From an uncultured Actinomycetota bacterium (GTDB lineage: Bacteria > Actinomycetota > Acidimicrobiia > Spongiisociales > UBA5794), in assembly GCA_963700375.1 (NCBI GenBank), contig CAVOXF010000002.1, forward strand, positions 198,041 through 262,040: 64,000 nucleotides of DNA. Direction: 5' to 3'. The translations under genes and the position numbers were made by a program. Below the pieces are notes generated by a model that searched no databases, was not told where the DNA came from, and was given only the letters and a program-made list of their open reading frames with translations. Shown one piece after another: positions 1-64,000 of the stretch; the first letter of the stretch is position 1; every line of letters starts with the position of its first letter.

Positions 1-966
1 CATCAAGACCGCTTCGCCGGGTTCGGGCGATGCCTTTGCGGTCTCGGTTGCTGCGTCGATCTCGGCCAGGGCCTCCTGCTCGATACGATCGAGGTCGGCG
101 GCTGCGAAACCCAGATCCTCGAGTCGGCTCCGATAGGTCACGAGCGGATCCTTGTTCATCCAGGCCGCTACCTCTTCGTCCGGGCGGTACTTGCCAGGAT
201 CGGCCCTCGAGTGCCCGTAGTGTCGGTAGGTCTGAGCTTCGATGAGCGCGGGGCCATTGCCCTCGCGCGCCCGCTCGATCGCCACGGCTGCGGTCCGGTA
301 CACCGCGTCGACGTCGTTCCCGTCGACGATGATGCGGTCGAGCCCGTAGGCGGACGCGCGGTCAGCGGCCGGGTTCGGGACTGCGGTCACAGTGGAGATC
401 GGCGTGTACTCCATGTACAGATTGTTCTCGCAGACGAAGACCACGGGAAGCCCCCACACGGCAGCCATGTTCAAGGACTCGTGGAACGCCCCGATATTGG
501 TGGTTCCGTCACCGAAGAAGCAGATGGTCACCTGCCCGGTGCCCCGTTCCTGCGAAGCCCAGGCAGTACCCGCTGCGACCGGGAGGTGGGCTCCGACGAT
601 GGCGTATGAGCCCATGGCATGTTGAGCGACGTCTGTGAGGTGCATTGATCCGCCCTTGCCCCCACAACACCCGCTTTCGCGTCCCAGTAGCTCTCCCATG
701 AGCGAATCCATGGGGGCCCCTCGCAGCAACGTATGGTTGTGGCCACGGTAGGTGCAGAAGACCATGTCATCGTGGCGCATTGCCGCGGAGAATCCTGCAG
801 CGACGGCCTCCTGGCCGGTACCGAGGTGGGTGGTTCCCTTGACAAGCCCGCTCATGAAGAGGTCGTAGGCCCGTTTCTCGAAGACTCGGGCCCGCCACAT
901 GGCGGAGTACATTGCGAGGCGAACCGCAGGTGTGATCTCGGGCCGGGAATCGGGAATGTCGTTCAT
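1..966 (-). CDS. TPP-dependent 2-oxoacid (pyruvate/acetoin-type) dehydrogenase E1 alpha subunit; 3' end runs off the left window edge
   Basis: Absent from the ORF track because there is no stop inside the window. My translation from ATG 964-966 (AAGGAG 6 nt upstream) reads MNDIPDSRPEITPAVRLAMYSAMWRARVFEKRAYDLF...GTGQEAVAAGF...FFGDGTTNIGAFHESLNMAAVWGLPVVFVCENNLYMEY...YRHYGHSRADP. It contains the GDG...NN thiamine-diphosphate motif and stays open for all 322 codons down to base 1. Confidence 0.85.
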   Translation of the reverse strand, partial: MNDIPDSRPEITPAVRLAMYSAMWRARVFEKRAYDLFMSGLVKGTTHLGTGQEAVAAGFSAAMRHDDMVFCTYRGHNHTLLRGAPMDSLMGELLGRESGCCGGKGGSMHLTDVAQHAMGSYAIVGAHLPVAAGTAWASQERGTGQVTICFFGDGTTNIGAFHESLNMAAVWGLPVVFVCENNLYMEYTPISTVTAVPNPAADRASAYGLDRIIVDGNDVDAVYRTAAVAIERAREGNGPALIEAQTYRHYGHSRADPGKYRPDEEVAAWMNKDPLVTYRSRLEDLGFAAADLDRIEQEALAEIDAATETAKASPEPGEAVLM

Positions 967-1053
967 CGACGTCTCCTTGGGCTGCGGGCGAAAGGGGAAC
1001 GGCGAGCCTACAGCCACAGGCCCTCCGGTTCGTGATTGATCGACCATTTCCGT

Positions 1054-1069
1054 ATCATCGATTATCGAA
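1054..1069. promoter_or_regulatory. Candidate operator ATCATCGATTATCGAA in the divergent E1-alpha / MFS intergenic region
   Basis: 15 of 16 nt identical to 7491-7506. The core TCGAT-T-ATCGA is a 5-1-5 palindrome. It lies 88-103 nt upstream of the E1-alpha ATG and 79-94 nt upstream of the MFS ATG. Confidence 0.4.
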
Positions 1070-1147
1070 GATTAGCGGCAACCGGGCTGAAAGGTCCATT
1101 TCGGGTGTCCATGTCGATCCCTCACCCGAGCGAGAACTGAGATAGCG

Positions 1148-2353
1148 ATGAGCGTTCGGCCAACTCCATCCTCAGCGAGCCTTTCGGCCATCCAGTGGAG
1201 AGTGATCGCCGCCTCGATTCTCACGATCACCGTTGCCATTCTTCCCGGATTCCTCCCGGGAGCCCTCGCTGTCCAACTGTCGGACTCCCTCGGCATCGCG
1301 GAGGCCGGGGTCGGGCTGATCGTGGGGGCGTTCTTCGGCATGTCGGCGCTTGCCTCGTCACGTCTCGGTCGGCTCGTGGAGCGCCTGGATTGGTCGTTGG
1401 CGATGCGGATCGCGGGACTCGGGGCGGCGGCAACCCTGCTCCTGACGTCGGTCCTCGGGAGATCAGTGGTGATGCTGGGCATTGTGACGATCATCGGAGG
1501 CCTCTTCCTTGCCCTCGCCCACCCGGCCGTCAATCTCGGAATTGCCAGAACCACGGTCGTTCGCCGCCAGGGACTGGCCTACGGGTTCAAACACGGGGCG
1601 ATCCCGGCAGCGACTGCCATCGCCGGGCTTGGCCTCCCCATTGTGGCGATCCCGCTTGGATGGCAGTGGGTTTACGTGCTGTGCGCGGTCCTCGCCCTCG
1701 TTGCGGTTCTGCTGGTTCCCCGCTCACCCGAGTCCTACGAGGTCGACCGCGTCGATACGAAGGAGAGCGCCACGCCTGCGGTCCGCAGTTCGCCGCTGTC
1801 GCTCCTCGTGGTGATGGCGGTCGGTGCCGGGCTCGGAATCTTCGGTATGGACGCCCTCGCCACGTTCCTGGTCCCGTACGCGGTCGATGTCGGCTTCGGC
1901 GAGGGCACAGCCGGAGTTCTCCTCGCGGCAGGGAGTGTGCTTGGCATCATCACGCGCATCATCATGGGATGGCTGATCGACCGCCGCACCGCCGGGGGTC
2001 TGGCCACCGTTGTCACGTTCCTCGCACTCGGAGCGGCAGGCATCGCTCTGCTCGCCACCGGATCCGACCCGGCGATCATCATCGGATCACTGGTCGCGTT
2101 CACGTTCGGCTGGGGCTGGTCGGGGCTCTTCACCTTCGCCATCGTCCGCCGCAACCCTGCCGCTCCTGCCGCGGCAACCGGGATCACGATGACCGGCATC
2201 TATGTCGGCGCAGCAGCTGGACCCGCGTTGTTCGGTCTCGTGGCGGAGGCATCCTTCACGGCAGCATGGGTCATCATGAGCACAGCCCTCGCACTCGGTG
2301 CGGTCCTGATGGCGGTGGCGCTGCTCAGGGAAGGAAGCCCGCCGGCGTCGTAG
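1148..2353 (+). CDS. MFS transporter
   Basis: 401-aa ORF that is hydrophobic throughout, with about 12 helices. It has an MFS motif-A-like loop ...ALASSRLGRLVERLDW. It is a paralog of the neighbouring gene 2325-3509. Confidence 0.8.
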   Translation: MSVRPTPSSASLSAIQWRVIAASILTITVAILPGFLPGALAVQLSDSLGIAEAGVGLIVGAFFGMSALASSRLGRLVERLDWSLAMRIAGLGAAATLLLTSVLGRSVVMLGIVTIIGGLFLALAHPAVNLGIARTTVVRRQGLAYGFKHGAIPAATAIAGLGLPIVAIPLGWQWVYVLCAVLALVAVLLVPRSPESYEVDRVDTKESATPAVRSSPLSLLVVMAVGAGLGIFGMDALATFLVPYAVDVGFGEGTAGVLLAAGSVLGIITRIIMGWLIDRRTAGGLATVVTFLALGAAGIALLATGSDPAIIIGSLVAFTFGWGWSGLFTFAIVRRNPAAPAAATGITMTGIYVGAAAGPALFGLVAEASFTAAWVIMSTALALGAVLMAVALLREGSPPAS

Positions 2354-3509
2354 GCGTTGTCGGGCGCTGGTTCCGCACGTAGAGGATCAGTCCGGCGGCG
2401 ATGAGCAGGGCGCCGGTCGACATCCAGAACGCCGCACCGAACGACACGCGGTCTGCGACGACACCAAAGACCAGCGGCCCTATCGCAGCCCCGAGGAACT
2501 TCCCAGTCTGGGCAACGCCCCATGCCGCGGCCGGCGCCTCCGGGTTGTCCTTGACCACAGCGAATGTGAAGATCCCCGACCAGCCCCAGCCGGCGGTGAA
2601 GCCGATCAACGCACCAATGAGTAGGCCCGGGTAGCCCCCGAGATTCAAGATGACCAGTCCGAGGGCACCGGCGACCATCATTGACGCGATCACGGTGAAG
2701 TCGGCCTGTGCCATCCGATCGATGAGACGTCCGGCAACGAGGCGGGCGATGATTCCGAGGAGGCCGCCGATCGAAAGGAGCACGCCGGCGATCTGCTCTT
2801 CGACGCCGATCGAGACCGAGTAGCTGACGAAGAACGATCCAAGCGGGTCCAACGCCCCGATACCGAGGCCGACGGCGACGGCGAGCACCACGAGGAGGCG
2901 CATCGGGGTGGTGGGTTTCCCGACGGCCCTTCCGGCTTCGGTTCGCGGGGGAGTGAGCGTGTATGGCTCCTCCTGCCCGGGGATGAACGCTGCGGTCGCG
3001 ACGGCGAGAACTGCGGCGGCGACGAACGCCCAGCGCCACCCGACGGTCAGCGCCAGGATCGGCACGGCGAGTCCGGCGAGGAACATCGCGGCCGGAACGC
3101 AGGCGTGCTTGATCCCGAGCACCCAACCGTGGCGTTGTGGCACGACACAGCGCGCGATCGTGAGGTTGGAGGCCGTCTGTGTGAGCGAGCTTCCGACTCC
3201 TGCGATGCCGAGCGAGATCCCGATCACAGCGACCGAGCTACCGAGCAAGCCGATTGCACCGAGCGCAACGGCGGAGAGCATCGTGGAGATCCGCAGGCCG
3301 TTCGCCCACCCCACCCGCTCCGAGAGGCGACCTGCTGCCGGAGAGACCAGTGCCGCCATGCCGAAGAACAGGCCGATGATGAAACCGAGCCCGGTGAGGG
3401 TCAGACCCGTGTCGGCGCCGATCTGCACGACGAGGGCGGCTGTCAGAAAGCTCGGCAGCATCGCGACGATCGTCGCCACGAGGGCTGGCGCAACCCCGCG
3501 CCATTCCAC
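2325..3509 (-). CDS. MFS transporter (paralog of 1148-2353)
   Basis: 394-aa polytopic ORF with the loop ...VSPAAGRLSERVGW. It aligns along its length with the 1148-2353 product. The two genes converge and their 3' ends overlap by 29 nt. Confidence 0.8.
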   Translation of the reverse strand: MEWRGVAPALVATIVAMLPSFLTAALVVQIGADTGLTLTGLGFIIGLFFGMAALVSPAAGRLSERVGWANGLRISTMLSAVALGAIGLLGSSVAVIGISLGIAGVGSSLTQTASNLTIARCVVPQRHGWVLGIKHACVPAAMFLAGLAVPILALTVGWRWAFVAAAVLAVATAAFIPGQEEPYTLTPPRTEAGRAVGKPTTPMRLLVVLAVAVGLGIGALDPLGSFFVSYSVSIGVEEQIAGVLLSIGGLLGIIARLVAGRLIDRMAQADFTVIASMMVAGALGLVILNLGGYPGLLIGALIGFTAGWGWSGIFTFAVVKDNPEAPAAAWGVAQTGKFLGAAIGPLVFGVVADRVSFGAAFWMSTGALLIAAGLILYVRNQRPTTPTTPAGFLP

Positions 3510-3544
3510 GGCGGCAGGCGCGGACTTCCCGGCGACTTCGGGTC

Positions 3545-4396
3545 CTATGAGGTGAGCTTGTCGTAGAGAGAGCCGGCGTTGTACGAGTTGATGTAGTCCA
3601 TCATGTACTCCTGGCCGATATCGACCGGGTACCGGCTCTTGAACTCAACTCTCTCGACCGTCTCTTCCCGCGTCCAGCCCTTTGCGATGGCTACAGCGAC
3701 TGCCGTCTTCCACTCCATCAGCATCGCCCGCTGGTTCGCAAGGTACGCCTTGGTTGTGACCGGTCCGTGGCCGGGGATCACGGAGTCGACGTCGAGTTCG
3801 GCGATCCGGTCGAGAGCGGTGATCCACTCGTCGACGTTCGACGTCATCAGCCACGTCTGGCACTCGCTGAAGATCGTGTCGCCGGTGAAGACCGCCCGCT
3901 CCTCGGGGCAGTAGACCGCGATCTGGCCGGGCGTGTGGCCGGGGGTGTGTAGCAGCTCGAACGTGTGGTCGCCGACGCGAAGCGTCAAGTCTCCCGTGAA
4001 CACGATCTGGCCCTTGTTGGGATCCGAGTAGTAGACGTCGCGGTCCGGGAAGATCGCCTCGCCTTCCGGATCGTCGGTCGGCAGAGCCTCTTTTGCATAC
4101 GCGAATGGGTCGAGTTCCGGGCCGACCACCATGAAGTTGTCGTAGACGCCTTGATGGTGGACGACCGTCGGGCCGCCCTTGAAGTAGTAGTTGCCGAAGA
4201 TGTGATCGACGTGATGCTCGGTGTTGATCAGGTAGCGGAGTGTCCCGTAGGACTCCGCCATCTCTCGCATCTCGACGGCCTTGGTCGGCAGCTGTGGTGT
4301 ATCGACGATGACAACGCCGTCCGACGTCACCACGAAGCTGGGATTGCATCCCCGGACCTTGGTCTCGGTGAAGATGGTGGGTGTGACATTCTCCAT
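3545..4396 (-). CDS. MBL-fold metallo-hydrolase
   Basis: 283 aa with the HxHxDH motif in ...INTEHHVDHIFG... and later His/Asp ligands (HTPGHTPG, PGHGP). Confidence 0.85.
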   Translation of the reverse strand: MENVTPTIFTETKVRGCNPSFVVTSDGVVIVDTPQLPTKAVEMREMAESYGTLRYLINTEHHVDHIFGNYYFKGGPTVVHHQGVYDNFMVVGPELDPFAYAKEALPTDDPEGEAIFPDRDVYYSDPNKGQIVFTGDLTLRVGDHTFELLHTPGHTPGQIAVYCPEERAVFTGDTIFSECQTWLMTSNVDEWITALDRIAELDVDSVIPGHGPVTTKAYLANQRAMLMEWKTAVAVAIAKGWTREETVERVEFKSRYPVDIGQEYMMDYINSYNAGSLYDKLTS

Positions 4397-4417
4397 GGGG
4401 AGGCCTCTCGTTTCGTT

Positions 4418-5200
4418 CTACTGAGTTGCCGTCAGTCCGCCGTCGATCCCGAGGATCTGACCCGTCACGAAGGATGACGCATCGGATGCGAAAAGCACAA
4501 CCGGGCCGACGAGATCGCTCGGTTCTCCGACCCGACCGAGCGGGATGCGGCTCACGACGCTGGCTCTGAAATCCGGATCCTCGAGGAGCATCGCAACCTG
4601 CGGCGTGTCGACGAACGTTGGAGCGATAGCGTTGACGGTGATGCCGTACTTTGCCCACTCCGTGGCCCACTGACGCGTGAGGGAGCTGATCGCACCCTTG
4701 GCCGCCACATAGGCCGAGTAGCCGGCGTTGATGCCGAGGTTCGCGCGAACTGAGGATATGTTGATCACCCGTCCGCCGTTCCCTGCTGCGATCATTGCCT
4801 TGACCGCGGCCTGGGTGGGGAGGACCGTGGCGCGAAGGTTCAACTCCATGATCCAATCCCACTCCGGGATGGGATAGTCCTGAGCGTCGAACAGGACCTT
4901 TCCTGCGCCGCCGCCGACGGCGTTGATGATGACGTCGACATGACCGAAGTGATCGACGGTGGCGGCGACCGCCCGATCGGCGCCTTCTGTGGTCGTGAGG
5001 TCGGCGGCGATCGCGAGTGGTTCGGACCCCGCCGCACGGATGCGGCTGCAGGATCGCTCGAGGCCGTCGCCGTCACGGTCGACGACGGCCACTCGTGCGC
5101 CGGCCTCGCAGACACCCAGAGCGAGAGCGGAGCCGATGCCGCCGCTCCCGCCCGGAATCATGACGACCTTCCCATCCAGCTTGAACATCTCGATACTCAT
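4418..5200 (-). CDS. SDR family oxidoreductase
   Basis: The track ORF 4418-5413 was trimmed to the internal ATG at 5198-5200 (GGAAAGGA upstream). Product starts MSIEMFKLDGKVVMIPGGSGGIGSALA (TGxxxGxG-type Rossmann motif) and carries the YxxxK catalytic motif (YVAAK). Confidence 0.85.
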   Translation of the reverse strand: MSIEMFKLDGKVVMIPGGSGGIGSALALGVCEAGARVAVVDRDGDGLERSCSRIRAAGSEPLAIAADLTTTEGADRAVAATVDHFGHVDVIINAVGGGAGKVLFDAQDYPIPEWDWIMELNLRATVLPTQAAVKAMIAAGNGGRVINISSVRANLGINAGYSAYVAAKGAISSLTRQWATEWAKYGITVNAIAPTFVDTPQVAMLLEDPDFRASVVSRIPLGRVGEPSDLVGPVVLFASDASSFVTGQILGIDGGLTATQ

Positions 5201-5234
5201 TGGCGTCCTTTCCGAGAGGTCGTTGTCCAGTTGT

Positions 5235-6182
5235 CTAGCGGTTCTCGACGGCGCCCTTGATCGCCGCTGCAGTCTTCTCCGCGGAGATCCCGTACTTGTC
5301 GAGGAGGGGACCGTCGGGACCCGACTCGCCGAACACGTCCTGGATCCCATGGATGACCATCGGGGTCGGCGCGTTGACCGCGAGCGCCTCAGCGATTGCC
5401 CCACCGAGGCCACCGATCACGGTGTGCTCTTCGGTGGTGACGACGAGACCGGTCTTCTTCGCAGCGGCGACGACGGTCTCGATGTCGAGCGGCTTCACCG
5501 TGGGGACATGGACGAGATGTACGTCGACACCCTCGGCCGCGAGGGCTTCGGCGGCCTCGAACGCACGAGCCGTCTGGGTCCCCGTGGAGAACACGGTGAC
5601 GTCGGTGCCCTCACGGACCACGACGGCCTTGCCGAGGACGAACTCGTAGTCGTCGTCGAAGATGATCGGCGTGTCGGGACGGTTGAGCCGGAAGTAGACC
5701 GGACCGTCGTACTCGATGATCGCCTTGAGGGCGCTGCGAGTCTCGACCTCGTCAACCGGTGCGACGACGGTCATGTTGGCCATGGCCCTCATGATCGAGA
5801 TGTCGTCGAACATCAGGTGCGTCTTGCCGGTCATGCCGGCGAGCAGACCGGCGTAGCCGCCCATCATCTTCACATTGGCCTTCGGCTGGGCGATCAGGAC
5901 CCGGATCGAGTCATGGGCCCGCGACACGATGAAGCATGAGAACGTGCTGACGATCGGCACCAGGCCGAGCGTCGCCATCCCTGCGGCCATGCCGAGCATG
6001 TTCTGCTCGGTGATCCCCATCTGGAAGAAGCGGTCCGGGTATGCAGCCTCGAACAGCGACGTGAACGTGGAACTGCCGGTGTCGCCGTCGAGGACGACGA
6101 TGCGCTTGTCGGTCTCCGCGAGTTCGGTGATCGTCTCACCGAACGCCAGGCGAAGGGACTTCCCTTTGGCAAGCGTCGTCAC
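5235..6182 (-). CDS. Transketolase, C-terminal (pyrimidine-binding) subunit of a split enzyme
   Basis: 315 aa containing ...FFQMGITEQNMLGMAAGMATLGLVPIVSTFSCF... It overlaps the upstream N-terminal subunit gene by 4 nt. Confidence 0.9.
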   Translation of the reverse strand: MTTLAKGKSLRLAFGETITELAETDKRIVVLDGDTGSSTFTSLFEAAYPDRFFQMGITEQNMLGMAAGMATLGLVPIVSTFSCFIVSRAHDSIRVLIAQPKANVKMMGGYAGLLAGMTGKTHLMFDDISIMRAMANMTVVAPVDEVETRSALKAIIEYDGPVYFRLNRPDTPIIFDDDYEFVLGKAVVVREGTDVTVFSTGTQTARAFEAAEALAAEGVDVHLVHVPTVKPLDIETVVAAAKKTGLVVTTEEHTVIGGLGGAIAEALAVNAPTPMVIHGIQDVFGESGPDGPLLDKYGISAEKTAAAIKGAVENR

Positions 6183-7051
6183 GCTGCACCTCCTTCAGTC
6201 TCACCAAGTTCTTCCATGGCGAGGGCGAATTCCTCGTCGTTCGGCACCCTGCTGTGCCATGTGTAATCGCCCTCCATGTAGGAGACGCCCTTGCCCTTCA
6301 CGGTGTGGGCAATCACGGCGACGGGGCCGTCTTCGAAGTCCCGCGCCGCCGCGAGGGTGGCGAGGACTTCCGGGATGTCGTGCCCGTCCATCTCCATGAC
6401 TTCCCAGCCAAAGGCCCGCCAGCGGTCGGCGAGCTGGGTGCCGGTGTACGGCGTGATGCGATCTTCGAGAGACTCGCCGGTCCAGCCGAACTGCTGCAGC
6501 TTGTTGTGGTCCACGATGGCGACGATGTTGTCGAGGGCATATCGGGCAGCCACATGGGCGCCTTCCCACACGACGCCTTCGTTGCACTCGCCGTCACCGA
6601 GCATCACGTAGGTCGTGAAGTCACGGCCTTCGACGCGGGCGCCGAGTGCGATGCCGAGGGCCCCGGCGAAACCGAGTCCGAGCGAACCGGACGACATGTC
6701 GACACCGGGGGTGATCGTCATGTCGGGATGCCCTTGGAGACGCGAGTCGATCGAGTCGAACGTCAGGAGTTCTTCGACCGGGAAGTAGCCGCGCAGCGCA
6801 AGCATCGTGTAGAGGGCAATCGAGCTGTGTCCCTTCGAGAGGATGAACCGGTCGCGGTCGGGCCAGTCCGGCTCGTCCGGCCGAACGTCCATGATGCCGA
6901 AGTACAGAGCAGCCAGCATATCTGCGGCGGAGTAGGGGCCACCCACGTGGCCGCCGCCTGCGTGCTTGACCGCCTCCAGAATCCGGACCCGCGCCTGGCG
7001 GGCGAACTCCGCCATGTCGTCGGGGGAGTAGGTGGTCGCGATATCAGTCAT
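6179..7051 (-). CDS. Transketolase, N-terminal (TPP-binding) subunit of a split enzyme
   Basis: 290 aa containing GGHVGGPYSAADMLAALYF, SKGHSSIALY, and GDGECNEGVVWEGAHVAARYALDNIVAIVDHNKLQ (GDG...N TPP motif). Confidence 0.9.
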   Translation of the reverse strand: MTDIATTYSPDDMAEFARQARVRILEAVKHAGGGHVGGPYSAADMLAALYFGIMDVRPDEPDWPDRDRFILSKGHSSIALYTMLALRGYFPVEELLTFDSIDSRLQGHPDMTITPGVDMSSGSLGLGFAGALGIALGARVEGRDFTTYVMLGDGECNEGVVWEGAHVAARYALDNIVAIVDHNKLQQFGWTGESLEDRITPYTGTQLADRWRAFGWEVMEMDGHDIPEVLATLAAARDFEDGPVAVIAHTVKGKGVSYMEGDYTWHSRVPNDEEFALAMEELGETEGGAA

Positions 7052-7078
7052 CGATGGTGCCCTCCGTTGGCTGGATGA

Positions 7079-7441
7079 TTACTTGTCGTCTTCGTAGGAC
7101 CCGGGGATCACCGGGGGACCGAAGGAGGTCACCATCTCGAGGTTTCCGGGGCCGCGTGAAACCGTTTGGTGATGGAGACCGATCGGGATGAAGACCGCAG
7201 TGCCCGGTTCGAGGGCGACGGTGCCTTCGGGGGTGACCAGTTCGCCGTGGCCGGCCGTAATGTAGATCGTCTCTTCCTGGGTGGGGTGGACGTGGCCCTC
7301 CGGGGCTGAGCCCGCGGGGAATACTGAGAATCCGACGGTCAGATGCTCGGCGCCGGTCAGAGCCGGCCCGCTGTAGTGGTACCACTTCCGCCCGGGGAGT
7401 TCGAAGAGTTCCGCTTCGTCTCTGGTGACGGCCTTGAGCAT
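7079..7441 (-). CDS. Cupin domain protein
   Basis: Track ORF 7079-7495 trimmed to ATG 7439-7441 (GAGGTG 5 nt upstream). Product MLKAVTRDEAELFELPGRKWYHYSG... has cupin His motifs (GHVHPTQEET...FIPIGLHHQ). Confidence 0.7.
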   Translation of the reverse strand: MLKAVTRDEAELFELPGRKWYHYSGPALTGAEHLTVGFSVFPAGSAPEGHVHPTQEETIYITAGHGELVTPEGTVALEPGTAVFIPIGLHHQTVSRGPGNLEMVTSFGPPVIPGSYEDDK

Positions 7442-7490
7442 GCTGCACCTCGCAGTTCGTCGAGACGTTCCGGGTGCACCGGTACTCCCG

Positions 7491-7506
7491 ATCATCGATT
7501 ATCGAT
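7491..7506. promoter_or_regulatory. Candidate operator ATCATCGATTATCGAT upstream of the cupin-transketolase-SDR-MBL operon
   Basis: Second copy of the 1054-1069 motif. Here the core ATCGAT-T-ATCGAT (7494-7506) is a perfect 6-1-6 palindrome. It lies 50-65 nt upstream of the cupin ATG. Confidence 0.4.
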
Positions 7507-7679
7507 AACATGAGGATAGTCGTGACGCGTTGACAGGGCAAGATGGGCGATTGCCGCTCCCCGCTTCACTCACGTACCCCTGGGTCCATCTTTACAGGCA
7601 AACCGTCCGACTCGAAATCCGCGCCGTGAAGCGGACGGGCTCCGGCGAACGATTCGATCGATTCGACCATACTGAGCCC

Positions 7680-8168
7680 ATGACCGACGATGCGATTGCT
7701 CAGGCCAGGGACCTCTTCCTCACCGACGACAACGCTCACGGGTGCGCCGAGGCCACGTACATCACGCTCAAGCGCGCCTTTGGACTCCCCGACGCTGAAG
7801 ACTCCTCGGCGGCCATGGCCCTCAACGGCGGTATCGCATACTCGGGGGGTGTGTGCGGCGCGCTCTCGGGCGCAGCCTTGGCGGTTGGTCAACTCGCCGG
7901 CCGGCACATTGCCGACCACAACGAGGCCAAGACGAAGGCGCGAGAATTGATGATGGAGTTGATGGACGAGTTCGAAGGGGAGTTCGGGTCGATCACGTGC
8001 CGGGGGCTCCTCGGCGTCGACCTTCGCGCGCCGGGGGAGCACGACCGCTTCATCGAGTCGGGTATCTGGCAGACGAAATGCATGCGGCAGATCGAGTTCT
8101 CGGTCCAGCGCCTGGCGAGCCTGGAAGCCTCGGACGAATGGGCGGGAGGCCCGTCGGCCGGTCAGTGA
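7680..8168 (+). CDS. C_GCAxxG_C_C-like putative redox protein
   Basis: Track ORF 7530-8168 trimmed to ATG 7680. Product MTDDAIAQARDLFLTDDNAHGCAEATYITL...GGVCGALSGAALAVG...ITCRGLLG...KCMRQIEF. The Cys pattern resembles that family, but the match was judged by eye only. Confidence 0.6.
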   Translation: MTDDAIAQARDLFLTDDNAHGCAEATYITLKRAFGLPDAEDSSAAMALNGGIAYSGGVCGALSGAALAVGQLAGRHIADHNEAKTKARELMMELMDEFEGEFGSITCRGLLGVDLRAPGEHDRFIESGIWQTKCMRQIEFSVQRLASLEASDEWAGGPSAGQ

Positions 8169-9391
8169 GCCGGGCTGGACCCATCTGCTCCGCCCGATGC
8201 CGCGTACTCGTGCGTGAGGAACGCCAGTACACCCTCGACCATCTGCGCCGACTGATATGAGTAGAACATGTCAAAGATGTGCTGCGCTCCCGGGAACTCC
8301 ATGTAGAGAACGCGTGTGTGTGCCCGCTTGTTGAGTTCGTCGACGAACGCTCTGGCCTCGACGACGGGCGCCAGCGTGTCCCTGTCCCCCTGAACGATGA
8401 GGAACGGGGGTACGTCGGGATGAACGCGATCGAGCGGTGACGCCTCGCGAAACCGCTCCGGCTCGTCCGCGATGAACGCCTTTATGACGAGCGGCTCCAT
8501 GAGCATCGAGAGGTACTGATCGCGTTGGGCGCCGAAGCGGTTGGTCGCGTCGTAGACGCCGTAGATCGATACGACGGCCTGCACCGATGTGTCTGCCGAC
8601 TCGAACCCCGGCTGGTAGCAGTCGTCGTTCTCGGTGAGACCGACAAGGGCAGCGAGGTGACCGCCGGCCGACCCGCCGGATACGGCCACAAATGACGGAT
8701 CGGCACCGTACTGCGTCCCGTGCTCGCGGATCCACGCCAGGGCGGCCTTCACGTCGATGAGGTGGTCAGGGAAGGTCGCCCCTGGGCTCAGCCGGTAGTT
8801 GGCGGTGAAGCAGACCCAGCCGTTCCGCGCCATGTGGTGGAGCAGGGGGAGCCCCTGCTCCCGCTTGTCACCGACCGTCCATCCACCACCGTGGATGTAG
8901 AGGAGTGCCGGGCCCCCGGCGGATCCTTTCCGCGGCCGGTAGACATCGAGTTTGAGAACGCGACCGGCGATGCTGCGGTACGGCACGTTCGCGATCTTCT
9001 CGACATCGCGGCCACGAAATGGAGCAGCAAGTACCGTCCGCCACTTCGCGACGGGGATCCCGGTGCGTGCGATGTCGTGGGCGTCGAGCGTGGCATCGAC
9101 GACCTCGCTCGACTTCCTGGTCTTCACCACGAGGAAGGCCGATCCGATCCACGAGGCGACAAGCAGGACCAGCCCGACCCATCCGATCGCGTGGTCGAGT
9201 GCCCCCCACCAGATCAGGAGGCCGGTGATCACGATCTGGAGCGCTACGTGCTGGAGGGGGAGTCCGATCACCAGCCACGACCAGAACATGCTGGGGAACA
9301 ACAACAGCGTTTGCCGGAACGGGCGGAACGCATTGATCGTCGCGGCAGCGGACCAGAGTCCCACGATGACCAACACGATTGCCGGGAACAC
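8162..9391 (-). CDS. Membrane-anchored alpha/beta hydrolase (esterase/lipase type)
   Basis: 409 aa with a GTG start. Three to four N-terminal TM helices are followed by an HGGGW oxyanion motif (LLYIHGGGWTVGD) and a GxSxG nucleophile elbow (VSGGSAGGH). Confidence 0.8.
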   Translation of the reverse strand: MFPAIVLVIVGLWSAAATINAFRPFRQTLLLFPSMFWSWLVIGLPLQHVALQIVITGLLIWWGALDHAIGWVGLVLLVASWIGSAFLVVKTRKSSEVVDATLDAHDIARTGIPVAKWRTVLAAPFRGRDVEKIANVPYRSIAGRVLKLDVYRPRKGSAGGPALLYIHGGGWTVGDKREQGLPLLHHMARNGWVCFTANYRLSPGATFPDHLIDVKAALAWIREHGTQYGADPSFVAVSGGSAGGHLAALVGLTENDDCYQPGFESADTSVQAVVSIYGVYDATNRFGAQRDQYLSMLMEPLVIKAFIADEPERFREASPLDRVHPDVPPFLIVQGDRDTLAPVVEARAFVDELNKRAHTRVLYMEFPGAQHIFDMFYSYQSAQMVEGVLAFLTHEYAASGGADGSSPAH

Positions 9392-9701
9392 GAACCCTCC
9401 GACCGACGGGATCGGCCAATCCTATCGAGATGGGCGACACGCTTGATCGACCCCTGCCGGGGAAGCGGGCTGTCGGCGGTCGAACCGGGGCTGATTCCCA
9501 TTCACCTTCAAGTCGAGGTTGAAGGTCCTTGGCTGCCCTGAGAACTAGTTCGCGGGATCCCGCGTGCCATGGGCCAATCGACACCCTTCAGGTTGTCTGA
9601 GTAGCAACCGATAACCAACGCTGACCGCGGGACGGGCGTGTGCCTACGGACTGCGGGAGGTTCCGGGAACGTATCGCCGAGTTGGGGTCAGAAACCACGC
9701 C

Positions 9702-12700
9702 ATGCACAGTCTCCGTCGACACCGCTCCGCCGTCTCGTTCGGCGCAGCCTTCTTCATGATTGCCCGTCTGCTGGTCGTCGTAGCAGCCACCGGCTTGCTC
9801 GCGGTCCAAAGCGCGGCCCCTGCATCCGCAGAACCGACCCCCGGGGTCTGTATCACGATCGCGGACTCGGGCGGAGGGAACGGCGGCGACGACCTACTGA
9901 CGATCGTCGACCGGATGAACTTCAACGCCTCCACTAACGAGACGAACGTGGGAACAGGAACGGGTACGTACAGCATCGAGGCGATCGCCCGCGATTCCGC
10001 CGGTGTCATGTATGCGACGAATAACGACCAACTGGGGACGATCAACCTGACCACCGGCGTCTTCAGTACTGGTGGCCGCAGTCCAATGGGCACGGGCACC
10101 GGCGCTCAGGGGTCGGTCAACTTCGGCGATGTCGACGGACTGAGCTTCGACCCCTTCACTGGCCTCCTCTACGGCGCCGAGCGGCAAACCGGTCTCGACC
10201 TGCTGGTCGTCATCAACCCGGCGACTGGGCAGGTCGTCGAGGACTTCTTCGGACCCAACGTCGACTACGTCGAGATTCCGGCGCAAGCGGGATTCCGGGA
10301 CATCGACGACATCGCGATCGATCCCTTCGGCGGAACCATGTACGCGGTCGCGAACAACGGCGGCTCCGGTGACCACCTGGTACGGATCGACAAGACAACG
10401 GGTGCCACCACCGACCTCGGCGAGATTGGCGCCGACGATGTCGAGGGCCTCGGCTTCTCCGACACCGGCCAACTCTGGGGTACGACGGGTACAGCGCCGC
10501 TGGGGCTCTATCCCATCGACAAGACCGGTGGCGGATTCCCGCTCTCGGGAACGATTCGGCCGCTCAACAACGGCGCCGATTACGAGTCGGTCGACTGCCG
10601 GACACCGGTGCCCGCGGGAATCAACACGATCACCGGCACCGTCTTTGGTGATGTCGATCAGGACACGCTCTACGGACCCTCCGACTTCCCGGACCCTGGT
10701 GCGGTCGTTCGCCTCTATCTCGATGTGAACAACAACGGCGTGGTTGATTCCGGTGACGTCCTCGTCGACACGGCGACGACCGCCGGTGACGGCACCTACT
10801 CCTTCGAGTTCAACGCCGTTGGAGACTTCGTCCTCAGCGTCGATCCATCTTCGCTTCCGTCCGGTCACACGATGACCACCGACAGCGTCGAGTCGGCGTC
10901 GTTTGCCACTGTCGGGAACACGGATCCCGGCAATGACTTCGGTTGGTACGTTGCTTCGCCGCTCACCATCACCAAGGATGTGGACCCCATCGGAGAGGTC
11001 GCCCCGGGTCAGGTCTTGACGTATACATTGACCGCTGCGAATCTCGACTCGATCAACCACACCGGCATCACGGTGACCGACGCCGTCCCCGCCGGCACCA
11101 CTTACGTGTCGGGTAGCAGCCAGATCACGGCCCCAACCGTCACCGGTGCGGTGACCTTCCGCGATGAGTTCCCGATCGACAACTCCTATGCCGGGAACAA
11201 CAGCACGCCACCTGGGACGAACTGGTCGGGCAGCTGGGTCGAGGAAGGCGAGAGCGATGGTGCCGGTAGCGGTCGTGTTGAGGTGCGCGACGACAGCCCT
11301 CCCGGAACGAGCTACGCCGCGCGTATCGAGAGGGCCGGGTACGGTCTCCTTCGTCAGGCCAACCTGGCGGGATCTACGTCGGCGACCCTCAGTTTCGATA
11401 TCCGACGGGAATCGGTCCGGAATTCGGTGCTCATCGTCGAGATGGGATCATCGGCGTCCGGGCCTTGGGCCGAGGTTGCACGGTTCACGGGCGGGAACAA
11501 TGGTACGACCACCGTCACCGACAGTTCCTATGCGTCGTACACCTTCGCCGTGCCCCCGGCGGCCTTGACAGCGAACGCGAATGTGCGTTTCCGTGAGACG
11601 ACAGCCAACGACAACTTCTACATCGACAACGTGGCGATAGAGGCGGTTGCGCGTTCAGTCACGACCTTCGCCGGAACCCCACCGCCGAACGTTGCCACCG
11701 GCCTCGAGCTTCGACCGACCGAGACTGCGACGATCACCTTCCAGGTCACGGTCGACTCCCTTCCCGGCACACCGTCGATCGACAATCTCGCGTCCGTGAG
11801 CAGCACGCAGAGTCCGATTCCCGCAACCGACACCGCGACGAACGACGTCGAGGTCTCCATCGACGTCACGAAGACCGCAAATCCGACCACCCTGCCGGAG
11901 CCGGGTGGCGATGTCGCCTACACGATCGATATCGTGAACACCTCCGGCATCGCGGTGACGATCAGCGATCTCGATGACGATGTCTTCGGTGATCTGCTCG
12001 ATGCCGGCAACGCCGCCGTCAGCAGCAACACGTGCGCTTCGATGAACCTCGTGATCCCGCCGGCGCAGCCGCGCTCGTGCACGTTCGACGCTGCACTCGT
12101 GGGTGAACCCCCGGCGACCCACGTGAATACGGTGACCGCCACGGCGGGCAACCCGGGCCACGGATCCGATACTGATACGGATGATGAGACGGTGACGTTC
12201 ACGAACGTCGATCCGACGATCACGATCCTCAAGACGGCGAACCCGACCGAACTCCCTGAACCCGGCGGCGAGGTCACGTTCACGGTGCTGGTCACCAATA
12301 CCTCCCCGGTCGAGTCCGTGACCACTACCTCGCTCACTGACAGCCGCTTCGGCGATCTTCTTGGGACCGATGCGGCCCTGACCGGTGGCGCGACCGCGAC
12401 AACCTGCAACGACGCCCCACAGGCTGCGATTGCGCCCAGCGGCACGTTCTCATGCACGATCACCGCCACGCTCACTGGTGAGGCTGGAACCACCCATACG
12501 AATGTCGTGTCGGTAGAGGCGGTCGATGACGACCCGGGGTCGACGCCGGCGACGGCTACTGACAATGCCGATGTGGATTTCACGAACGTCGATCCGACGA
12601 TCACGGTTGACAAGACCGCCAACCCGACGATGCTTCCGGAGCCAGGCGGCGACGTGACGTACACGATCGTCGTGATGAACACCTCGCCCGACGAGACGGT

Positions 12701-14849
12701 CACGCTCACCGACCTGGACGACAACCGGTTCGGCGACCTCCTCGGCTTCGATGCCGACCTGACCGGCGGCGCAACCGAGACATCGTGCAATGACCCGGTT
12801 TCGGCGATCACGATCGCTTCCGGCGGGATCTACCAGTGCACGGTCACCGCGACACTGACCGGGAATGCCGGTGAGACGCACAACAACATTGTGACGGCCG
12901 TCGCCGTCGATGACGATACGGGTTCGACGCCTGCGACTGACAACGGCGACGCCGACGTCGAGTTCACCGATGTTGATCCGGCGATCGTCGTGACGAAGAC
13001 CGCCAATCCGACGGAGCTCCCGGAGTCGGGTGGTGTGGTGACGTTCGCGATTGTGGTGGCGAACGCCTCGCCAGACGAAGCCGTCACCCTCACGGTCCTC
13101 GACGACGACCGATTCGGCGACCTGCTCGGCCTCGATGCCGATCTGACCGGCGGCGCCACGGCGACGTCGTGCAACGATCCAGTGTCGGCGATCACGATCG
13201 CGGCAGGCGGGACATATGAGTGCAGCGTCACCGCGACGCTCACCGGCAATGCCGCAGCAACTCACGTGAACGTCGTGACGGCGACTGCTGTCGACGACGA
13301 GGGCAATCCGGATTCTGATGACGCGACGGAGACGGTGACGTTCACGAATGTTGATCCCTCGATCTCAATCATCAAGACCGCCGGTCCCCTGATCGTGCCG
13401 GAATCCGGTGGCGTCGTGACGTTCGATGTCGAGGTCACCAACGATTCGCCAGACGAGTCCGTGACGGTGACGGCTCTGACCGATGACATGTTTGGTGATC
13501 TGCTCGGTGCCGATGCTGCGTTGACGGGTGGCGCTTCGGCGACCAGTTGTAACGATTCGTTGCCGATCACGATCGCGTCGGGTGGGACGTTCTCGTGCAC
13601 GATCGACGCGACGCTTGCCGGGAATGCTGGTGATACGCATACGAATGTCGTGTCGGTGACGGCGGTTGATGACGATACGGGTTCGACGCCGGCGACCGAT
13701 GACGATGACGCTGTCGTGACGTTCGACAATGTGGATCCGGAGATCACGGTCGTCAAGACGGCGAATCCGACGACGCTTGACGAGTCGGGTGGCGATGTGG
13801 TGTTCACCGTGGTGGTGACGAATGATTCGCCGGATGAGTCGGTGACGATCACCGATCTCGTCGATGACATGTTTGGTGACCTGCTCGGTGCCGATACGGC
13901 ATTGACGGGTGGAGCGACAGCCACGTCGTGCAACGATGGAGCGCAGGCTGCGATCGCGGCCGGAGCAACGTTCACGTGCACGATCGACGCGACGCTTGCC
14001 GGGAACGCTGGCACGACGCACACGAATGTCGTGACCGCGACGGCGGTCGACAACGACACTGGGTCGACGCCCGCGACCGACGATGACGACGCCGACGTGG
14101 ACTTCACGAACGTCGATCCGTCGATTGTCGTGACGAAGACTGCTGATCCGACGTCGCTCGATGAGCCGGGTGGCGATGTCGAGTTCACGGTCGATGTTGA
14201 GAACACGTCGTTCGAGTCCGTGACGGTTACGGATCTTGTCGATGACATGTTTGGCGATCTGCTCGGGACCGATGCTGCGTTGACGGGTGGCGCTTCGGCG
14301 ACCAGTTGTAACGATTCGTTGCCGATCACGATCGCGTCGGGTGGGACGTTCTCGTGCACGATCGACGCGACGCTTGCCGGGAATGCTGGTGATACGCATA
14401 CGAATGTCGTGTCGGTGACGGCGGTTGATGACGATACGGGTTCGACGCCGGCGACCGATGACGATGACGCTGTCGTGACGTTCGACAATGTGGATCCGGA
14501 GATCACGGTCGTCAAGACGGCGAATCCGACGACGCTTGACGAGTCGGGTGGCGATGTGGTGTTCACCGTGGTGGTGACGAATGATTCGCCGGATGAGTCG
14601 GTGACGATCACCGATCTCGTCGATGACATGTTTGGTGACCTGCTCGGTGCCGATACGGCATTGACGGGTGGAGCGACAGCCACGTCGTGCAACGATGGAG
14701 CGCAGGCTGCGATCGCGGCCGGAGCAACGTTCACGTGCACGATCGACGCGACGCTTGCCGGGAACGCTGGCACGACGCACACGAACGTCGTGACCGCGAC
14801 GGCGGTCGACGACGACACGGGTTCGACTCCTGCGACCGACGTTCGATGA
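9702..14849 (+). CDS. Giant LPXTG surface protein, fragment 1 of 5 (signal peptide, head domains, repeats 1-8)
   Basis: Signal peptide MHSLRRHRSAVSFGAAFFMIARLLVVVAATGLLAVQSAAPASA/EP. It is followed by propeller-like blades, an SdrD-B-like module, one DUF11-like module, a jelly-roll-like module and then tandem repeats. The frame ends at a TGA created by an extra G at 14841. Confidence 0.9.
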   Translation: MHSLRRHRSAVSFGAAFFMIARLLVVVAATGLLAVQSAAPASAEPTPGVCITIADSGGGNGGDDLLTIVDRMNFNASTNETNVGTGTGTYSIEAIARDSAGVMYATNNDQLGTINLTTGVFSTGGRSPMGTGTGAQGSVNFGDVDGLSFDPFTGLLYGAERQTGLDLLVVINPATGQVVEDFFGPNVDYVEIPAQAGFRDIDDIAIDPFGGTMYAVANNGGSGDHLVRIDKTTGATTDLGEIGADDVEGLGFSDTGQLWGTTGTAPLGLYPIDKTGGGFPLSGTIRPLNNGADYESVDCRTPVPAGINTITGTVFGDVDQDTLYGPSDFPDPGAVVRLYLDVNNNGVVDSGDVLVDTATTAGDGTYSFEFNAVGDFVLSVDPSSLPSGHTMTTDSVESASFATVGNTDPGNDFGWYVASPLTITKDVDPIGEVAPGQVLTYTLTAANLDSINHTGITVTDAVPAGTTYVSGSSQITAPTVTGAVTFRDEFPIDNSYAGNNSTPPGTNWSGSWVEEGESDGAGSGRVEVRDDSPPGTSYAARIERAGYGLLRQANLAGSTSATLSFDIRRESVRNSVLIVEMGSSASGPWAEVARFTGGNNGTTTVTDSSYASYTFAVPPAALTANANVRFRETTANDNFYIDNVAIEAVARSVTTFAGTPPPNVATGLELRPTETATITFQVTVDSLPGTPSIDNLASVSSTQSPIPATDTATNDVEVSIDVTKTANPTTLPEPGGDVAYTIDIVNTSGIAVTISDLDDDVFGDLLDAGNAAVSSNTCASMNLVIPPAQPRSCTFDAALVGEPPATHVNTVTATAGNPGHGSDTDTDDETVTFTNVDPTITILKTANPTELPEPGGEVTFTVLVTNTSPVESVTTTSLTDSRFGDLLGTDAALTGGATATTCNDAPQAAIAPSGTFSCTITATLTGEAGTTHTNVVSVEAVDDDPGSTPATATDNADVDFTNVDPTITVDKTANPTMLPEPGGDVTYTIVVMNTSPDETVTLTDLDDNRFGDLLGFDADLTGGATETSCNDPVSAITIASGGIYQCTVTATLTGNAGETHNNIVTAVAVDDDTGSTPATDNGDADVEFTDVDPAIVVTKTANPTELPESGGVVTFAIVVANASPDEAVTLTVLDDDRFGDLLGLDADLTGGATATSCNDPVSAITIAAGGTYECSVTATLTGNAAATHVNVVTATAVDDEGNPDSDDATETVTFTNVDPSISIIKTAGPLIVPESGGVVTFDVEVTNDSPDESVTVTALTDDMFGDLLGADAALTGGASATSCNDSLPITIASGGTFSCTIDATLAGNAGDTHTNVVSVTAVDDDTGSTPATDDDDAVVTFDNVDPEITVVKTANPTTLDESGGDVVFTVVVTNDSPDESVTITDLVDDMFGDLLGADTALTGGATATSCNDGAQAAIAAGATFTCTIDATLAGNAGTTHTNVVTATAVDNDTGSTPATDDDDADVDFTNVDPSIVVTKTADPTSLDEPGGDVEFTVDVENTSFESVTVTDLVDDMFGDLLGTDAALTGGASATSCNDSLPITIASGGTFSCTIDATLAGNAGDTHTNVVSVTAVDDDTGSTPATDDDDAVVTFDNVDPEITVVKTANPTTLDESGGDVVFTVVVTNDSPDESVTITDLVDDMFGDLLGADTALTGGATATSCNDGAQAAIAAGATFTCTIDATLAGNAGTTHTNVVTATAVDDDTGSTPATDVR

Positions 14850-14856
14850 TGCCGAC

Positions 14857-15606
14857 GTGGACTTCACGAACGTCGATCCGTCGATTGTCGTGACGAAGAC
14901 TGCTGATCCGACGTCGCTTGATGAGCCGGGTGGCGATGTCGAGTTCACGGTCGATGTTGAGAACACGTCGTTCGAGTCCGTGACGGTTACGGATCTTGTC
15001 GATGACATGTTTGGTGATCTGCTCGGGACCGATGCTGCGTTGACGGGTGGCGCTTCGGCGACCAGTTGTAACGATTCGTTGCCGATCACGATCGCGTCGG
15101 GTGGGACGTTCTCGTGCACGATCGACGCGACGCTTGCCGGGAATGCTGGGATGACGCATACGAATGTCGTGTCGGTGACGGCGGTTGATGACGATACGGG
15201 TTCGACGCCGGCGACCGATGACGATGACGCTGTCGTGACGTTCGACAATGTGGATCCGGAGATCACGGTCGTCAAGACGGCGAATCCGACGACGCTTGAC
15301 GAGTCGGGTGGCGATGTGGTGTTCACCGTGGTGGTGACGAATGATTCGCCGGATGAGTCGGTGACGATCACCGATCTCGTCGATGACATGTTTGGTGACC
15401 TGCTCGGTGCCGATACGGCATTGACGGGTGGAGCGACAGCCACGTCGTGCAACGATGGAGCGCAGGCTGCGATCGCGGCCGGAGCAACGTTCACGTGCAC
15501 GATTGACGCGACGCTTGCCGGGAACGCTGGCACGACGCACACGAATGTCGTGACCGCCACCGCGGTCGACAACGACACTGGGTTCGACGCCCGCGACCGA
15601 CGATGA
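14857..15606 (+). CDS. Giant LPXTG surface protein, fragment 2 of 5 (the start codon is artefactual)
   Basis: The repeat units (NVDPSIVVTKTADPTSLDEPGG..., NVDPEITVVKTANPTTLDESGG...) continue in the +1 frame. The fragment ends after an extra T at about 15583. Confidence 0.85.
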   Translation: MDFTNVDPSIVVTKTADPTSLDEPGGDVEFTVDVENTSFESVTVTDLVDDMFGDLLGTDAALTGGASATSCNDSLPITIASGGTFSCTIDATLAGNAGMTHTNVVSVTAVDDDTGSTPATDDDDAVVTFDNVDPEITVVKTANPTTLDESGGDVVFTVVVTNDSPDESVTITDLVDDMFGDLLGADTALTGGATATSCNDGAQAAIAAGATFTCTIDATLAGNAGTTHTNVVTATAVDNDTGFDARDRR

Positions 15607-15616
15607 CGACGCCGAC

Positions 15617-16984
15617 GTGGACTTCACGAACGTCGATCCGACCATCACGGTCGACAAGACCGCCGACCCGACCTATCTGCTCGAGCCGGGTGGCGACGTC
15701 GAATTCACCGTGGTGGTGACGAACGACTCGCCGGATGAGTCGGTGACGATCACCGATCTCGTCGATGACATGTTTGGTGACCTGCTCGGTGCCGATACGG
15801 CCCTGACGGGTGGCGCTTCGGCGACGTCGTGCAACGACGGCGTGTCGGCGATCACGATCGCGTCGGGTGGCACGTTCACCTGCACGATCACCGCAAGCCT
15901 CACGGGTGATGCCGGGACGACGCATACGAACGTTGTGACCGCCACGGCGATCGACAACGACACCGGTTCGACTCCTGCGACCGACTTCGATGATGCCGAC
16001 GTCGACTTCACGAACGATGATCCGTCGGTCTCGATCGAGAAGACGGCGAATCCGACGACGCTGCCCGAGCCGGGTGGCGACGTGGTGTTCACCGTGGTCG
16101 TGACGAACGACTCGCCGGATGAGTCGGTGACGATCACCGATCTCGTCGATGACATGTTTGGTGACCTGCTCGGTGCCGATACGGCCCTGACGGGTGGCGC
16201 TTCGGCGACGTCGTGCAACGACGGCGTGTCGGCGATCACGATCGCGTCGGGTGGCACGTTCACCTGCACGATCACCGCAAGCCTCACGGGTGATGCCGGG
16301 ACGACGCATACGAATGTCGTGTCGGTGACGGCGGTTGATGACGATACGGGTTCGACTCCTGCGACCGACTTCGATGATGCCGACGTGGACTTCACGAACG
16401 TCGATCCGACCATCACGGTCGACAAGACCGCCGACCCGACCTATCTGCTCGAGCCGGGTGGCGATGTGGTGTTCACCGTGGTGGTGACGAACGACTCGCC
16501 GGATGAGTCGGTGACGATCACCGATCTCGTCGATGACATGTTTGGTGACCTGCTCGGTGCCGATACGGCATTGACGGGTGGAGCGACAGCCACGTCGTGC
16601 AACGACGGCGTGTCGGCGATCACGATCGCGTCGGGTGGCACGTTCACCTGCACGATCACCGCGACGCTTGCCGGGAACGCTGGCACGACGCACACGAATG
16701 TCGTGACCGCCACGGCGATCGACAACGACACCGGTTCGACTCCTGCGACCGACTTCGATGATGCCGACGTGGACTTCACGAACGTCGATCCGTCGATTGT
16801 CGTGACGAAGACTGCTGATCCGACGTCGCTTGATGAGCCGGGTGGCGATGTCGAGTTCACGGTCGATGTTGAGAACACGTCGTTCGAGTCCGTGACGGTT
16901 ACGGATCTTGTCGATGACATGTTTGGTGATCTCGCTCGGGACCGATGCTGCGTTGACGGGTGGCGCTTCGGCGACCAGTTGTAA
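15617..16984 (+). CDS. Giant LPXTG surface protein, fragment 3 of 5
   Basis: Repeat units continue (NVDPTITVDKTADPTYLLEPGG...). The fragment is terminated after an extra C at 16933. Confidence 0.85.
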   Translation: MDFTNVDPTITVDKTADPTYLLEPGGDVEFTVVVTNDSPDESVTITDLVDDMFGDLLGADTALTGGASATSCNDGVSAITIASGGTFTCTITASLTGDAGTTHTNVVTATAIDNDTGSTPATDFDDADVDFTNDDPSVSIEKTANPTTLPEPGGDVVFTVVVTNDSPDESVTITDLVDDMFGDLLGADTALTGGASATSCNDGVSAITIASGGTFTCTITASLTGDAGTTHTNVVSVTAVDDDTGSTPATDFDDADVDFTNVDPTITVDKTADPTYLLEPGGDVVFTVVVTNDSPDESVTITDLVDDMFGDLLGADTALTGGATATSCNDGVSAITIASGGTFTCTITATLAGNAGTTHTNVVTATAIDNDTGSTPATDFDDADVDFTNVDPSIVVTKTADPTSLDEPGGDVEFTVDVENTSFESVTVTDLVDDMFGDLARDRCCVDGWRFGDQL

Positions 16985-17580
16985 CGATTCGTTGCCGATC
17001 ACGATCGCGTCGGGTGGGACGTTCATCGTGCACGATCGACGCGACGCTTGCCGGGAACGCTGGCACGACGCATACGAATGTTGTGACCGTGACGGCGATC
17101 GACAACGATACGGGTTCGACGCCGGCGACCGATGACGATGACGCTGTCGTGACGTTCGACAATGTGGATCCGGAGATCACGGTCGTCAAGACGGCGAATC
17201 CGACGACGCTTGACGAGTCGGGTGGCGATGTGGTGTTCACCGTGGTGGTGACGAATGATTCGCCGGATGAGTCCGTGACGATCACCGATCTCGTCGATGA
17301 CATGTTTGGTGACCTGCTCGGTGCCGATACGGCATTGACGGGTGGAGCGACAGCCACGTCGTGCAACGATGGAGCGCAGGCTGCGATCGCGGCCGGAGCA
17401 ACGTTCACGTGCACGATCGACGCGACGCTTGCCGGGAACGCTGGCACGACGCACACGAATGTCGTGACCGCCACGGCGGTCGACAACGACACTGGGTCGA
17501 CGCCCGCGACCGACGATCGACGACGCCGACGTGGACTTCACGAACGTCGATCCGTCGATTGTCGTGACGAAGACTGCTGA
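16960..17580 (+). CDS. Giant LPXTG surface protein, fragment 4 of 5
   Basis: The repeat frame resumes after an extra A at 17025; residues 16934-17024 read in the third frame (track ORF 16908-17135). The fragment ends after an extra C at 17518. Confidence 0.8.
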   Translation: MALRRPVVTIRCRSRSRRVGRSSCTIDATLAGNAGTTHTNVVTVTAIDNDTGSTPATDDDDAVVTFDNVDPEITVVKTANPTTLDESGGDVVFTVVVTNDSPDESVTITDLVDDMFGDLLGADTALTGGATATSCNDGAQAAIAAGATFTCTIDATLAGNAGTTHTNVVTATAVDNDTGSTPATDDRRRRRGLHERRSVDCRDEDC

Positions 17581-20500
17581 TCCGACGTCGCTCGATGAGC
17601 CGGGTGGCGATGTCGAGTTCACGGTCGATGTTGAGAACACGTCGTTCGAGTCCGTGACGGTTACGGATCTTGTCGATGACATGTTTGGCAATCTCCTCGG
17701 GACCGATGCTGCGTTGACGGGTGGCGCTTCGGCGACCAGTTGTAACGATTCGTTGCCGATCACGATCGCGTCGGGTGGGACGTTCTCGTGCACGATCGAC
17801 GCGACGCTTGCCGGGAATGCTGGTGATACGCATACGAATGTCGTGTCGGTGACGGCGGTTGATGACGATACGGGTTCGACGCCGGCGACCGATGACGATG
17901 ACGCTGTCGTGACGTTCGACAATGTGGATCCGGAGATCACGGTCGTCAAGACGGCGAATCCGACGACGCTTGACGAGTCGGGTGGCGATGTGGTGTTCAC
18001 CGTGGTGGTGACGAATGATTCGCCGGATGAGTCGGTGACGATCACCGATCTCGTCGATGACCGCTTCGGTGACCTGCTCGGTGCCGATACGGCATTGACG
18101 GGTGGCGCTTCAGCGACGCGTTGCAACGATTCGTTGCCGATCACGATCGCGTCGGGTGTCACGTTCACCTGCACGATCGACGCGACGCTTGCCGGGAACG
18201 CTGGCACGACGCACACGAACGTCGTGACCGTGACGGCGGTTGATGACGATACGGGTTCGACTCCGGCGACCGATGACGATGACGCTGTCGTGACGTTCGA
18301 CAATGTGGATCCGGAGATCACGGTCGTGACGAAGACGGCGAATCCGACGACGCTTGACGAGTCGGGTGGCGATGTGGTGTTCACCGTGGTCGTGACGAAT
18401 GATTCGCCGGATGAGTCGGTGACGATCACCGATCTCGTCGATGACATGTTTGGTGACCTGCTCGGTGCCGATACGGCATTGACGGGTGGAGCGACAGCCA
18501 CGTCGTGCAACGATGGAGCGCAGGCTGCGATCGCGGCCGGAGCAACGTTCACGTGCACCATTGACGCGACGCTTGCCGGGAACGCTGGCACGACGCACAC
18601 GAATGTCGTGACCGCGACGGCGATCGACAACGACACTGGGTCGACGCCCGCGACCGACGATGACGACGCTGTCGTGACGTTCGACAACGTCGACCCGACG
18701 ATCGAGGTCATCAAGACCGCATCTCCGACGAACCTGCCGGAGCCCGGTGGCGACGTCACCTATACCGTCCGAGTCCGGAATACCTCGGTCGAACCAGTGA
18801 CAATCACTGCCTTGACGGATGACCGCTTCGGCAATCTCCTCGGACTCGATGCAAACCTCACTGGCGGCGCTTCGGCGACCAGCTGCAACGACGCTCCGCA
18901 GGCTCCGATCGCGGTCGGCGGCACATTCACCTGCACCATCGACGCAGCGTTGGTCGGCGCGGACGGCGGTTCGCACGTCAACGTTGTCATGGCAACGGCT
19001 GTCGACAACGATCCGGGATCGACGCCGGCAACCGACGATGACGATGCAACAGTCAACTTCGGGCCCAGCGACCTGCCGAGTATCGTCGTGACGAAGACCG
19101 CCAACCCGACGTCGTTGGCGGAACCGGGTGGCGACGTGACCTTCACGGTCTCCGTCGAGAACACATCGGTTGAGACGCTCACTATCACGGACCTGTCCGA
19201 CAACCGGTTCGGCGACCTGTTGGGCCTCGACGCAGCCCTCACCGGCGGCGCGACCGCCACGACCTGCAACGACGCACTGCCGATCGACATCGATGCTTCG
19301 GACACCTTCACCTGCACGATCGACGCGACCCTTGCCGGCGACGCGGGCGACACACACGACAACACCGTGTCCGCGACCGTCGAGGACACCGACGCGAATG
19401 AGGCGACCGAGACGGACGACGCCACGGTCACATTCACGGACGTGCTGCCGACGATCACGGTCGACAAGACCGCCAATCCCACGACGCTCGACGAGCCGGG
19501 TGGGGACGTTCTGTTCACCGTGGTGGTGACGAATACGTCGGTTGAGCCGGTGACGATCACCGGCCTCGTCGACAGCCGCTTCGGCAACCTGCTCGGACCG
19601 GATGCAAACCTCACTGGCGGCGCGACTGCGACGTCGTGCAACGACGCACCGCAGGCTCCGCTCCCCGTCTCGGGCACGTTCACCTGCACGATCGGTGCGA
19701 CACTGACCGGTGACGCCGGCCAGACCCACGACAACGTCGTGCTGGCGACCGCAGTCGACAATGAGAACAACCCGGCGGCCGATGCGGATGGCGCAACGGT
19801 GACGTTCATCGACGCACTGCCGACGATCGAGGTGACGAAGGCGGCCAACCCCACAACGCTGGCCGAGCCGGGTGGCGATGTGACCTTCACCGTTCAGGTG
19901 AGAAACACCTCGGTTGAGACGCTCACTATCACGGACCTGTCCGACAACCGGTTCGGCGATCTGCTGGATATCGATGCCAACCTCACGGGCGGCGCCTCCG
20001 CCACGTCGTGCAATGATGCGCCGCAGGCACCGATTGCCGTTGGTGGCACATTCACGTGCACGATCGACGCCACCCTCGCCGGCGACGCCGGCCAGACGCA
20101 CGAGAACATCGTGTCTGCGACCGCCGTCGACAACGAGAACAACCCGGCAACCGACGACGCCACGGAGACCGTGACGTTCACGAACGTCGACCCGACCATC
20201 CTCGTGACGAAGACCCCGGCTCCGGCGTCGGTGCCAGAGACCGGCGGCAATGTCGTGTTCACGGTCCAGGTCGAGAACACGTCGATCGAGCCGGTGACGA
20301 CCACCGTTCTCTCCGACGACCAGTTCGGGAACCTGTTGGGGCTCGACACGGCGCTGACCGGCGGAGCGACGGCGACGTCGTGCAACGGTTCGTTGCCAAT
20401 CACGATCGCCGTCGGTGGGACCTTCACTTGCACGATCGATGCCACCCTGTCCGGTGACGTGGGCGACACGCACACCAACGTCGTCTCCGCGACCGCCATC

Positions 20501-23500
20501 GACAACGACACTGGGTCCACTCCCGCCACGGACGATGACGATGCCGACGTCACGTTCACCGACGTGCCGCCGAACATTGGAGTCACGAAGACGCCGTCGG
20601 TCGGATCCGTAGATGAGCCGGGCGACACCGTCACCTTCGACGTGACCGTGGACAACGCGTCCGCTGAAGCTGTCACACTCAACACACTCACCGACACCGT
20701 ATTCGGCAACCTGCTGGATGCGGCCAACACCGCCGTCGACGCGAACACCTGCGCAACCGAGGATCGGGATATCCCGGCCGGCGGATCGTTCACCTGCTCG
20801 TTCGACGCCGATCTGGTCGGCACAGCGGCAGGGCCCGACCATCAGAACACGATCAGGGCTGTCGCCAGCGACAACGAGGGCACCCCTGCTGAGGACGACG
20901 ACTCCGCGACCGTCGGATTCGACGACATCCTTCCGACCATCTCGGTCGACAAGACCGTGAACCCGGGATCGCTCCCGGAGCCCGGTGGATCCGCGACCTT
21001 CTCGGTCTCGGTCGCCAACACGTCTGACGAGCCGATCACGCTCGACTCGCTGAACGATTCGGTGTTTGGGAACCTGCTGCTCGGCACCAACGCTGCCGTG
21101 ACGCTGAACACCTGCGCAACGGAGCCTCGCCCCATTCCCGTGGGCGGAACCTTCGACTGCACGTTCGTTGCCGACCTCGTCGGTGACGCTGCCGGTGCCG
21201 ACCACCTCGACCGGGTGACGGCTGGAGCCTCTGACGACGAGGGGAACGACACCTCGGCGTTCGATGAGGCAACCGTCGTCTACACGGACGTGCTGCCATC
21301 GGTCAGCATCTCGAAGTCGCCTTCGGTCGGCTCGATCCCCGAGCCCGGCGGACCGGTCACCTTCTCGATCCTGGTGGCCAATACGTCCATCGAGAGCATC
21401 GTCATCGACACGCTCAGCGACAGCGACTTCGGCGACCTCTTGGACGGCTCCAACCCGAACGTGTCGGCGAACACCTGCCCGGCGCAGGCGACCACCCTGC
21501 CGATTGGCGGGACGCTGAGTTGCGTGTTCACGGCCGTCGTCACCGGCGACGCCTCCGGAGCGGACCACAGCAACACCGCGACCGTTGAAGCCCACGACAA
21601 CGAGGACAACTCGGTCTCGGATAGCGACGACGCCATCGTCGAGTTCACCGACGCGCTCCCCAACGTTGACGTCACGAAGAGTCCCTCACCGGCCTCTGTG
21701 CCTGAGCCGGGGGACACCGTCACCTTCACCGTGACGATCGACAACACGGTCGACGAAGACGTGACGCTCACGGCGCTGGTCGATGACGTATACGGCAACC
21801 TGCTCGACAACGGCAACGCTGCCGTGTCGGACAACAGCTGCCCGACGGTGTCGCGCGACATCGCGGTCGGCGGATCGTTCACGTGCTCCTTCGACGCCTT
21901 CGTGGCCGGCAACTTCGGTGATCCGGCGCACATCAACACGGTCGAGGCCAGCGTCATCGACAACGAACTCAATCCGGCCACCGACGGTGATTCGGCAACC
22001 GTCACCTACAACGACGTGCCTCCGACCATCGACGTCTCGAAGAACGTCACACCGGGATCGCTTGCAGAACCTGGCGGACCGGCGGTCTTCACGGTCGAGG
22101 TGACCAACACCTCGGTCGAAGCCGTGACGCTTGACTCGCTCGTCGACAGCGACTTCGGCGACTTGCTCGACGCAGGCAACGGTGCGGTGTCCGCCAATAC
22201 CTGTCCGACGGTGCTGCGAGACATCGCAATTGGTGGAACGTTCGCTTGCACATTCACCGCCGATCTCGTCGGCGACGCGTCTGGTCCCGACCATGCCAAC
22301 ACCGTGTCGGCCGAGGCCTCCGATGACGACGGGAACCCGACAACCGACAGCGACGATGCGACCGTCGAGTTCGACGATGTGCTGCCGACGGTCACGACGG
22401 CGAAGACGCCAAGCGCGGGTTCGGTGTCCGAGCCAGGGGCCACCGTCACGTTCACAGTGAGCGTCGAGAACACCTCGCCCGAGTCGGTGACCTTGACCGA
22501 CCTCGATGACGACGTGTTCGGCGACCTGCTCGATATCAACAACACGGCCATCACCAACAACGCCTGCCTGACACCGTCGAGGGACATCGCGATCGGGGGG
22601 GCGTTCACGTGCACCTTCGATGCGTTCATCGCCGGCAACAACGGCGATCCGGCACATGAGAACACGGTGACGGCAATCGTCGAAGACAACGACGGGAATG
22701 ATGGAACTGACGACGACGACGCCACCGTGGCGTTCGGCGACACGCTCCCCACCATCGACGTCACCAAGACCGCGAACCCGGGATCCGTTGCGGAGCCGGG
22801 TGGGACGGTCACCTTCAGCGTGACGGTCGCTAACACCAGCGTCGAAGCTCTCACCCTGACGGCACTCGACGACGATCAGTATGGCGACCTGCTGGATGGC
22901 GGGAACGCGCTGGTGTCGGACAACACCTGCGCAGGCCCGGATCCGACCATCGCCGTCGGGGGCTCGTTCACGTGCTCCTTCGATGCCTTCGTGGGCGGTG
23001 ACGCCTCCGGATCCGACCATGTCAACATCGTCACGGCGACCGCCGAAGACGATGACACGAACGAGGTCATGGACGACGACTCGGCCGTGGTCACGATCAC
23101 CGACGTGCCGCCGACGGTCACGACGACCAAGACGCCGTCGGCTGCCAACGTGTCAGAGCCCGGGGACACCGTGACCTTCTCGGTCTCGATCCAGAACACC
23201 TCGCTCGAGTCGGTGACGCTGACGTCGCTGACCGACGATGTGTTCGGCGACCTGCTGACCGTGAACCCGCTGCTGTCCTCCAACACGTGCCCGTCACAGC
23301 CCGTCGACATGGCGGCCGGAGATACGTTCTCATGTAGCTTCGACGCATTCGTCGTCGGCAACTTCGGCGATGCTGCCCATGTCGACACCGTCACCGCGAC
23401 GGTACGTGACAACGACGGCACCACGGGGAGCGGCGGCGACGACGCCACCGTCGACTTCACGGACGCGCCGCCGAACATCAGCGTCGCCAAGTCGGCATCG

Positions 23501-26500
23501 CCGACCGCGGTCGATGAGCCTGGCGAAACGGTGACCTTCACCGTCGAGGTGACCAACTCATCCGTCGAGGATGTGACCCTCAACTCACTGAACGACGATG
23601 TGTTCGGGAACCTGCTGGACGCCGCCAACGCTGCGGTCTCAGCGAACACCTGCCCGGCGCAGCCGACCACCATTGCCGTCGGCGGCACCCTGACGTGCTC
23701 GTTCGACGCGTTCGTCGCCGGCGACTTCGGCGATCCGGCGCACATCGATACTGTGACGGCCGAAGTCGAGGACGACGATGGCAATGCGGCGGAGGACGAT
23801 GACACCGCCACCGTGACCTTCCTGGATCAGCTGCCGTTGATCGACGTGACGAAGACGCCGTCGACCGGTTCGCTCCCGGAGCCAGGTGGCACGGTCACGT
23901 TCAACGTTGTCGTTGCGAACAACGGGCCTGAGCCGGTGACAGTCACGACGCTCGACGACACGGTGTTCGGAGACCTGCTTGATCCCGCCAACCCGAATGT
24001 CATCATCAACACCTGCGCTGCCGAGCCGCTGACGATTCCCGTGAGCGGAAGCCTCACGTGCCTCTTCACGGCCGATCTGGTCGGCGATGCGAACGGACCG
24101 GCGCACGAGAACACCGTCAATGTGACGGCGGAAGACGACGAGGGGAACATCGCTCGCTCCGACGATCCGGCGACGGTCACGTTCACGGACGTTCTGCCGA
24201 CGGCCTCGGTCACCAAGACGCCGAGTGTCGGCACGGTGCCCGAGCCGGGCGCACCGGTGACCTTCACGGTCTCGGTGACGAACACGGCGCCAGAGGACCT
24301 GACCCTCGACGGTTTGACCGACGATGTGTTCGGCGATCTCCTCGATCCCACGAACCCGGATGTCGACTCCAACACCTGTCCGGATCAGCCGACGACGATC
24401 CTGGTTGGTGAGACGCTGACCTGCTCCTTCGAGGGCCTGGTCGTCGGCGATGCATCCGGTCCGGATCACGAGAACACCGTGACCGCGGAACTCTCGGACA
24501 ACGACGGCAACAACGTGACGCCCGATGACACGGCGACGGTGACGTTCGACGACGCTCTGCCGAACATCTCGGTGACGAAGACGCCGTCCGAAGGCGTCGT
24601 CACGGAACCGGGTGGGACGGTCACGTTCGACATCTCGGTCAGCGCCTCGGCTTCCGAGGAACTGACGCTGGCCGCCCTGGACGATGACGTCTTCGGCAAC
24701 CTGCTCGACCCGACGAATGCCGCGGTGTCGAACAACACCTGCGCCACCCAGTCGACCACGATTCCTACCGGTGGCACGTTCACCTGCTCGTTCGACGGCT
24801 TCGTCGCCGGCAACTTCGGTGATCCCGACCATGTCAATACGATCGAGGCGACCGCACGCGACAACGAGGGGAATGGGGCAACTGCCGACGACTCCGCGAC
24901 GGTGACCTTCGAGGACTACATCCCGACGATCACCGTCGGGAAGGCGGCGAGCGTTGCGAGCGTCGATGAACCAGGGGCTACCGTCACGTTCAGCGTCGAT
25001 GTGACCAACACCGGCGTCCAGGACGTCACGTTGACCGACCTCACCGACGACGTGTACGGCGACCTGCTCGACGCCGGCAACGGCCGGGTCAGCGCCAACA
25101 CCTGCGTGGCGCAGCCGACCACGATCCCAGCTGGTGACACGTTCACCTGCGCCTTCGATGCCTATGTCGCCGGAAACGCCGCTGGGCCCGACCACGTGAA
25201 CACGGTGTCGGCGACCGTGGAAGACGGCGACGGCGACGAGGCCACGGACGACGACCCGGCAACGGTCACGATCATCAACGTGCCCCCGGTCGTCACGGTC
25301 AACAAGACGGCCTCTGCCACGTCAGTCGGCGAGTCCGGTGGCACGGTCACGTTCACCGTCGTGGTCACCAACGGCTCAGACGAATCGGTGACGGTCACCG
25401 ACCTCGTGGACGATGTGTTCGGCGACCTCCTCGATCCGGCCAACCCCGGGGTCACCGCCAACACGTGCCCGGCCCAGTACACGGCACTGGCAGTCGGCGG
25501 CAGCCTGACCTGCACATTCGACGGATTCATCTCCGGCGATGCGAGTGGCCCCGCCCACGAGAACACCGTCACGGCCACCGTGGTCGATGACGACGGGACC
25601 ACCGACGATGACGACGACTCGGCGACCGTGGCGTTCGACGACTCGCCGCCCTCGGTCGAGGTCGCCAAGACCGCAACCGCTTCGGTCGTCGGGGCACCGG
25701 GTGAGACCGTGACGTTCATGGTCGAGATCACGAACGACGGCGATGAGGCGGTCACCATTACCTCACTCACGGACGATGTATACGGCGATCTGCTCGATGC
25801 CGGCAACACCGCGCTCTCGAGCAACACCTGTCCGCTGCAGCCGGTTGACGTCGCGGTTGGCGACAGCTTCCGCTGCACGTTCGACGGCTTCGTCGGAGGC
25901 GACGGGTCCGGTGTAGATCACGTCAACACGGTGACGGTCAATGCCATGGATAATGATGGCACCTCGACCGAGGGCGACGATTCGGCGACCGTGGTCATCA
26001 ACCCGGTGGTCATCCCGGCATCGGTATCCGGATATGTGTGGCTGGATCTCAACCCGAACTTCGAGTTCGACGCCACCGAGCCGCCGTTCACCGGCCTGAT
26101 GGTCCACCTCTACGACGCAGCCGGCTTCGAGGTGGGGTCGACCCCGGTCGGCACAGACGGCTTCTACCAGTTCGCCGACCTGCGGCCCGGCGACCACACC
26201 ATCATTGTTGATGGCGGGACCGTTGAGCCGGGCTATGTTGTGGTACTTGACCCCGACGGTGTCAATGACCTCAACACCACGGTCAGCCTGGCTCCGGGCG
26301 AGAATCTCGCGCATCGTGACTTTGCCTACCGCGGCGACGCCGAGATCGGTGACACTGTGTGGCTCGACTCCAACCGCAGCGGGGTCCAGGATGCCGGCGA
26401 ACCCGGCATCGGCGGAGTCGGTGCTGAGCTCGTGTGGGCGGGCCTTGACGGGGTCTTCGGGACGGCCGACGACTACCGCTACCCGGAGCAGCTGACGAAC

Positions 26501-26806
26501 TCGAATGGGAACTACCTCTTCGCCGGGCTCCCGCCGGGCTACTACCTGATCGCCGTCGACACGGTGCAGGGCATGACACCAACGACGGCGACGACCTTCA
26601 CGATCGACCTCGGCCCATCCGAGGCGTACATGCTCGGCGACGTCGGGATGGTTGCGACGGACCCCGAGCCGCTCCCGAAGACGGGTTCGGACACCGACCG
26701 ACTCGTGGCGAGCGGTGTGATGGCCATCATGTTTGGAGTTCTCTTGCTCCTCGGCGCGGCCTTCCTCCAGCGCAAACGCGACGACGAAGCCGTCGAGAGC
26801 ACATAG
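17531..26806 (+). CDS. Giant LPXTG surface protein, fragment 5 of 5 (repeats 16-38, two SdrD-B-like domains, sorting signal)
   Basis: 3091 aa. After the repeats come two modules of the G.VW.D.N.NG..D..E.G type. The C-terminus is LPKTG (26672-26686), then SDTDR, a hydrophobic helix LVASGVMAIMFGVLLLLGAAFL and a QRKRDD tail, which is a canonical sortase sorting signal. Confidence 0.9.
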   Translation: MDFTNVDPSIVVTKTADPTSLDEPGGDVEFTVDVENTSFESVTVTDLVDDMFGNLLGTDAALTGGASATSCNDSLPITIASGGTFSCTIDATLAGNAGDTHTNVVSVTAVDDDTGSTPATDDDDAVVTFDNVDPEITVVKTANPTTLDESGGDVVFTVVVTNDSPDESVTITDLVDDRFGDLLGADTALTGGASATRCNDSLPITIASGVTFTCTIDATLAGNAGTTHTNVVTVTAVDDDTGSTPATDDDDAVVTFDNVDPEITVVTKTANPTTLDESGGDVVFTVVVTNDSPDESVTITDLVDDMFGDLLGADTALTGGATATSCNDGAQAAIAAGATFTCTIDATLAGNAGTTHTNVVTATAIDNDTGSTPATDDDDAVVTFDNVDPTIEVIKTASPTNLPEPGGDVTYTVRVRNTSVEPVTITALTDDRFGNLLGLDANLTGGASATSCNDAPQAPIAVGGTFTCTIDAALVGADGGSHVNVVMATAVDNDPGSTPATDDDDATVNFGPSDLPSIVVTKTANPTSLAEPGGDVTFTVSVENTSVETLTITDLSDNRFGDLLGLDAALTGGATATTCNDALPIDIDASDTFTCTIDATLAGDAGDTHDNTVSATVEDTDANEATETDDATVTFTDVLPTITVDKTANPTTLDEPGGDVLFTVVVTNTSVEPVTITGLVDSRFGNLLGPDANLTGGATATSCNDAPQAPLPVSGTFTCTIGATLTGDAGQTHDNVVLATAVDNENNPAADADGATVTFIDALPTIEVTKAANPTTLAEPGGDVTFTVQVRNTSVETLTITDLSDNRFGDLLDIDANLTGGASATSCNDAPQAPIAVGGTFTCTIDATLAGDAGQTHENIVSATAVDNENNPATDDATETVTFTNVDPTILVTKTPAPASVPETGGNVVFTVQVENTSIEPVTTTVLSDDQFGNLLGLDTALTGGATATSCNGSLPITIAVGGTFTCTIDATLSGDVGDTHTNVVSATAIDNDTGSTPATDDDDADVTFTDVPPNIGVTKTPSVGSVDEPGDTVTFDVTVDNASAEAVTLNTLTDTVFGNLLDAANTAVDANTCATEDRDIPAGGSFTCSFDADLVGTAAGPDHQNTIRAVASDNEGTPAEDDDSATVGFDDILPTISVDKTVNPGSLPEPGGSATFSVSVANTSDEPITLDSLNDSVFGNLLLGTNAAVTLNTCATEPRPIPVGGTFDCTFVADLVGDAAGADHLDRVTAGASDDEGNDTSAFDEATVVYTDVLPSVSISKSPSVGSIPEPGGPVTFSILVANTSIESIVIDTLSDSDFGDLLDGSNPNVSANTCPAQATTLPIGGTLSCVFTAVVTGDASGADHSNTATVEAHDNEDNSVSDSDDAIVEFTDALPNVDVTKSPSPASVPEPGDTVTFTVTIDNTVDEDVTLTALVDDVYGNLLDNGNAAVSDNSCPTVSRDIAVGGSFTCSFDAFVAGNFGDPAHINTVEASVIDNELNPATDGDSATVTYNDVPPTIDVSKNVTPGSLAEPGGPAVFTVEVTNTSVEAVTLDSLVDSDFGDLLDAGNGAVSANTCPTVLRDIAIGGTFACTFTADLVGDASGPDHANTVSAEASDDDGNPTTDSDDATVEFDDVLPTVTTAKTPSAGSVSEPGATVTFTVSVENTSPESVTLTDLDDDVFGDLLDINNTAITNNACLTPSRDIAIGGAFTCTFDAFIAGNNGDPAHENTVTAIVEDNDGNDGTDDDDATVAFGDTLPTIDVTKTANPGSVAEPGGTVTFSVTVANTSVEALTLTALDDDQYGDLLDGGNALVSDNTCAGPDPTIAVGGSFTCSFDAFVGGDASGSDHVNIVTATAEDDDTNEVMDDDSAVVTITDVPPTVTTTKTPSAANVSEPGDTVTFSVSIQNTSLESVTLTSLTDDVFGDLLTVNPLLSSNTCPSQPVDMAAGDTFSCSFDAFVVGNFGDAAHVDTVTATVRDNDGTTGSGGDDATVDFTDAPPNISVAKSASPTAVDEPGETVTFTVEVTNSSVEDVTLNSLNDDVFGNLLDAANAAVSANTCPAQPTTIAVGGTLTCSFDAFVAGDFGDPAHIDTVTAEVEDDDGNAAEDDDTATVTFLDQLPLIDVTKTPSTGSLPEPGGTVTFNVVVANNGPEPVTVTTLDDTVFGDLLDPANPNVIINTCAAEPLTIPVSGSLTCLFTADLVGDANGPAHENTVNVTAEDDEGNIARSDDPATVTFTDVLPTASVTKTPSVGTVPEPGAPVTFTVSVTNTAPEDLTLDGLTDDVFGDLLDPTNPDVDSNTCPDQPTTILVGETLTCSFEGLVVGDASGPDHENTVTAELSDNDGNNVTPDDTATVTFDDALPNISVTKTPSEGVVTEPGGTVTFDISVSASASEELTLAALDDDVFGNLLDPTNAAVSNNTCATQSTTIPTGGTFTCSFDGFVAGNFGDPDHVNTIEATARDNEGNGATADDSATVTFEDYIPTITVGKAASVASVDEPGATVTFSVDVTNTGVQDVTLTDLTDDVYGDLLDAGNGRVSANTCVAQPTTIPAGDTFTCAFDAYVAGNAAGPDHVNTVSATVEDGDGDEATDDDPATVTIINVPPVVTVNKTASATSVGESGGTVTFTVVVTNGSDESVTVTDLVDDVFGDLLDPANPGVTANTCPAQYTALAVGGSLTCTFDGFISGDASGPAHENTVTATVVDDDGTTDDDDDSATVAFDDSPPSVEVAKTATASVVGAPGETVTFMVEITNDGDEAVTITSLTDDVYGDLLDAGNTALSSNTCPLQPVDVAVGDSFRCTFDGFVGGDGSGVDHVNTVTVNAMDNDGTSTEGDDSATVVINPVVIPASVSGYVWLDLNPNFEFDATEPPFTGLMVHLYDAAGFEVGSTPVGTDGFYQFADLRPGDHTIIVDGGTVEPGYVVVLDPDGVNDLNTTVSLAPGENLAHRDFAYRGDAEIGDTVWLDSNRSGVQDAGEPGIGGVGAELVWAGLDGVFGTADDYRYPEQLTNSNGNYLFAGLPPGYYLIAVDTVQGMTPTTATTFTIDLGPSEAYMLGDVGMVATDPEPLPKTGSDTDRLVASGVMAIMFGVLLLLGAAFLQRKRDDEAVEST

Positions 26807-26826
26807 CGGTCGAAACCGTTTCTCTG

Positions 26827-26847
26827 TCCCCCGCGCATGGTGGGGGA
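26827..26847 (+). terminator. Weak G/C hairpin downstream of the surface-protein stop
   Basis: TCCCCC-gcgcatggt-GGGGGA: 6-bp stem and 9-nt loop, 21 nt after the TAG at 26804-26806. There is no U-tract. Confidence 0.3.
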
Positions 26848-27018
26848 TAGAAGATCTCTCTGGCGCGCAGCTCTCCCGGTGCCACCCCCCAACGTTCGGC
26901 GGATTGAACCCCGCCCAGAGGTACCGTCACAGCGTGCTCACCGTAAGACCTCAGTTGATCAAGCGACGCGCCGAATGATGCTGATCCCATCGGCGAAGTA
27001 CGGCTGCGGGCGGACGAT

Positions 27019-27915
27019 GTGAACCGCACGGCTATCGGCATCACGATGGCCGCCATCGGCGGGATCATCTTTGGCACGAGTGCGGCGATCGTCGGCTTCG
27101 TCATCGACGATTTCGACCCGTTCAGGCTCTCGGCTCTGCGCGTCGCGATCGCTGGTGCCTGTCTTCTCCCCTGGGCGATCGCCTATCGATCGCAGATCAG
27201 CCGCGCTCCGGTACGGGTCGCCATGGTCGGGATGCTTCAGATCGTCCTCAACGGCTTCTTCTACATCTCGATCTCGCGAATCGGTGTCGGTCCCGCCGTT
27301 GGCCTCGAGTTCCTCGCACCGGTGCTTGTGGTGGTCTGGGACCGGGTCGCCGGCCACGCGCATCCGCGACCGATCACGTGGGCAGCGGTCGTCTCGTCCG
27401 TGATCGGGGTCGGTCTGCTGGTCCAGATCGGGAATCTGGAGACGCTCGACGTCGTCGGTGTGCTCGCCGGAATCGCATCGGCCGTCTTTCTCGCCACCTA
27501 TCTGCGGCTGAGCGAGGATGTGGGGGCGATCGTGGGTGGGTTCCCTCTCGCTGCCGGCGCCATCACAATGGGCGGTGTCGTCGGTCTCGTCATTGCACGA
27601 CCGTGGTCGATGCCGATGCCTTCGGATCCCACCGTGATGTGGGGTGTTGTGTTTCTTGGGACTCTCGCCATGGCTTTGCCACTGTCCTTGGAGATTGCAT
27701 CGCTCTCACGAACTCCGGCCCGGATCATCGGTGTGGTCATCACCATCGAACCGGTTGCGGCCGCGCTCACCGCGTGGGTGATCCTGGACGAATCGCTTGG
27801 TACATCCCAGATCGTCGGCCTCGTTCTGATCGTCGTAGCCGTGGCCGCGGTCTCTCTGACCGCTGCGAGCGCGCGATCCATTCCTTCCCCTCAGGGGAAG
27901 GTGGCAGCGCCGTGA
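27019..27915 (+). CDS. EamA/DMT family transporter
   Basis: 298 aa with about 10 hydrophobic helices in two halves. The track start is GTG 27019; the ATG at 27046 (MAAIGGIIFG...) is an alternative start. Confidence 0.75.
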   Translation: MNRTAIGITMAAIGGIIFGTSAAIVGFVIDDFDPFRLSALRVAIAGACLLPWAIAYRSQISRAPVRVAMVGMLQIVLNGFFYISISRIGVGPAVGLEFLAPVLVVVWDRVAGHAHPRPITWAAVVSSVIGVGLLVQIGNLETLDVVGVLAGIASAVFLATYLRLSEDVGAIVGGFPLAAGAITMGGVVGLVIARPWSMPMPSDPTVMWGVVFLGTLAMALPLSLEIASLSRTPARIIGVVITIEPVAAALTAWVILDESLGTSQIVGLVLIVVAVAAVSLTAASARSIPSPQGKVAAP

Positions 27916-28010
27916 GGCGCCGACGGAACGGGTCTCTCTGTCTCGGAGGTGGGGTGGTGACCCCCTACGCCCCGAGCTGCGCTCGGGCTACCTCCTTGAG
28001 GGGAAGGAAT
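27880..28010. repeat. 131-bp element bounded by perfect 14-bp inverted repeats (MITE-like, or a long bidirectional terminator structure)
   Basis: ATTCCTTCCCCTCA (27880-27893) is the exact reverse complement of TGAGGGGAAGGAAT (27997-28010). Internal hairpins are CCTTCCCC-tca-GGGGAAGG (27883-27901), GCGCC-gtga-GGCGC and CCCGAGC-tgc-GCTCGGG. The left arm lies in the last codons of the EamA gene and the right arm abuts the hoxW stop. Confidence 0.45.
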
Positions 28011-28447
28011 CAAACCTCGCTCACCAATTCCGTGATGACGGCGACTGCCCCGTCGATTGCCCGTGCCGTTGCTGGGGAGAGATCGAAGCCGAGCTCGAGG
28101 TTGGTCGCGGGGATTGAGACGACATAGGCGGCATCGGGCATTCGGCCCAGATCCCGAGCTAGGCGAAGCAGGGTTGCCGGGTCGGCATGGTGGCTCATGG
28201 CATGCGATCCCGCGACGCCGGCCTCGACCAGGGCGACGTCCAACTCAGCGGTATCGATGCTGGCATCGACGAAGATCACGATATCGGCCTTGGCAACCTC
28301 GAGCGCCAACTCGGGTGTGAGTTGTGACTGTGCGAGAACCTCGACGCCGGGAAGGGCGGCCTTCTCGATCAGCGAGGCGACGATGCGGCCGGCGCGATCG
28401 TCTCCGCGAAGATCGTTCCCGTATCCGACAACGAGGGCCTCAGCCAC
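28010..28447 (-). CDS. hoxW: [NiFe] hydrogenase maturation endopeptidase
   Basis: Contains ALVVGYGNDLRGDDRAG... typical of HybD/HoxW proteases. I prefer the GTG at 28445-28447, which overlaps the hoxH stop (GTGGCTGA). The track start at 28486 would overlap hoxH by 47 nt. Confidence 0.8.
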   Translation of the reverse strand: MAEALVVGYGNDLRGDDRAGRIVASLIEKAALPGVEVLAQSQLTPELALEVAKADIVIFVDASIDTAELDVALVEAGVAGSHAMSHHADPATLLRLARDLGRMPDAAYVVSIPATNLELGFDLSPATARAIDGAVAVITELVSEV

Positions 28448-29870
28448 GCCGGAGTTCGGACAACATCTCACCATCGGGGCCCACAAGGCTGACCACCAGC
28501 GGCATCTGTCCGATCGCGTGAGTCGAGCAGCTCAGGCAGGGGTCGTATGCCCGAATCCCGGCCTCGATGCGGTTGAGGATGCCCTCCGGGATGGTCGGCC
28601 CGTCGATCCACTCCTTGGCGATCTGGTAGACCGTCTCGTTCATCGGAAGATTGTTCTGCCCGGTGGCGATGATCATGTTCATGTCGGTCAACACACCGTG
28701 ATCGTCGACCTGGTACTCGTGGAAGAGCGTGCCTCTCGGAGCCTCGGAGACACCAACCACATGGTGCTCGTTGACTCCGGCACGGGCCCGTACGTGGGGT
28801 CCGATGACGGTGTCGTCCGCCAGATGCGCAGCCATCCGTTCCGTCGCGGCGAGAATCTCGATGAGGCGTGCGTAGTGGTAGAAGAACGATGAACTGGCGA
28901 TGCCGCCTGCCCGCTCCCGGTACTCGACCAGGGCCTCGTCTGCGGCCGTGGTACCCATGCGCTCACACACGTTGAGGCGGGCGAGGGGACCTACGCGGTA
29001 CATGCCGACGAGGGGATCATCGTCCGGGCCGACAACCGGTTTGAAGTACGGGGACTTTAGGTAGGAGTCGCGCCGACCGGCCTCGCCGATGATCGTGCGG
29101 TAGTCGATCGGTGCGACACCGGTTGCGGCCACGTCGCCCTCGGCGTCGACCATCTTCAAGTAGCCGTCGTAGTGCTCCCACAGGCCGTCGTCGTTCGAGA
29201 GACCGAGATAGAAGCTCGGGAACGATCCGAATGCTCGGACCTCCCGCTCGAACGTGTCGAGCATGCCGGTGAACAGCACGAGAGCGTCCTCAGCGGTGCG
29301 GCGAGCCTCCACGAGCCCTCCCTGGAGCCGTTCGCGGATCTCCTGGGTCATCGGCTCGGCGATGCCTCCCGGGAGGATGCCGGGGGAGTGCACCTTGCGT
29401 CCGGCGATCGACTCGATGACACCCTGACCGAAACTGCGCAGCATGATGCCGCGCCTGGCGAGTTCCGGCTCTTCCGCCATGAGGCCAAAGACGTTGCGGG
29501 CGGCGGGATCCGAATCCCATCCGAGCAGCAGGTCGGGGGCGCTGAGGTGGAAGAAGCTGAGGGCGTGGGACTGGATGATCTGTCCGAGGTTGACGATGCG
29601 GCGAAGCTTCACGGCCGTATCCGGAATCTTCACGCCCATGACGGCGTCGCCTGCCTTCGCCGAGGCGAGGAGGTGGCTCACCGGGCAGATCCCGCACGTC
29701 CGTGCGGTGAGGCTCGGCATCTCCCAGACCGGTCGACCCTTGCAGAACTCCTCGAAGCCCCGGAACTCGGTCACGTGGAATCGGCAGTCGGAGACCGAGC
29801 CGGAATCGTCGAGCGCGATTGTGATCTTCGCGTGACCCTCGATACGTGTGACCGGATCGATCACCACCAT
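28440..29870 (-). CDS. hoxH: NAD-linked bidirectional [NiFe] hydrogenase large subunit (group 3d-like)
   Basis: Trimmed to ATG 29868-29870 (GAGGAGGA upstream), giving 476 aa. N-terminus [14 protein letters not shown]2 motif [11 protein letters not shown]-terminal DPCLSCSTH followed by a 25-aa cleavable extension. Confidence 0.92.
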
Positions 29871-29892
29871 GTTCTTCACGTTGTCGTCCTCC

Positions 29893-30435
29893 TCAGCCAA
29901 ACCTGATGTCTTCACCGGTGATGCGGGAGGGTTCTCCGTCGAGGAGGGCCTCAATTGCCCGCTGGATGCGATCTGCCGGGGGCGGGCATCCGGGCAGGTA
30001 CGCATCCACCTTGATCACCTTGTGAAGTGGAAGTACCCGCGGTAGGAGCGGGGGCACGATGCCCGGCTCGAGGGGAATCTGGCCATCCCGATCGGGGGCG
30101 TCCACGTAGACCGCTTCCAGAATCGCGAGCGGGTCGCCGAGCGGGTTCCGCATCGCCGTGACGTTGCCAGTCACAGCGCAGTCTCCGAACGATACGACCA
30201 CGCTCGAGTTCGCCCGGATGTCCCGAGCGAGTTCGAAGTTGTCCTCGTTGGCGACGGCGCCCTCGACGAAGGCGATATCAACGCCCTGCGGGAACACCTT
30301 GACGTCCGCGATCGGGCTGTAGACGATGTCTGCGACTGCCGCGAGCTCGAAGAGCCACGCATCCATGTCGAGGAAGGACATGTGGCATCCGGAACATCCT
30401 CCGAGCCATGCGGTGGCGAGTCGAACCTTGCTCAT
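29893..30435 (-). CDS. hoxY: [NiFe] hydrogenase small subunit (group 3d-like)
   Basis: Trimmed to ATG 30433-30435, which forms an ATGA overlap with the hoxU stop; 180 aa. Product [25 protein letters not shown]...YLPGCPP. Confidence 0.9.
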
Positions 30436-31175
30436 GACACGGGCTCCGGGTTGAGCCATTCGCCCCGATTCCGGGCGACGGCGAGGCGGCTGATCATTGC
30501 GACCGAGTGCTCCATCTCGCCGACGGCCGTGCCCTGGTAGGACAACGATCCGGTCGGACAGACGGCGACGCACTTGCCGCACCAGGTGCAGGACATCGAC
30601 TCGCCCCACGGCCTGTTGAGGTCGGTGATGAGCATGGCGTCTGCGCCGTGTGAGGCAACATCCCAGACGTGGGCCCCCTCGATCTCGTCACAGACCCGAA
30701 CGCAACGGGTGCAGAGGATGCAGCGGTTGGCGTCGAAGACATACTTCGGATGGCTGGCGTCGACGGTCCGCAACGGTGAGCGGTAGTCGTACCGAACATG
30801 GTCCATGTTGCACGCGACGGCCATGTCCTGCAGCTCGCAATTGCCGTTCGATACACAGACGGCGCAGACGTGGTTGCCCTCGGCGAAGAGAAGCTCGAGG
30901 ATCGCCTTGCGGTGTGCCTTGAGCTTGGGGGTCATCGTGTTGACCTCCATGCCCGGGTTGATGGGAGTTGCGCAGGCCGGCCGCATCTTGCGGTCCTCCT
31001 CGATCTCGATCATGCAGAGTCGGCATCCGCCCCACACGGAGAGGCCTTCGACGAAGCAGAGCGAGGGGATGAAGACATTGTTGCGTCGCGCTGCCTGCAA
31101 GACGGTTTCGTCGATGTATGCCTCGACTTCCTCCCCGTCGAAGCTGATGGTCGCGGTCTTTCGCCGTTCACGCAC
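30432..31175 (-). CDS. hoxU: Diaphorase Fe-S subunit (NuoG N-terminal-like)
   Basis: 247 aa with a 2Fe-2S motif ([11 protein letters not shown]) plus the 4Fe-4S motifs [13 protein letters not shown] and [14 protein letters not shown]. Confidence 0.9.
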
Positions 31176-32799
31176 GAGCGGCCTCCTCGCTCACGATCAG
31201 TTCTTCGTATTCGGGGCGGAAGTACTGCAGCGTGCTGAGCACCGGGCTTGGCGCCGTCTGTCCAAGGCCGCACAGGCTGGTATCCCGGACGACATGACAG
31301 AGGTGTTCGAGGTCGCGCATGTCCTGGCGCGTTCCGATACCGCCGGTGATCCGTTCGAGCAACGCGTGGAGTTGGACGGTGCCGGCACGACAGGGCGAGC
31401 ACTTGCCGCAACTCTCGTCCATCGAGAACGCCATGAAGAACTTGGCGATCTCCGGCATGCTGACGTCTTCGTCCATGACGACCAGGCCGCCCGACCCCAT
31501 GATCGATCCGAGGTTGCGAAGACTGTCGTAGTCCACTTTGGTGTCGAGGAACTCGGCCGAGATGCACCCGCCGGACGGTCCCCCGGTCTGGGCCGCCTTG
31601 AAGGCCTTGCCGTTCGGGATCCCGCCACCCATGTCCTCGACGATGTGGCGCAACGTGATACCCATCGGCACTTCGATGAGTCCGGTGTTGACAAGATCGC
31701 CGGCCAAGGCGAATACCTTGGTGCCTGCGTTGCCTTCGGTGCCGATGGACGAGTACCAAGCGGCCCCTTTTCGCATGATCGTCGGGATGTTGGCGAGAGT
31801 CTCGACGTTGTTGATCATCGTGGGAGCGCCCCACAGGCCTCGCTCGGTCGGGAAGGGTGGGCGGAGGCGCGGAATGCCGCGTCGGCCTTCGATCGACGCC
31901 AAGAGCGCCGTCTCTTCACCGCAGACGAACGCGCCGGCCCCGATGCGAACCTCGATATCGAGCGAGAAGTCGGTGTCGAGGATGTTCCGGCCGAGAAGAC
32001 GCTTGCGCCTGGCAACGCTGATCGCCCGATCGAGGCGTTCGACGGCCCTGGGATATTCGGCCCGAACGTAGATGAATCCCTGGGTGGCGCCGGTGGCATA
32101 GGCTGCGATCGACATACCTTCGAGGAGGCGGTGTGGATCGTCTTCCATCACCGTGCGGTCCATGTAGGCGCCCGGGTCGCCTTCGTCTCCGTTGGCGACG
32201 ACGTACTTCGTCTTTCCGGGTGACGCGGCGAGGAGAGCCCACTTCGATCCAGCGGGATAGCCGGCGCCACCGCGGCCGCGGAGCCCGGACTCGCGGATGG
32301 TTTCGACGACCTCTTCCGGGGCCATGCGCGTGATGACCCGTTCGAGCGCTTGGTACCCGCGATGGCCGACGTACGACTCGATGCGGTTGGGATCGATGAC
32401 GCCGCCGTTCTCGAGAACGATGCGTTCCTGGCTCGAAAAGAACGGGATCTTGTGGTCGAGGATGTTCGTCTCGACGGGCTTGTGGTCCCTGACGTGATCC
32501 CGGATGATGTCGATGCCGACCTCGGCGTTCACGGCCTGGTACATCGTCTCCTCGACGCCGCGGCGCAGAACCCGGACCAGCGGGCCACGGCTGCAGAGGC
32601 CCATGCATCCGGTCGGGATGAGCCGTGCCTCGAGAGCGAGCTCCTCACGCTCGATCGTTTGTTCCATGGACTGGAACGCAGCACCCGCACCGGCCGACAA
32701 GCAGGCGGTGCTCATGCAGGCCTTGACGCGCCATGGGAAGCGGTATCGCTCGGAGAGTTCCCTCTCGCTGACTTCATGAAGATCGATTGGGGCGGCCAT
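31168..32799 (-). CDS. hoxF: Diaphorase NAD(H)/FMN-binding subunit (NuoF-like)
   Basis: 543 aa with [25 protein letters not shown] and an N-terminal thioredoxin-like 2Fe-2S region. It overlaps hoxU by 8 nt and hoxE by 1 nt (TGATG). Confidence 0.92.
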
Positions 32800-33335
32800 C
32801 AGGCGTCACCTCCCGTGGCAAGTGCGGCACCGACGACTTCGAGAGCCGACTCCGGTGTCTGATGTGCGAGGACTTCCCCGTCGACGACCAGCACCGGGGC
32901 GAGACCGCACGATCCGATGCAGCGGGCGGTCTTGAGCGTCAGCGAGCCGTCTTCGGCCGTCGCACCCATGGGGACCGAATGCTTCTCGGAGATGGCGTTC
33001 ACGATGTCGTCCGCGCCCTTCACGAAGCATGCCGTGCCGGTGCAGACGGTGCAGGAGTGCTCTCCCGGTGGTTCGAAGGTGAAGAGCTGATAGAAGGTGG
33101 CGACGCCGTAGACCATGCTCGGCGGGAGCATGAGCGCCCGGGCGAGGTAGATCAGGATGCCGTCGTCGAGGTAGCCGAACACGTCCTGCGCAAGGTGCAG
33201 GATCTCGATGAGTTGGTCCTGGCCATAGCGGACGCGTTTGAGTTGCTTGTCGAGCAGATTGAACCGATCGTCCCCTGAGGGATGCGGCGTCTCCGCGGGA
33301 CGTGGGCGAGCGGTATCAGTTGTGCGTTCAGTCAT
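32799..33335 (-). CDS. hoxE: Diaphorase 2Fe-2S subunit (NuoE-like)
   Basis: Contains [10 protein letters not shown]...[10 protein letters not shown] prefer ATG 33333-33335 (MTERTT..., GGAG-containing upstream sequence) over the track start at 33359. Confidence 0.85.
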
Positions 33336-33478
33336 CGTTCCCCGTCTCCGTATCGCCATACCTTGTCCGGACGCGTGAGTCGGGGCTAGGGGCCAATGGC
33401 ACGATCACCGCGGGAACAAGGACCCTGGACGGGAGATGCAGGCCACGAGCTGCGAACAGCATGTGTGATGCTCAGGTG

Positions 33479-33910
33479 ATGATCCGTCCATCGGCCGACG
33501 ATGACCTCGACGACGTCCTCGATGTCTGGCACCTGGCGTCTTTGGAGGCTCACGCGTTTCTGAGCGATGAGTTCTCCGACGCCGAACGGATCGCGATCTC
33601 GGAGTAGTTCCTCCAGGAGTCAGAGACATCGGTGTTCGAGGTCGATGGGCGGACCGCCGGCTTCGTGTCGGTGGTCGGCAACGAGGTTTGGGATACTCGC
33701 CGCCGCGAATCGACAGAATCAGGGTGTGGGGCGCGCCCTGAAGGCCACATCGCGTCTACTCACCCGTATCTCGAACTCGAGGTCTCCGCGGCCAACACCA
33801 TCGGGCGGCGGTTCTATGACGCCAACGGCTTCCGACCGGTGGGCGAGGGTCTCGACGACACCACCGGCTTCCCCTTCATCCGGCTCCGCATCGATCCTTC
33901 GCGGTCGTGA
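33479..33910 (+). pseudogene. GNAT family N-acetyltransferase, disrupted
   Basis: MIRPSADDDLDDVLDVWHLASLEAHAFLSDEF... runs into an in-frame TAG at 33605-33607. The acetyl-CoA motif A (..RQNQGVGRAL..) is readable only in a different frame (about 33687-33760). The original frame resumes for YLELEVSAANTIGRRFYDANGFRPVGEG. Confidence 0.55.
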
Positions 33911-33971
33911 ACCGGCCTCGGTGCGCCCCTCGGGGCAATGATTCGCCCGAGACCACAAGCGGCGTGAGCAG

Positions 33972-34154
33972 CTAGGTGCCCAGCGCCGAGAAGACCTCAT
34001 AGACCATGAAGGCTGGCCAGAAGAGTCCCTGGATGAAGGAGAACACATACTCCCAGAACGAGTCTGCCTGCTGCCAGTAGTAGACAAAGGCCCCGAAGAT
34101 GCCCAAGCCGTAGATTGCTCCGCCGCCGGCGGCACCTGCGTTGTTCGAACTCAT
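33972..34154 (-). CDS. Small hydrophobic protein (60 aa, 2 TM), function unknown
   Basis: MSSNNAGAAGGGAIYGLGIFGAFVYYWQQADSFWEYVFSFIQGLFWPAFMVYEVFSALGT. The internal ATG is preferred over the TTG track start at 34181. Confidence 0.5.
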   Translation of the reverse strand: MSSNNAGAAGGGAIYGLGIFGAFVYYWQQADSFWEYVFSFIQGLFWPAFMVYEVFSALGT

Positions 34155-34245
34155 GAAGAGCCACCTCCCGTGACGTGGCAAGTGTACGCCGTCGACACGA
34201 GCGGATCTGCTGGGTTCAAGGGTCCTGCGGGAAGCGCCGGTGCGG

Positions 34246-36672
34246 CTACATCACCACGTCGATCGTGACGACTCTGCCCGGCGCCGCATACGGCACCAGC
34301 GTGCCCTCGTGGGCGACACCGTCGATCGTGAGCCGCGGGGAGCCGTCGCCGGATCTGTTGGTGATGTTCACCCGGTACTCGGCGCCGCGGCAGTGCCGCA
34401 CGAAGTGGAGTTCCTTCAGCTCGGCGGCGAGGCACGGTTCGATGCGAAGCCCGTCGAGTTCCGGTCGCACGCCGATGATGTGCTGGGTGATGGCTACCCA
34501 GTTCCAGGCAGCGGTGCCGGTGAGCCACGAGTTCTTTGCCTCGCCGTATCGCGGTGCGTCGCGGCCGGCGATCATCTGGGCGTAGACGTACGGCTCGGTG
34601 CGATGCACCTCGGCGATCTCCGCACGGAAGGCCGGAGCGATCTTCTTCCAGTACTCGTAGGCCTCCTCGGCACGTCCGAGGCGTGTCGCGGCGATCATCA
34701 CCCACGGGTTGGTGTGGCAGAAGACGCTGGCGTTCTCCTTGTACCCGGGTGGGTATGTGGTGATCTCACCCAACTCGACATGGAAGGTTGTGAACGCCGG
34801 TTGGTGAAGCAGGATGCCGTGGTCCGAATTGAGCTGGGTGTTCACCGAGTCGAGGGCTTGATCGGCGTGCGACGTGTCGGCACCGATGCCGGCCATCACG
34901 CAGATGCCCTGGGGCTCGATGAAGATCTGGCCTTCGTCGTTGTCCGCGGAGCCGACCTTGTTCCCGAAATGGTCGTAGGCCCTGAGGAACCACGATCCGT
35001 CCCAGCCGTGTTTGAGCACGGTGTCGACCATCTCGGCGATCCGTTCACGCGCCGAGGCCGCCACGTCACCAAGACCGAGCGCGGCGGCGAGGTCGGCGTA
35101 CTGCCCGCCGGCGTGGACGAACAGGCCCGCGATGAACACGGATTCGGCCGTCCGTCCGTCCTGGGTCTCCATCGTCTGGAACGACTCACCCGGTTCGGTC
35201 GAGAACGCATTCAGGTTCAGGCAGTCATTCCAATCCGCTCGCCCGATGAGCGGCAGGCGGTGCGGTCCGAGATTGCTGAGCACATGCTGGAACGAGCGGG
35301 CGAGATGCTCGAGCAGCGGCGCGGCGTCATCCGGGTCATTGTCGAACGGGACCATCTCCTCGAGGATCGTCACGTCCCCGGTCTCTCTGACGTAGGCGGC
35401 CGTTCCTTCGATGAGCCAGAGCGGATCGTCGTTGAATCCCGACCCGACGCTGTCGTTGCCTCGCTTGGTGAGCGGCTGATACTGGTGGTAGGCGCTCCCG
35501 TCGGGGAGTTGCGTTGCGGCGACGTCGAGAATCCGCTCGCGGGCGCGTTCGGGGATCAGATGCACGAATCCGAGGAGGTCCTGCGCTGAATCCCGGAAGC
35601 CCATGCCGCGTCCCAGCCCGGACTCGAAGTAGGACGCGCTGCGCGACATGTTGAACGTGACCATGCACTGGTACGGATTCCAGATGTTGATCATCCGGTC
35701 GAGACGCGGATCGCCGCTCGATACCGCGGTGGTCTCGAGGAGTCCGGTCCAGTACTCCTTCAGTTCCGAGAGTGCCGCATCAACGGACGCCGATGTCGAG
35801 AACCGAGCAAGGAGTGCCTCGGCCTTCTTCTTGTTGATGACACCGGGTGCTTCCCACTTGTCGTCTCCGGCGTTCTCGATGTATCCGAGAACGAACACGA
35901 GATCCTTCTGTTCGCCGGGAGCCAACTCGACGTCGACTTGATGCGATCCGACGGGTGCCCATCCGCTCGCGATGGAGTTGCGGCTCCTGCCCTCCACCAC
36001 GGCATCGGGGGCGGCCCAGTTCTTGCGGAGGCCGAAGAAGCTCTCGCGATCGGTATCGAACCCCTGAACCGGCGCATTCACGCCGTAGACGGCGTAGTGG
36101 TTGCGACGTTCCCGGTATTCGGTCTTGTGGTAGATCGCGCTGCCTTTGACCTCGACTTCGCCCAGCGAGAGGTTTCGCTGGAAGTTGGCGGAATCGTCCG
36201 CAGCATTCCAGAGGCAGAACTCTGCGAGTGAGAACAGCTGGAGCGAGCGGGGTGCGTCCGTGGTGTTGGTGAGGCGGACCCGATGGACCTCGGCCGTGGC
36301 CCCGAGCGGTACGACGAACGTGACCTCGCAGCGGACACTGTCGCGTCCACCGGTGATCGACGTGTACGACATGCCGTGTCGTGCCTCGAAGTGGTCGAGA
36401 TCCGCACCGACCGGGGACCACGTCGGGGACCAGATGTCGCCGCCGTCGTTGATGTAGTAGCAGCGGCCGCCTGCGTCGGTCGGCACGTTGTTGTAGCGCC
36501 AGCGGGTGAGGCGGCGCATGAGGGCGTCGCGGTAGAACGTGTAGCCGCCCCCGGTGTGCGAGATCAGCCCGAAGAACTCCTCCGTACCCAGGTAGTTGAT
36601 CCACGGGTACGGCGTGTGCGGCGTCGTGATGACGTACTCGCGGGCATCGTCATCGAAATACCCGTATGACAT
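34246..36672 (-). CDS. GH94 cellobiose phosphorylase (chitobiose phosphorylase not excluded)
   Basis: 808 aa. From memory it is collinear with Cellvibrio gilvus-type cellobiose phosphorylase: [29 protein letters not shown]..., [62 protein letters not shown]. Confidence 0.9.
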
Positions 36673-36743
36673 GATGTGGTTGGGCTCCAGGGGCGCGGGC
36701 GCGAGAGCGTATCAGAGTCGATCCACCGCCATCCTGCCGCAGC

Positions 36744-37580
36744 TCAGTAGTTGTCGGGTACGAACGTCTGCTCGGCGATGGGCGGTCTGATGTAGCCGCT
36801 GTCGTCCTGGCGTGGTGGCAGTTCGATCGGTCCGAGCGTGCGGTCCTCGTACGGGATCATGGTGAGCAGGTGGTTGATGCAGTTGAGCCGTGCCCGCTTC
36901 TTGTCCTCCGCGTTGACAACGTACCACGGAGCCTGCTTGATATCGGTGTGGTCGAACAGGATGTCCTTCGCCTTGGAGAAGTCGACCCACCTGGCACGTG
37001 ACTCGAGGTCCATCGGGCTGAGCTTCCAACGCTTGGTGGTGTCGTCGATCCGGGCCTGGAAGCGGCGCTCCTGTTCTTCGTCGCTGACTGAGAACCAGTA
37101 CTTGATGAGAAGGATCCCACTGCGGACCAGCATCCGCTCGAACTCGGGACAGGAGCGAAGGAACTCCGTGTACTCGTCCTGCGTGCAGAACCCCATGACG
37201 GGCTCGACCAACCCACGGTTGTACCAGGACCGGTCGAACAGAACCATCTCTCCTGCAGCCGGCAGGTAGTTGACGTAGCGCTGGAACCACCACTGCGTCT
37301 TCTCGCGTTCTGTGGCTGTTCCGAGGGCTTCGACCCGGCAGATGCGGGGATTGAGCCGTTCGGTGATGCGCTTGATCACACCACCCTTACCTGCTGCGTC
37401 CCGTCCCTCGAAGATCACGACGACCTTGAGGCCCTCCGCCTTGACGTAGCTCTGGAGTTTCACGAGCTCGGTCTGAAGGCGCTCGAGTTCCGCTTCGTAG
37501 ACCTTCTTGGGGAGCTTGGGCTTCTTGATACTCGCCGCTGGTTCAATCGTGTTGAATACCGAGGCACCTGAATCTGCCAT
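36744..37580 (-). CDS. ppk2: Polyphosphate kinase 2
   Basis: Trimmed to ATG 37578-37580; 278 aa. Contains VVVIFEGRDAAGKGGVIKRITERLNPR...FDRSWYNR, typical of PPK2. Confidence 0.9.
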   Translation of the reverse strand: MADSGASVFNTIEPAASIKKPKLPKKVYEAELERLQTELVKLQSYVKAEGLKVVVIFEGRDAAGKGGVIKRITERLNPRICRVEALGTATEREKTQWWFQRYVNYLPAAGEMVLFDRSWYNRGLVEPVMGFCTQDEYTEFLRSCPEFERMLVRSGILLIKYWFSVSDEEQERRFQARIDDTTKRWKLSPMDLESRARWVDFSKAKDILFDHTDIKQAPWYVVNAEDKKRARLNCINHLLTMIPYEDRTLGPIELPPRQDDSGYIRPPIAEQTFVPDNY

Positions 37581-37669
37581 GTAGACCTCTCGAGCCGTCT
37601 GCGTGTGCTCCGCACGATACCGTCCAGGATCGGGGTCTGCCGTCGGGTGATCGTCCGGGCGGACCCTCG

Positions 37670-39334
37670 CTATCCGGTCTGCCGTAGATCCCTCCGCTGG
37701 AAGAGGATCACGGCCGCAGCCAGGAGGATCACGAACAGCCCGCCGAGGACCGCGGCGTGACCCCACGCCATGCCGTTGATCAGTGGATCGCTGCTCAGGT
37801 AGTAGTAGAAGGGGGACATCTTCGCCCATGCAGCAGTGCTGTCATTGAGCGGTAGGAACCCGTTCACGATGAACGCGACCACCGCCACACCGACCGCGCC
37901 ATAGCTGGCGATCTGGGTGCGTCCGGTGGCGGCTCCGAGGGCGAGTGCCAGCCCGCCGAAGGCCAAACCGAGCAGTGCTGCGAGTGCGCAGGTTGCCGCG
38001 ATGTTCCCGATGTCCATACCGAGGTTGCCGAGCAATGACCCGCCGGCAACGCCAAGGAACGACGCGAGCGCCACGATCACGGCGTACAAGATCATCGTCC
38101 ACGTCTTTTGGATGACGATCGTCGATCGACGCACCGGGTTCGCGAGGAGCAGGCCCATCGTGTTGTTCTTCTCTTCCCCCGCGAGGGCTGCCGTCCCGAT
38201 GACGATCGTCACCACGAGAAGGCTGATAGGGATCATCATCCCGAACATCTCGATCTGGTAGAAGCCCTCCGGAGTGCCCATGTCGCCGCCGCCGAAGAGA
38301 GCGAGCAGCGTCTCGGGGAACTGTTCCCCGAGCGACTTGAGGGTGTCGTCGAGCATGGTGAACATCGGCCCGATCATCAGGGCCATCAGGAACATCACCG
38401 GGACGATCACGTACAGCAGCGCCTGATGCTCCGACGCGGTCTTGAACCAGATCTTCGAAACCCGCGCCGAACCAGCCAGCATCTCGGCGACCTTGTGTGT
38501 TATCGGGTTGGCGCGGAGGCGGTCGATCATCTTCGTACCGACCGACTGGCTCCGAAGGTCGCGGCGGTTCACGCCGACGACACCCACGACGAAGAACACG
38601 AGGGCACCGATCGCAAGCACTGCGAAGTCGGCCCAGTCGATGCCGTTCATGACTGGCTCACTGCTGCTGAAGTAGTACCAGGGGAAGAACTTGGCGAGGC
38701 CCGCGAGGCTGTCCACCAGCGGCAGCAGGCCGACGGCGATGAACGAGATCACCATGATGCCGGCGCTGACACCGCCGGCCAGTGAGCTCTTCCCGGTCCA
38801 TCCACTCAGGGCGAACGCAAGGAAGCCGTAGAAGAGGGCGTTGACGAACATCATCACGAGGAGGGCGGTGACATTCATCGTGCCGATCTCGACGTCGAGC
38901 AGGACGGGTGTGGCGATACCGGCCAGCCATAGGAAGACGAAAGCCCCGACGGTGACGACGGCGAGTGCGGCGGCCTTGGACACTGCCAGGGTGGTCCGAC
39001 CGACCGGGTTGCCGAGGAGAAGCCCGATCGTTCCGCCCTTCTCCTCCCCGGAGATCGAGACCGCCCCTCCGGCGAGCGCGACGCCCGCCATCGTGAGCAT
39101 GCCATACCCGGTGTAGATTGCGCCGTAGGCAAGTCCGCCGACATCCGCACCGTCCGGTATCCCAAACACGCTCCTGAATGCTTCGGGGAGCTCGTCCCAG
39201 AACGAGATGTCGATCCCGCGGTATACCGCCATACCGAAGATGAGCAGCACTGCGAGCGAAACGGCGGCGATGACGGGCGGCTTCCACCGATCAAGCACGG
39301 ATTTGGTGAATACGTTGGCAAGCATCGCGGTCAC
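37670..39334 (-). CDS. ABC-2 type transporter permease (two fused halves)
   Basis: 554 aa, polytopic, with an internal duplication. It overlaps the upstream ATPase gene by 4 nt. Confidence 0.8.
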   Translation of the reverse strand: MTAMLANVFTKSVLDRWKPPVIAAVSLAVLLIFGMAVYRGIDISFWDELPEAFRSVFGIPDGADVGGLAYGAIYTGYGMLTMAGVALAGGAVSISGEEKGGTIGLLLGNPVGRTTLAVSKAAALAVVTVGAFVFLWLAGIATPVLLDVEIGTMNVTALLVMMFVNALFYGFLAFALSGWTGKSSLAGGVSAGIMVISFIAVGLLPLVDSLAGLAKFFPWYYFSSSEPVMNGIDWADFAVLAIGALVFFVVGVVGVNRRDLRSQSVGTKMIDRLRANPITHKVAEMLAGSARVSKIWFKTASEHQALLYVIVPVMFLMALMIGPMFTMLDDTLKSLGEQFPETLLALFGGGDMGTPEGFYQIEMFGMMIPISLLVVTIVIGTAALAGEEKNNTMGLLLANPVRRSTIVIQKTWTMILYAVIVALASFLGVAGGSLLGNLGMDIGNIAATCALAALLGLAFGGLALALGAATGRTQIASYGAVGVAVVAFIVNGFLPLNDSTAAWAKMSPFYYYLSSDPLINGMAWGHAAVLGGLFVILLAAAVILFQRRDLRQTG

Positions 39335-40230
39335 CCCTCTTCGCGGTAGTAGGTGAGGAAGATCTCTTCGAGGTCCGCTTCTTGCGTGTTGATGTCGGCG
39401 AGGGTGTAGTTGCTGGTGGCGACGTGCAGGAGTTCCTCCATGCTCCCGTCGAACGACAGGCTGACATGGTGGTTCCTGACCTCGACCTCTCGCACACCGT
39501 TGATGGGTTCGAACACACTCCCATCTGCAGGACTATCGAAGTAGAGATCGACTCTGCGGATTGCTTTGGATCGGAGTTCCTGCACGCCTTCGACTGCGAC
39601 GAGGCGGCCGATTCGGATGATGCCGACGCGGTCGGCGACTCGCTGAACCTCCGACAACGTGTGGCTCGAGAGGAACACAGTGGCGCCGTCGGCTACGGCT
39701 TCCTTCATCATGCCCTGGAACTCGCGCTGCACGAGAGGGTCGAGCCCCGAACTCGGCTCGTCCATCATGTACACCTGGGGCTTGTTCATGAATGCCTGGA
39801 TGATCCCGACCTTCTGGCGGTTTCCAGTTGAGAGGTCCCCGACCTTCTTCGACAGATCCGCTTCAAGGCGGTCCGCGAGTCCATCGACGTAGGTCCAATC
39901 GACGCCACCACGCAGATTGGAGAAGTAGGTGAGGGTGTCTTTGCCGGTGAGGTTCGGGTACATGGAGAGGTCGCCAGGGATGTAGCCAATGTGCTTGCGG
40001 ATCGCGACGGAGTCGGTATGGGTGTCGAGTCCGACGATGGTCGCCGTCCCGCTGGTGGGCCGGAGCTCATCCATGAGCGTGCGGATCGTCGTCGTCTTGC
40101 CTGCTCCGTTCGGCCCGAGGAAGCCGAAGATCTCACCCGGGCGAATGTCGAGGTTCAGGTCCACGAGGGCTTCAACCTTGCCGTAGTGCTTGGTGAGGCC
40201 CTGCGTGTGGATTGCGACGGTGTCGGTCAT
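39331..40230 (-). CDS. ABC transporter ATP-binding protein
   Basis: Walker A GFLGPNGAGKTT, signature LSTGNRQKV and Walker B MMDEPSSGLD. Confidence 0.92.
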   Translation of the reverse strand: MTDTVAIHTQGLTKHYGKVEALVDLNLDIRPGEIFGFLGPNGAGKTTTIRTLMDELRPTSGTATIVGLDTHTDSVAIRKHIGYIPGDLSMYPNLTGKDTLTYFSNLRGGVDWTYVDGLADRLEADLSKKVGDLSTGNRQKVGIIQAFMNKPQVYMMDEPSSGLDPLVQREFQGMMKEAVADGATVFLSSHTLSEVQRVADRVGIIRIGRLVAVEGVQELRSKAIRRVDLYFDSPADGSVFEPINGVREVEVRNHHVSLSFDGSMEELLHVATSNYTLADINTQEADLEEIFLTYYREEG

Positions 40231-40943
40231 GCGTCTTCCTTGCTCGTAGATGCCGGTTCTGGTGAAGGATCTTCTGCGGGTGGGTGGGTGAATACGGTCT
40301 GGAGGTGGGTGGCGAGGGGTTCGGTGAGGATGCCCAGACCCATGATCTCGTAGGCCGGGGCCGCGTACGCCGCCATTGCGGGATCAGCTCCGACGTTCGG
40401 GTCGGTGAGGTCCACGCCGAGAATTCGGTTGAGATGGCGGTGCATGACGAGAGCCCCGAGCGACCACAGCATGAGCACGGCCGCCCGTCCGCCCGGGTTC
40501 GCTGACGAACGCAGCATGCCCGTCTCAACGCCGTGCTCCATGTAGCCCTCGGCGTCATTGACCAGGTCATCGACCAACTTGTTCACGATCGGGGAATCGT
40601 CGCCCAGCACCGCGCCGAGGTAGCCCAGCAGCGGGACATCGCTCGCTCCTCGCAGGGCGGCGAGCACGTCGAGGTTCGGCCCCTCGTCGATGGCTTCGTA
40701 CTTGAGGTTCCTGATCGTCAGGGCCACATGTTCGTCACATGCGGAGCGCAGACCCTCCATCGTGCCGTAGTGGTGGATAACCAGGCCGGGGGAGACGCCC
40801 GCGGCGGTAGCGACCTTGCGTGCTGTTGTTCCCGTGATGCCGTTCTCGGCGAAGCAGACGATCGCGGCGTCACGGATCCGCGCTCGGGCGGTCCGGTCAT
40901 CGACCGAGAGATCTTCGGTCGAGCGTGCCTGGACTGAACTCAT
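40227..40943 (-). CDS. TetR family transcriptional regulator
   Basis: N-terminal HTH ...RARIRDAAIVCFAENGITGTTARKVATAAGVSPGLVIHHY. ATG 40941-40943 is preferred over the TTG at 40961. It overlaps the ATPase gene by 4 nt. Confidence 0.85.
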   Translation of the reverse strand: MSSVQARSTEDLSVDDRTARARIRDAAIVCFAENGITGTTARKVATAAGVSPGLVIHHYGTMEGLRSACDEHVALTIRNLKYEAIDEGPNLDVLAALRGASDVPLLGYLGAVLGDDSPIVNKLVDDLVNDAEGYMEHGVETGMLRSSANPGGRAAVLMLWSLGALVMHRHLNRILGVDLTDPNVGADPAMAAYAAPAYEIMGLGILTEPLATHLQTVFTHPPAEDPSPEPASTSKEDA

Positions 40944-40971
40944 GTTCAATAGTATAAACAAGTGTTCAATA
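40943..40971. promoter_or_regulatory. Direct repeat TGTTCAATA x2 (20-nt period) in an AT-rich patch at the TetR 5' end; candidate operator
   Basis: The copies lie at 40943-40951 and 40963-40971, in the only AT-rich patch of the TetR / alpha-beta hydrolase divergent region. The first copy touches the TetR start codon. Confidence 0.3.
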
Positions 40972-41061
40972 CGCGTCTAGATGGTTTGATCTTGGGGATC
41001 CTGCGGGGGAGGTGATCGCGTCTGCGCTACGGTTCGGGTCCCACCCACGATCGGAGCCGGC

Positions 41062-42222
41062 GTGGCGATCGGCAACTCCATAGCGCTTGCGACACAACGG
41101 GTCGTCGCCCCGGTTCAAGGGGTGCACCGCGCTATCGCCGATCGGTGGTTCTCGGCTGTCGGCCCCGGAGCGCATCCGGTTCGACGGGTGCATGACGGTG
41201 TCTCCGATGCCATATACGGGTCGATCCGCATCGGCGGTGCAGTCGCGGGGAAGGCCCTCGAGGCGAGGATGGGCCCGACTTCCTCGGTTGCCGAATCGGC
41301 GCAGTCCGTCGTGAACGGTCTGTGGGGTGATGACCTCGGCCGGCATGCGTCCGATCTCGGGATCGAGATGGCGGTACGGGACCGTCATGGTGCGGTCGTC
41401 CCGGCCACCGAAAGCCTCCGCGATGCCGTTCCCGACGCAACCGGCCATCCGGTCGTTCTGATCCACGGACTCATGGAGAGCGAGCGGTGTTGGGCCGGCG
41501 CCGAAGGCGAACCCGGCTTGTTCGGCGCCCTCGAAGCGCACCCCGACCTGACGCCGGTGTCGATCCGGTACAACTCGGGTCTGCGGATCTCCGACAACGG
41601 AGAGACTCTGGCGGCGTTGCTTGAGCGGATCCACTCATCCTGGCCCGTTCCGGTGGAGGCGATGTCGCTGGTCGGGCATTCGATGGGCGGTCTGGTCGTC
41701 AGGAGCGCCTGTCTTGCCGGCGGGGAGGCCGGCCACCGGTGGATCGAGGATGTGGACCACGTCGTGACCGTCAGCGCGCCGCACCGGGGTGCTCCGCTCG
41801 AGAAGATCGTCAACGTCGCGGCCTGGATGCTGGGAGCGGCCCGCGAGACGCGACCGCTTGCTGACTTTCTGAACGGACGGAGCGTCGGAATCAAGGATCT
41901 GCGGTTCGGTGCCGTCGTGGCGGACGATTGGCGCGACGGCGATCCCGACGCGCTCCTGAGCAACACCGTGGGCGATCACCCGCTCCCATCGGGGATCCAG
42001 CACCACTTCGTTGCCGGCGTCGTTACCGGGGATCCAGGCCACCCGGTCGGGGCGTCGGTCGGTGATCTCGTTGTTCGTGCGTCAAGCGCCACGGCCCGAG
42101 ACCGCCTCTCACCCACGAGCGCCGCCGTCTTCGGCCAGACCCGTCACGCGAGCCTGCAACGGAACCCCGCGGTCATCGAGCACGTGATGGAGTGCGTGAG
42201 CGGACCAACTCCTTCTCCCTAG
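41062..42222 (+). CDS. Alpha/beta hydrolase (lipase/esterase-like)
   Basis: 386 aa with a GTG start. It has the nucleophile elbow LVGHSMGG preceded by VVLIHGL. The opposite-strand ORF 40966-41634 looks like a shadow ORF. Confidence 0.7.
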   Translation: MAIGNSIALATQRVVAPVQGVHRAIADRWFSAVGPGAHPVRRVHDGVSDAIYGSIRIGGAVAGKALEARMGPTSSVAESAQSVVNGLWGDDLGRHASDLGIEMAVRDRHGAVVPATESLRDAVPDATGHPVVLIHGLMESERCWAGAEGEPGLFGALEAHPDLTPVSIRYNSGLRISDNGETLAALLERIHSSWPVPVEAMSLVGHSMGGLVVRSACLAGGEAGHRWIEDVDHVVTVSAPHRGAPLEKIVNVAAWMLGAARETRPLADFLNGRSVGIKDLRFGAVVADDWRDGDPDALLSNTVGDHPLPSGIQHHFVAGVVTGDPGHPVGASVGDLVVRASSATARDRLSPTSAAVFGQTRHASLQRNPAVIEHVMECVSGPTPSP

Positions 42223-42324
42223 GGGGAGGCGACGACCGATCTTCGCCTCTCCACGGAGTGGGGGAGGCGCGAGCGTCCGGCCGGATGGCAGGAGCGCAGC
42301 GGAGGGGGCTGCGTTCGTGACGAT

Positions 42325-42834
42325 TCATGTACCCGCGAGAAATGCCCCCGCAACCGCCCGGCCCCAGTCCTTGGCGCGGTCGAGTTCGCCGTCGGTGATC
42401 GGGCCCTTGCCGCCCTCGACGAGGAAGAGTTCGCCGGGGACGAGGATTCGATAGCCCTTCTTCTTCAACCGCCTCGCAGCCCCGCGCGCTGCGGACCCGG
42501 GGAGGTTCGGCTTGCGGATGCTGGTGTCGAAGGTCGCGGCCACTCCGTCCGAGACGCGCGGCAGGTCCTCGATCCACTCGCGGATCCCGATGTCGAGCGA
42601 GATGACCTGTTCGTCGTGATCGTCCGCGCCCTGCTGGCGGGAGCTCTTCCTACTGAGGCCGAATTGATGCGTCGGGCCACCCACGACGAGCAGGTCGACG
42701 CCGGCAGGAGCGACGGGAGCCTCTCCGACCTCGATGATCTCGACGTCGCATTCGAGCGCGAGTCCTTCGGTGATCGCCTCGGCGATCTGCCTGGTGTTGC
42801 CGTAGAGCGATTCGTACACAACGAGGGCGTTCAT
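42325..42834 (-). CDS. Flavodoxin-like protein
   Basis: Trimmed to ATG 42832-42834 (GGGAGGA upstream). Product MNALVVYESLYGNTRQIAEAI...LLVVGGPTH. Confidence 0.8.
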   Translation of the reverse strand: MNALVVYESLYGNTRQIAEAITEGLALECDVEIIEVGEAPVAPAGVDLLVVGGPTHQFGLSRKSSRQQGADDHDEQVISLDIGIREWIEDLPRVSDGVAATFDTSIRKPNLPGSAARGAARRLKKKGYRILVPGELFLVEGGKGPITDGELDRAKDWGRAVAGAFLAGT

Positions 42835-42939
42835 CTGGATCCTCCCGGTGGTTCCGACCCATGGTGCCCCGAAACGGTGGCGTCGCGCCAGGGTCCACCG
42901 TCCCGGTTGTGCGGCTGCTCGGCCGATGCCGGAGTGAAC

Positions 42940-43308
42940 GTGCCGTCGGCAATTGCGGAGGTGGTCGTGGTCGTGCTGCTGCTGGTCGTCCTCATCTTCG
43001 GCCTTGCCGTGATCATGGCCTGGGCATGGATTCCCCGAACACCGTGGGCCGCAACCATCGATGTGCTCACCGCTTGGGGGGCAATTCACCACCTGGGTGG
43101 AGCCGTTCCGCATAGGCGCCGGGACGCTGCTCATCGCAGTTCCCGCCGCCCTGTTGATCCGCTCGGGATGGGACTGGACCCAGCGCAACATCCTCGGGCA
43201 GGAACCCGTTCAGCGCATTCCTGTGGAGCGGCCCACCTCGGGCCCACCTCGTCGCTGGCCAACTCGGACGACGGGCCGGTCGCCGCTCGGGTCATCGAGG
43301 CCACCTGA
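42940..43308 (+). pseudogene. Small 2-TM membrane protein gene carrying a +1 (G6 tract) and a +11 (tandem duplication) frameshift pair
   Basis: The frame with high third-position GC switches at G6 (43076-43081) and switches back at the perfect 11-nt tandem duplication GGCCCACCTCG x2 (43230-43251). The start is uncertain: GTG 42940 has GGAG 5 nt upstream, and 42877-42934 are alternatives. Confidence 0.45.
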
Positions 43309-43359
43309 GTCCGTATCATCACGCTGCGCCGTGCCGCTTTGCCAACCTCCGGAGGATCC

Positions 43360-44256
43360 GTGAGCAATCCCGACGTCTCAGACCCGATTGAAGCCACAAC
43401 GTTCGACCTCGGACCCGTCGCCGTCACCATCGCCACGAACGCTGGTCCTCGGATTCTCGCCTATGCGCGTCACGGCGGCCCGCAGGCCTTCGCCTCGCTT
43501 CCGACGGCGGCGATCGAGCACCCCGCCGTCGGGACGTTCCGGTTCCTCGGCGGTCACCGACTCTGGCGGGCGCCGGAGGTTCCCGCCATCACCTACGCAC
43601 CGGACGATGATCCCGTCACGATCACCGAATGGGACGGCGGAGTCGAGGTCGTCGGGTCCCCCGACTCCGAGAGCGTCACGAAGACCATCACCGTGGCCCA
43701 GGCCGGGGCCTTCACGCTCGTCGACCACGCGCTGCGCAACGACGGATGGACACCGGTTCGGTGCGCTCCCTGGGCGATCACTCAGCTCGCGCCCGGCGGC
43801 ACGGCGTACCTGCCGCAGGCCGTCGGTCCGTTGGACGAAGACGGCGTTCTGCCGAACCGCAACATCGTGCTGTGGCCTTACACCGACCCGTCGAGCCCCG
43901 AGATCACGATTCGTGACGACGAAGTGACGATCCACGCTTCCGATCGGGTATCGAAGTCGAAGTTGGGGGTGTCGAACCGCAGAGGGTGGATCGCGTATGC
44001 ACGCGAGGGAGAGCTCTTCGTCAAGTGGTCGCCGCTGCACCGTGACGGTGATCTCTACGTCGACTTCGGAGCCAGCGTGCAGTGCTACCGAGATGAGCGT
44101 TTCCTCGAGCTCGAGACGCTCGGTCCCAGGGTCACCATCCAGCCGGGGAAGAGCACAGTGCACCGTGAGGTATGGATGCTGAGCGAAGTCCCTGAAGATG
44201 GTCTTCGCGACGTCCTCGAGTCCCTGCCGTCCGTACCGGAGGTCCCGTCGCTGTGA
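43360..44256 (+). CDS. Hypothetical protein upstream of xylB (possibly mutarotase-like; tentative)
   Basis: GTG 43360 lies 3 nt after GGAGGA. The gene overlaps xylB by 4 nt. I saw no diagnostic motif; the functional guess rests on operon context only. Confidence 0.45.
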   Translation: MSNPDVSDPIEATTFDLGPVAVTIATNAGPRILAYARHGGPQAFASLPTAAIEHPAVGTFRFLGGHRLWRAPEVPAITYAPDDDPVTITEWDGGVEVVGSPDSESVTKTITVAQAGAFTLVDHALRNDGWTPVRCAPWAITQLAPGGTAYLPQAVGPLDEDGVLPNRNIVLWPYTDPSSPEITIRDDEVTIHASDRVSKSKLGVSNRRGWIAYAREGELFVKWSPLHRDGDLYVDFGASVQCYRDERFLELETLGPRVTIQPGKSTVHREVWMLSEVPEDGLRDVLESLPSVPEVPSL

Positions 44257-45746
44257 GCTACTTCATAGGAATCGATTCCTCCACGACCGCGACCAAGGCA
44301 CTGGTGATGGACGAACGGGGAAAGGTCGTGGCAATCGGTCGATCCGAATACGGCTTCGAGACGCCTCGCCCGCTGTGGTCGGAGCAGTCGCCCGAGTTGT
44401 GGTGGAATGCGACGGTGGTCGCGGTCCAGGACGCGCTCGCGGCTGCGGGCATCAGCGGTGCCGACGTTGCCGGCATCGGCCTCACCGGGCAGATGCACGG
44501 CCTCGTGCTCCTCGACGAGGGAGGGGCCGTGCTTCGGCCATCGATCTTGTGGAACGACCAGCGAACGCAGGCCGAGTGCGACGAGATCCGGGATCGTGTC
44601 GGTCCCGAGGAACTGATCGCGGTCACCGGCAACGACGCGCTCACCGGATTCACGGCACCGAAGATCCTGTGGGTCCGCAACAACGAACCCGAGGTGTTCT
44701 CGCGGGTGGCCCACGTCCTGCTTCCGAAGGACTACGTTCGCTTCCGACTCACCGGTGAATACGCGATCGACCGCGCCGGTGGCTCCGGCACGATTCTGTT
44801 CGATCTGGCAGCGCGCGACTGGTCGCCCGAGGTCGCGGCGGCGCTGGACATTCCAACCGAATGGCTACCGCCGACCTTCGAGGGCCCTGATGTGACCGGT
44901 GTCGTGACCGAGGCTGCCGCGGCGCTCACCGGGTTGCGACCGGGGACGCCGGTGATGGCCGGTGGCGGGGATCAGGCAGCCAACGGCGTCGGCGTCGGGG
45001 CGGTAACGCCCGGTGTAGTCGCGATGAGCGTTGGCACCAGCGGTGTGGTCTTTGCGGCAGCCGATCAACCGATCATCGAACCGGCCGGTCGCCTTCACGC
45101 CTTCTGTCATGCCGTCCCCGGCATGTGGCACTTGATGGGGGTGATGCTCTCGGCCGCCGGTAGCTACAAGTGGTTCAAAGACACGTTCGCTCCCGACCTC
45201 AGCTACGACGACCTCAACGACGCCGCGGATGCCGCTCCGGCAGGCTCGGGGGGCCTTGTCTTTCTTCCGTACCTCACGGGCGAGCGCACGCCGCACCCGG
45301 ACCCGCTGGCGCGGGGGGCGTTCGTCGGCCTCACGGTCCGCCACGGGCTCGGCCACATGGCCCGGGCGGTCATGGAAGGTGTTGCCTTTGGCCTGCGTGA
45401 CTCGGTGGAGTTGATGGCAGCCGAGATGGAGCTGGGTGAAGTCCGCGTTTCGGGCGGCGGGGCCTCGAGCGAGCTGTGGCTTCGCATCATCGCCGACGTG
45501 ATCGGTCTCCCCGTGCGTGTGGTCGGCACAGCCGAGTCCGCTGCGCACGGCGCCGCGATTCTCGCAGCCGTCGGCGCCGGGACGTTCGTGTCGGTTGCCG
45601 CGGCGTGCGACGTGGTCGTCGAACTCGGCGAGATCACCGAACCCGGTCCGGACGCCACGACGTACGACGAGATGTACCCCGTGTACCGCGGCCTGTACCC
45701 GGCGCTGCGGGAATCATTCCACCGGCTGTCAACGCTGGATGGCTAG
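44253..45746 (+). CDS. xylB: Xylulokinase (FGGY family)
   Basis: 497 aa containing [23 protein letters not shown]..., [13 protein letters not shown] and a GGGA.S motif near the C-terminus. Confidence 0.9.
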
Positions 45747-47071
45747 GAAGCGCTCCAGATCGTCCTGTTGATCAGGTTTTCGAGCTGCTCCTGGCGACCG
45801 GAGACCGGACTCGGATCGATCTCGCCCGCCACGACCTTCGCCTCGAGCGAGGCGAGGTCGGTGGTGCCGTTGGTGATGGCGGAGCCGAGTTCGGTGTCCC
45901 ATCCCGCATAGCGGGCATCCTGGGCAGCCTTGAGCACACCGTCTTCGACCAGCTTCGCTGCGACCAGCAGCGAGTAGGCGAGGGTGTCGATGCCCCCGAT
46001 GTGGCCGTGGAACAGGTCGTCGCGGGACATGCTCTGGCGGCGCAGCTTCGTATCGAAGTTGAAACCACCGCTGGTGAGACCACCGGCTTGGAGGATCTCG
46101 TACATCGCGAGCGTCACGTCTTCGACCGAGTTTGGGAACTGGTCGGTGTCCCACCCGTTCTGCGGGTCGCCTCGGTTGGCGTCGATGCTGCCAAAGATGT
46201 CGTTCGCCACGGCGTAGGCGATCTCGTGGTGGAAGCTGTGCCCCGCCAGCGTTGCATGGTTGGCTTCGATGTTGACGAAGTACTCACCGAGCAGGTCGTA
46301 GCGCTCGAGGAAGCCGTGGACGGTTGAGCTGTCGTAGTCGTATTGGTGCTTCGTAGGCTCTTGCGGCTTCGGCTCGAGGAGCAGCTTGCCCTCGAATCCA
46401 ATCGACCGCTTGTAGTCGACGACCATGTGGAGGAAGCGGGCGAGCTGGTCGGTTTCTTTGGCGAGCTTCGTGTTCAGGAGCGTCTCGTACCCTTCGCGGC
46501 CACCCCACAGCACGTAGTTGGCGCCGCCCAACTGGTTCGTGGCGTCGAGAGCGTTCTTGACCTGCGCGGCGGCGTAGGCGAAGACCTCGGGGTTCGGGTT
46601 GGTCGCGGCGCCGGCGGCGTAGCGCGGGTGGCTGAAGAGATTGGCGGTGCCCCAGAGGAGCCTCACGCCCATCTCGGCCATCTTCTCCTCGGCGTACGCG
46701 GCCATCTCCTTCACGTTCCGCTGTGTCTCAGCAAATGTGGCGCCCTCGGGAGCGATGTCGAGGTCGTGGAACGTCCAGAACGGCGTGCCGAGCTTCGAGA
46801 AGAACTCGAATGCCGCGTCCATCTTCATACGGGCAGCGTCCATCGGGTTCATGGAGCCACCGAGCCAGGGACGGTCGAACGTGCCGGCGCCGAACACGTC
46901 GCTTCCGGGCCAGTTGAACGTGTGCCAGTAGCAGACGGCGATCCGGAGTTGCTCGTCCATCCGCTTGCCGAGCACGATGCGCGCCGGGTCGTAGTAGCGA
47001 TATGCCAGATCGTCCTGGGCGTCTGGGCCCTCGTAGCGGATCGGCTGCACGTCTGGGAAGAAGTCGGTCAT
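45743..47071 (-). CDS. xylA: Xylose isomerase (long, class II-type)
   Basis: Trimmed to ATG 47069-47071; 442 aa. Contains [29 protein letters not shown]...[10 protein letters not shown]...[13 protein letters not shown]...[15 protein letters not shown]. Confidence 0.92.
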
Positions 47072-47204
47072 CGTGGCTCTCGCTTTCGTTCGGGCACGCG
47101 CGGCGCTCAGTGGTGAGCGGCGGACTCTGAAGACACGCACATGGTACCAAGCCGAGCGCGGCCCAGGTCAGGGCCGATCGGTCGGCCTCGCTAGGGTTCG
47201 CACT

Positions 47205-48047
47205 GTGAAGTTCACCTACAACATCCCCAACTTCGGCCCCTACGCAGACGCCGCAGCCGTGGCGGAACTCGCGGCAACGGCCGAGCAGGCCGGATGGGAC
47301 GGATTCGTGGTCTGGGACCACATGGTGATCTCGGACGGGATGCCGGTCGGCGATCCGTGGGTGATCCTGACCGCCGTTGCGATGGCCACCGAACGGATCA
47401 TGATCGGTCCGATGGTCACGCCGCTGCCCCGCCGACGGCCGTGGGTCGTTGCGCGCCAGGCGGCAACCCTCGATCATCTGAGTGGGGGGCGTCTCGTCCT
47501 TGGCGTTGGTATCGGAGTGCCGCCCGACGTGGAGTTCGGAACGTTTGGTGAGCCGACCGGCGTGCGGGAGCGGGCCGAGCGCCTGGATGAGGCCCTCGAC
47601 GTGATCGTCGGGATGTGGTCCGGCGAGCCGTTCTCATACGACGGGACGTACTACCAGGTGAAGGAGACCACCTTCATGCCGCGGCCGTTCCAGCAGCCGC
47701 GCATTCCGATCTGGGTTGCGGGGACGTGGCCCAACAAGGGCCCGTTCCGTCGGGCAGCGCGCTACGAAGGCGTGTATCCGCTCGCCGACCGCAACGGTAT
47801 GCCGGTGCTCATCACGCCTCAGGGTGTGCGCGAGGTGGTCGCCGAGGTAGCGTCTCAGCGGCCGACCATGGATGGCTACGAGGTGAGCGCCGCGATCGTT
47901 CCTACGGGAGATACGGACGCGGATCGACAGCAGTTGCGGGAGTTCGCCGACGCCGGCGTCACCTGGGCCCACATTGGCCCGGCCGGGGAAGGCGAGGCGA
48001 TTGAGGAGGTCGCCGGATGGATCGAGGCGGGACCGCCGCGGTTCTGA
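47205..48047 (+). CDS. LLM-class (luciferase-like, possibly F420-dependent) oxidoreductase
   Basis: GTG 47205. Product VKFTYNIPNFGPYADAAAVAELAATAEQAGWDGFVVWDH...GRLVLGVGIG. Confidence 0.8.
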   Translation: MKFTYNIPNFGPYADAAAVAELAATAEQAGWDGFVVWDHMVISDGMPVGDPWVILTAVAMATERIMIGPMVTPLPRRRPWVVARQAATLDHLSGGRLVLGVGIGVPPDVEFGTFGEPTGVRERAERLDEALDVIVGMWSGEPFSYDGTYYQVKETTFMPRPFQQPRIPIWVAGTWPNKGPFRRAARYEGVYPLADRNGMPVLITPQGVREVVAEVASQRPTMDGYEVSAAIVPTGDTDADRQQLREFADAGVTWAHIGPAGEGEAIEEVAGWIEAGPPRF

Positions 48048-48090
48048 TCGAGACGGACCCGACGTGAGGGTCCGGCGACGGTGCCATCTC

Positions 48091-49031
48091 CTACGGCGGT
48101 AGGCCCGCATAGCGCCACTCAGCCTCGGCCTGCCGCTCTGCGATGTCGCGGGCGACGTCGGCAAATGCCGGACCGTAGCCGGCGAGCTCACCGGGAGCAT
48201 CGTGCAACGACAGCAACATCTCGGGATCGACGACGATGTTGACGGAGCCTTCGGCTGCGAGTCCGGCGATCCACCGGTGCTCAGGTCGAGGAAGACATCG
48301 GTGCGGAGTTGGTCCATCGACCGCCGGTCGCCCGGCGTTCGATGGCTCCGAGCCATGCGGTTGAGGCGCTTCATCAGCGCCGAAGCCCGCTCAGGCGGCA
48401 GATCCAGTGCATAGAGATTCGCCGTTCCGGCCTGGGTCAGTTCGATCGCGATCCGGCGTTCGCCCAGAGCGAAGTCGTACCGCTCCTTCGCCTCCTCCGG
48501 CTCGACCTCCATGCGCAGCCGTTCGAGGCCAGCCCAGAGTTGGCCACCGGTGAGGTTAGGGCCGACGGGCAAGACCTGCTCGACGATCGTTCTGGCCGTT
48601 GCGATCGGCGGATCGATGGTGCATCGATCGAAGACCTTCGCCCGTCGGACGTCGATACCTCCGGCCGCCAGGGACCGGAAGACCTGAGGGAGACGGCGCT
48701 GGAGGTCCAGAGCCAAGGAGAGTTCGGCATCGGTCGATCGCCGGGAGAGACGCGGTGCCGCCCGGACCTCGGCGGCCGCGAACTCGTCCGCGGACTGCTC
48801 ATCCCCCTCCTCGATGACGAATGAGGCGCTCACCGAAGCCACGTCCCGGTACACCTGGGCGGCATAGTGAAATGCGAGGCGCCGGTGCGCCTGGAGCACC
48901 ACGATGCGGTCGTGGCCGGATAGGCGCTCCACATCGACAACCGTCGGCCGGGCGGCCAGTTCGAATCAGGGTTCGACGTTCTCGAGCCAGCGAGCCGTCG
49001 ATTCGGAGAGCCGTGCGGATGCGGTGGACAT
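48091..49031 (-). pseudogene. DUF222/HNH-endonuclease family remnant (no HNH domain left)
   Basis: MSTASARLSESTARWLENVEP reaches an in-frame TGA at 48966-48968. The sequence then continues ...ERLSGHDRIVVLQAHRRLAFHYAAQVYRDV...DQLRTDVFLDL. A frameshift near 48250-48290 precedes ...GSVNIVVDPEMLLSLHDAPGELAGYGPAFADVARDIAERQ, which ends at a TAG at 48091-48093. Confidence 0.6.
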
Positions 49032-49254
49032 ACCCACAACGTGGGACGCTCGTGTGACAGAAGACGTTTGGCCACAGAGGATTCGTGCGCCTCGGTCTGG
49101 CCGATGAAGCCCCACCCAAACCTGGTTCACCAGCCTCGATGCTCGAACCTCCGCGATGGCCTTCGCTCTGACCGTGTGGCCGATCCGCTGGGGTGGGTAG
49201 TGACCTTGGCATTCGCACGCTCTCATCGCTTGTACCGCGGGTAGGCTCGCCCGA

Positions 49255-50715
49255 ATGACCAACCTCGCCGATCTCCCCTGGCCGGCCGTGAAGACCGATA
49301 GTGGCGACGCCGGTCTTCTTGAGCGTGCATGGTCGCCCGAAGCCTTTCATGTGCTGGCGAAGCCGACCGGCGCAATCTGCAATCTCGGCTGCTCGTACTG
49401 CTTCTTCCTGGACAAGGAGGAGTTGTACGAAGGGAGTCGCTTCCACATGTCGGACGAGGTGCTCGAGCGCTACATCCGGCAACTGATCGAAGCCCACACG
49501 ACTCCGGTGGTGACCGTTGCGTGGCAGGGTGGCGAGCCGACGCTGATGGGCCTCGACTTCTTCCGCAGAGCCATCGAAGTCCAGGAGCGGTACCGCAAGC
49601 CGGGGATGACGTTCGAGAACACCATTCAGACGAACGGCACCCTGCTCACGGACGAGTGGTGCCAGTTCCTGAAGGAGAACAACTACCTCGTCGGCATCAG
49701 CATCGACGGACCGCAGCCGCTCCACGACGTGAACCGGGTCAACAAGCGGGGTGAGGGCACATTTGACAAGGTCATGCGGGGCCTCCGCCTACTCCAGAAG
49801 CACGAGGTGGAGTACAACGTGCTGACGACCGTGAACTCCGAGAACGGAGCCTTCCCGCTCGAGGTGTATCGGTTCCTGCGCGACGATGTCGGCACGGACT
49901 GGATGCAGTTCATCCCGGTTGTTGAACGCGTCGACGAAGACGGTAAACCGGCGTTCCTCGACGGAATGCATGCGTCGGAGCGATCCGTCGGGCCGGAGCA
50001 GTTCGGCCGATTCCTCAGCGTGATCTTTGATGAGTGGGTGCGCAACGACGTCGGGTCGATCTACGTCCAGACGTTCGAGGCGACGGTCCGCAACTGGATG
50101 GGCCTCCCATCGTCCGGTATGTGCGTGTTCAACGAGACGTGCGGTCTTGGTGTTGCGCTCGAGCACAACGGCGACCTCTACTCATGTGATCACTTCGTCG
50201 AGCCCGAGTTCCTGATCGGGAACATCGGCGATACCGACATGGGCGACCTTGTTGCGTCGAAGCGCCAGTACGAGTTCGGCATGGACAAGCGGGACCTGCT
50301 GCCCCAGTACTGCATGGACTGCGATGTCCGCTTCGCATGCCACGGGGAGTGCCCCAAGAACCGGTTCGTCGAGGCGCCGGATGGCGAACCGGGCCTGAAC
50401 TACCTGTGCGCCGGCTTCAAGGACTTCTTCCACCACGTCGACGAGCCCATGCGGGTCATGGTCGAAGCGATCCGCGCCGGCCAGACGGCCTCACCGGTGA
50501 TGGCCTACATGGCCAATCGCGACGCCGCATTTGAAGCATCGGTTTCGAGGGCGGGGCGGAACGATCCGTGTCCGTGCGGGAGTGGCGCAAAGACGAAACG
50601 ATGTCACGGTGCCCGACGGCAGGAGTTGGCGGAGCGCCCGCAGATGCCGAGCGGGCCGGGACGCCCACGAGCGAGAGTCGGAAAGCGAAGCGAGGAGCAA
50701 GGAGGCTCGTCATGA
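49255..50715 (+). CDS. Anaerobic sulfatase-maturating enzyme (radical SAM/SPASM) with a C-terminal SEC-C motif
   Basis: CNLGCSYCF (CxxxCxxC) near the N-terminus and Cys-rich SPASM-like region (CDHF..., CMDCDVRFACHGECPKN). The C-terminus carries NDPCPCGSGAKTKRCHG. Confidence 0.88.
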   Translation: MTNLADLPWPAVKTDSGDAGLLERAWSPEAFHVLAKPTGAICNLGCSYCFFLDKEELYEGSRFHMSDEVLERYIRQLIEAHTTPVVTVAWQGGEPTLMGLDFFRRAIEVQERYRKPGMTFENTIQTNGTLLTDEWCQFLKENNYLVGISIDGPQPLHDVNRVNKRGEGTFDKVMRGLRLLQKHEVEYNVLTTVNSENGAFPLEVYRFLRDDVGTDWMQFIPVVERVDEDGKPAFLDGMHASERSVGPEQFGRFLSVIFDEWVRNDVGSIYVQTFEATVRNWMGLPSSGMCVFNETCGLGVALEHNGDLYSCDHFVEPEFLIGNIGDTDMGDLVASKRQYEFGMDKRDLLPQYCMDCDVRFACHGECPKNRFVEAPDGEPGLNYLCAGFKDFFHHVDEPMRVMVEAIRAGQTASPVMAYMANRDAAFEASVSRAGRNDPCPCGSGAKTKRCHGARRQELAERPQMPSGPGRPRARVGKRSEEQGGSS

Positions 50716-52187
50716 CCAAACGCCCGAACATCCTCATCCTGTGGGGTGACGACATCGGTTGGTTCAACATCAGCCACAACAATCGCGGAATGATGGGGTA
50801 CGAGACGCCCAACATCGACCGTGTTGCCCGCGAGGGGATCGAGTTCACCGACTACTACGCCCAGCAATCCTGCACGGCTGGTCGTGCGGCCTTCATCACC
50901 GGCCAGAATCCGGTGCGGACCGGACTCACCAAGGTAGGCGTTCCGGGAGCGGAAACCGGGCTACAGGCGGAGGATCCGACCGTTGCCGAACTCCTCAAAC
51001 CACTCGGCTATCGGACCGGCCAATTCGGCAAGAACCACCTCGGGGACAAGGACGAGTTCCTTCCCACGAATCACGGATTCGACGAGTTCTACGGCAATCT
51101 CTACCACCTGAACGCCGAGGACGAACCCGAGCATCCGGACTACCCGAAGGACCCGGAGTTCCGCGAGCGCTTCGGACCCCGTGGTGTGATTCACTCGTTT
51201 GCCGATGGTCGGATCGAAGACACGGGTCCGCTCACGAAGAAGCGAATGGAGACCATCGACGAGGAGATGACGGACCGAGCCGTGGAGTTCATCCGCGAGG
51301 CCCACACCGCCGACAAACCATTCTTCGTCTGGTGGAACGCCACACGCATGCACTTCAGGACGCGTTTGAAAGACGAGTCGGTTGGACTCTCTGGGCAGGG
51401 GGTCTACAACGACGCGATGGTCGAACACGACGGATTGGTTGGTCGGATGCTCGACATCGTCGACGAGTTGGGGATCGCCGAAGACACCATCGTCGTGTAC
51501 TCGACGGACAACGGACCACACTTCAACACCTGGCCGGACGCGGCGATCACGCCATGGCGGAGCGAGAAGAACTCGAACTGGGAAGGCGCCTACCGGGTCC
51601 CCTGTTTCGCGCGTTGGCCGGGGAAGTTCCCGGAGGGTGTCACACTCAACGGAATCGTGTCCCACCAGGAATGGCTTCCGACCCTTCTGGCGGCGGCAGG
51701 GGAACCCGACATCGTCGCCAAGTTGGAGTCGGGGTACCGGGTCGGTGACAAGGACTTCAAAGTGAAGATCGACGGCTACAACTGCCTGGACTACTTCACC
51801 GGAGCGACAAACGAATCGCCCAGAGACTGGTTCTTCTATACGAGCGATGACGGCCTGATTACTGCAATCCGCTTCGGCGACTGGAAGGCAGTGTTCTACG
51901 AGCAGCGAGCCAAGACGATGCAGATGTGGGCTGAGCCTTTCGTGGCGCTCCGCTTGCCGAAGATCTTCAATCTCCGCAGGGATCCCTTCGAGCGCGCAGA
52001 CGAGAATGCCAATACCTACTGGGACTGGATGCTCGACCACGCGTTCATCATGTATCCAATGCAGGCCCTCGCCGCCGAGCAACTGCAGTCGTTCCGTGAG
52101 TTTCCACCCCGACAGAAGCCGGCCGCATTCAACCTGGACTCGGTGCTGGCTTCATTGGATGACGCGAGCGGAGGTGGCCTCCACTAG
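50712..52187 (+). CDS. Cys-type arylsulfatase, no signal peptide
   Basis: ATG 50712 (AAGGAGG upstream) forms an ATGA overlap with the anSME stop. Product MTKRPNILILWGDDIGW...QQSCTAGRAAFITGQ (C-x-A-x-R formylglycine motif). Confidence 0.9.
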   Translation: MTKRPNILILWGDDIGWFNISHNNRGMMGYETPNIDRVAREGIEFTDYYAQQSCTAGRAAFITGQNPVRTGLTKVGVPGAETGLQAEDPTVAELLKPLGYRTGQFGKNHLGDKDEFLPTNHGFDEFYGNLYHLNAEDEPEHPDYPKDPEFRERFGPRGVIHSFADGRIEDTGPLTKKRMETIDEEMTDRAVEFIREAHTADKPFFVWWNATRMHFRTRLKDESVGLSGQGVYNDAMVEHDGLVGRMLDIVDELGIAEDTIVVYSTDNGPHFNTWPDAAITPWRSEKNSNWEGAYRVPCFARWPGKFPEGVTLNGIVSHQEWLPTLLAAAGEPDIVAKLESGYRVGDKDFKVKIDGYNCLDYFTGATNESPRDWFFYTSDDGLITAIRFGDWKAVFYEQRAKTMQMWAEPFVALRLPKIFNLRRDPFERADENANTYWDWMLDHAFIMYPMQALAAEQLQSFREFPPRQKPAAFNLDSVLASLDDASGGGLH

Positions 52188-52200
52188 GCACTCGCCGTTG

Positions 52201-52234
52201 GTTTGGGGGCGGTATCTCTGTTTCGCCCCCAAAC
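52201..52234. terminator. Perfect 11-bp G/C hairpin after the sulfatase gene (possibly bidirectional)
   Basis: GTTTGGGGGCG-gtatctctgttt-CGCCCCCAAAC, starting 14 nt after the TAG at 52185-52187. There is no U-tract. Confidence 0.6.
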
Positions 52235-52371
52235 CGGCCTCTGCCACCAAGAGTCCGGCGAATCAACTTGGACACAGTTCACCGGGAGGTCGTTGCCGCT
52301 CACTTCGAAGTCCTTGCACGTGAGGAACACATCGTTGCGGACCCCAGTCAAGGAGCCAGTGGCGAAGAACA

Positions 52372-52896
52372 CTACGAAGACCGTTCTGACGGTGACCTTG
52401 GAGGGCCGGGCGAGATCACGGAACTGAAGGCACCGAGGTCGAACGCCAGTATGAAGGTCACGCTGGCGCTCCCGACCGAAATGAACAGCGTGGCTCGCTC
52501 CGCAGGCGTCCCGTAGCGGTTCGCGCTGTCATCGGTCTGCCCCGGGGTACCCGTCTGTGCCTCCGAGTCGAGGCGGCAATGCTGGCACGTGGTGCCCGGC
52601 GGCGCGTGCAGTCGGTGTGCCGGAATCGCGTCGTTTCCGTTCAACCCCGGGGAGTCGGCGTTCCCCATGCAACGACAGCAGCTCGGATGCGGCTCGCCCG
52701 CTGAGAACAACTGGTGACTAGTGCGTTTGGTGGCGGCGAGGTTGGTCCTCGTGCAAGCGCGACAGATGCCGATGTATGGCAGATGAGCAACCGTCCGACT
52801 CTCAGCCGATGGACCCGAAAAGCCGGGGCAGCCACGGCAGATCATGAGCCAAGGCCGTGGCGGTCGGACCGCACTTTGGGGGTTCACCGATGACAT
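52372..52896 (-). CDS. Hypothetical Cys-rich (4x CxxC) protein with one C-terminal TM helix
   Basis: CRGC-x21-CRAC and CCRC-x27-CQHC are followed by LFISVGSASVTFILAFDLGAFSSVI. No convincing RBS; the likely start is ATG 52843-52845 (MICRGC...). The plus-strand ORF shares its wobble positions, so GC3 does not discriminate between them. Confidence 0.3.
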   Translation of the reverse strand: MSSVNPQSAVRPPRPWLMICRGCPGFSGPSAESRTVAHLPYIGICRACTRTNLAATKRTSHQLFSAGEPHPSCCRCMGNADSPGLNGNDAIPAHRLHAPPGTTCQHCRLDSEAQTGTPGQTDDSANRYGTPAERATLFISVGSASVTFILAFDLGAFSSVISPGPPRSPSERSS

Positions 52897-53078
52897 TCTT
52901 GACGATCGGCAACAAGACCGACGACGGGTATCTCGAGCGGACAGCGCACCGCCTGCGCACGATGGCCGAGCGCACGACGGGTCTCAACGGGGCAGACCCT
53001 GTTCGGGTCCGCGAGCGCATTGAGCACATGGACCGCCACGCCCGACGGAACGAGGCGCTCCCTCACACGGCTGCGTAG
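52890..53078 (+). CDS. Small ORF 1 (62 aa), paralog of small ORF 2
   Basis: MTFLTIGNKTDDGYLERTAHRLRTMAERTTGLNGADPVRVRERIEHMDRHARRNEALPHTAA. A GGGGG tract lies 8-12 nt upstream. Third-position GC is about 80% by hand count. Confidence 0.4.
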   Translation: MTFLTIGNKTDDGYLERTAHRLRTMAERTTGLNGADPVRVRERIEHMDRHARRNEALPHTAA

Positions 53079-53277
53079 CGCGCTTCGCATTCTTCCATTC
53101 GTCACCGCGCCGGGCGACGACTCTGGTAACTAGTCCCTCGGACACCCGATGAGTTGTGTCTGACCGGAGACAACGAATCCGGGCATACTGGCATTCACAC
53201 AGGGCGGAGTGATCCGGCCGACCGTGGGGGTCGGCGACTCGGGACACCCGTCGGTCGGGGACTTCAAGGAGTGGGGA

Positions 53278-53472
53278 ATGCGGACGTTCTGGTCCAAGAA
53301 GAACGATGAGGACGCTGAGCGCTATCGCGAGCGAACGGTCGGTCGACTCCGCGGTCTGGCGAGCATCGAAGTCAAGGAAGACTCCTCGCAGGCGGATCAG
53401 ATCCGCGCCCGGATCGAACGCATGACGACTGAGATGGCCAACGAACCAACACCGGGCGTTCCAGCCGTCTAG
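53278..53472 (+). CDS. Small ORF 2 (64 aa), paralog of small ORF 1
   Basis: MRTFWSKKNDEDAERYRERTVGRLRGLASIEVKEDSSQADQIRARIERMTTEMANEPTPGVPAV. AAGGAG lies 7 nt upstream of the ATG. It shares M.TF, ERT, RLR and R.RIE.M with ORF 1. Confidence 0.45.
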   Translation: MRTFWSKKNDEDAERYRERTVGRLRGLASIEVKEDSSQADQIRARIERMTTEMANEPTPGVPAV

Positions 53473-54467
53473 CCGAATCCACCGATCCCGCGGTGCGGGA
53501 TCTGACCAAGCCGTCCCGCCTCGTAGTCCTCGTACGCCGCGACCAACTCGGCCCGCGTGTTCATCACGAACGGTCCTGCCCACGCGATGGGCTCTCTGAT
53601 CGGTAGGCCGCCGAGCACGAGGACATCCATGTCGGGGCTGCGCGACTCCTGTATCTCGTTCGCGCTGATCGTCACGCTGTCCCCGGCGCCAAAGACCGCA
53701 AGGTTGCCCGGCTCTGCAGGATGCCGCTCAACGCCGAAGGATCCGTGCCCGTTCAGCACATACGCGAGCGCGTTGAAATCCCGACGCCACGGGAAGTGAA
53801 GTCGAGCGCCCGGACTCAAGGTTGCGTGGAACATCGACATAGGAGTGTGGGTGGCCCCCGGCCCACGATCGCCTGCGAGGTCGCCCGCGATCAGCCGCAC
53901 CAACGTTCCTCCGTCGGGGGTGGTGAGCAAAGTGACTTGTTCGGCGTTGAGATCCTGGTACTTGGGAGCTAGGAACTTGTCCGATCGCGGAAGATTCACC
54001 CACAGCTGGAATCCGTGGAAGAGTCCGCCGCTCAACACGAGTTCCTCTGGCGGTGCCTCGATATGAAGGATCCCCGAACCGGCGGTCATCCACTGCGTGT
54101 CGCCGTTGGTGATGACCCCGCCGCCGCCGTGCGAGTCCTGGTGCTCCATGGTGCCGTCGATCATGTAGGTGACGGTCTCGAACCCGCGGTGGGGATGCCA
54201 CGAGGTGCCTTTCGGCTCTCCCGGCGCGTACTCCACTTCACCCATCTGGTCGAGGTGGATGAACGGATCGAGATCCGCGAGGTCGACCCCCCCAAACGCA
54301 CGGCGAACCGGGAACCCCTCACCTTCGAAGCCGGTCGGTCCCGTGGTGACGGACCGCACGGGCCGATCGACCGAGTTGGGCACCGGCGGTCCGATCCGGG
54401 GCAAAACGAGCGTGTCGTCAACGGTCACGGCTGGCACGGTGTGTCCTTTCGGCGGGTCGGTGTACAC
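53469..54467 (-). CDS. Pirin family protein
   Basis: 332 aa with WHPHRGFETVTYMIDG and a bicupin layout. Confidence 0.9.
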   Translation of the reverse strand: MYTDPPKGHTVPAVTVDDTLVLPRIGPPVPNSVDRPVRSVTTGPTGFEGEGFPVRRAFGGVDLADLDPFIHLDQMGEVEYAPGEPKGTSWHPHRGFETVTYMIDGTMEHQDSHGGGGVITNGDTQWMTAGSGILHIEAPPEELVLSGGLFHGFQLWVNLPRSDKFLAPKYQDLNAEQVTLLTTPDGGTLVRLIAGDLAGDRGPGATHTPMSMFHATLSPGARLHFPWRRDFNALAYVLNGHGSFGVERHPAEPGNLAVFGAGDSVTISANEIQESRSPDMDVLVLGGLPIREPIAWAGPFVMNTRAELVAAYEDYEAGRLGQIPHRGIGGFG

Positions 54468-54538
54468 AACACATTCGGTGCTGCACCAATTCCGGACGTC
54501 GGGACCACCCGCTCCAGGTTGCGCCGCGGTCGGTGGAC

Positions 54539-55687
54539 CTAGCTCGCCGCATCGGCCGGTGCGCCGGCGCCGCTCGTGGTGTCGTCGTTCGGGCCGCGAT
54601 AGACGACGTCGTAGCTCTTCGTGAAGTTCGACGCGAACGACATGATGAGCGCCGCGACCGGCAACGCCATGAACGCGCCCATCGGGCCGGCGATGGAGCC
54701 ACCGGCGAGTGCCGCACCGAACGCAACGGCACCGTTGAGGGCCATCGTCTTCGAACTGATCTTTGGGCTCAACCAGTAGTTCTCGACTTGCTGGTAGACG
54801 AGCGCGTACCCGAGGACGACGAGGGCAGCGACCCAGCCCTGGATTGCCAGCGTGACGAGGACCGGGATGGCTGAGCCGATGTACGTCCCGATCGCCGGGA
54901 TGAACACGGAGACGAAGCCGCCAAATATCGCGAGCGGGAGGGCGAGCGCCACCGGCATGCCGACCAGGACCATGGTGAAGAAGAACCCGGTGCTGTTGAT
55001 GAGCATCAGCAGCGTGCGGGAGTAGAAGTAGCCGCCCGTCTGCTTGATCGCCTCATCCCACGTCCAGCCAACCCGCTGCTGGGACTCGGGGCTCATGTGC
55101 GAAAGCACGGTCCGCTGGAAGCGAGGGGCGTCCGCGGTGAAGTAGAACGTGAACATGGCGATCGTGGCGACGTTGAAGATGAACGCCACACCGGTCGTCG
55201 CAATGCCGACAATGTTGCCGATCGCGCCTTTCGCCCAGTCCTCAACGAGCTGGCTCGTGCTCTGCGCAATGTCCTCTCCGGTACCGGGCGATGGAAACTC
55301 CACACTGAAGGTGTCAGACAACCATGTGCTGCCCTTGGCGATCCATTCGCTGCCGCTCTCGCCGATCGCCTGGGCGAGTTGGGCGATCGCGGGGATGAGA
55401 ATGAGGATCATGAGCGCTCCGGCGAGGAAGCCGATGCCGTAGATCGCACCGACGGCCGATCCTCGGCGCCACCCGTATCGCTGGACACACCAGTTCACGG
55501 CGGGTTGGAGCGCCAGGCTGAAGAAGAACGAGAGGACGAGCATCCACAGCAGGCCGCGCATCTGCCCCATGGCCCAGAGCGCGCCGAGGGTGAGCAGCAC
55601 CGCCCCGATCACCTGCCAGATCGTCTTCCCGGTGAGCTGAATACGCACGACCGGCTTTGAGCCGTTCTTCGACACCATGTCTCCCAT
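54539..55687 (-). CDS. AI-2E family (PerM/UPF0118) transporter
   Basis: Polytopic protein with family-typical organisation. Start taken at ATG 55685-55687 (MGDMVSKNG...); 55678 and the track start 55762 are alternatives. Confidence 0.8.
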   Translation of the reverse strand: MGDMVSKNGSKPVVRIQLTGKTIWQVIGAVLLTLGALWAMGQMRGLLWMLVLSFFFSLALQPAVNWCVQRYGWRRGSAVGAIYGIGFLAGALMILILIPAIAQLAQAIGESGSEWIAKGSTWLSDTFSVEFPSPGTGEDIAQSTSQLVEDWAKGAIGNIVGIATTGVAFIFNVATIAMFTFYFTADAPRFQRTVLSHMSPESQQRVGWTWDEAIKQTGGYFYSRTLLMLINSTGFFFTMVLVGMPVALALPLAIFGGFVSVFIPAIGTYIGSAIPVLVTLAIQGWVAALVVLGYALVYQQVENYWLSPKISSKTMALNGAVAFGAALAGGSIAGPMGAFMALPVAALIMSFASNFTKSYDVVYRGPNDDTTSGAGAPADAAS

Positions 55688-55815
55688 CGGTCGTCGCGAT
55701 CCGTCGGTTGTCGCCGCGGATCCGGTGCCATTGTGACGGCCGAGTGGGCCGATGCAGCGCATTTGACGCCCCGGGGGCGAGTACCGTCGAGGGCGACCAC
55801 GGACGGAGGCGCTTG

Positions 55816-56706
55816 ATGTCGGATCAGATCGGGTTCATCGGACTTGGAATCATGGGAACGGGGATGGCTCGGAATCTCCTCGACAAGGGCCACGTCGTCG
55901 TGGTGTGGAACCGAACGGGCTCGAAGATGGATCCGTTGGTCGAGGCAGGCGCCACGGCGGGGGATTCACCGGGCGACCTGGCACGGCGCTGCCAGATCGT
56001 GATGGTGTGCGTCTCGGACACGCCGGATGTCAATGCCGTTCTCCACGGCGAGGGCGGTTTGCTTGAAGGCATCTCCGAGCGTTCACTGGTCGTCGACCAC
56101 TCAACGATCAGCCCGGGTGCGACGGTTGAGTTCGCAGCCGAGGTAGAGGCTCTCGGGGGCGCATGGATCGACGCTCCGGTGAGCGGTGGCTCCGAGGGGG
56201 CGGCGAAGGGCACGCTTTCGATCATGGTCGGCGGGTCTGACGAGGACGTTGCTCGAGCGACGCCCGCTATGGAGGCCTTCGGCACGACGATCACCCACGT
56301 AGGACCGGTCGGTGCCGGCCAGAAGGTGAAGATCGTCAACCAGATCCTCGTCGTGGTGAATCAACTCGCCGTTTCCGAAGCGCTGCTGTTCGCCCAGGCG
56401 GCCGGCCTTGACCTCTCCGCAACGCTCGACGCGGTCAAGGGCGGAGCCGCGGGGTCGTGGATGCTCGCCAACCGGGGACCCCAGATGATCGAGCGTGACT
56501 GGCGGCCCGGGTTCACGATCGACCTCCAGCAGAAGGACCTGCGGCTGGCCCTCGAGGCGGCCGATGCTGCCGGCACCCCGCTGCCGGGTACCGCGCTCGT
56601 GTTTCAGCTCTACCGCGCCCTTCAGAACGAAGGCCTCGGCCAAGAAGGCAACCACGCCCTCGTGAAGGCCCTCGAGAAGATGTCCGGGATCGAGATCGGC
56701 GCCTGA
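55816..56706 (+). CDS. NAD(P)-dependent 3-hydroxyisobutyrate / tartronate-semialdehyde reductase family oxidoreductase
   Basis: ATG 55816 (GGACGGAGG upstream). Product MSDQIGFIGLGIMGTGMARNLL... has the Rossmann GxGxxG motif and family-typical length (296 aa). Confidence 0.88.
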   Translation: MSDQIGFIGLGIMGTGMARNLLDKGHVVVVWNRTGSKMDPLVEAGATAGDSPGDLARRCQIVMVCVSDTPDVNAVLHGEGGLLEGISERSLVVDHSTISPGATVEFAAEVEALGGAWIDAPVSGGSEGAAKGTLSIMVGGSDEDVARATPAMEAFGTTITHVGPVGAGQKVKIVNQILVVVNQLAVSEALLFAQAAGLDLSATLDAVKGGAAGSWMLANRGPQMIERDWRPGFTIDLQQKDLRLALEAADAAGTPLPGTALVFQLYRALQNEGLGQEGNHALVKALEKMSGIEIGA

Positions 56707-56711
56707 AGCCG

Positions 56712-56738
56712 GTCCCCCCGGCCGAAGGACGGGGGGAC
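56712..56738 (+). terminator. G/C-tract hairpin directly after the reductase gene
   Basis: GTCCCCCC-ggccgaaggac-GGGGGGAC: 8-bp stem, starting 6 nt after the TGA at 56704-56706. There is no U-tract. Confidence 0.5.
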
Positions 56739-56862
56739 GCGGAGGAGCGCAGCGACGACGAAGGGGGGCTTCGGGGGCAGAAACCTGCGGATGAGGCCAT
56801 TTGGCGGGCGGACGGTGGGGGCGACTACCACCGGGACGGTGGGCGCACCTACACTCGCCTGC

Positions 56863-57931
56863 ATGACGACTGAGCAACCGGCGGCGGCCCCGGCACCGCA
56901 GAAGTCGAGCAAGACCAAGACGATCGTCGGCGGGATCATCACGCTGATCGTGCTGGTCCTCGTCTTCGGCATCGTGCTGCCGCAGATTCGGCGACTACGA
57001 CCAGGCCTGGGCGGCGATCCAGGCCATGTCCGCGCTCGCTCTGGGCATCTTGTTCGTGATGACGGTCTTCAACATCATCGCGTACGTCTGGCCATATCAG
57101 GCCGCCCTGCCGGACCTCACCTACAAGCCGGCATTCACGATCCGGCAGACGTCGTTCATGATCAGCAACGTCATTCCGATGGGTGGCGCATTCGGCATCG
57201 CGGTCCAGTACGCCATGTTGAACTTCTACAAGATCGGGGCGGCGGACGCGACGGCCGGCATCGGGATCGTGAGCGCCTGGAATACCTTTGTCACGCTCAG
57301 CCTGCCGATCTTTGCGGCGGTCGGTCTGGTGATCATCGGCCAGGCACAGGGCATGGCATTCGTCGTCGCCGTGGTCGGGCTGGTCGCCATCGCCGTCGTG
57401 GTCTTGCTGGTTGCTGCAATTCTGCGGAGCCCGGACACGGCCCGGAAGGTCGGGCAGTGGGGCGACGGCGCCGTCAAGTGGGCATACGGCTTGTTCAAGA
57501 AGGTTCCCGGTTTCAGCGTCGTGGACGAAGTTCTTGTGTTCAGGTCGTCGACGGTCGACGTGGTCAGCCACGGGTGGCTGAGGATCACGGCGACGAGCTA
57601 TCTCCAGCAGTTCATGCAGTTCCTGATCCTCTGGGCGGCGATCTTCGCAATCCAGGGAGCCGAGAACGCGCCGGTGACGTTCCTCGAGGCGTTTGCCGCA
57701 TTCGCATTCGGCCGGCTCACAACCTTCATCCCGCTGCCTCCGGGCGGCCTGGGAACAACCGATGCGGCGATCACGGGCATCCTCGTGGGATTCGGTGCCG
57801 CCAACAACGATGCGCTGGCGGCCGTCATGGTGTGGCGTGCGCTCACCTACTTCCCGCAGGTGTTCATCGGAATCGGAACCTACCTCTACTACAAGGCGAA
57901 GGTGGGCAAGGCCCAGGCCGCGTCAGCCTGA
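56863..57931 (+). pseudogene. Flippase-like / lysyl-PG-synthase TM-region family membrane protein with a +1 frameshift near 56987
   Basis: ATG 56863 gives MTTEQPAAAPAPQKSSKTKTIVGGIITLIVLVLVFGIVLPQI. The sequence continues one frame over as (F)GDYDQAWAAIQAMSALALGILFVMTVFN... to 57931 (track ORF 57026-57931). Both segments have high third-position GC. Confidence 0.6.
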
Positions 57932-57958
57932 ATGCTGCCGATTCGATGTACACGGAGT

Positions 57959-58810
57959 TCAGTCGACCGCCGCGTCCCCTGCGTGGCGATCCGTTGGTGA
58001 TACCTCGAGGTGGATCGATCGATCCTGGTGTTCGTGGCGTTCGGGTGGATGCTCATGGGCGGGATCGTCGAGGAATAGCCGGGTGTCTTTCATGTGGATC
58101 AGGCCCGGCCCGTACGCGGCACGCAGATTGTCCTCGGTGAGAACGGCTTTCGGAGAACCCGATGCCACGATCCTGCCAGACATCAGCACGACGTAGTCGG
58201 CAACCTGTGCGGAGGTGAGGTCGTGAGTTGTTAGGACGATCGTGCATCCGTGGGACTGTTCCTCATGTATGACTTCGTCGATGGCCCGCGCCGAGGTGAT
58301 ATCCAGTCCGGTCAACGGCTCGTCGAGGAGCAACATGTCATGATCCTGAGCCAAGCCCTGTGCGACGAAGACTCGTTGGCGCTGGCCACCGGAGAGTTCG
58401 GTGATGTGCCGATCGGCCAGGCTGCTGATCTCCATCCGATCCATGGCCGCGTCTACCGCGGTTCGGTCCACGCCCTTGAGCCGGCGGTAGGGGCCCGTCG
58501 ACGGGTAGCGCCCCATGGTGACGACCTCGCGAACGGTGATCGGCAGGGACTCGTTGACACGGGTCGACTGCAGCACGTACGCCATGCGCCGGGACCTGCC
58601 GGCGGTCGGAAGGGTCGAGATCGAACCCGAGGAGGGCTGAATCAGGCCGGCAATGCCGTTCAGCATCGTCGACTTCCCGGACCCGTTCGGGCCGATGATC
58701 GCGGTGATGCTGCCCTCCGGGATCGCTGCGGAGGAGGGGGCGACGGCGGTTCTCAACCCGTAGCGGAACGAGGCCTCATCGACGACGACGGCCGCGCTGA
58801 TCACCGGCAT
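57959..58810 (-). CDS. znuC: Zinc ABC transporter ATP-binding protein
   Basis: Trimmed to ATG 58808-58810, overlapping the zur stop by 10 nt. It has GPNGSGKST, LSGGQRQRV and LLLDEPLTGLD, plus a His-rich C-terminal tail. Confidence 0.85.
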   Translation of the reverse strand: MPVISAAVVVDEASFRYGLRTAVAPSSAAIPEGSITAIIGPNGSGKSTMLNGIAGLIQPSSGSISTLPTAGRSRRMAYVLQSTRVNESLPITVREVVTMGRYPSTGPYRRLKGVDRTAVDAAMDRMEISSLADRHITELSGGQRQRVFVAQGLAQDHDMLLLDEPLTGLDITSARAIDEVIHEEQSHGCTIVLTTHDLTSAQVADYVVLMSGRIVASGSPKAVLTEDNLRAAYGPGLIHMKDTRLFLDDPAHEHPPERHEHQDRSIHLEVSPTDRHAGDAAVD

Positions 58811-59235
58811 GACTTGCACCGTCCCTCGATCTCGAACCGATGGCCGGTGACGGCGAAGCCGGTAGCCGAGGCCATCTCGTTGATGAGTCTCTCGATGGCA
58901 TGCTCCTGGGCAGGGTTCGGTGTCACGTCGACAGCGGTGCCACACGATACGCAGACGAAGTGGTGGTGATGTCCGGCGAGCCACTCGGCGAGTTCGAAGC
59001 GCATGATGCCTTCTGAGTCGTGCTGGGCGACGAGCACACCCGACTCGGTCAGGACCGCGAGTGAGCGGTAGAGCGACGAAAGGGGAATCGCGTCACGGAC
59101 TTCGACCTGAATCTCGGCCGCGGTGCGCGGTCCACCGGCGTTGGCGATCGCTTGAACGGTGGATCGACGGCCGCGGGTCAGCCGGATTCCCTCCGAAGAG
59201 AGTCGTTGTTCGACGGCCTGCTCCAGATGTTGCAT
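58801..59235 (-). CDS. zur: Fur family regulator, Zur-like
   Basis: ATG 59233-59235. Product MQHLEQAVEQRLSSEGIRLTRGRR... with HHHHFVCVSCG and a C-terminal CKSC. Confidence 0.8.
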   Translation of the reverse strand: MQHLEQAVEQRLSSEGIRLTRGRRSTVQAIANAGGPRTAAEIQVEVRDAIPLSSLYRSLAVLTESGVLVAQHDSEGIMRFELAEWLAGHHHHFVCVSCGTAVDVTPNPAQEHAIERLINEMASATGFAVTGHRFEIEGRCKSCR

Positions 59236-59268
59236 TACCCACGGCGATTGATAGCGTTCAGACAAGAA

Positions 59269-59283
59269 TAGGAATCATTCTCA
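59269..59283. promoter_or_regulatory. Candidate Zur box in the zur-znuC / znuA-znuB divergent region
   Basis: TAGGAATCATTCTCA (reverse complement TGAGAATGATTCCTA) is a 7-1-7 imperfect palindrome. It matches about 11/15 positions of the actinobacterial Zur consensus TGAAAATGATTTTCA as I remember it. It lies 21-35 nt upstream of the znuA ATG. Confidence 0.5.
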
Positions 59284-59303
59284 TTTATCGCAAGGAGTCG
59301 AGA

Positions 59304-60245
59304 ATGCGCAGAATCGCGGTGGTGGTGGCCATCGCCGGTCTGATCGGCGGAATCCTGAGCGGTTGTTCCTCCGACGACGGAAGCGACGGGGCCGTGCGTG
59401 TTGTCGCAACAACCACGATCCTCGGCGATCTCGTCCGCAACGTGGTTGGGGACCAGGCCGACGTCGAGGTGCTGATGCCCGCCGGCGTCAATCCGCATGA
59501 CTTTCAGCCGTCGTCCCAACAGGTTGCCGCGATTCAGCGTGCCGACTTCGTGGTCGCGAATGGCCTCGGCCTTGAGGAAGGGCTTCACGATGTGCTCGAG
59601 GCGGCCGTGGCCGACGGGGTGCGGGTGTGGGAGGTGGCCCCGGACATCGAGCCACGCTCGTTCGTCGAAGTGGTCGATGCCGAAGAGGAGCACGACGATC
59701 ACGAGGACGGCACCCTCGACCCCCACTTCTGGCTGGACCCGCTCCGGGTCGCGACGGCCGCCACGATGCTCTCCGACCATCTCGCCGAGATCGCTCCCGA
59801 CCTCGACTGGTCGACGGCGGCAGCCGAATACTCGGCCGACCTCGCCACGCTGCATGCGGACAGCGTCGAGCGGCTGTCGGTCCTTTCACCGGCGGAACGG
59901 AAGTTGGTCACCAATCATCTGTCCTTTGGATACTTCTCGGACCTCTACCGCTTCGAGTTGATCGGAACCGTGATTCCCGGTGGCGCCTCGCTCGCGAACC
60001 CCTCCTCTGCCGAGCTTGCGTCGCTCGTGGAGGTCATTGAACGAGAGCAGGTTCCCGCGATCTTCACCGAAACGATCGAGCCGGATGCGCTTGCGCAGGC
60101 CGTTGCCGCCGAGGTTGGACGCGACGTTGCCGTGGTCGAGTTGTACACCGGTTCACTCGGCGAGCCCGGGACCGACGGTGACACACTGATCGGCATGCTG
60201 GAGACCAACGTCAAGCGAATCGCAGAAGCTCTCGGAACTCCATGA
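59304..60245 (+). CDS. znuA: Zinc ABC transporter substrate-binding lipoprotein
   Basis: ATG 59304 (AAGGAG upstream). Product MRRIAVVVAIAGLIGGILSGC has a lipobox. It also has an acidic/His-rich loop EEEHDDHEDGTLDPHFW typical of ZnuA. Confidence 0.85.
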   Translation: MRRIAVVVAIAGLIGGILSGCSSDDGSDGAVRVVATTTILGDLVRNVVGDQADVEVLMPAGVNPHDFQPSSQQVAAIQRADFVVANGLGLEEGLHDVLEAAVADGVRVWEVAPDIEPRSFVEVVDAEEEHDDHEDGTLDPHFWLDPLRVATAATMLSDHLAEIAPDLDWSTAAAEYSADLATLHADSVERLSVLSPAERKLVTNHLSFGYFSDLYRFELIGTVIPGGASLANPSSAELASLVEVIEREQVPAIFTETIEPDALAQAVAAEVGRDVAVVELYTGSLGEPGTDGDTLIGMLETNVKRIAEALGTP

Positions 60246-60282
60246 CCGGCCGCCTGCGCGTCCGCTGTACCGTATTGGTCCC

Positions 60283-61146
60283 ATGGATTGGCTGACCGCC
60301 CCTTTCGAACTGGCCTTTCAGCAACGAGCGCTGCTGGCCGGGTCGCTCGCCGCCCTCACGACATCCGTGGTCGGAACCTGGGTGGTGATCCGCGGAATGA
60401 CGTTCCTCGGCGATGCGCTTGTCCACGGCGTGATCCCGGGGATCGCGCTCGCCATCCTTATTGGGTTCAGCCCGCTGCTCGGAGCGGCGATCGCCGCGCT
60501 GGTGATGATCTGGGGCATCAACCTGGTGCACCGGCAGACGACCTTCTCGGAAGACACGGGCATCGGCCTCCTGTTCGTCGGGATGCTCGGCTTCGGCGTG
60601 ATCCTCATCTCCAAGTCGAGTGCATACAGCGGGAACCTCACCGCCATCCTCTTCGGCGATGTGCTCGGCGTCACGACGACCGACCTCGTCATCCTCGCTG
60701 TGATCACCGTGATCGCCGTCGCGGCCTCGGTGTTGTTCTATCGCAACTTCCTTGTGCTCTCGTTCAACGAGCAGAAGGCGAGCCTGTACGGACTCCACCC
60801 CCGAGCCACGCACGTGCTGTTGTTGGCGCTCATCGTGGTGTCGATCGTCGGCTCGTTCCAGACGGTCGGGACGTTGCTGGTGTTCGGCCTGCTCGTCGGT
60901 CCGCCTGCAACGGCGGCGCTGCTCGTGCGGCGAGTCCCGGCGATGATGGTTGCCGCGGCTCTCATCGGGATCTTCTCGGTTGTCACCGGCTTGATCATCT
61001 CGTACCACGCGAATACGTCGGGTTCGGCGACGATGGCGGTCGTTCCGATCGTGCTGTTCTTCGTGGTCCTCACGGCGAAGAACATCGCAGCGAACGTGCG
61101 GGGTCGGAGCGTCGACGAGGCCTCTCGAACGGCGGCCGGTGCGTGA
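60283..61146 (+). CDS. znuB: Zinc/metal ABC transporter permease
   Basis: 287 aa polytopic protein with ZnuB/TroC-like organisation. Confidence 0.85.
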   Translation: MDWLTAPFELAFQQRALLAGSLAALTTSVVGTWVVIRGMTFLGDALVHGVIPGIALAILIGFSPLLGAAIAALVMIWGINLVHRQTTFSEDTGIGLLFVGMLGFGVILISKSSAYSGNLTAILFGDVLGVTTTDLVILAVITVIAVAASVLFYRNFLVLSFNEQKASLYGLHPRATHVLLLALIVVSIVGSFQTVGTLLVFGLLVGPPATAALLVRRVPAMMVAAALIGIFSVVTGLIISYHANTSGSATMAVVPIVLFFVVLTAKNIAANVRGRSVDEASRTAAGA

Positions 61147-61555
61147 AGGCGTGATCGAGTCCCATCCAACACCCGGTGTCGGCGCCGTCGTCGTCCACGA
61201 CGGCATGCTGCTGCTGATCCGGCGCGGCCGCGGGGCATACGTCGACCATTGGGCGGTCCCCGGCGGGCGGCAGCGGCGCGGCGAGACGATGCGTGAGGCC
61301 GCCGCCCGCGAGACACTCGAAGAGACCGGTCTCATCGTCGAGGTCGGAGATCTGGTGTGGGCCGGGGACATCCTGGATTCCGCCCGCCCGCCGGCCTACC
61401 ACTACACCGTCGTCGACTTCGCGGCGACGCCGGTCGGGGGACACCTCGAGGCCGGCGACGATGCCGCCGAGGTGCGATGGGTTCCGGTGGGAGATGTGCG
61501 ATCGATGCCGCTCACCCCGACGATGTTCGAGCTCCTCGATCGGCTCGGGTTGTGA
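61139..61555 (+). CDS. NUDIX hydrolase
   Basis: Nudix box GGRQRRGETMREAAARETLEETGL. The GTG start overlaps the znuB stop. Confidence 0.85.
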   Translation: MREGVIESHPTPGVGAVVVHDGMLLLIRRGRGAYVDHWAVPGGRQRRGETMREAAARETLEETGLIVEVGDLVWAGDILDSARPPAYHYTVVDFAATPVGGHLEAGDDAAEVRWVPVGDVRSMPLTPTMFELLDRLGL

Positions 61556-61634
61556 TGCGCGGCCAGTGCTGCGTCCACCAGCCTTTGCGCTGTTCTGTCG
61601 ACCTGTTACGCCGCTCGCGGCATCCCAGGTCCTC

Positions 61635-61654
61635 GGCGCAGTCCCGACTGCGCC
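61635..61654 (+). terminator. Perfect 8-bp hairpin downstream of the NUDIX gene
   Basis: GGCGCAGT-cccg-ACTGCGCC followed by TTCGTCCT, about 80 nt after the stop. Confidence 0.45.
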
Positions 61655-61738
61655 TTCGTCCTGCGTCCTTGCGCCCAACACCCCTGGCTCGACATCGACA
61701 CCAGGAACGTAGGTGGATGCAGCACTAGCGTCCGTCAC

Positions 61739-62923
61739 ATGATCGACCTTGCTGCCGTGAGAGCTGATACACCCGGAGCCGCCTTCGTCACCCACTTCAA
61801 CAACGCGGGTGCGTCGCTCGTCCCGCAACCGGTGCTCGACACCGTCGTCGGCTACCTGAACGAGGAGGCTCGCTTCGGTGGCTACGAAGTGGCCGACGCT
61901 CATGCGGAGGATCTGCGAGCGGTGTACGCCACGCTGGCCGAACTTGTCGGCGCCGGTCGGTCGGACATCGCGATCACCGACAGCGCCACCCGTGCCTGGG
62001 ACCTCGCGTTCACCGGGATGGGCTTCGGCGTGGGTGACCGCATCCTCACCACCGCGAGCGAGTACAACTCGAACGTCATCGCCTTCTTCCAGGTGTCGCA
62101 GCGAACGGGTGCATCGGTTGAAGTCGTGCCGAGTCGTCCATCGGGTGAGATCGATGTCGATGCCCTGGAGTCGATGATCGACGAGCGCGTGCGTCTCATC
62201 GCGATCAATCACGTCCCGACCAACAGCGGCCTCGTGAACCCTGCCGCCGACGTCGGGAGGATCGCGAGAGCGCACGCCGTCCCCTACCTCCTCGACGCCT
62301 GCCAGTCGGTGGGTCAGATGCCGATCGACGTCGAAGACATCGGCTGCGACATGCTCTCGGCCACGTCGCGCAAGTTCCTTCGCGGACCACGTGGGACGGG
62401 TTTTCTCTATGTGCGCGAGGCGATGCTCGACCACCTCGATCCGGTGGTCTTGGACTCGTCTGGTGCCTGCCTGGATACGGAGCATCGGATCGTCGTGCGT
62501 CCCGATGCTCGACGATTCGAGCTCTGGGAGCGATCATCCGCGCTGGTTCTCGGGATGGGGGCAGCCGCAACCTACGCCTTGAATGTCGGACTCGATGAGA
62601 TCTGGGGGCGCGTGGCAATGCTGGCAGCCACCCTTCGAGCATCGCTCACCGCAGTGCCCGGTGTGACTGTGCACGACATCGGATCGGTCCAGGGGGCAAT
62701 CGTGACGTTCTCCGTGGCCGGGATCGAAGCGAGCGACGTCAAGGCGGTGCTCCAAGAGGACGCGATCAACGTCTCGGTCGTGATGCCGTCGTCAGCCCCG
62801 TTCGATGCAGAAGAACGGCGACTCCCCGCCCTGGTGCGAGCGTCGGTGCATTACTTCAACACGGAGCAGGAGATCGAGCGACTTGTTGGCGCGCTGATCA
62901 GGGGTACGGGTCGCCGGCCTTGA
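61739..62923 (+). CDS. Class V aminotransferase / cysteine desulfurase-like PLP enzyme
   Basis: 394 aa containing ...LLDACQSVGQMPIDV...SATSRKFLRGPRGTGFLYV (PLP-lysine region). Confidence 0.85.
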   Translation: MIDLAAVRADTPGAAFVTHFNNAGASLVPQPVLDTVVGYLNEEARFGGYEVADAHAEDLRAVYATLAELVGAGRSDIAITDSATRAWDLAFTGMGFGVGDRILTTASEYNSNVIAFFQVSQRTGASVEVVPSRPSGEIDVDALESMIDERVRLIAINHVPTNSGLVNPAADVGRIARAHAVPYLLDACQSVGQMPIDVEDIGCDMLSATSRKFLRGPRGTGFLYVREAMLDHLDPVVLDSSGACLDTEHRIVVRPDARRFELWERSSALVLGMGAAATYALNVGLDEIWGRVAMLAATLRASLTAVPGVTVHDIGSVQGAIVTFSVAGIEASDVKAVLQEDAINVSVVMPSSAPFDAEERRLPALVRASVHYFNTEQEIERLVGALIRGTGRRP

Positions 62924-63944
62924 ACGCCGCGATCACGCCGGCCGCAGCCTCGGTCGGGACCACGTAGGCGCGGCCGTCGCTGCCCTTTGAGTTCTTCACG
63001 GGGAGCGTGATCCGCTCGACGCTGCCGGAACTCAGGCCCAGGGCCGCCCGTCCGAGCTCGGCTATCAGGCCGAGGCTCAGGCCTTCGTCGGCGGTGATGT
63101 TCTCCGCGAACGTCGGGAGGAACGTCGGGAGGTTGAAGGCGCTCGAGGGTGAGGTGACCTGATCGAACATCTCCACCAGGATTTCCTGCTGGCGCTGCGT
63201 CCTGGCGATGTCGCCACCACCGGTGCTGGTCCAGGATCCGTTTTCGTAGACCTCGTACTGGCGGGAACGGGCAAATGCGACCGCCTGCTCGCCGTTGAGC
63301 GTGTGCGTTCCAGCCTCGACCTCGAACTGCGACTTGGAGTCTCGGGCGGCGGACGGGAAGTCGATGGTGACTCCGCCGAGGGAATCGACGATGCGGCCGA
63401 AGCCGCCGAAGTCGATCTCGACGAAGTGGTGGACGGGGATGCCGGTCTCTTGCTGGACCGTCTTGATGAGCAAGTCCGGACCACCGACGACGTAGGAAGC
63501 GTTCAAGCGGTTGGTCCCATTGCCGTCGATGTCGACCTTCAGGTCCCTCGGGAGGCTCAGCAGTTGGATCCGCTCACCGGGAATCATGTGTGCGAGCATC
63601 ATCACGTCGGTGCGGCGTCCGGAGAAGTCGCCGAACGCGTCTTCGTTCCAGTCTTCCGGCAGGCTCGACCGGTCGTCGGTGGCGATGACGAGGAAGTTGA
63701 CGGGTTCTCCGGATCCCGGAGCGACGGTGGCGAGACTCACCAGTTCGGCCGAATCGATCCGGTCGATCTTGCTCTCCGTCCACCAGACGTATCCGACGGT
63801 CGCGAAGACGGCGATCGTCGCAAGAAGGAGCAACAACAGCAGCGCCTTCTTCGCGAAGCCGCCCTTCTTCTTCTGAGGGGGTGGGGCTGCGGGAGGCGGC
63901 GGCGGTGGGGTCGCCGGGATGGCTGGGAATGTATCGGTGTTCAT
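62898..63944 (-). CDS. LCP (LytR-CpsA-Psr) family protein
   Basis: Pro-rich N-terminus, one TM helix, then ...NFLVIATDDRS...DVMMLAHM...LLSLPRDL...NRLNASY. Confidence 0.88.
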   Translation of the reverse strand: MNTDTFPAIPATPPPPPPAAPPPQKKKGGFAKKALLLLLLLATIAVFATVGYVWWTESKIDRIDSAELVSLATVAPGSGEPVNFLVIATDDRSSLPEDWNEDAFGDFSGRRTDVMMLAHMIPGERIQLLSLPRDLKVDIDGNGTNRLNASYVVGGPDLLIKTVQQETGIPVHHFVEIDFGGFGRIVDSLGGVTIDFPSAARDSKSQFEVEAGTHTLNGEQAVAFARSRQYEVYENGSWTSTGGGDIARTQRQQEILVEMFDQVTSPSSAFNLPTFLPTFAENITADEGLSLGLIAELGRAALGLSSGSVERITLPVKNSKGSDGRAYVVPTEAAAGVIAAFKAGDPYP

Positions 63945-64000
63945 GATTCCTATGCGACTGGAGCGCCCTGTGAGCCTAGGAACGATCTCTGATTAGAAGG

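Follow-up and report, generated by a model that had tools for sequence, protein, structure and literature searches.

A gene for a giant candidate fibrillar adhesin with a CLIPPER-type stalk in an uncultured member of the Acidimicrobiia

Introduction

DUF11 and DUF7507, now named CLIPPER and CLIPPER_2, are isopeptide stalk domains of fibrillar adhesins (PMC12617251). They are Ig-like beta-sandwiches of 7–9 strands with CnaA-like topology, crosslinked internally by a Lys-Asn isopeptide bond. A CLIPPER-stalk adhesin has been described from Acinetobacter silvestris, B9T28_05395, for which a structure is available (Protein Sci 2025, PMC12617251; PDB code 9IFR). The structure contains an isopeptide bond between K715 and N806, and disulfides co-occur in about 30–40% of CLIPPER domains (PMC12617251). 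DUF11 also occurs in ‘huge proteins’ of >5,000 aa, for which a catalogue across bacterial proteomes exists (PLoS Comput Biol 2024, PMC11573180).

Here we consider a locus at positions 9702–26806 of a 64-kb stretch of DNA (the window) from an uncultured bacterium of the class Acidimicrobiia, phylum Actinomycetota. In our judgement the locus is most likely a single gene that encodes a giant fibrillar adhesin; the full-length protein is probably made and the breaks in the reading frame are likely consensus errors.

The encoded protein resembles B9T28_05395 in having a head at the N-terminus, an anchor at the C-terminus and, between the two, a tandem, Ig-like DUF11/CLIPPER stalk with CLIPPER_2. 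In both, the Lys, Asp and Asn isopeptide positions are conserved and Cys pairs co-occur. The differences are nevertheless considerable. At 5,699 aa against 2,129 aa the window protein has about 2.7 times the length, with 39 CLIPPER-type domains, its anchor is LPXTG-type as opposed to OmpA-like, and in place of a CshA-like head there are propeller, SdrD_B-like and nested jelly-roll-like modules. The predicted disulfide is located elsewhere than the CTTC motif, and the sequence similarity of 9IFR to the window repeats is marginal.

Three further groups of proteins inform the comparison. In staphylococcal Sdr/MSCRAMM proteins (SdrC, SdrD), as here, SdrD_B domains adjoin an LPXTG sorting signal. 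The SdrC/SdrD models of NCBIfam match the C-terminal region of the window protein at sub-family level only, with 64 bits against an equivalog cut-off of 1,700. The window protein, however, has neither the A-region (DEv-IgG) ligand domain nor the SD-repeat region, and its stalk consists of CLIPPER domains, not B repeats. The isopeptide-stabilised Gram-positive pilins and adhesins SpaA, SpaD and Cna share CnaA/CnaB-type Ig folds and Lys-Asn isopeptide bonds (both predicted in the window protein) as well as sortase signals, and SpaA and SpaD are among the Foldseek matches of our head model. The window protein differs in that one giant polypeptide takes the place of a pilus polymerised by sortase, and it has no pilin motif and no adjacent pilus sortase. 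The catalogued huge proteins are likewise envelope proteins of >5,000 aa made of DUF11 repeats. Neither mechanism nor architecture is given there (PMC11573180), and the present protein adds to that catalogue an Acidimicrobiia host, an LPXTG tail and a nested head domain.

Results and discussion

Reading frame and gene continuity

The locus is divided into five open reading frames (ORFs).

9702–14849, + strand, ORF 1
14857–15606, + strand, ORF 2
15617–16984, + strand, ORF 3
16960–17580, + strand, ORF 4
17531–26806, + strand, ORF 5

At every junction the repeat sequence carries on after a change of frame, the frames running 0>1>2>0>1>2. Alignment with sister repeat copies (repeats are numbered R1 to R38) places a single inserted base at each of five positions.

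14844, + strand, inserted base 1, R8 linker; GTTCGATGAT vs TTCGATGAT or GATGACGAC in sister copies
15583, + strand, inserted base 2, R10; TGGGTT vs TGGGT or GGGTT in sister copies
16933, + strand, inserted base 3, R14; TCTCG vs TCTG or CCTG in sister copies
17025, + strand, inserted base 4, R14; ATC vs TC or AC in sister copies
17518, + strand, inserted base 5, R15 linker; GATCGACGAC vs GATGACGAC in sister copies

Removal of these bases leaves a frame of 17,100 nt with 5,699 codons, a final stop and no internal stops. An earlier note on this DNA, made from the sequence alone, had read the five ORFs as a single gene of 5,700 codons and had arrived at the same corrected length; the fused frame and the passage of repeats across each junction bear it out on both points. 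The ORF that follows the last frameshift is uninterrupted for 9.3 kb. The frameshifts are also present in the deposited assembly, where the same fragments are called as genes.

Further support comes from syntenic orthologues and from purifying selection. In four other assemblies, from related Acidimicrobiia, the gene has the same neighbours, an esterase upstream and EamA and Hox hydrogenase downstream. The orthologue on contig_48278 is an uninterrupted ORF of 4,857 aa with 37 repeats and the same LPKTG tail. Over 2,206 codons downstream of all the window frameshifts dN/dS is 0.19; the value for the flanking esterase is 0.13.

Long antisense ORFs over the locus were considered and rejected, as none has the GC3 pattern of real genes. 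Promoter and terminator scans gave nothing useful, the sole terminator-like site being inside the next gene, and no riboswitch or other RNA was found with Rfam in the leader or the whole window.

Overall organization

The corrected frame is organized as follows.

9702–9830, + strand, start codon and Sec-type signal peptide (aa 1–43, MHSLRRHR...APASA, predicted cleavage before EP; read from sequence)
9846–10601, + strand, head module 1 (aa 49–300), all-beta and propeller-like; AlphaFold2 (AF2) pLDDT >90, all strands
10614–10952, + strand, head module 2 (aa 305–417), SdrD_B-like beta-sandwich (AF2)
10962–11123, + strand, N-terminal half of a split CLIPPER/DUF11 domain (aa 421–474), Lys in LTITKD; DUF11 profile 2–54 of 114
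11124–11669, + strand, nested insert, jelly-roll-like (aa 475–656), with no family assignment; AF2 all-beta
11670–11840, + strand, C-terminal half of the split CLIPPER/DUF11 domain (aa 657–713), contains IDNLASVSS
11841–12206, + strand, R1 (aa 714–835, 122 aa), class II-like; phmmer domain and repeat alignment
12207–20563, + strand, R2–R23, class I, 124–128 aa, best Pfam match DUF11/CLIPPER; Tandem Repeats Finder period 384 nt
13731–18688, + strand, R6–R18, recently amplified block that includes a two-unit super-repeat, the DNA copies of which are 96–99.5% identical (identity matrix)
20564–26002, + strand, R24–R38, class II, 120–121 aa, best Pfam match DUF7507/CLIPPER_2
26003–26656, + strand, two SdrD_B domains (aa 5433–5650); PF17210 101 bits (cut-off 29.7), two stretches
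26672–26806, + strand, sorting signal of LPKTG (26672–26686), hydrophobic helix, QRKRDD... tail and stop codon; read from sequence

The layout is that of a fibrillar adhesin, with 38 stalk repeats between a non-repeat N-terminal head and a C-terminal anchor signal.

The stalk repeats

A phmmer search with one unit as query finds 38 contiguous repeats over aa 714–5432, each with exactly two Cys (38/38), in keeping with the count in the earlier note. Tandem Repeats Finder reports periods of 384 nt and 372 nt.

Pfam membership was taken as a score above the curated gathering cut-off, and by HMM score the repeats belong to both PF01345 (DUF11/CLIPPER) and PF24346 (DUF7507/CLIPPER_2). R1–R4 score 71.3 bits against DUF11 (cut-off 24.6) and 41.2 bits against DUF7507, while for R24–R27 the values are 58.1 bits for DUF7507 (cut-off 27) and 45 bits for DUF11. 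TIGR01451 (B_ant_repeat) gives 32–39 bits against a cut-off of 24. On these profile scores the repeat fold is assignable, class I being DUF11 (now CLIPPER) and class II DUF7507 (CLIPPER_2), with a predicted CnaA-like Ig fold.

The earlier note had judged the fold beyond confident assignment, which the scores contradict, and had called the locus the least ordinary element of the window. It is certainly large. The repeats, however, represent an isopeptide, Ig-like stalk domain that has already been described, so the element is less unusual than was thought.

The profile searches that the note had proposed were run, with matches to DUF11, DUF7507, SdrD_B and TIGR01451 and a sub-threshold score for Gram_pos_anchor; so was its proposed structure prediction of a class I and a class II unit. 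The AF2 model of R23–R24 is all-beta with a mean pLDDT of 91.9, nine strands in the first unit and eight in the second. Foldseek matches this model only to generic tandem Ig-like folds (RbmA, transglutaminase, integrin), with 9IFR outside the top 50. Searches of PDB sequences with the di-repeat and with the repeat profile gave no meaningful match and did not recover 9IFR.

Conservation within the array is striking at a few positions. One Lys, the Asp of an L-x-D-D-x-F-G motif and a His are each present in all repeats (38/38), and the H-x-N position is occupied by Asn in 35/38 and Asp in 3/38. The Lys at this one position accounts for 38 of the 43 in the protein, leaving only five elsewhere. 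The spacings, 35–36 residues from K to D and 89–91 from K to N, compare with ~33–34 and 91 in 9IFR. An hhalign comparison with the 9IFR sequence, taken from the supplement of the paper and used solely for residue correspondence, aligns the repeat Lys and Asn with K715 and N806 in a weak match (E 0.004, probability 8%). A first-strand Lys, a late-strand Asn or Asp and a catalytic Asp/Glu, the residues by which an isopeptide bond is recognized, are thus all found in the sequence. We consider it probable that in every stalk domain a self-made Lys-Asn(Asp) isopeptide bond and one disulfide act as internal locks.

The N-terminal head

The N-terminus is conserved in an orthologue (P0002) and carries both features that the earlier note had recorded there, a putative signal peptide ending ASA/EP and propeller-blade motifs. 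AF2 places a helix at residues 15–30, with low confidence over aa 1–45. Head module 1 is bracketed by C50 and C299, which are the only non-repeat Cys of the protein and nearly invariant. Foldseek matches the head model only to generic multi-domain propeller or Ig structures, among them 1l0q, a YVTN propeller, and the propeller of integrin alpha; a PDB sequence search with the head gave no meaningful match. The sole Pfam match of the module, to DUF4394 (PF14339), is sub-threshold at 21.9 vs 29.6 bits, and an HMM search of the window protein with DUF6923 (PF21959) gave no match. A relative with 50% identity (P0047) barely passes the DUF6923 cut-off, 30.1 vs 27 bits. Judged by these scores, the head is at best a divergent relative. 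A literature search found no publications on DUF4394 or DUF6923.

The propeller is a discrete unit of ~250 aa in 1,505 cluster representatives (50% identity) from many phyla, with one to three copies per protein, and some lineages fuse it directly to a sortase catalytic domain. A single-protein scan of species-representative genomes returned only distant relatives of the head (<=56% identity), again from many phyla, and no close orthologue.

Head module 2 scores below threshold against SdrD_B (E 0.0049, 17.5 vs 29.7 bits), and there are orthologues with PF17210 matches. The jelly-roll-like insert, aa 475–656, has no Pfam family and no sequence relative in the PDB. When this segment is excised in silico, the surrounding sequence scores 51.6 bits against DUF11 instead of 30.6 and matches the profile over positions 2–112 of 114; the insert thus lies within a 39th CLIPPER domain, which it splits. 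Since the same module also occurs at the N-terminus of another protein, P0005, it is an independent domain. The SdrD-B-like, DUF11-like and jelly-roll-like modules that the earlier note had listed are therefore all present, but the last sits inside the second and does not follow it.

It is possible, and we put it forward only tentatively, that the head is an uncharacterised ligand-binding apparatus, in which a Cys-clamped propeller of ~250 aa, a discrete and highly mobile extracellular unit, is combined with a jelly-roll-like domain nested in CLIPPER.

The C-terminus

The extreme C-terminus reads LPKTG-SDTDR-LVASGVMAIMFGVLLLLGAAFL-QRKRDDEAVEST, so that the three parts of a sorting signal are present, and the orthologue retains it. 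The tail exceeds the typical length and is also more acidic than usual. The two SdrD_B modules, LPKTG motif, transmembrane helix and basic tail are as the earlier note had described them. Its description of the protein as sortase-anchored has the motif, helix and tail in its favour, but the family profile Gram_pos_anchor (PF00746) remains below cut-off (12.0 vs 20 bits, E 0.22). In NCBIfam the sole LPXTG-type match, LPXTG_double, is also sub-threshold (16.4 vs 48 bits). Sortase anchoring is accordingly best described as predicted from the sorting signal.

The note had seen no sortase gene in the window. We find the same: no ORF of the 64-kb window matches the Sortase family and the TLxTC motif is absent from its real genes. 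Nor is there a sortase within 10 kb of the gene in the orthologous loci.

Is the array correct in size and are the frameshifts real?

Several questions bear on the assembled sequence. Is the number of repeats right? Are the frameshifts errors of the assembly, or has the gene decayed? Might the fragments be functional as they stand?

The first doubt concerns the size of the array. It may be chimeric or mis-sized, with a true number and order of near-identical units that differ, such that 38 repeats and 5,699 aa would be wrong; we regard this as possible but not probable. The block R6–R18 holds copies that are 96–99.5% identical across ~5 kb, a sister assembly that is 99% identical (L001) has a far shorter, scrambled array of ~7–8 partial units, and the mixed consensus at the frameshift sites shows that reads of different copies were confounded. 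Against this, the contig is 545 kb in length with clean, unique flanks and the orthologue on contig_48278 is similar in total, with 37 repeats. The outer repeats, R1–R5 and R19–R38, are mutually only 50–75% identical and hence unambiguous. We note that a mis-sized array would alter the copy number, not the nature of the gene.

R24–R38 pair 1:1 with repeats of the contig_48278 orthologue. The central stalk is subject to fast turnover through unequal recombination, the wall-proximal stalk being conserved.

With respect to the frameshifts, all of which fall within R2–R23, the most likely explanation is that they are consensus errors of a long-read metagenome assembly in near-identical repeat copies. 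Each of the five events is a +1 insertion, and each falls in a unit with a twin 96–99.5% identical to it (DNA identity matrix). Such units make up ~20% of the gene, and by our own arithmetic the chance that five of five insertions fall there is ~3e-4. In each case the inserted base is the alternative allele found at the same column of another repeat variant, and this duplication of a sister-repeat allele is a consensus-error signature. Scored against R5–R18, four of the five sites show it, where the background is 0.23 per site (p ~0.01). Over ~20 kb of flanking sequence there are no window-side indels relative to the 99% identical sister assembly. In the sister assemblies the gene breaks at positions other than those in the window.

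A recently inactivated pseudogene, with five real mutations and a product that is at most a secreted, unanchored N-terminal fragment of 1,715 aa, is in our view unlikely. Giant adhesin genes are frequently lost or truncated, the frameshifts stand in the deposited assembly with the fragments called as genes, and the five related assemblies examined all have breaks in the locus, with most flanking genes intact; such recurrence could indicate that a costly gene has truly decayed more than once. R8 and R15 have an insertion site in common, as expected from duplication of a mutated block. Decay, however, is difficult to reconcile with a dN/dS of 0.19 past the breaks and a clean ORF of 9.3 kb beyond the last of them, or with events that are all +1, confined to the fifth of the gene made of near-identical copies and that each time duplicate the allele of a sister repeat. 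Break positions vary between assemblies, moreover, and one orthologue is unbroken over 14.6 kb.

That the fragments are five separately expressed genes, or one gene read by programmed +1 ribosomal frameshifting or subject to phase variation, we reject as extremely improbable: each fragment does have an in-frame GTG at its start and the shifts are all in one direction, but fragments 2–5 have no signal peptide and begin within a repeat linker, at its first GTG, upstream of which nothing resembles a Shine-Dalgarno sequence, the single domain R14 is cut by two breaks, the five sites differ in context and have no common slippery motif and no homopolymer or short-repeat tract, an orthologue is in one frame over the homologous region, and five low-efficiency shifts in series would yield almost no full-length product.

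The insertions, in which both alleles stand in tandem, might instead be real products of inter-repeat recombination that act as an on/off switch. We consider this less likely than the proposal made above for the head. Assembly error in the repeat copies is the reading that we carry forward.

A working model

The mature protein, with a predicted mass of ~566 kDa and a pI near 4, would be attached to the cell wall. From the N-terminus it would comprise a signal peptide, a Cys-clamped propeller, an SdrD_B-like module, a split CLIPPER domain and a 38-domain stalk, followed by two SdrD_B domains, LPKTG, a transmembrane helix and a basic tail. The Sec signal peptide would direct export, and a housekeeping sortase encoded elsewhere may then cleave LPKT|G and join the protein to peptidoglycan. 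The two SdrD_B and 38 tandem CLIPPER/CLIPPER_2 Ig-like domains would form a stalk of ~150 nm, as estimated from typical Ig-domain dimensions. An isopeptide bond and a disulfide in each stalk domain might make the stalk resistant to mechanical force and to proteases. The tip would carry a putative ligand-binding head that consists of the propeller, the SdrD_B-like domain and the 39th CLIPPER domain with its nested jelly-roll-like module.

Concluding remarks

The adhesin is large yet fairly ordinary within a known protein class, being built from 39 copies of a described self-crosslinking domain (DUF11/CLIPPER). What has changed is that five ‘hypothetical’ fragments of a deposited Acidimicrobiia metagenome-assembled genome become one interpretable gene, for a candidate wall-anchored adhesin of 39 probably isopeptide-locked domains. 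The recently defined CLIPPER stalk architecture is thereby extended to an uncultured, environmental class of actinobacteria.

The pattern at the breaks can be reused to diagnose frameshifts that assembly has introduced into repeat arrays. It has two marks: the inserted base repeats the alternative allele seen in a sister repeat, and insertions are restricted to near-identical copies.

The head propeller module is widespread, unstudied and sometimes fused to sortase domains. If the tentative reading of the head is true, by way of a specific and widespread environmental ligand or of sortase coupling, the propeller would be a new adhesive or recognition domain family.

The biological value is moderate. 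The protein suggests surface attachment as part of the organism's lifestyle, and the fast turnover of the central stalk contrasts with the conserved wall-proximal stalk.

Gene structure

ORF calling divides the adhesin locus into five open reading frames, and the deposited gene calls consist of the same fragments.

9702-14849, + strand, first ORF
14857-15606, + strand, second ORF
15617-16984, + strand, third ORF
16960-17580, + strand, fourth ORF
17531-26806, + strand, fifth ORF

Three-frame translation at each junction reveals repeat sequence that goes on in the next frame, in the order 0, 1, 2, 0, 1, 2. BLAST searches and pairwise alignments against sister repeat copies place five single-base insertions at window positions 14844, 15583, 16933, 17025 and 17518. 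Their deletion leaves exactly 17,100 nt, 5,699 codons plus a stop, free of internal stops, which bears out the proposal of an earlier note that the five ORFs are one gene. A phmmer search with a single unit as query finds 38 contiguous repeats (R1-R38) spanning residues 714-5432, every one with exactly two cysteines; the periods detected by Tandem Repeats Finder are 384 and 372 nt. All the numbers offered earlier for the locus (frames, deletions, repeats and cysteines) are thus confirmed, and the interpretation is supported with corrections concerning the repeat fold and a nested jelly-roll-like module. Long antisense ORFs across the locus lack the GC3 signature and were ruled out as real genes. 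The mature protein has a computed mass of about 566 kDa and a pI near 4.05, with 12.7% Asp and 16% Thr.

Family and fold of the repeats

The repeat fold had been regarded as not confidently assignable. The HMM searches then suggested assign it with scores above the curated Pfam cut-offs: DUF11 (PF01345) at 71 bits and DUF7507 (PF24346) at 41 bits for R1-R4, DUF7507 at 58 bits and DUF11 at 45 bits for R24-R27. The NCBIfam model TIGR01451, a DUF11-type repeat, also matches. DUF11 and DUF7507 were renamed CLIPPER and CLIPPER_2 in 2025 (PMC12617251). Since DUF11 scores best for R1-R4 and DUF7507 for R24-R27, the class I units (R2-R23, about 127 residues) are CLIPPER-like and the class II units (R1 and R24-R38, about 121 residues) CLIPPER_2-like.

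In the CLIPPER structure 9IFR, from Acinetobacter silvestris B9T28_05395, a Lys715-Asn806 isopeptide bond gives thermal and protease resistance; about 30-35% of such domains have a disulfide as well, a share that reaches 41% among the isopeptide domains of Actinomycetota (PMC12617251). Here a first-strand lysine (x-K-T), an aspartate (L-x-D-D-x-F-G-D-L-L), a histidine and both cysteines are invariant in the 38 repeats, and the residue two after the histidine is asparagine in 35 units and aspartate in three. The whole protein has 43 lysines, 38 of them at the single repeat position. A profile-sequence alignment with the 9IFR construct (sequence from the supplement of PMC12617251) pairs the repeat lysine with Lys715 and the asparagine with Asn806, the alignment being weak (E 0.004, probability 8%).

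An AlphaFold2 model of R23+R24, a class I and a class II unit as the earlier note had suggested, was built with other repeat pairs as the alignment. It is confidently all-beta (mean pLDDT 91.9), with nine strands in the first unit and eight in the second, and confidence drops only in the class I-specific LTGGA loop directly before the first cysteine. In the PDB, Foldseek matches the model to tandem Ig-like proteins of a generic kind (RbmA, transglutaminase barrels, integrin legs), and 9IFR is not among the top 50 matches. Because the matches are of this generic kind, the model supports an Ig-like, all-beta fold class, whilst CnaA topology and actual bond formation in the repeats are aspects we infer.

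Head and proposed wall anchor

The N-terminus comprises a basic stretch and a hydrophobic helix followed by APASA/EP. Residues 49-300 are confidently predicted by AlphaFold2 as an all-beta, propeller-like domain with Foldseek matches including 1l0q (YVTN propeller/PKD S-layer fragment) and integrin alpha propellers; the sole Pfam match, DUF4394, is sub-threshold. Cys50 and Cys299, the only cysteines outside the repeats, bracket this domain and are nearly invariant among homologues. The module is a discrete unit of about 250 residues, present one to three times in a protein and not tied to a particular place in it, with 1,505 cluster representatives at E<=1e-3 (274 at E<=1e-30) that span many phyla. 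In three proteins of about 500-700 residues from other organisms (P0047, P0048 and P0064), a propeller-like module of this length, about 50% identical to residues 49-305, is fused to a C-terminal Sortase domain (PF04203, 76-85 bits), and in one propeller-Sortase protein a CLIPPER domain lies between both parts. A literature search found no paper mentioning DUF4394 or DUF6923.

An SdrD_B-like sandwich (residues 305-417, Pfam match sub-threshold) follows. Residues 421-474 match the first half of DUF11 only, and excision of residues 475-656 in silico restores a full-length match (coverage 2-112 of 114) and raises the score from 30.6 to 51.6 bits. The DUF11-like and jelly-roll-like modules described earlier are therefore both present, but instead of standing in succession the second is nested within the first, a 39th CLIPPER domain. 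Searches with the insert yield neither a Pfam family nor a sequence relative in the PDB; since the same module occurs at the N-terminus of another protein, P0005, it is an autonomous domain.

At the C-terminal end the expected pair of SdrD_B domains (101 bits) precedes LPKTG, a 22-residue hydrophobic stretch and QRKRDD. The Gram_pos_anchor HMM scores 12 bits against a cutoff of 20, so the sorting-signal call, made previously from the motif, helix and basic tail, rests on the motif and its conservation in an orthologue. No ORF in the 64 kb window is a sortase, in agreement with the earlier reading.

Orthologues and turnover of the stalk

At 90% identity, the cluster mates of the flanking genes come from MAGs named Acidimicrobiia bacterium. 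Gene order around the locus is kept in four other assemblies: an esterase lies upstream, EamA and a Hox-type NiFe hydrogenase downstream. In L001, a 99% identical sister, the array is short and scrambled; in L047 and L049 the gene is in many fragments. The head of the orthologue on ERZ25039514 contig_48278 (L048 and L050) shares 76% identity with the window head and is followed by an uninterrupted 4,857-residue ORF with 37 repeats and the same LPKTG/TM/RKR tail. Its last 16 repeats match R23-R38 one-to-one. Its central array (residues 1141-2202) consists of four identical 112-residue units and nine identical, Cys-less 118-residue CLIPPER-type units; none of either occurs in the window, so central stalk composition differs completely between related strains. 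With 16 repeats in exact correspondence and dissimilar central arrays, the wall-proximal stalk is conserved and the central stalk is subject to turnover through tandem amplification. In the window array, a two-unit super-repeat of 96-99.5% DNA identity comprises R6-R10, R14-R16 and R18; the outer repeats share only 50-75% identity among themselves.

For the wall-proximal stalk (20186-26803), dS against contig_48278 is 0.37, roughly half the values for the head (0.88-1.09) and flanking esterase (0.73). Inter-strain recombination or codon constraints in the repeats may be responsible.

Origin of the frameshifts

Are the frameshifts real? An assembly artefact is the explanation we favour as fairly probable. 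All five changes are +1 insertions within units that have near-identical twins; such units make up about 20% of the gene, and simple arithmetic puts the chance of five out of five at about 3e-4. At each site the inserted base is the alternative allele carried by other repeat variants at that column, with the alleles in tandem: GTTCGATGAT is G plus TTCGATGAT, GATCGACGAC mixes GATGACGAC and TTCGATGAT, TGGGTT mixes TGGGT and GGGTT, ATC mixes AC and TC, and TCTCG mixes TCTG and CCTC. Judged against R5-R18, both alleles are represented at four of the five sites, compared with 23% for random insertion (p ~0.01). Consensus calling from reads that belong to different repeat copies or strains would be expected to leave this kind of signature. 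Over some 20 kb of unique flanking sequence there is no window-side indel relative to L001, and the sister assemblies are broken elsewhere; among their breaks are two within the signal-peptide region and one within the insert of contig_48278.

Flanking genes are also affected. In L001 an extra T near 3240 (window 2940) splits an MFS transporter gene, intact at 394 residues in the window, and in L049 C_GCAxxG is split into 93 and 67 residues and the esterase is reduced to 290 from 409. Indel errors therefore occur in this family of assemblies.

That the gene is a real, recent pseudogene we judge unlikely. The frameshifts do stand in the deposited assembly, and none of the assemblies examined carries the gene without a break, yet for 2,206 codons beyond the last of the five breaks dN/dS against contig_48278 is 0.19, close to the values for the head (0.13-0.18) and flanking esterase (0.13), and the 9.3-kb ORF after that break is clean. 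The restriction of insertions to near-identical units, each adding a sister-repeat allele, also argues against decay. Mis-sizing of the array or other causes take the rest of the likelihood. Both independent genes and programmed frameshifting are rejected, as the fragments lack signal peptides and ribosome-binding contexts, two breaks cut one domain, the sites share no slippery motif and the orthologue reads the homologous region in one frame.

Neighbouring genes

A complete-looking cluster for a Hox-type bidirectional NAD-linked [NiFe] hydrogenase (28440-33359, - strand) encodes the large subunit, an Oxidored_q6 small subunit, a 2Fe-2S/4Fe-4S HoxU-like protein, a NuoF-like diaphorase and a 2Fe-2S thioredoxin-like HoxE. 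It lies beside the adhesin in all related assemblies. Downstream (34246-37829, - strand) are a GH94 cellobiose/chitobiose-phosphorylase-type protein (520 bits) and a PPK2 polyphosphate kinase, with synteny kept in L050 and L051. Within 47073-48932, a luciferase-like monooxygenase ORF covers its profile only from position 21 to 190 of 314, and a DUF222 (HNH-endonuclease-associated) ORF overlaps it from the opposite strand; a mobile DUF222 gene may have truncated the monooxygenase gene. At 49255-52187 (+ strand), a gene for a radical-SAM/SPASM enzyme carrying a SEC-C motif immediately precedes a sulfatase gene, as would be expected of a putative anaerobic sulfatase-maturating enzyme and its substrate.

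Proposed function

Family assignments suggest how the protein may work. The Sec pathway would export the adhesin, and a sortase encoded elsewhere would cleave the LPKT/G bond and attach it to peptidoglycan. An LCP (LytR-CpsA-Psr) family protein is encoded at 62898-63944 (- strand); members of this family join glycopolymers to the Gram-positive cell wall, and the putative ligase is consistent with a Gram-positive-type wall. Two SdrD_B and 38 CLIPPER-type domains would form a stalk estimated at roughly 150 nm, in which an autocatalytic Lys-Asn/Asp isopeptide bond and a disulfide probably lock each domain. The few other lysines and acidic linkers would fit a protease-resistant, possibly cation-stiffened rod, at the tip of which the head (propeller, SdrD_B-like and CLIPPER-with-jelly-roll) would engage a ligand.

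The protein is probably a fibrillar adhesin with a CLIPPER stalk, the same class as that described in 2025 (PMC12617251), and bacterial 'huge proteins' of more than 5,000 residues are already known to include a DUF11-containing group (PMC11573180). Its distinguishing features are the head propeller module, widespread yet unstudied, the nested head domain, its size with 39 CLIPPER-type domains and the uncultured Acidimicrobiia host.
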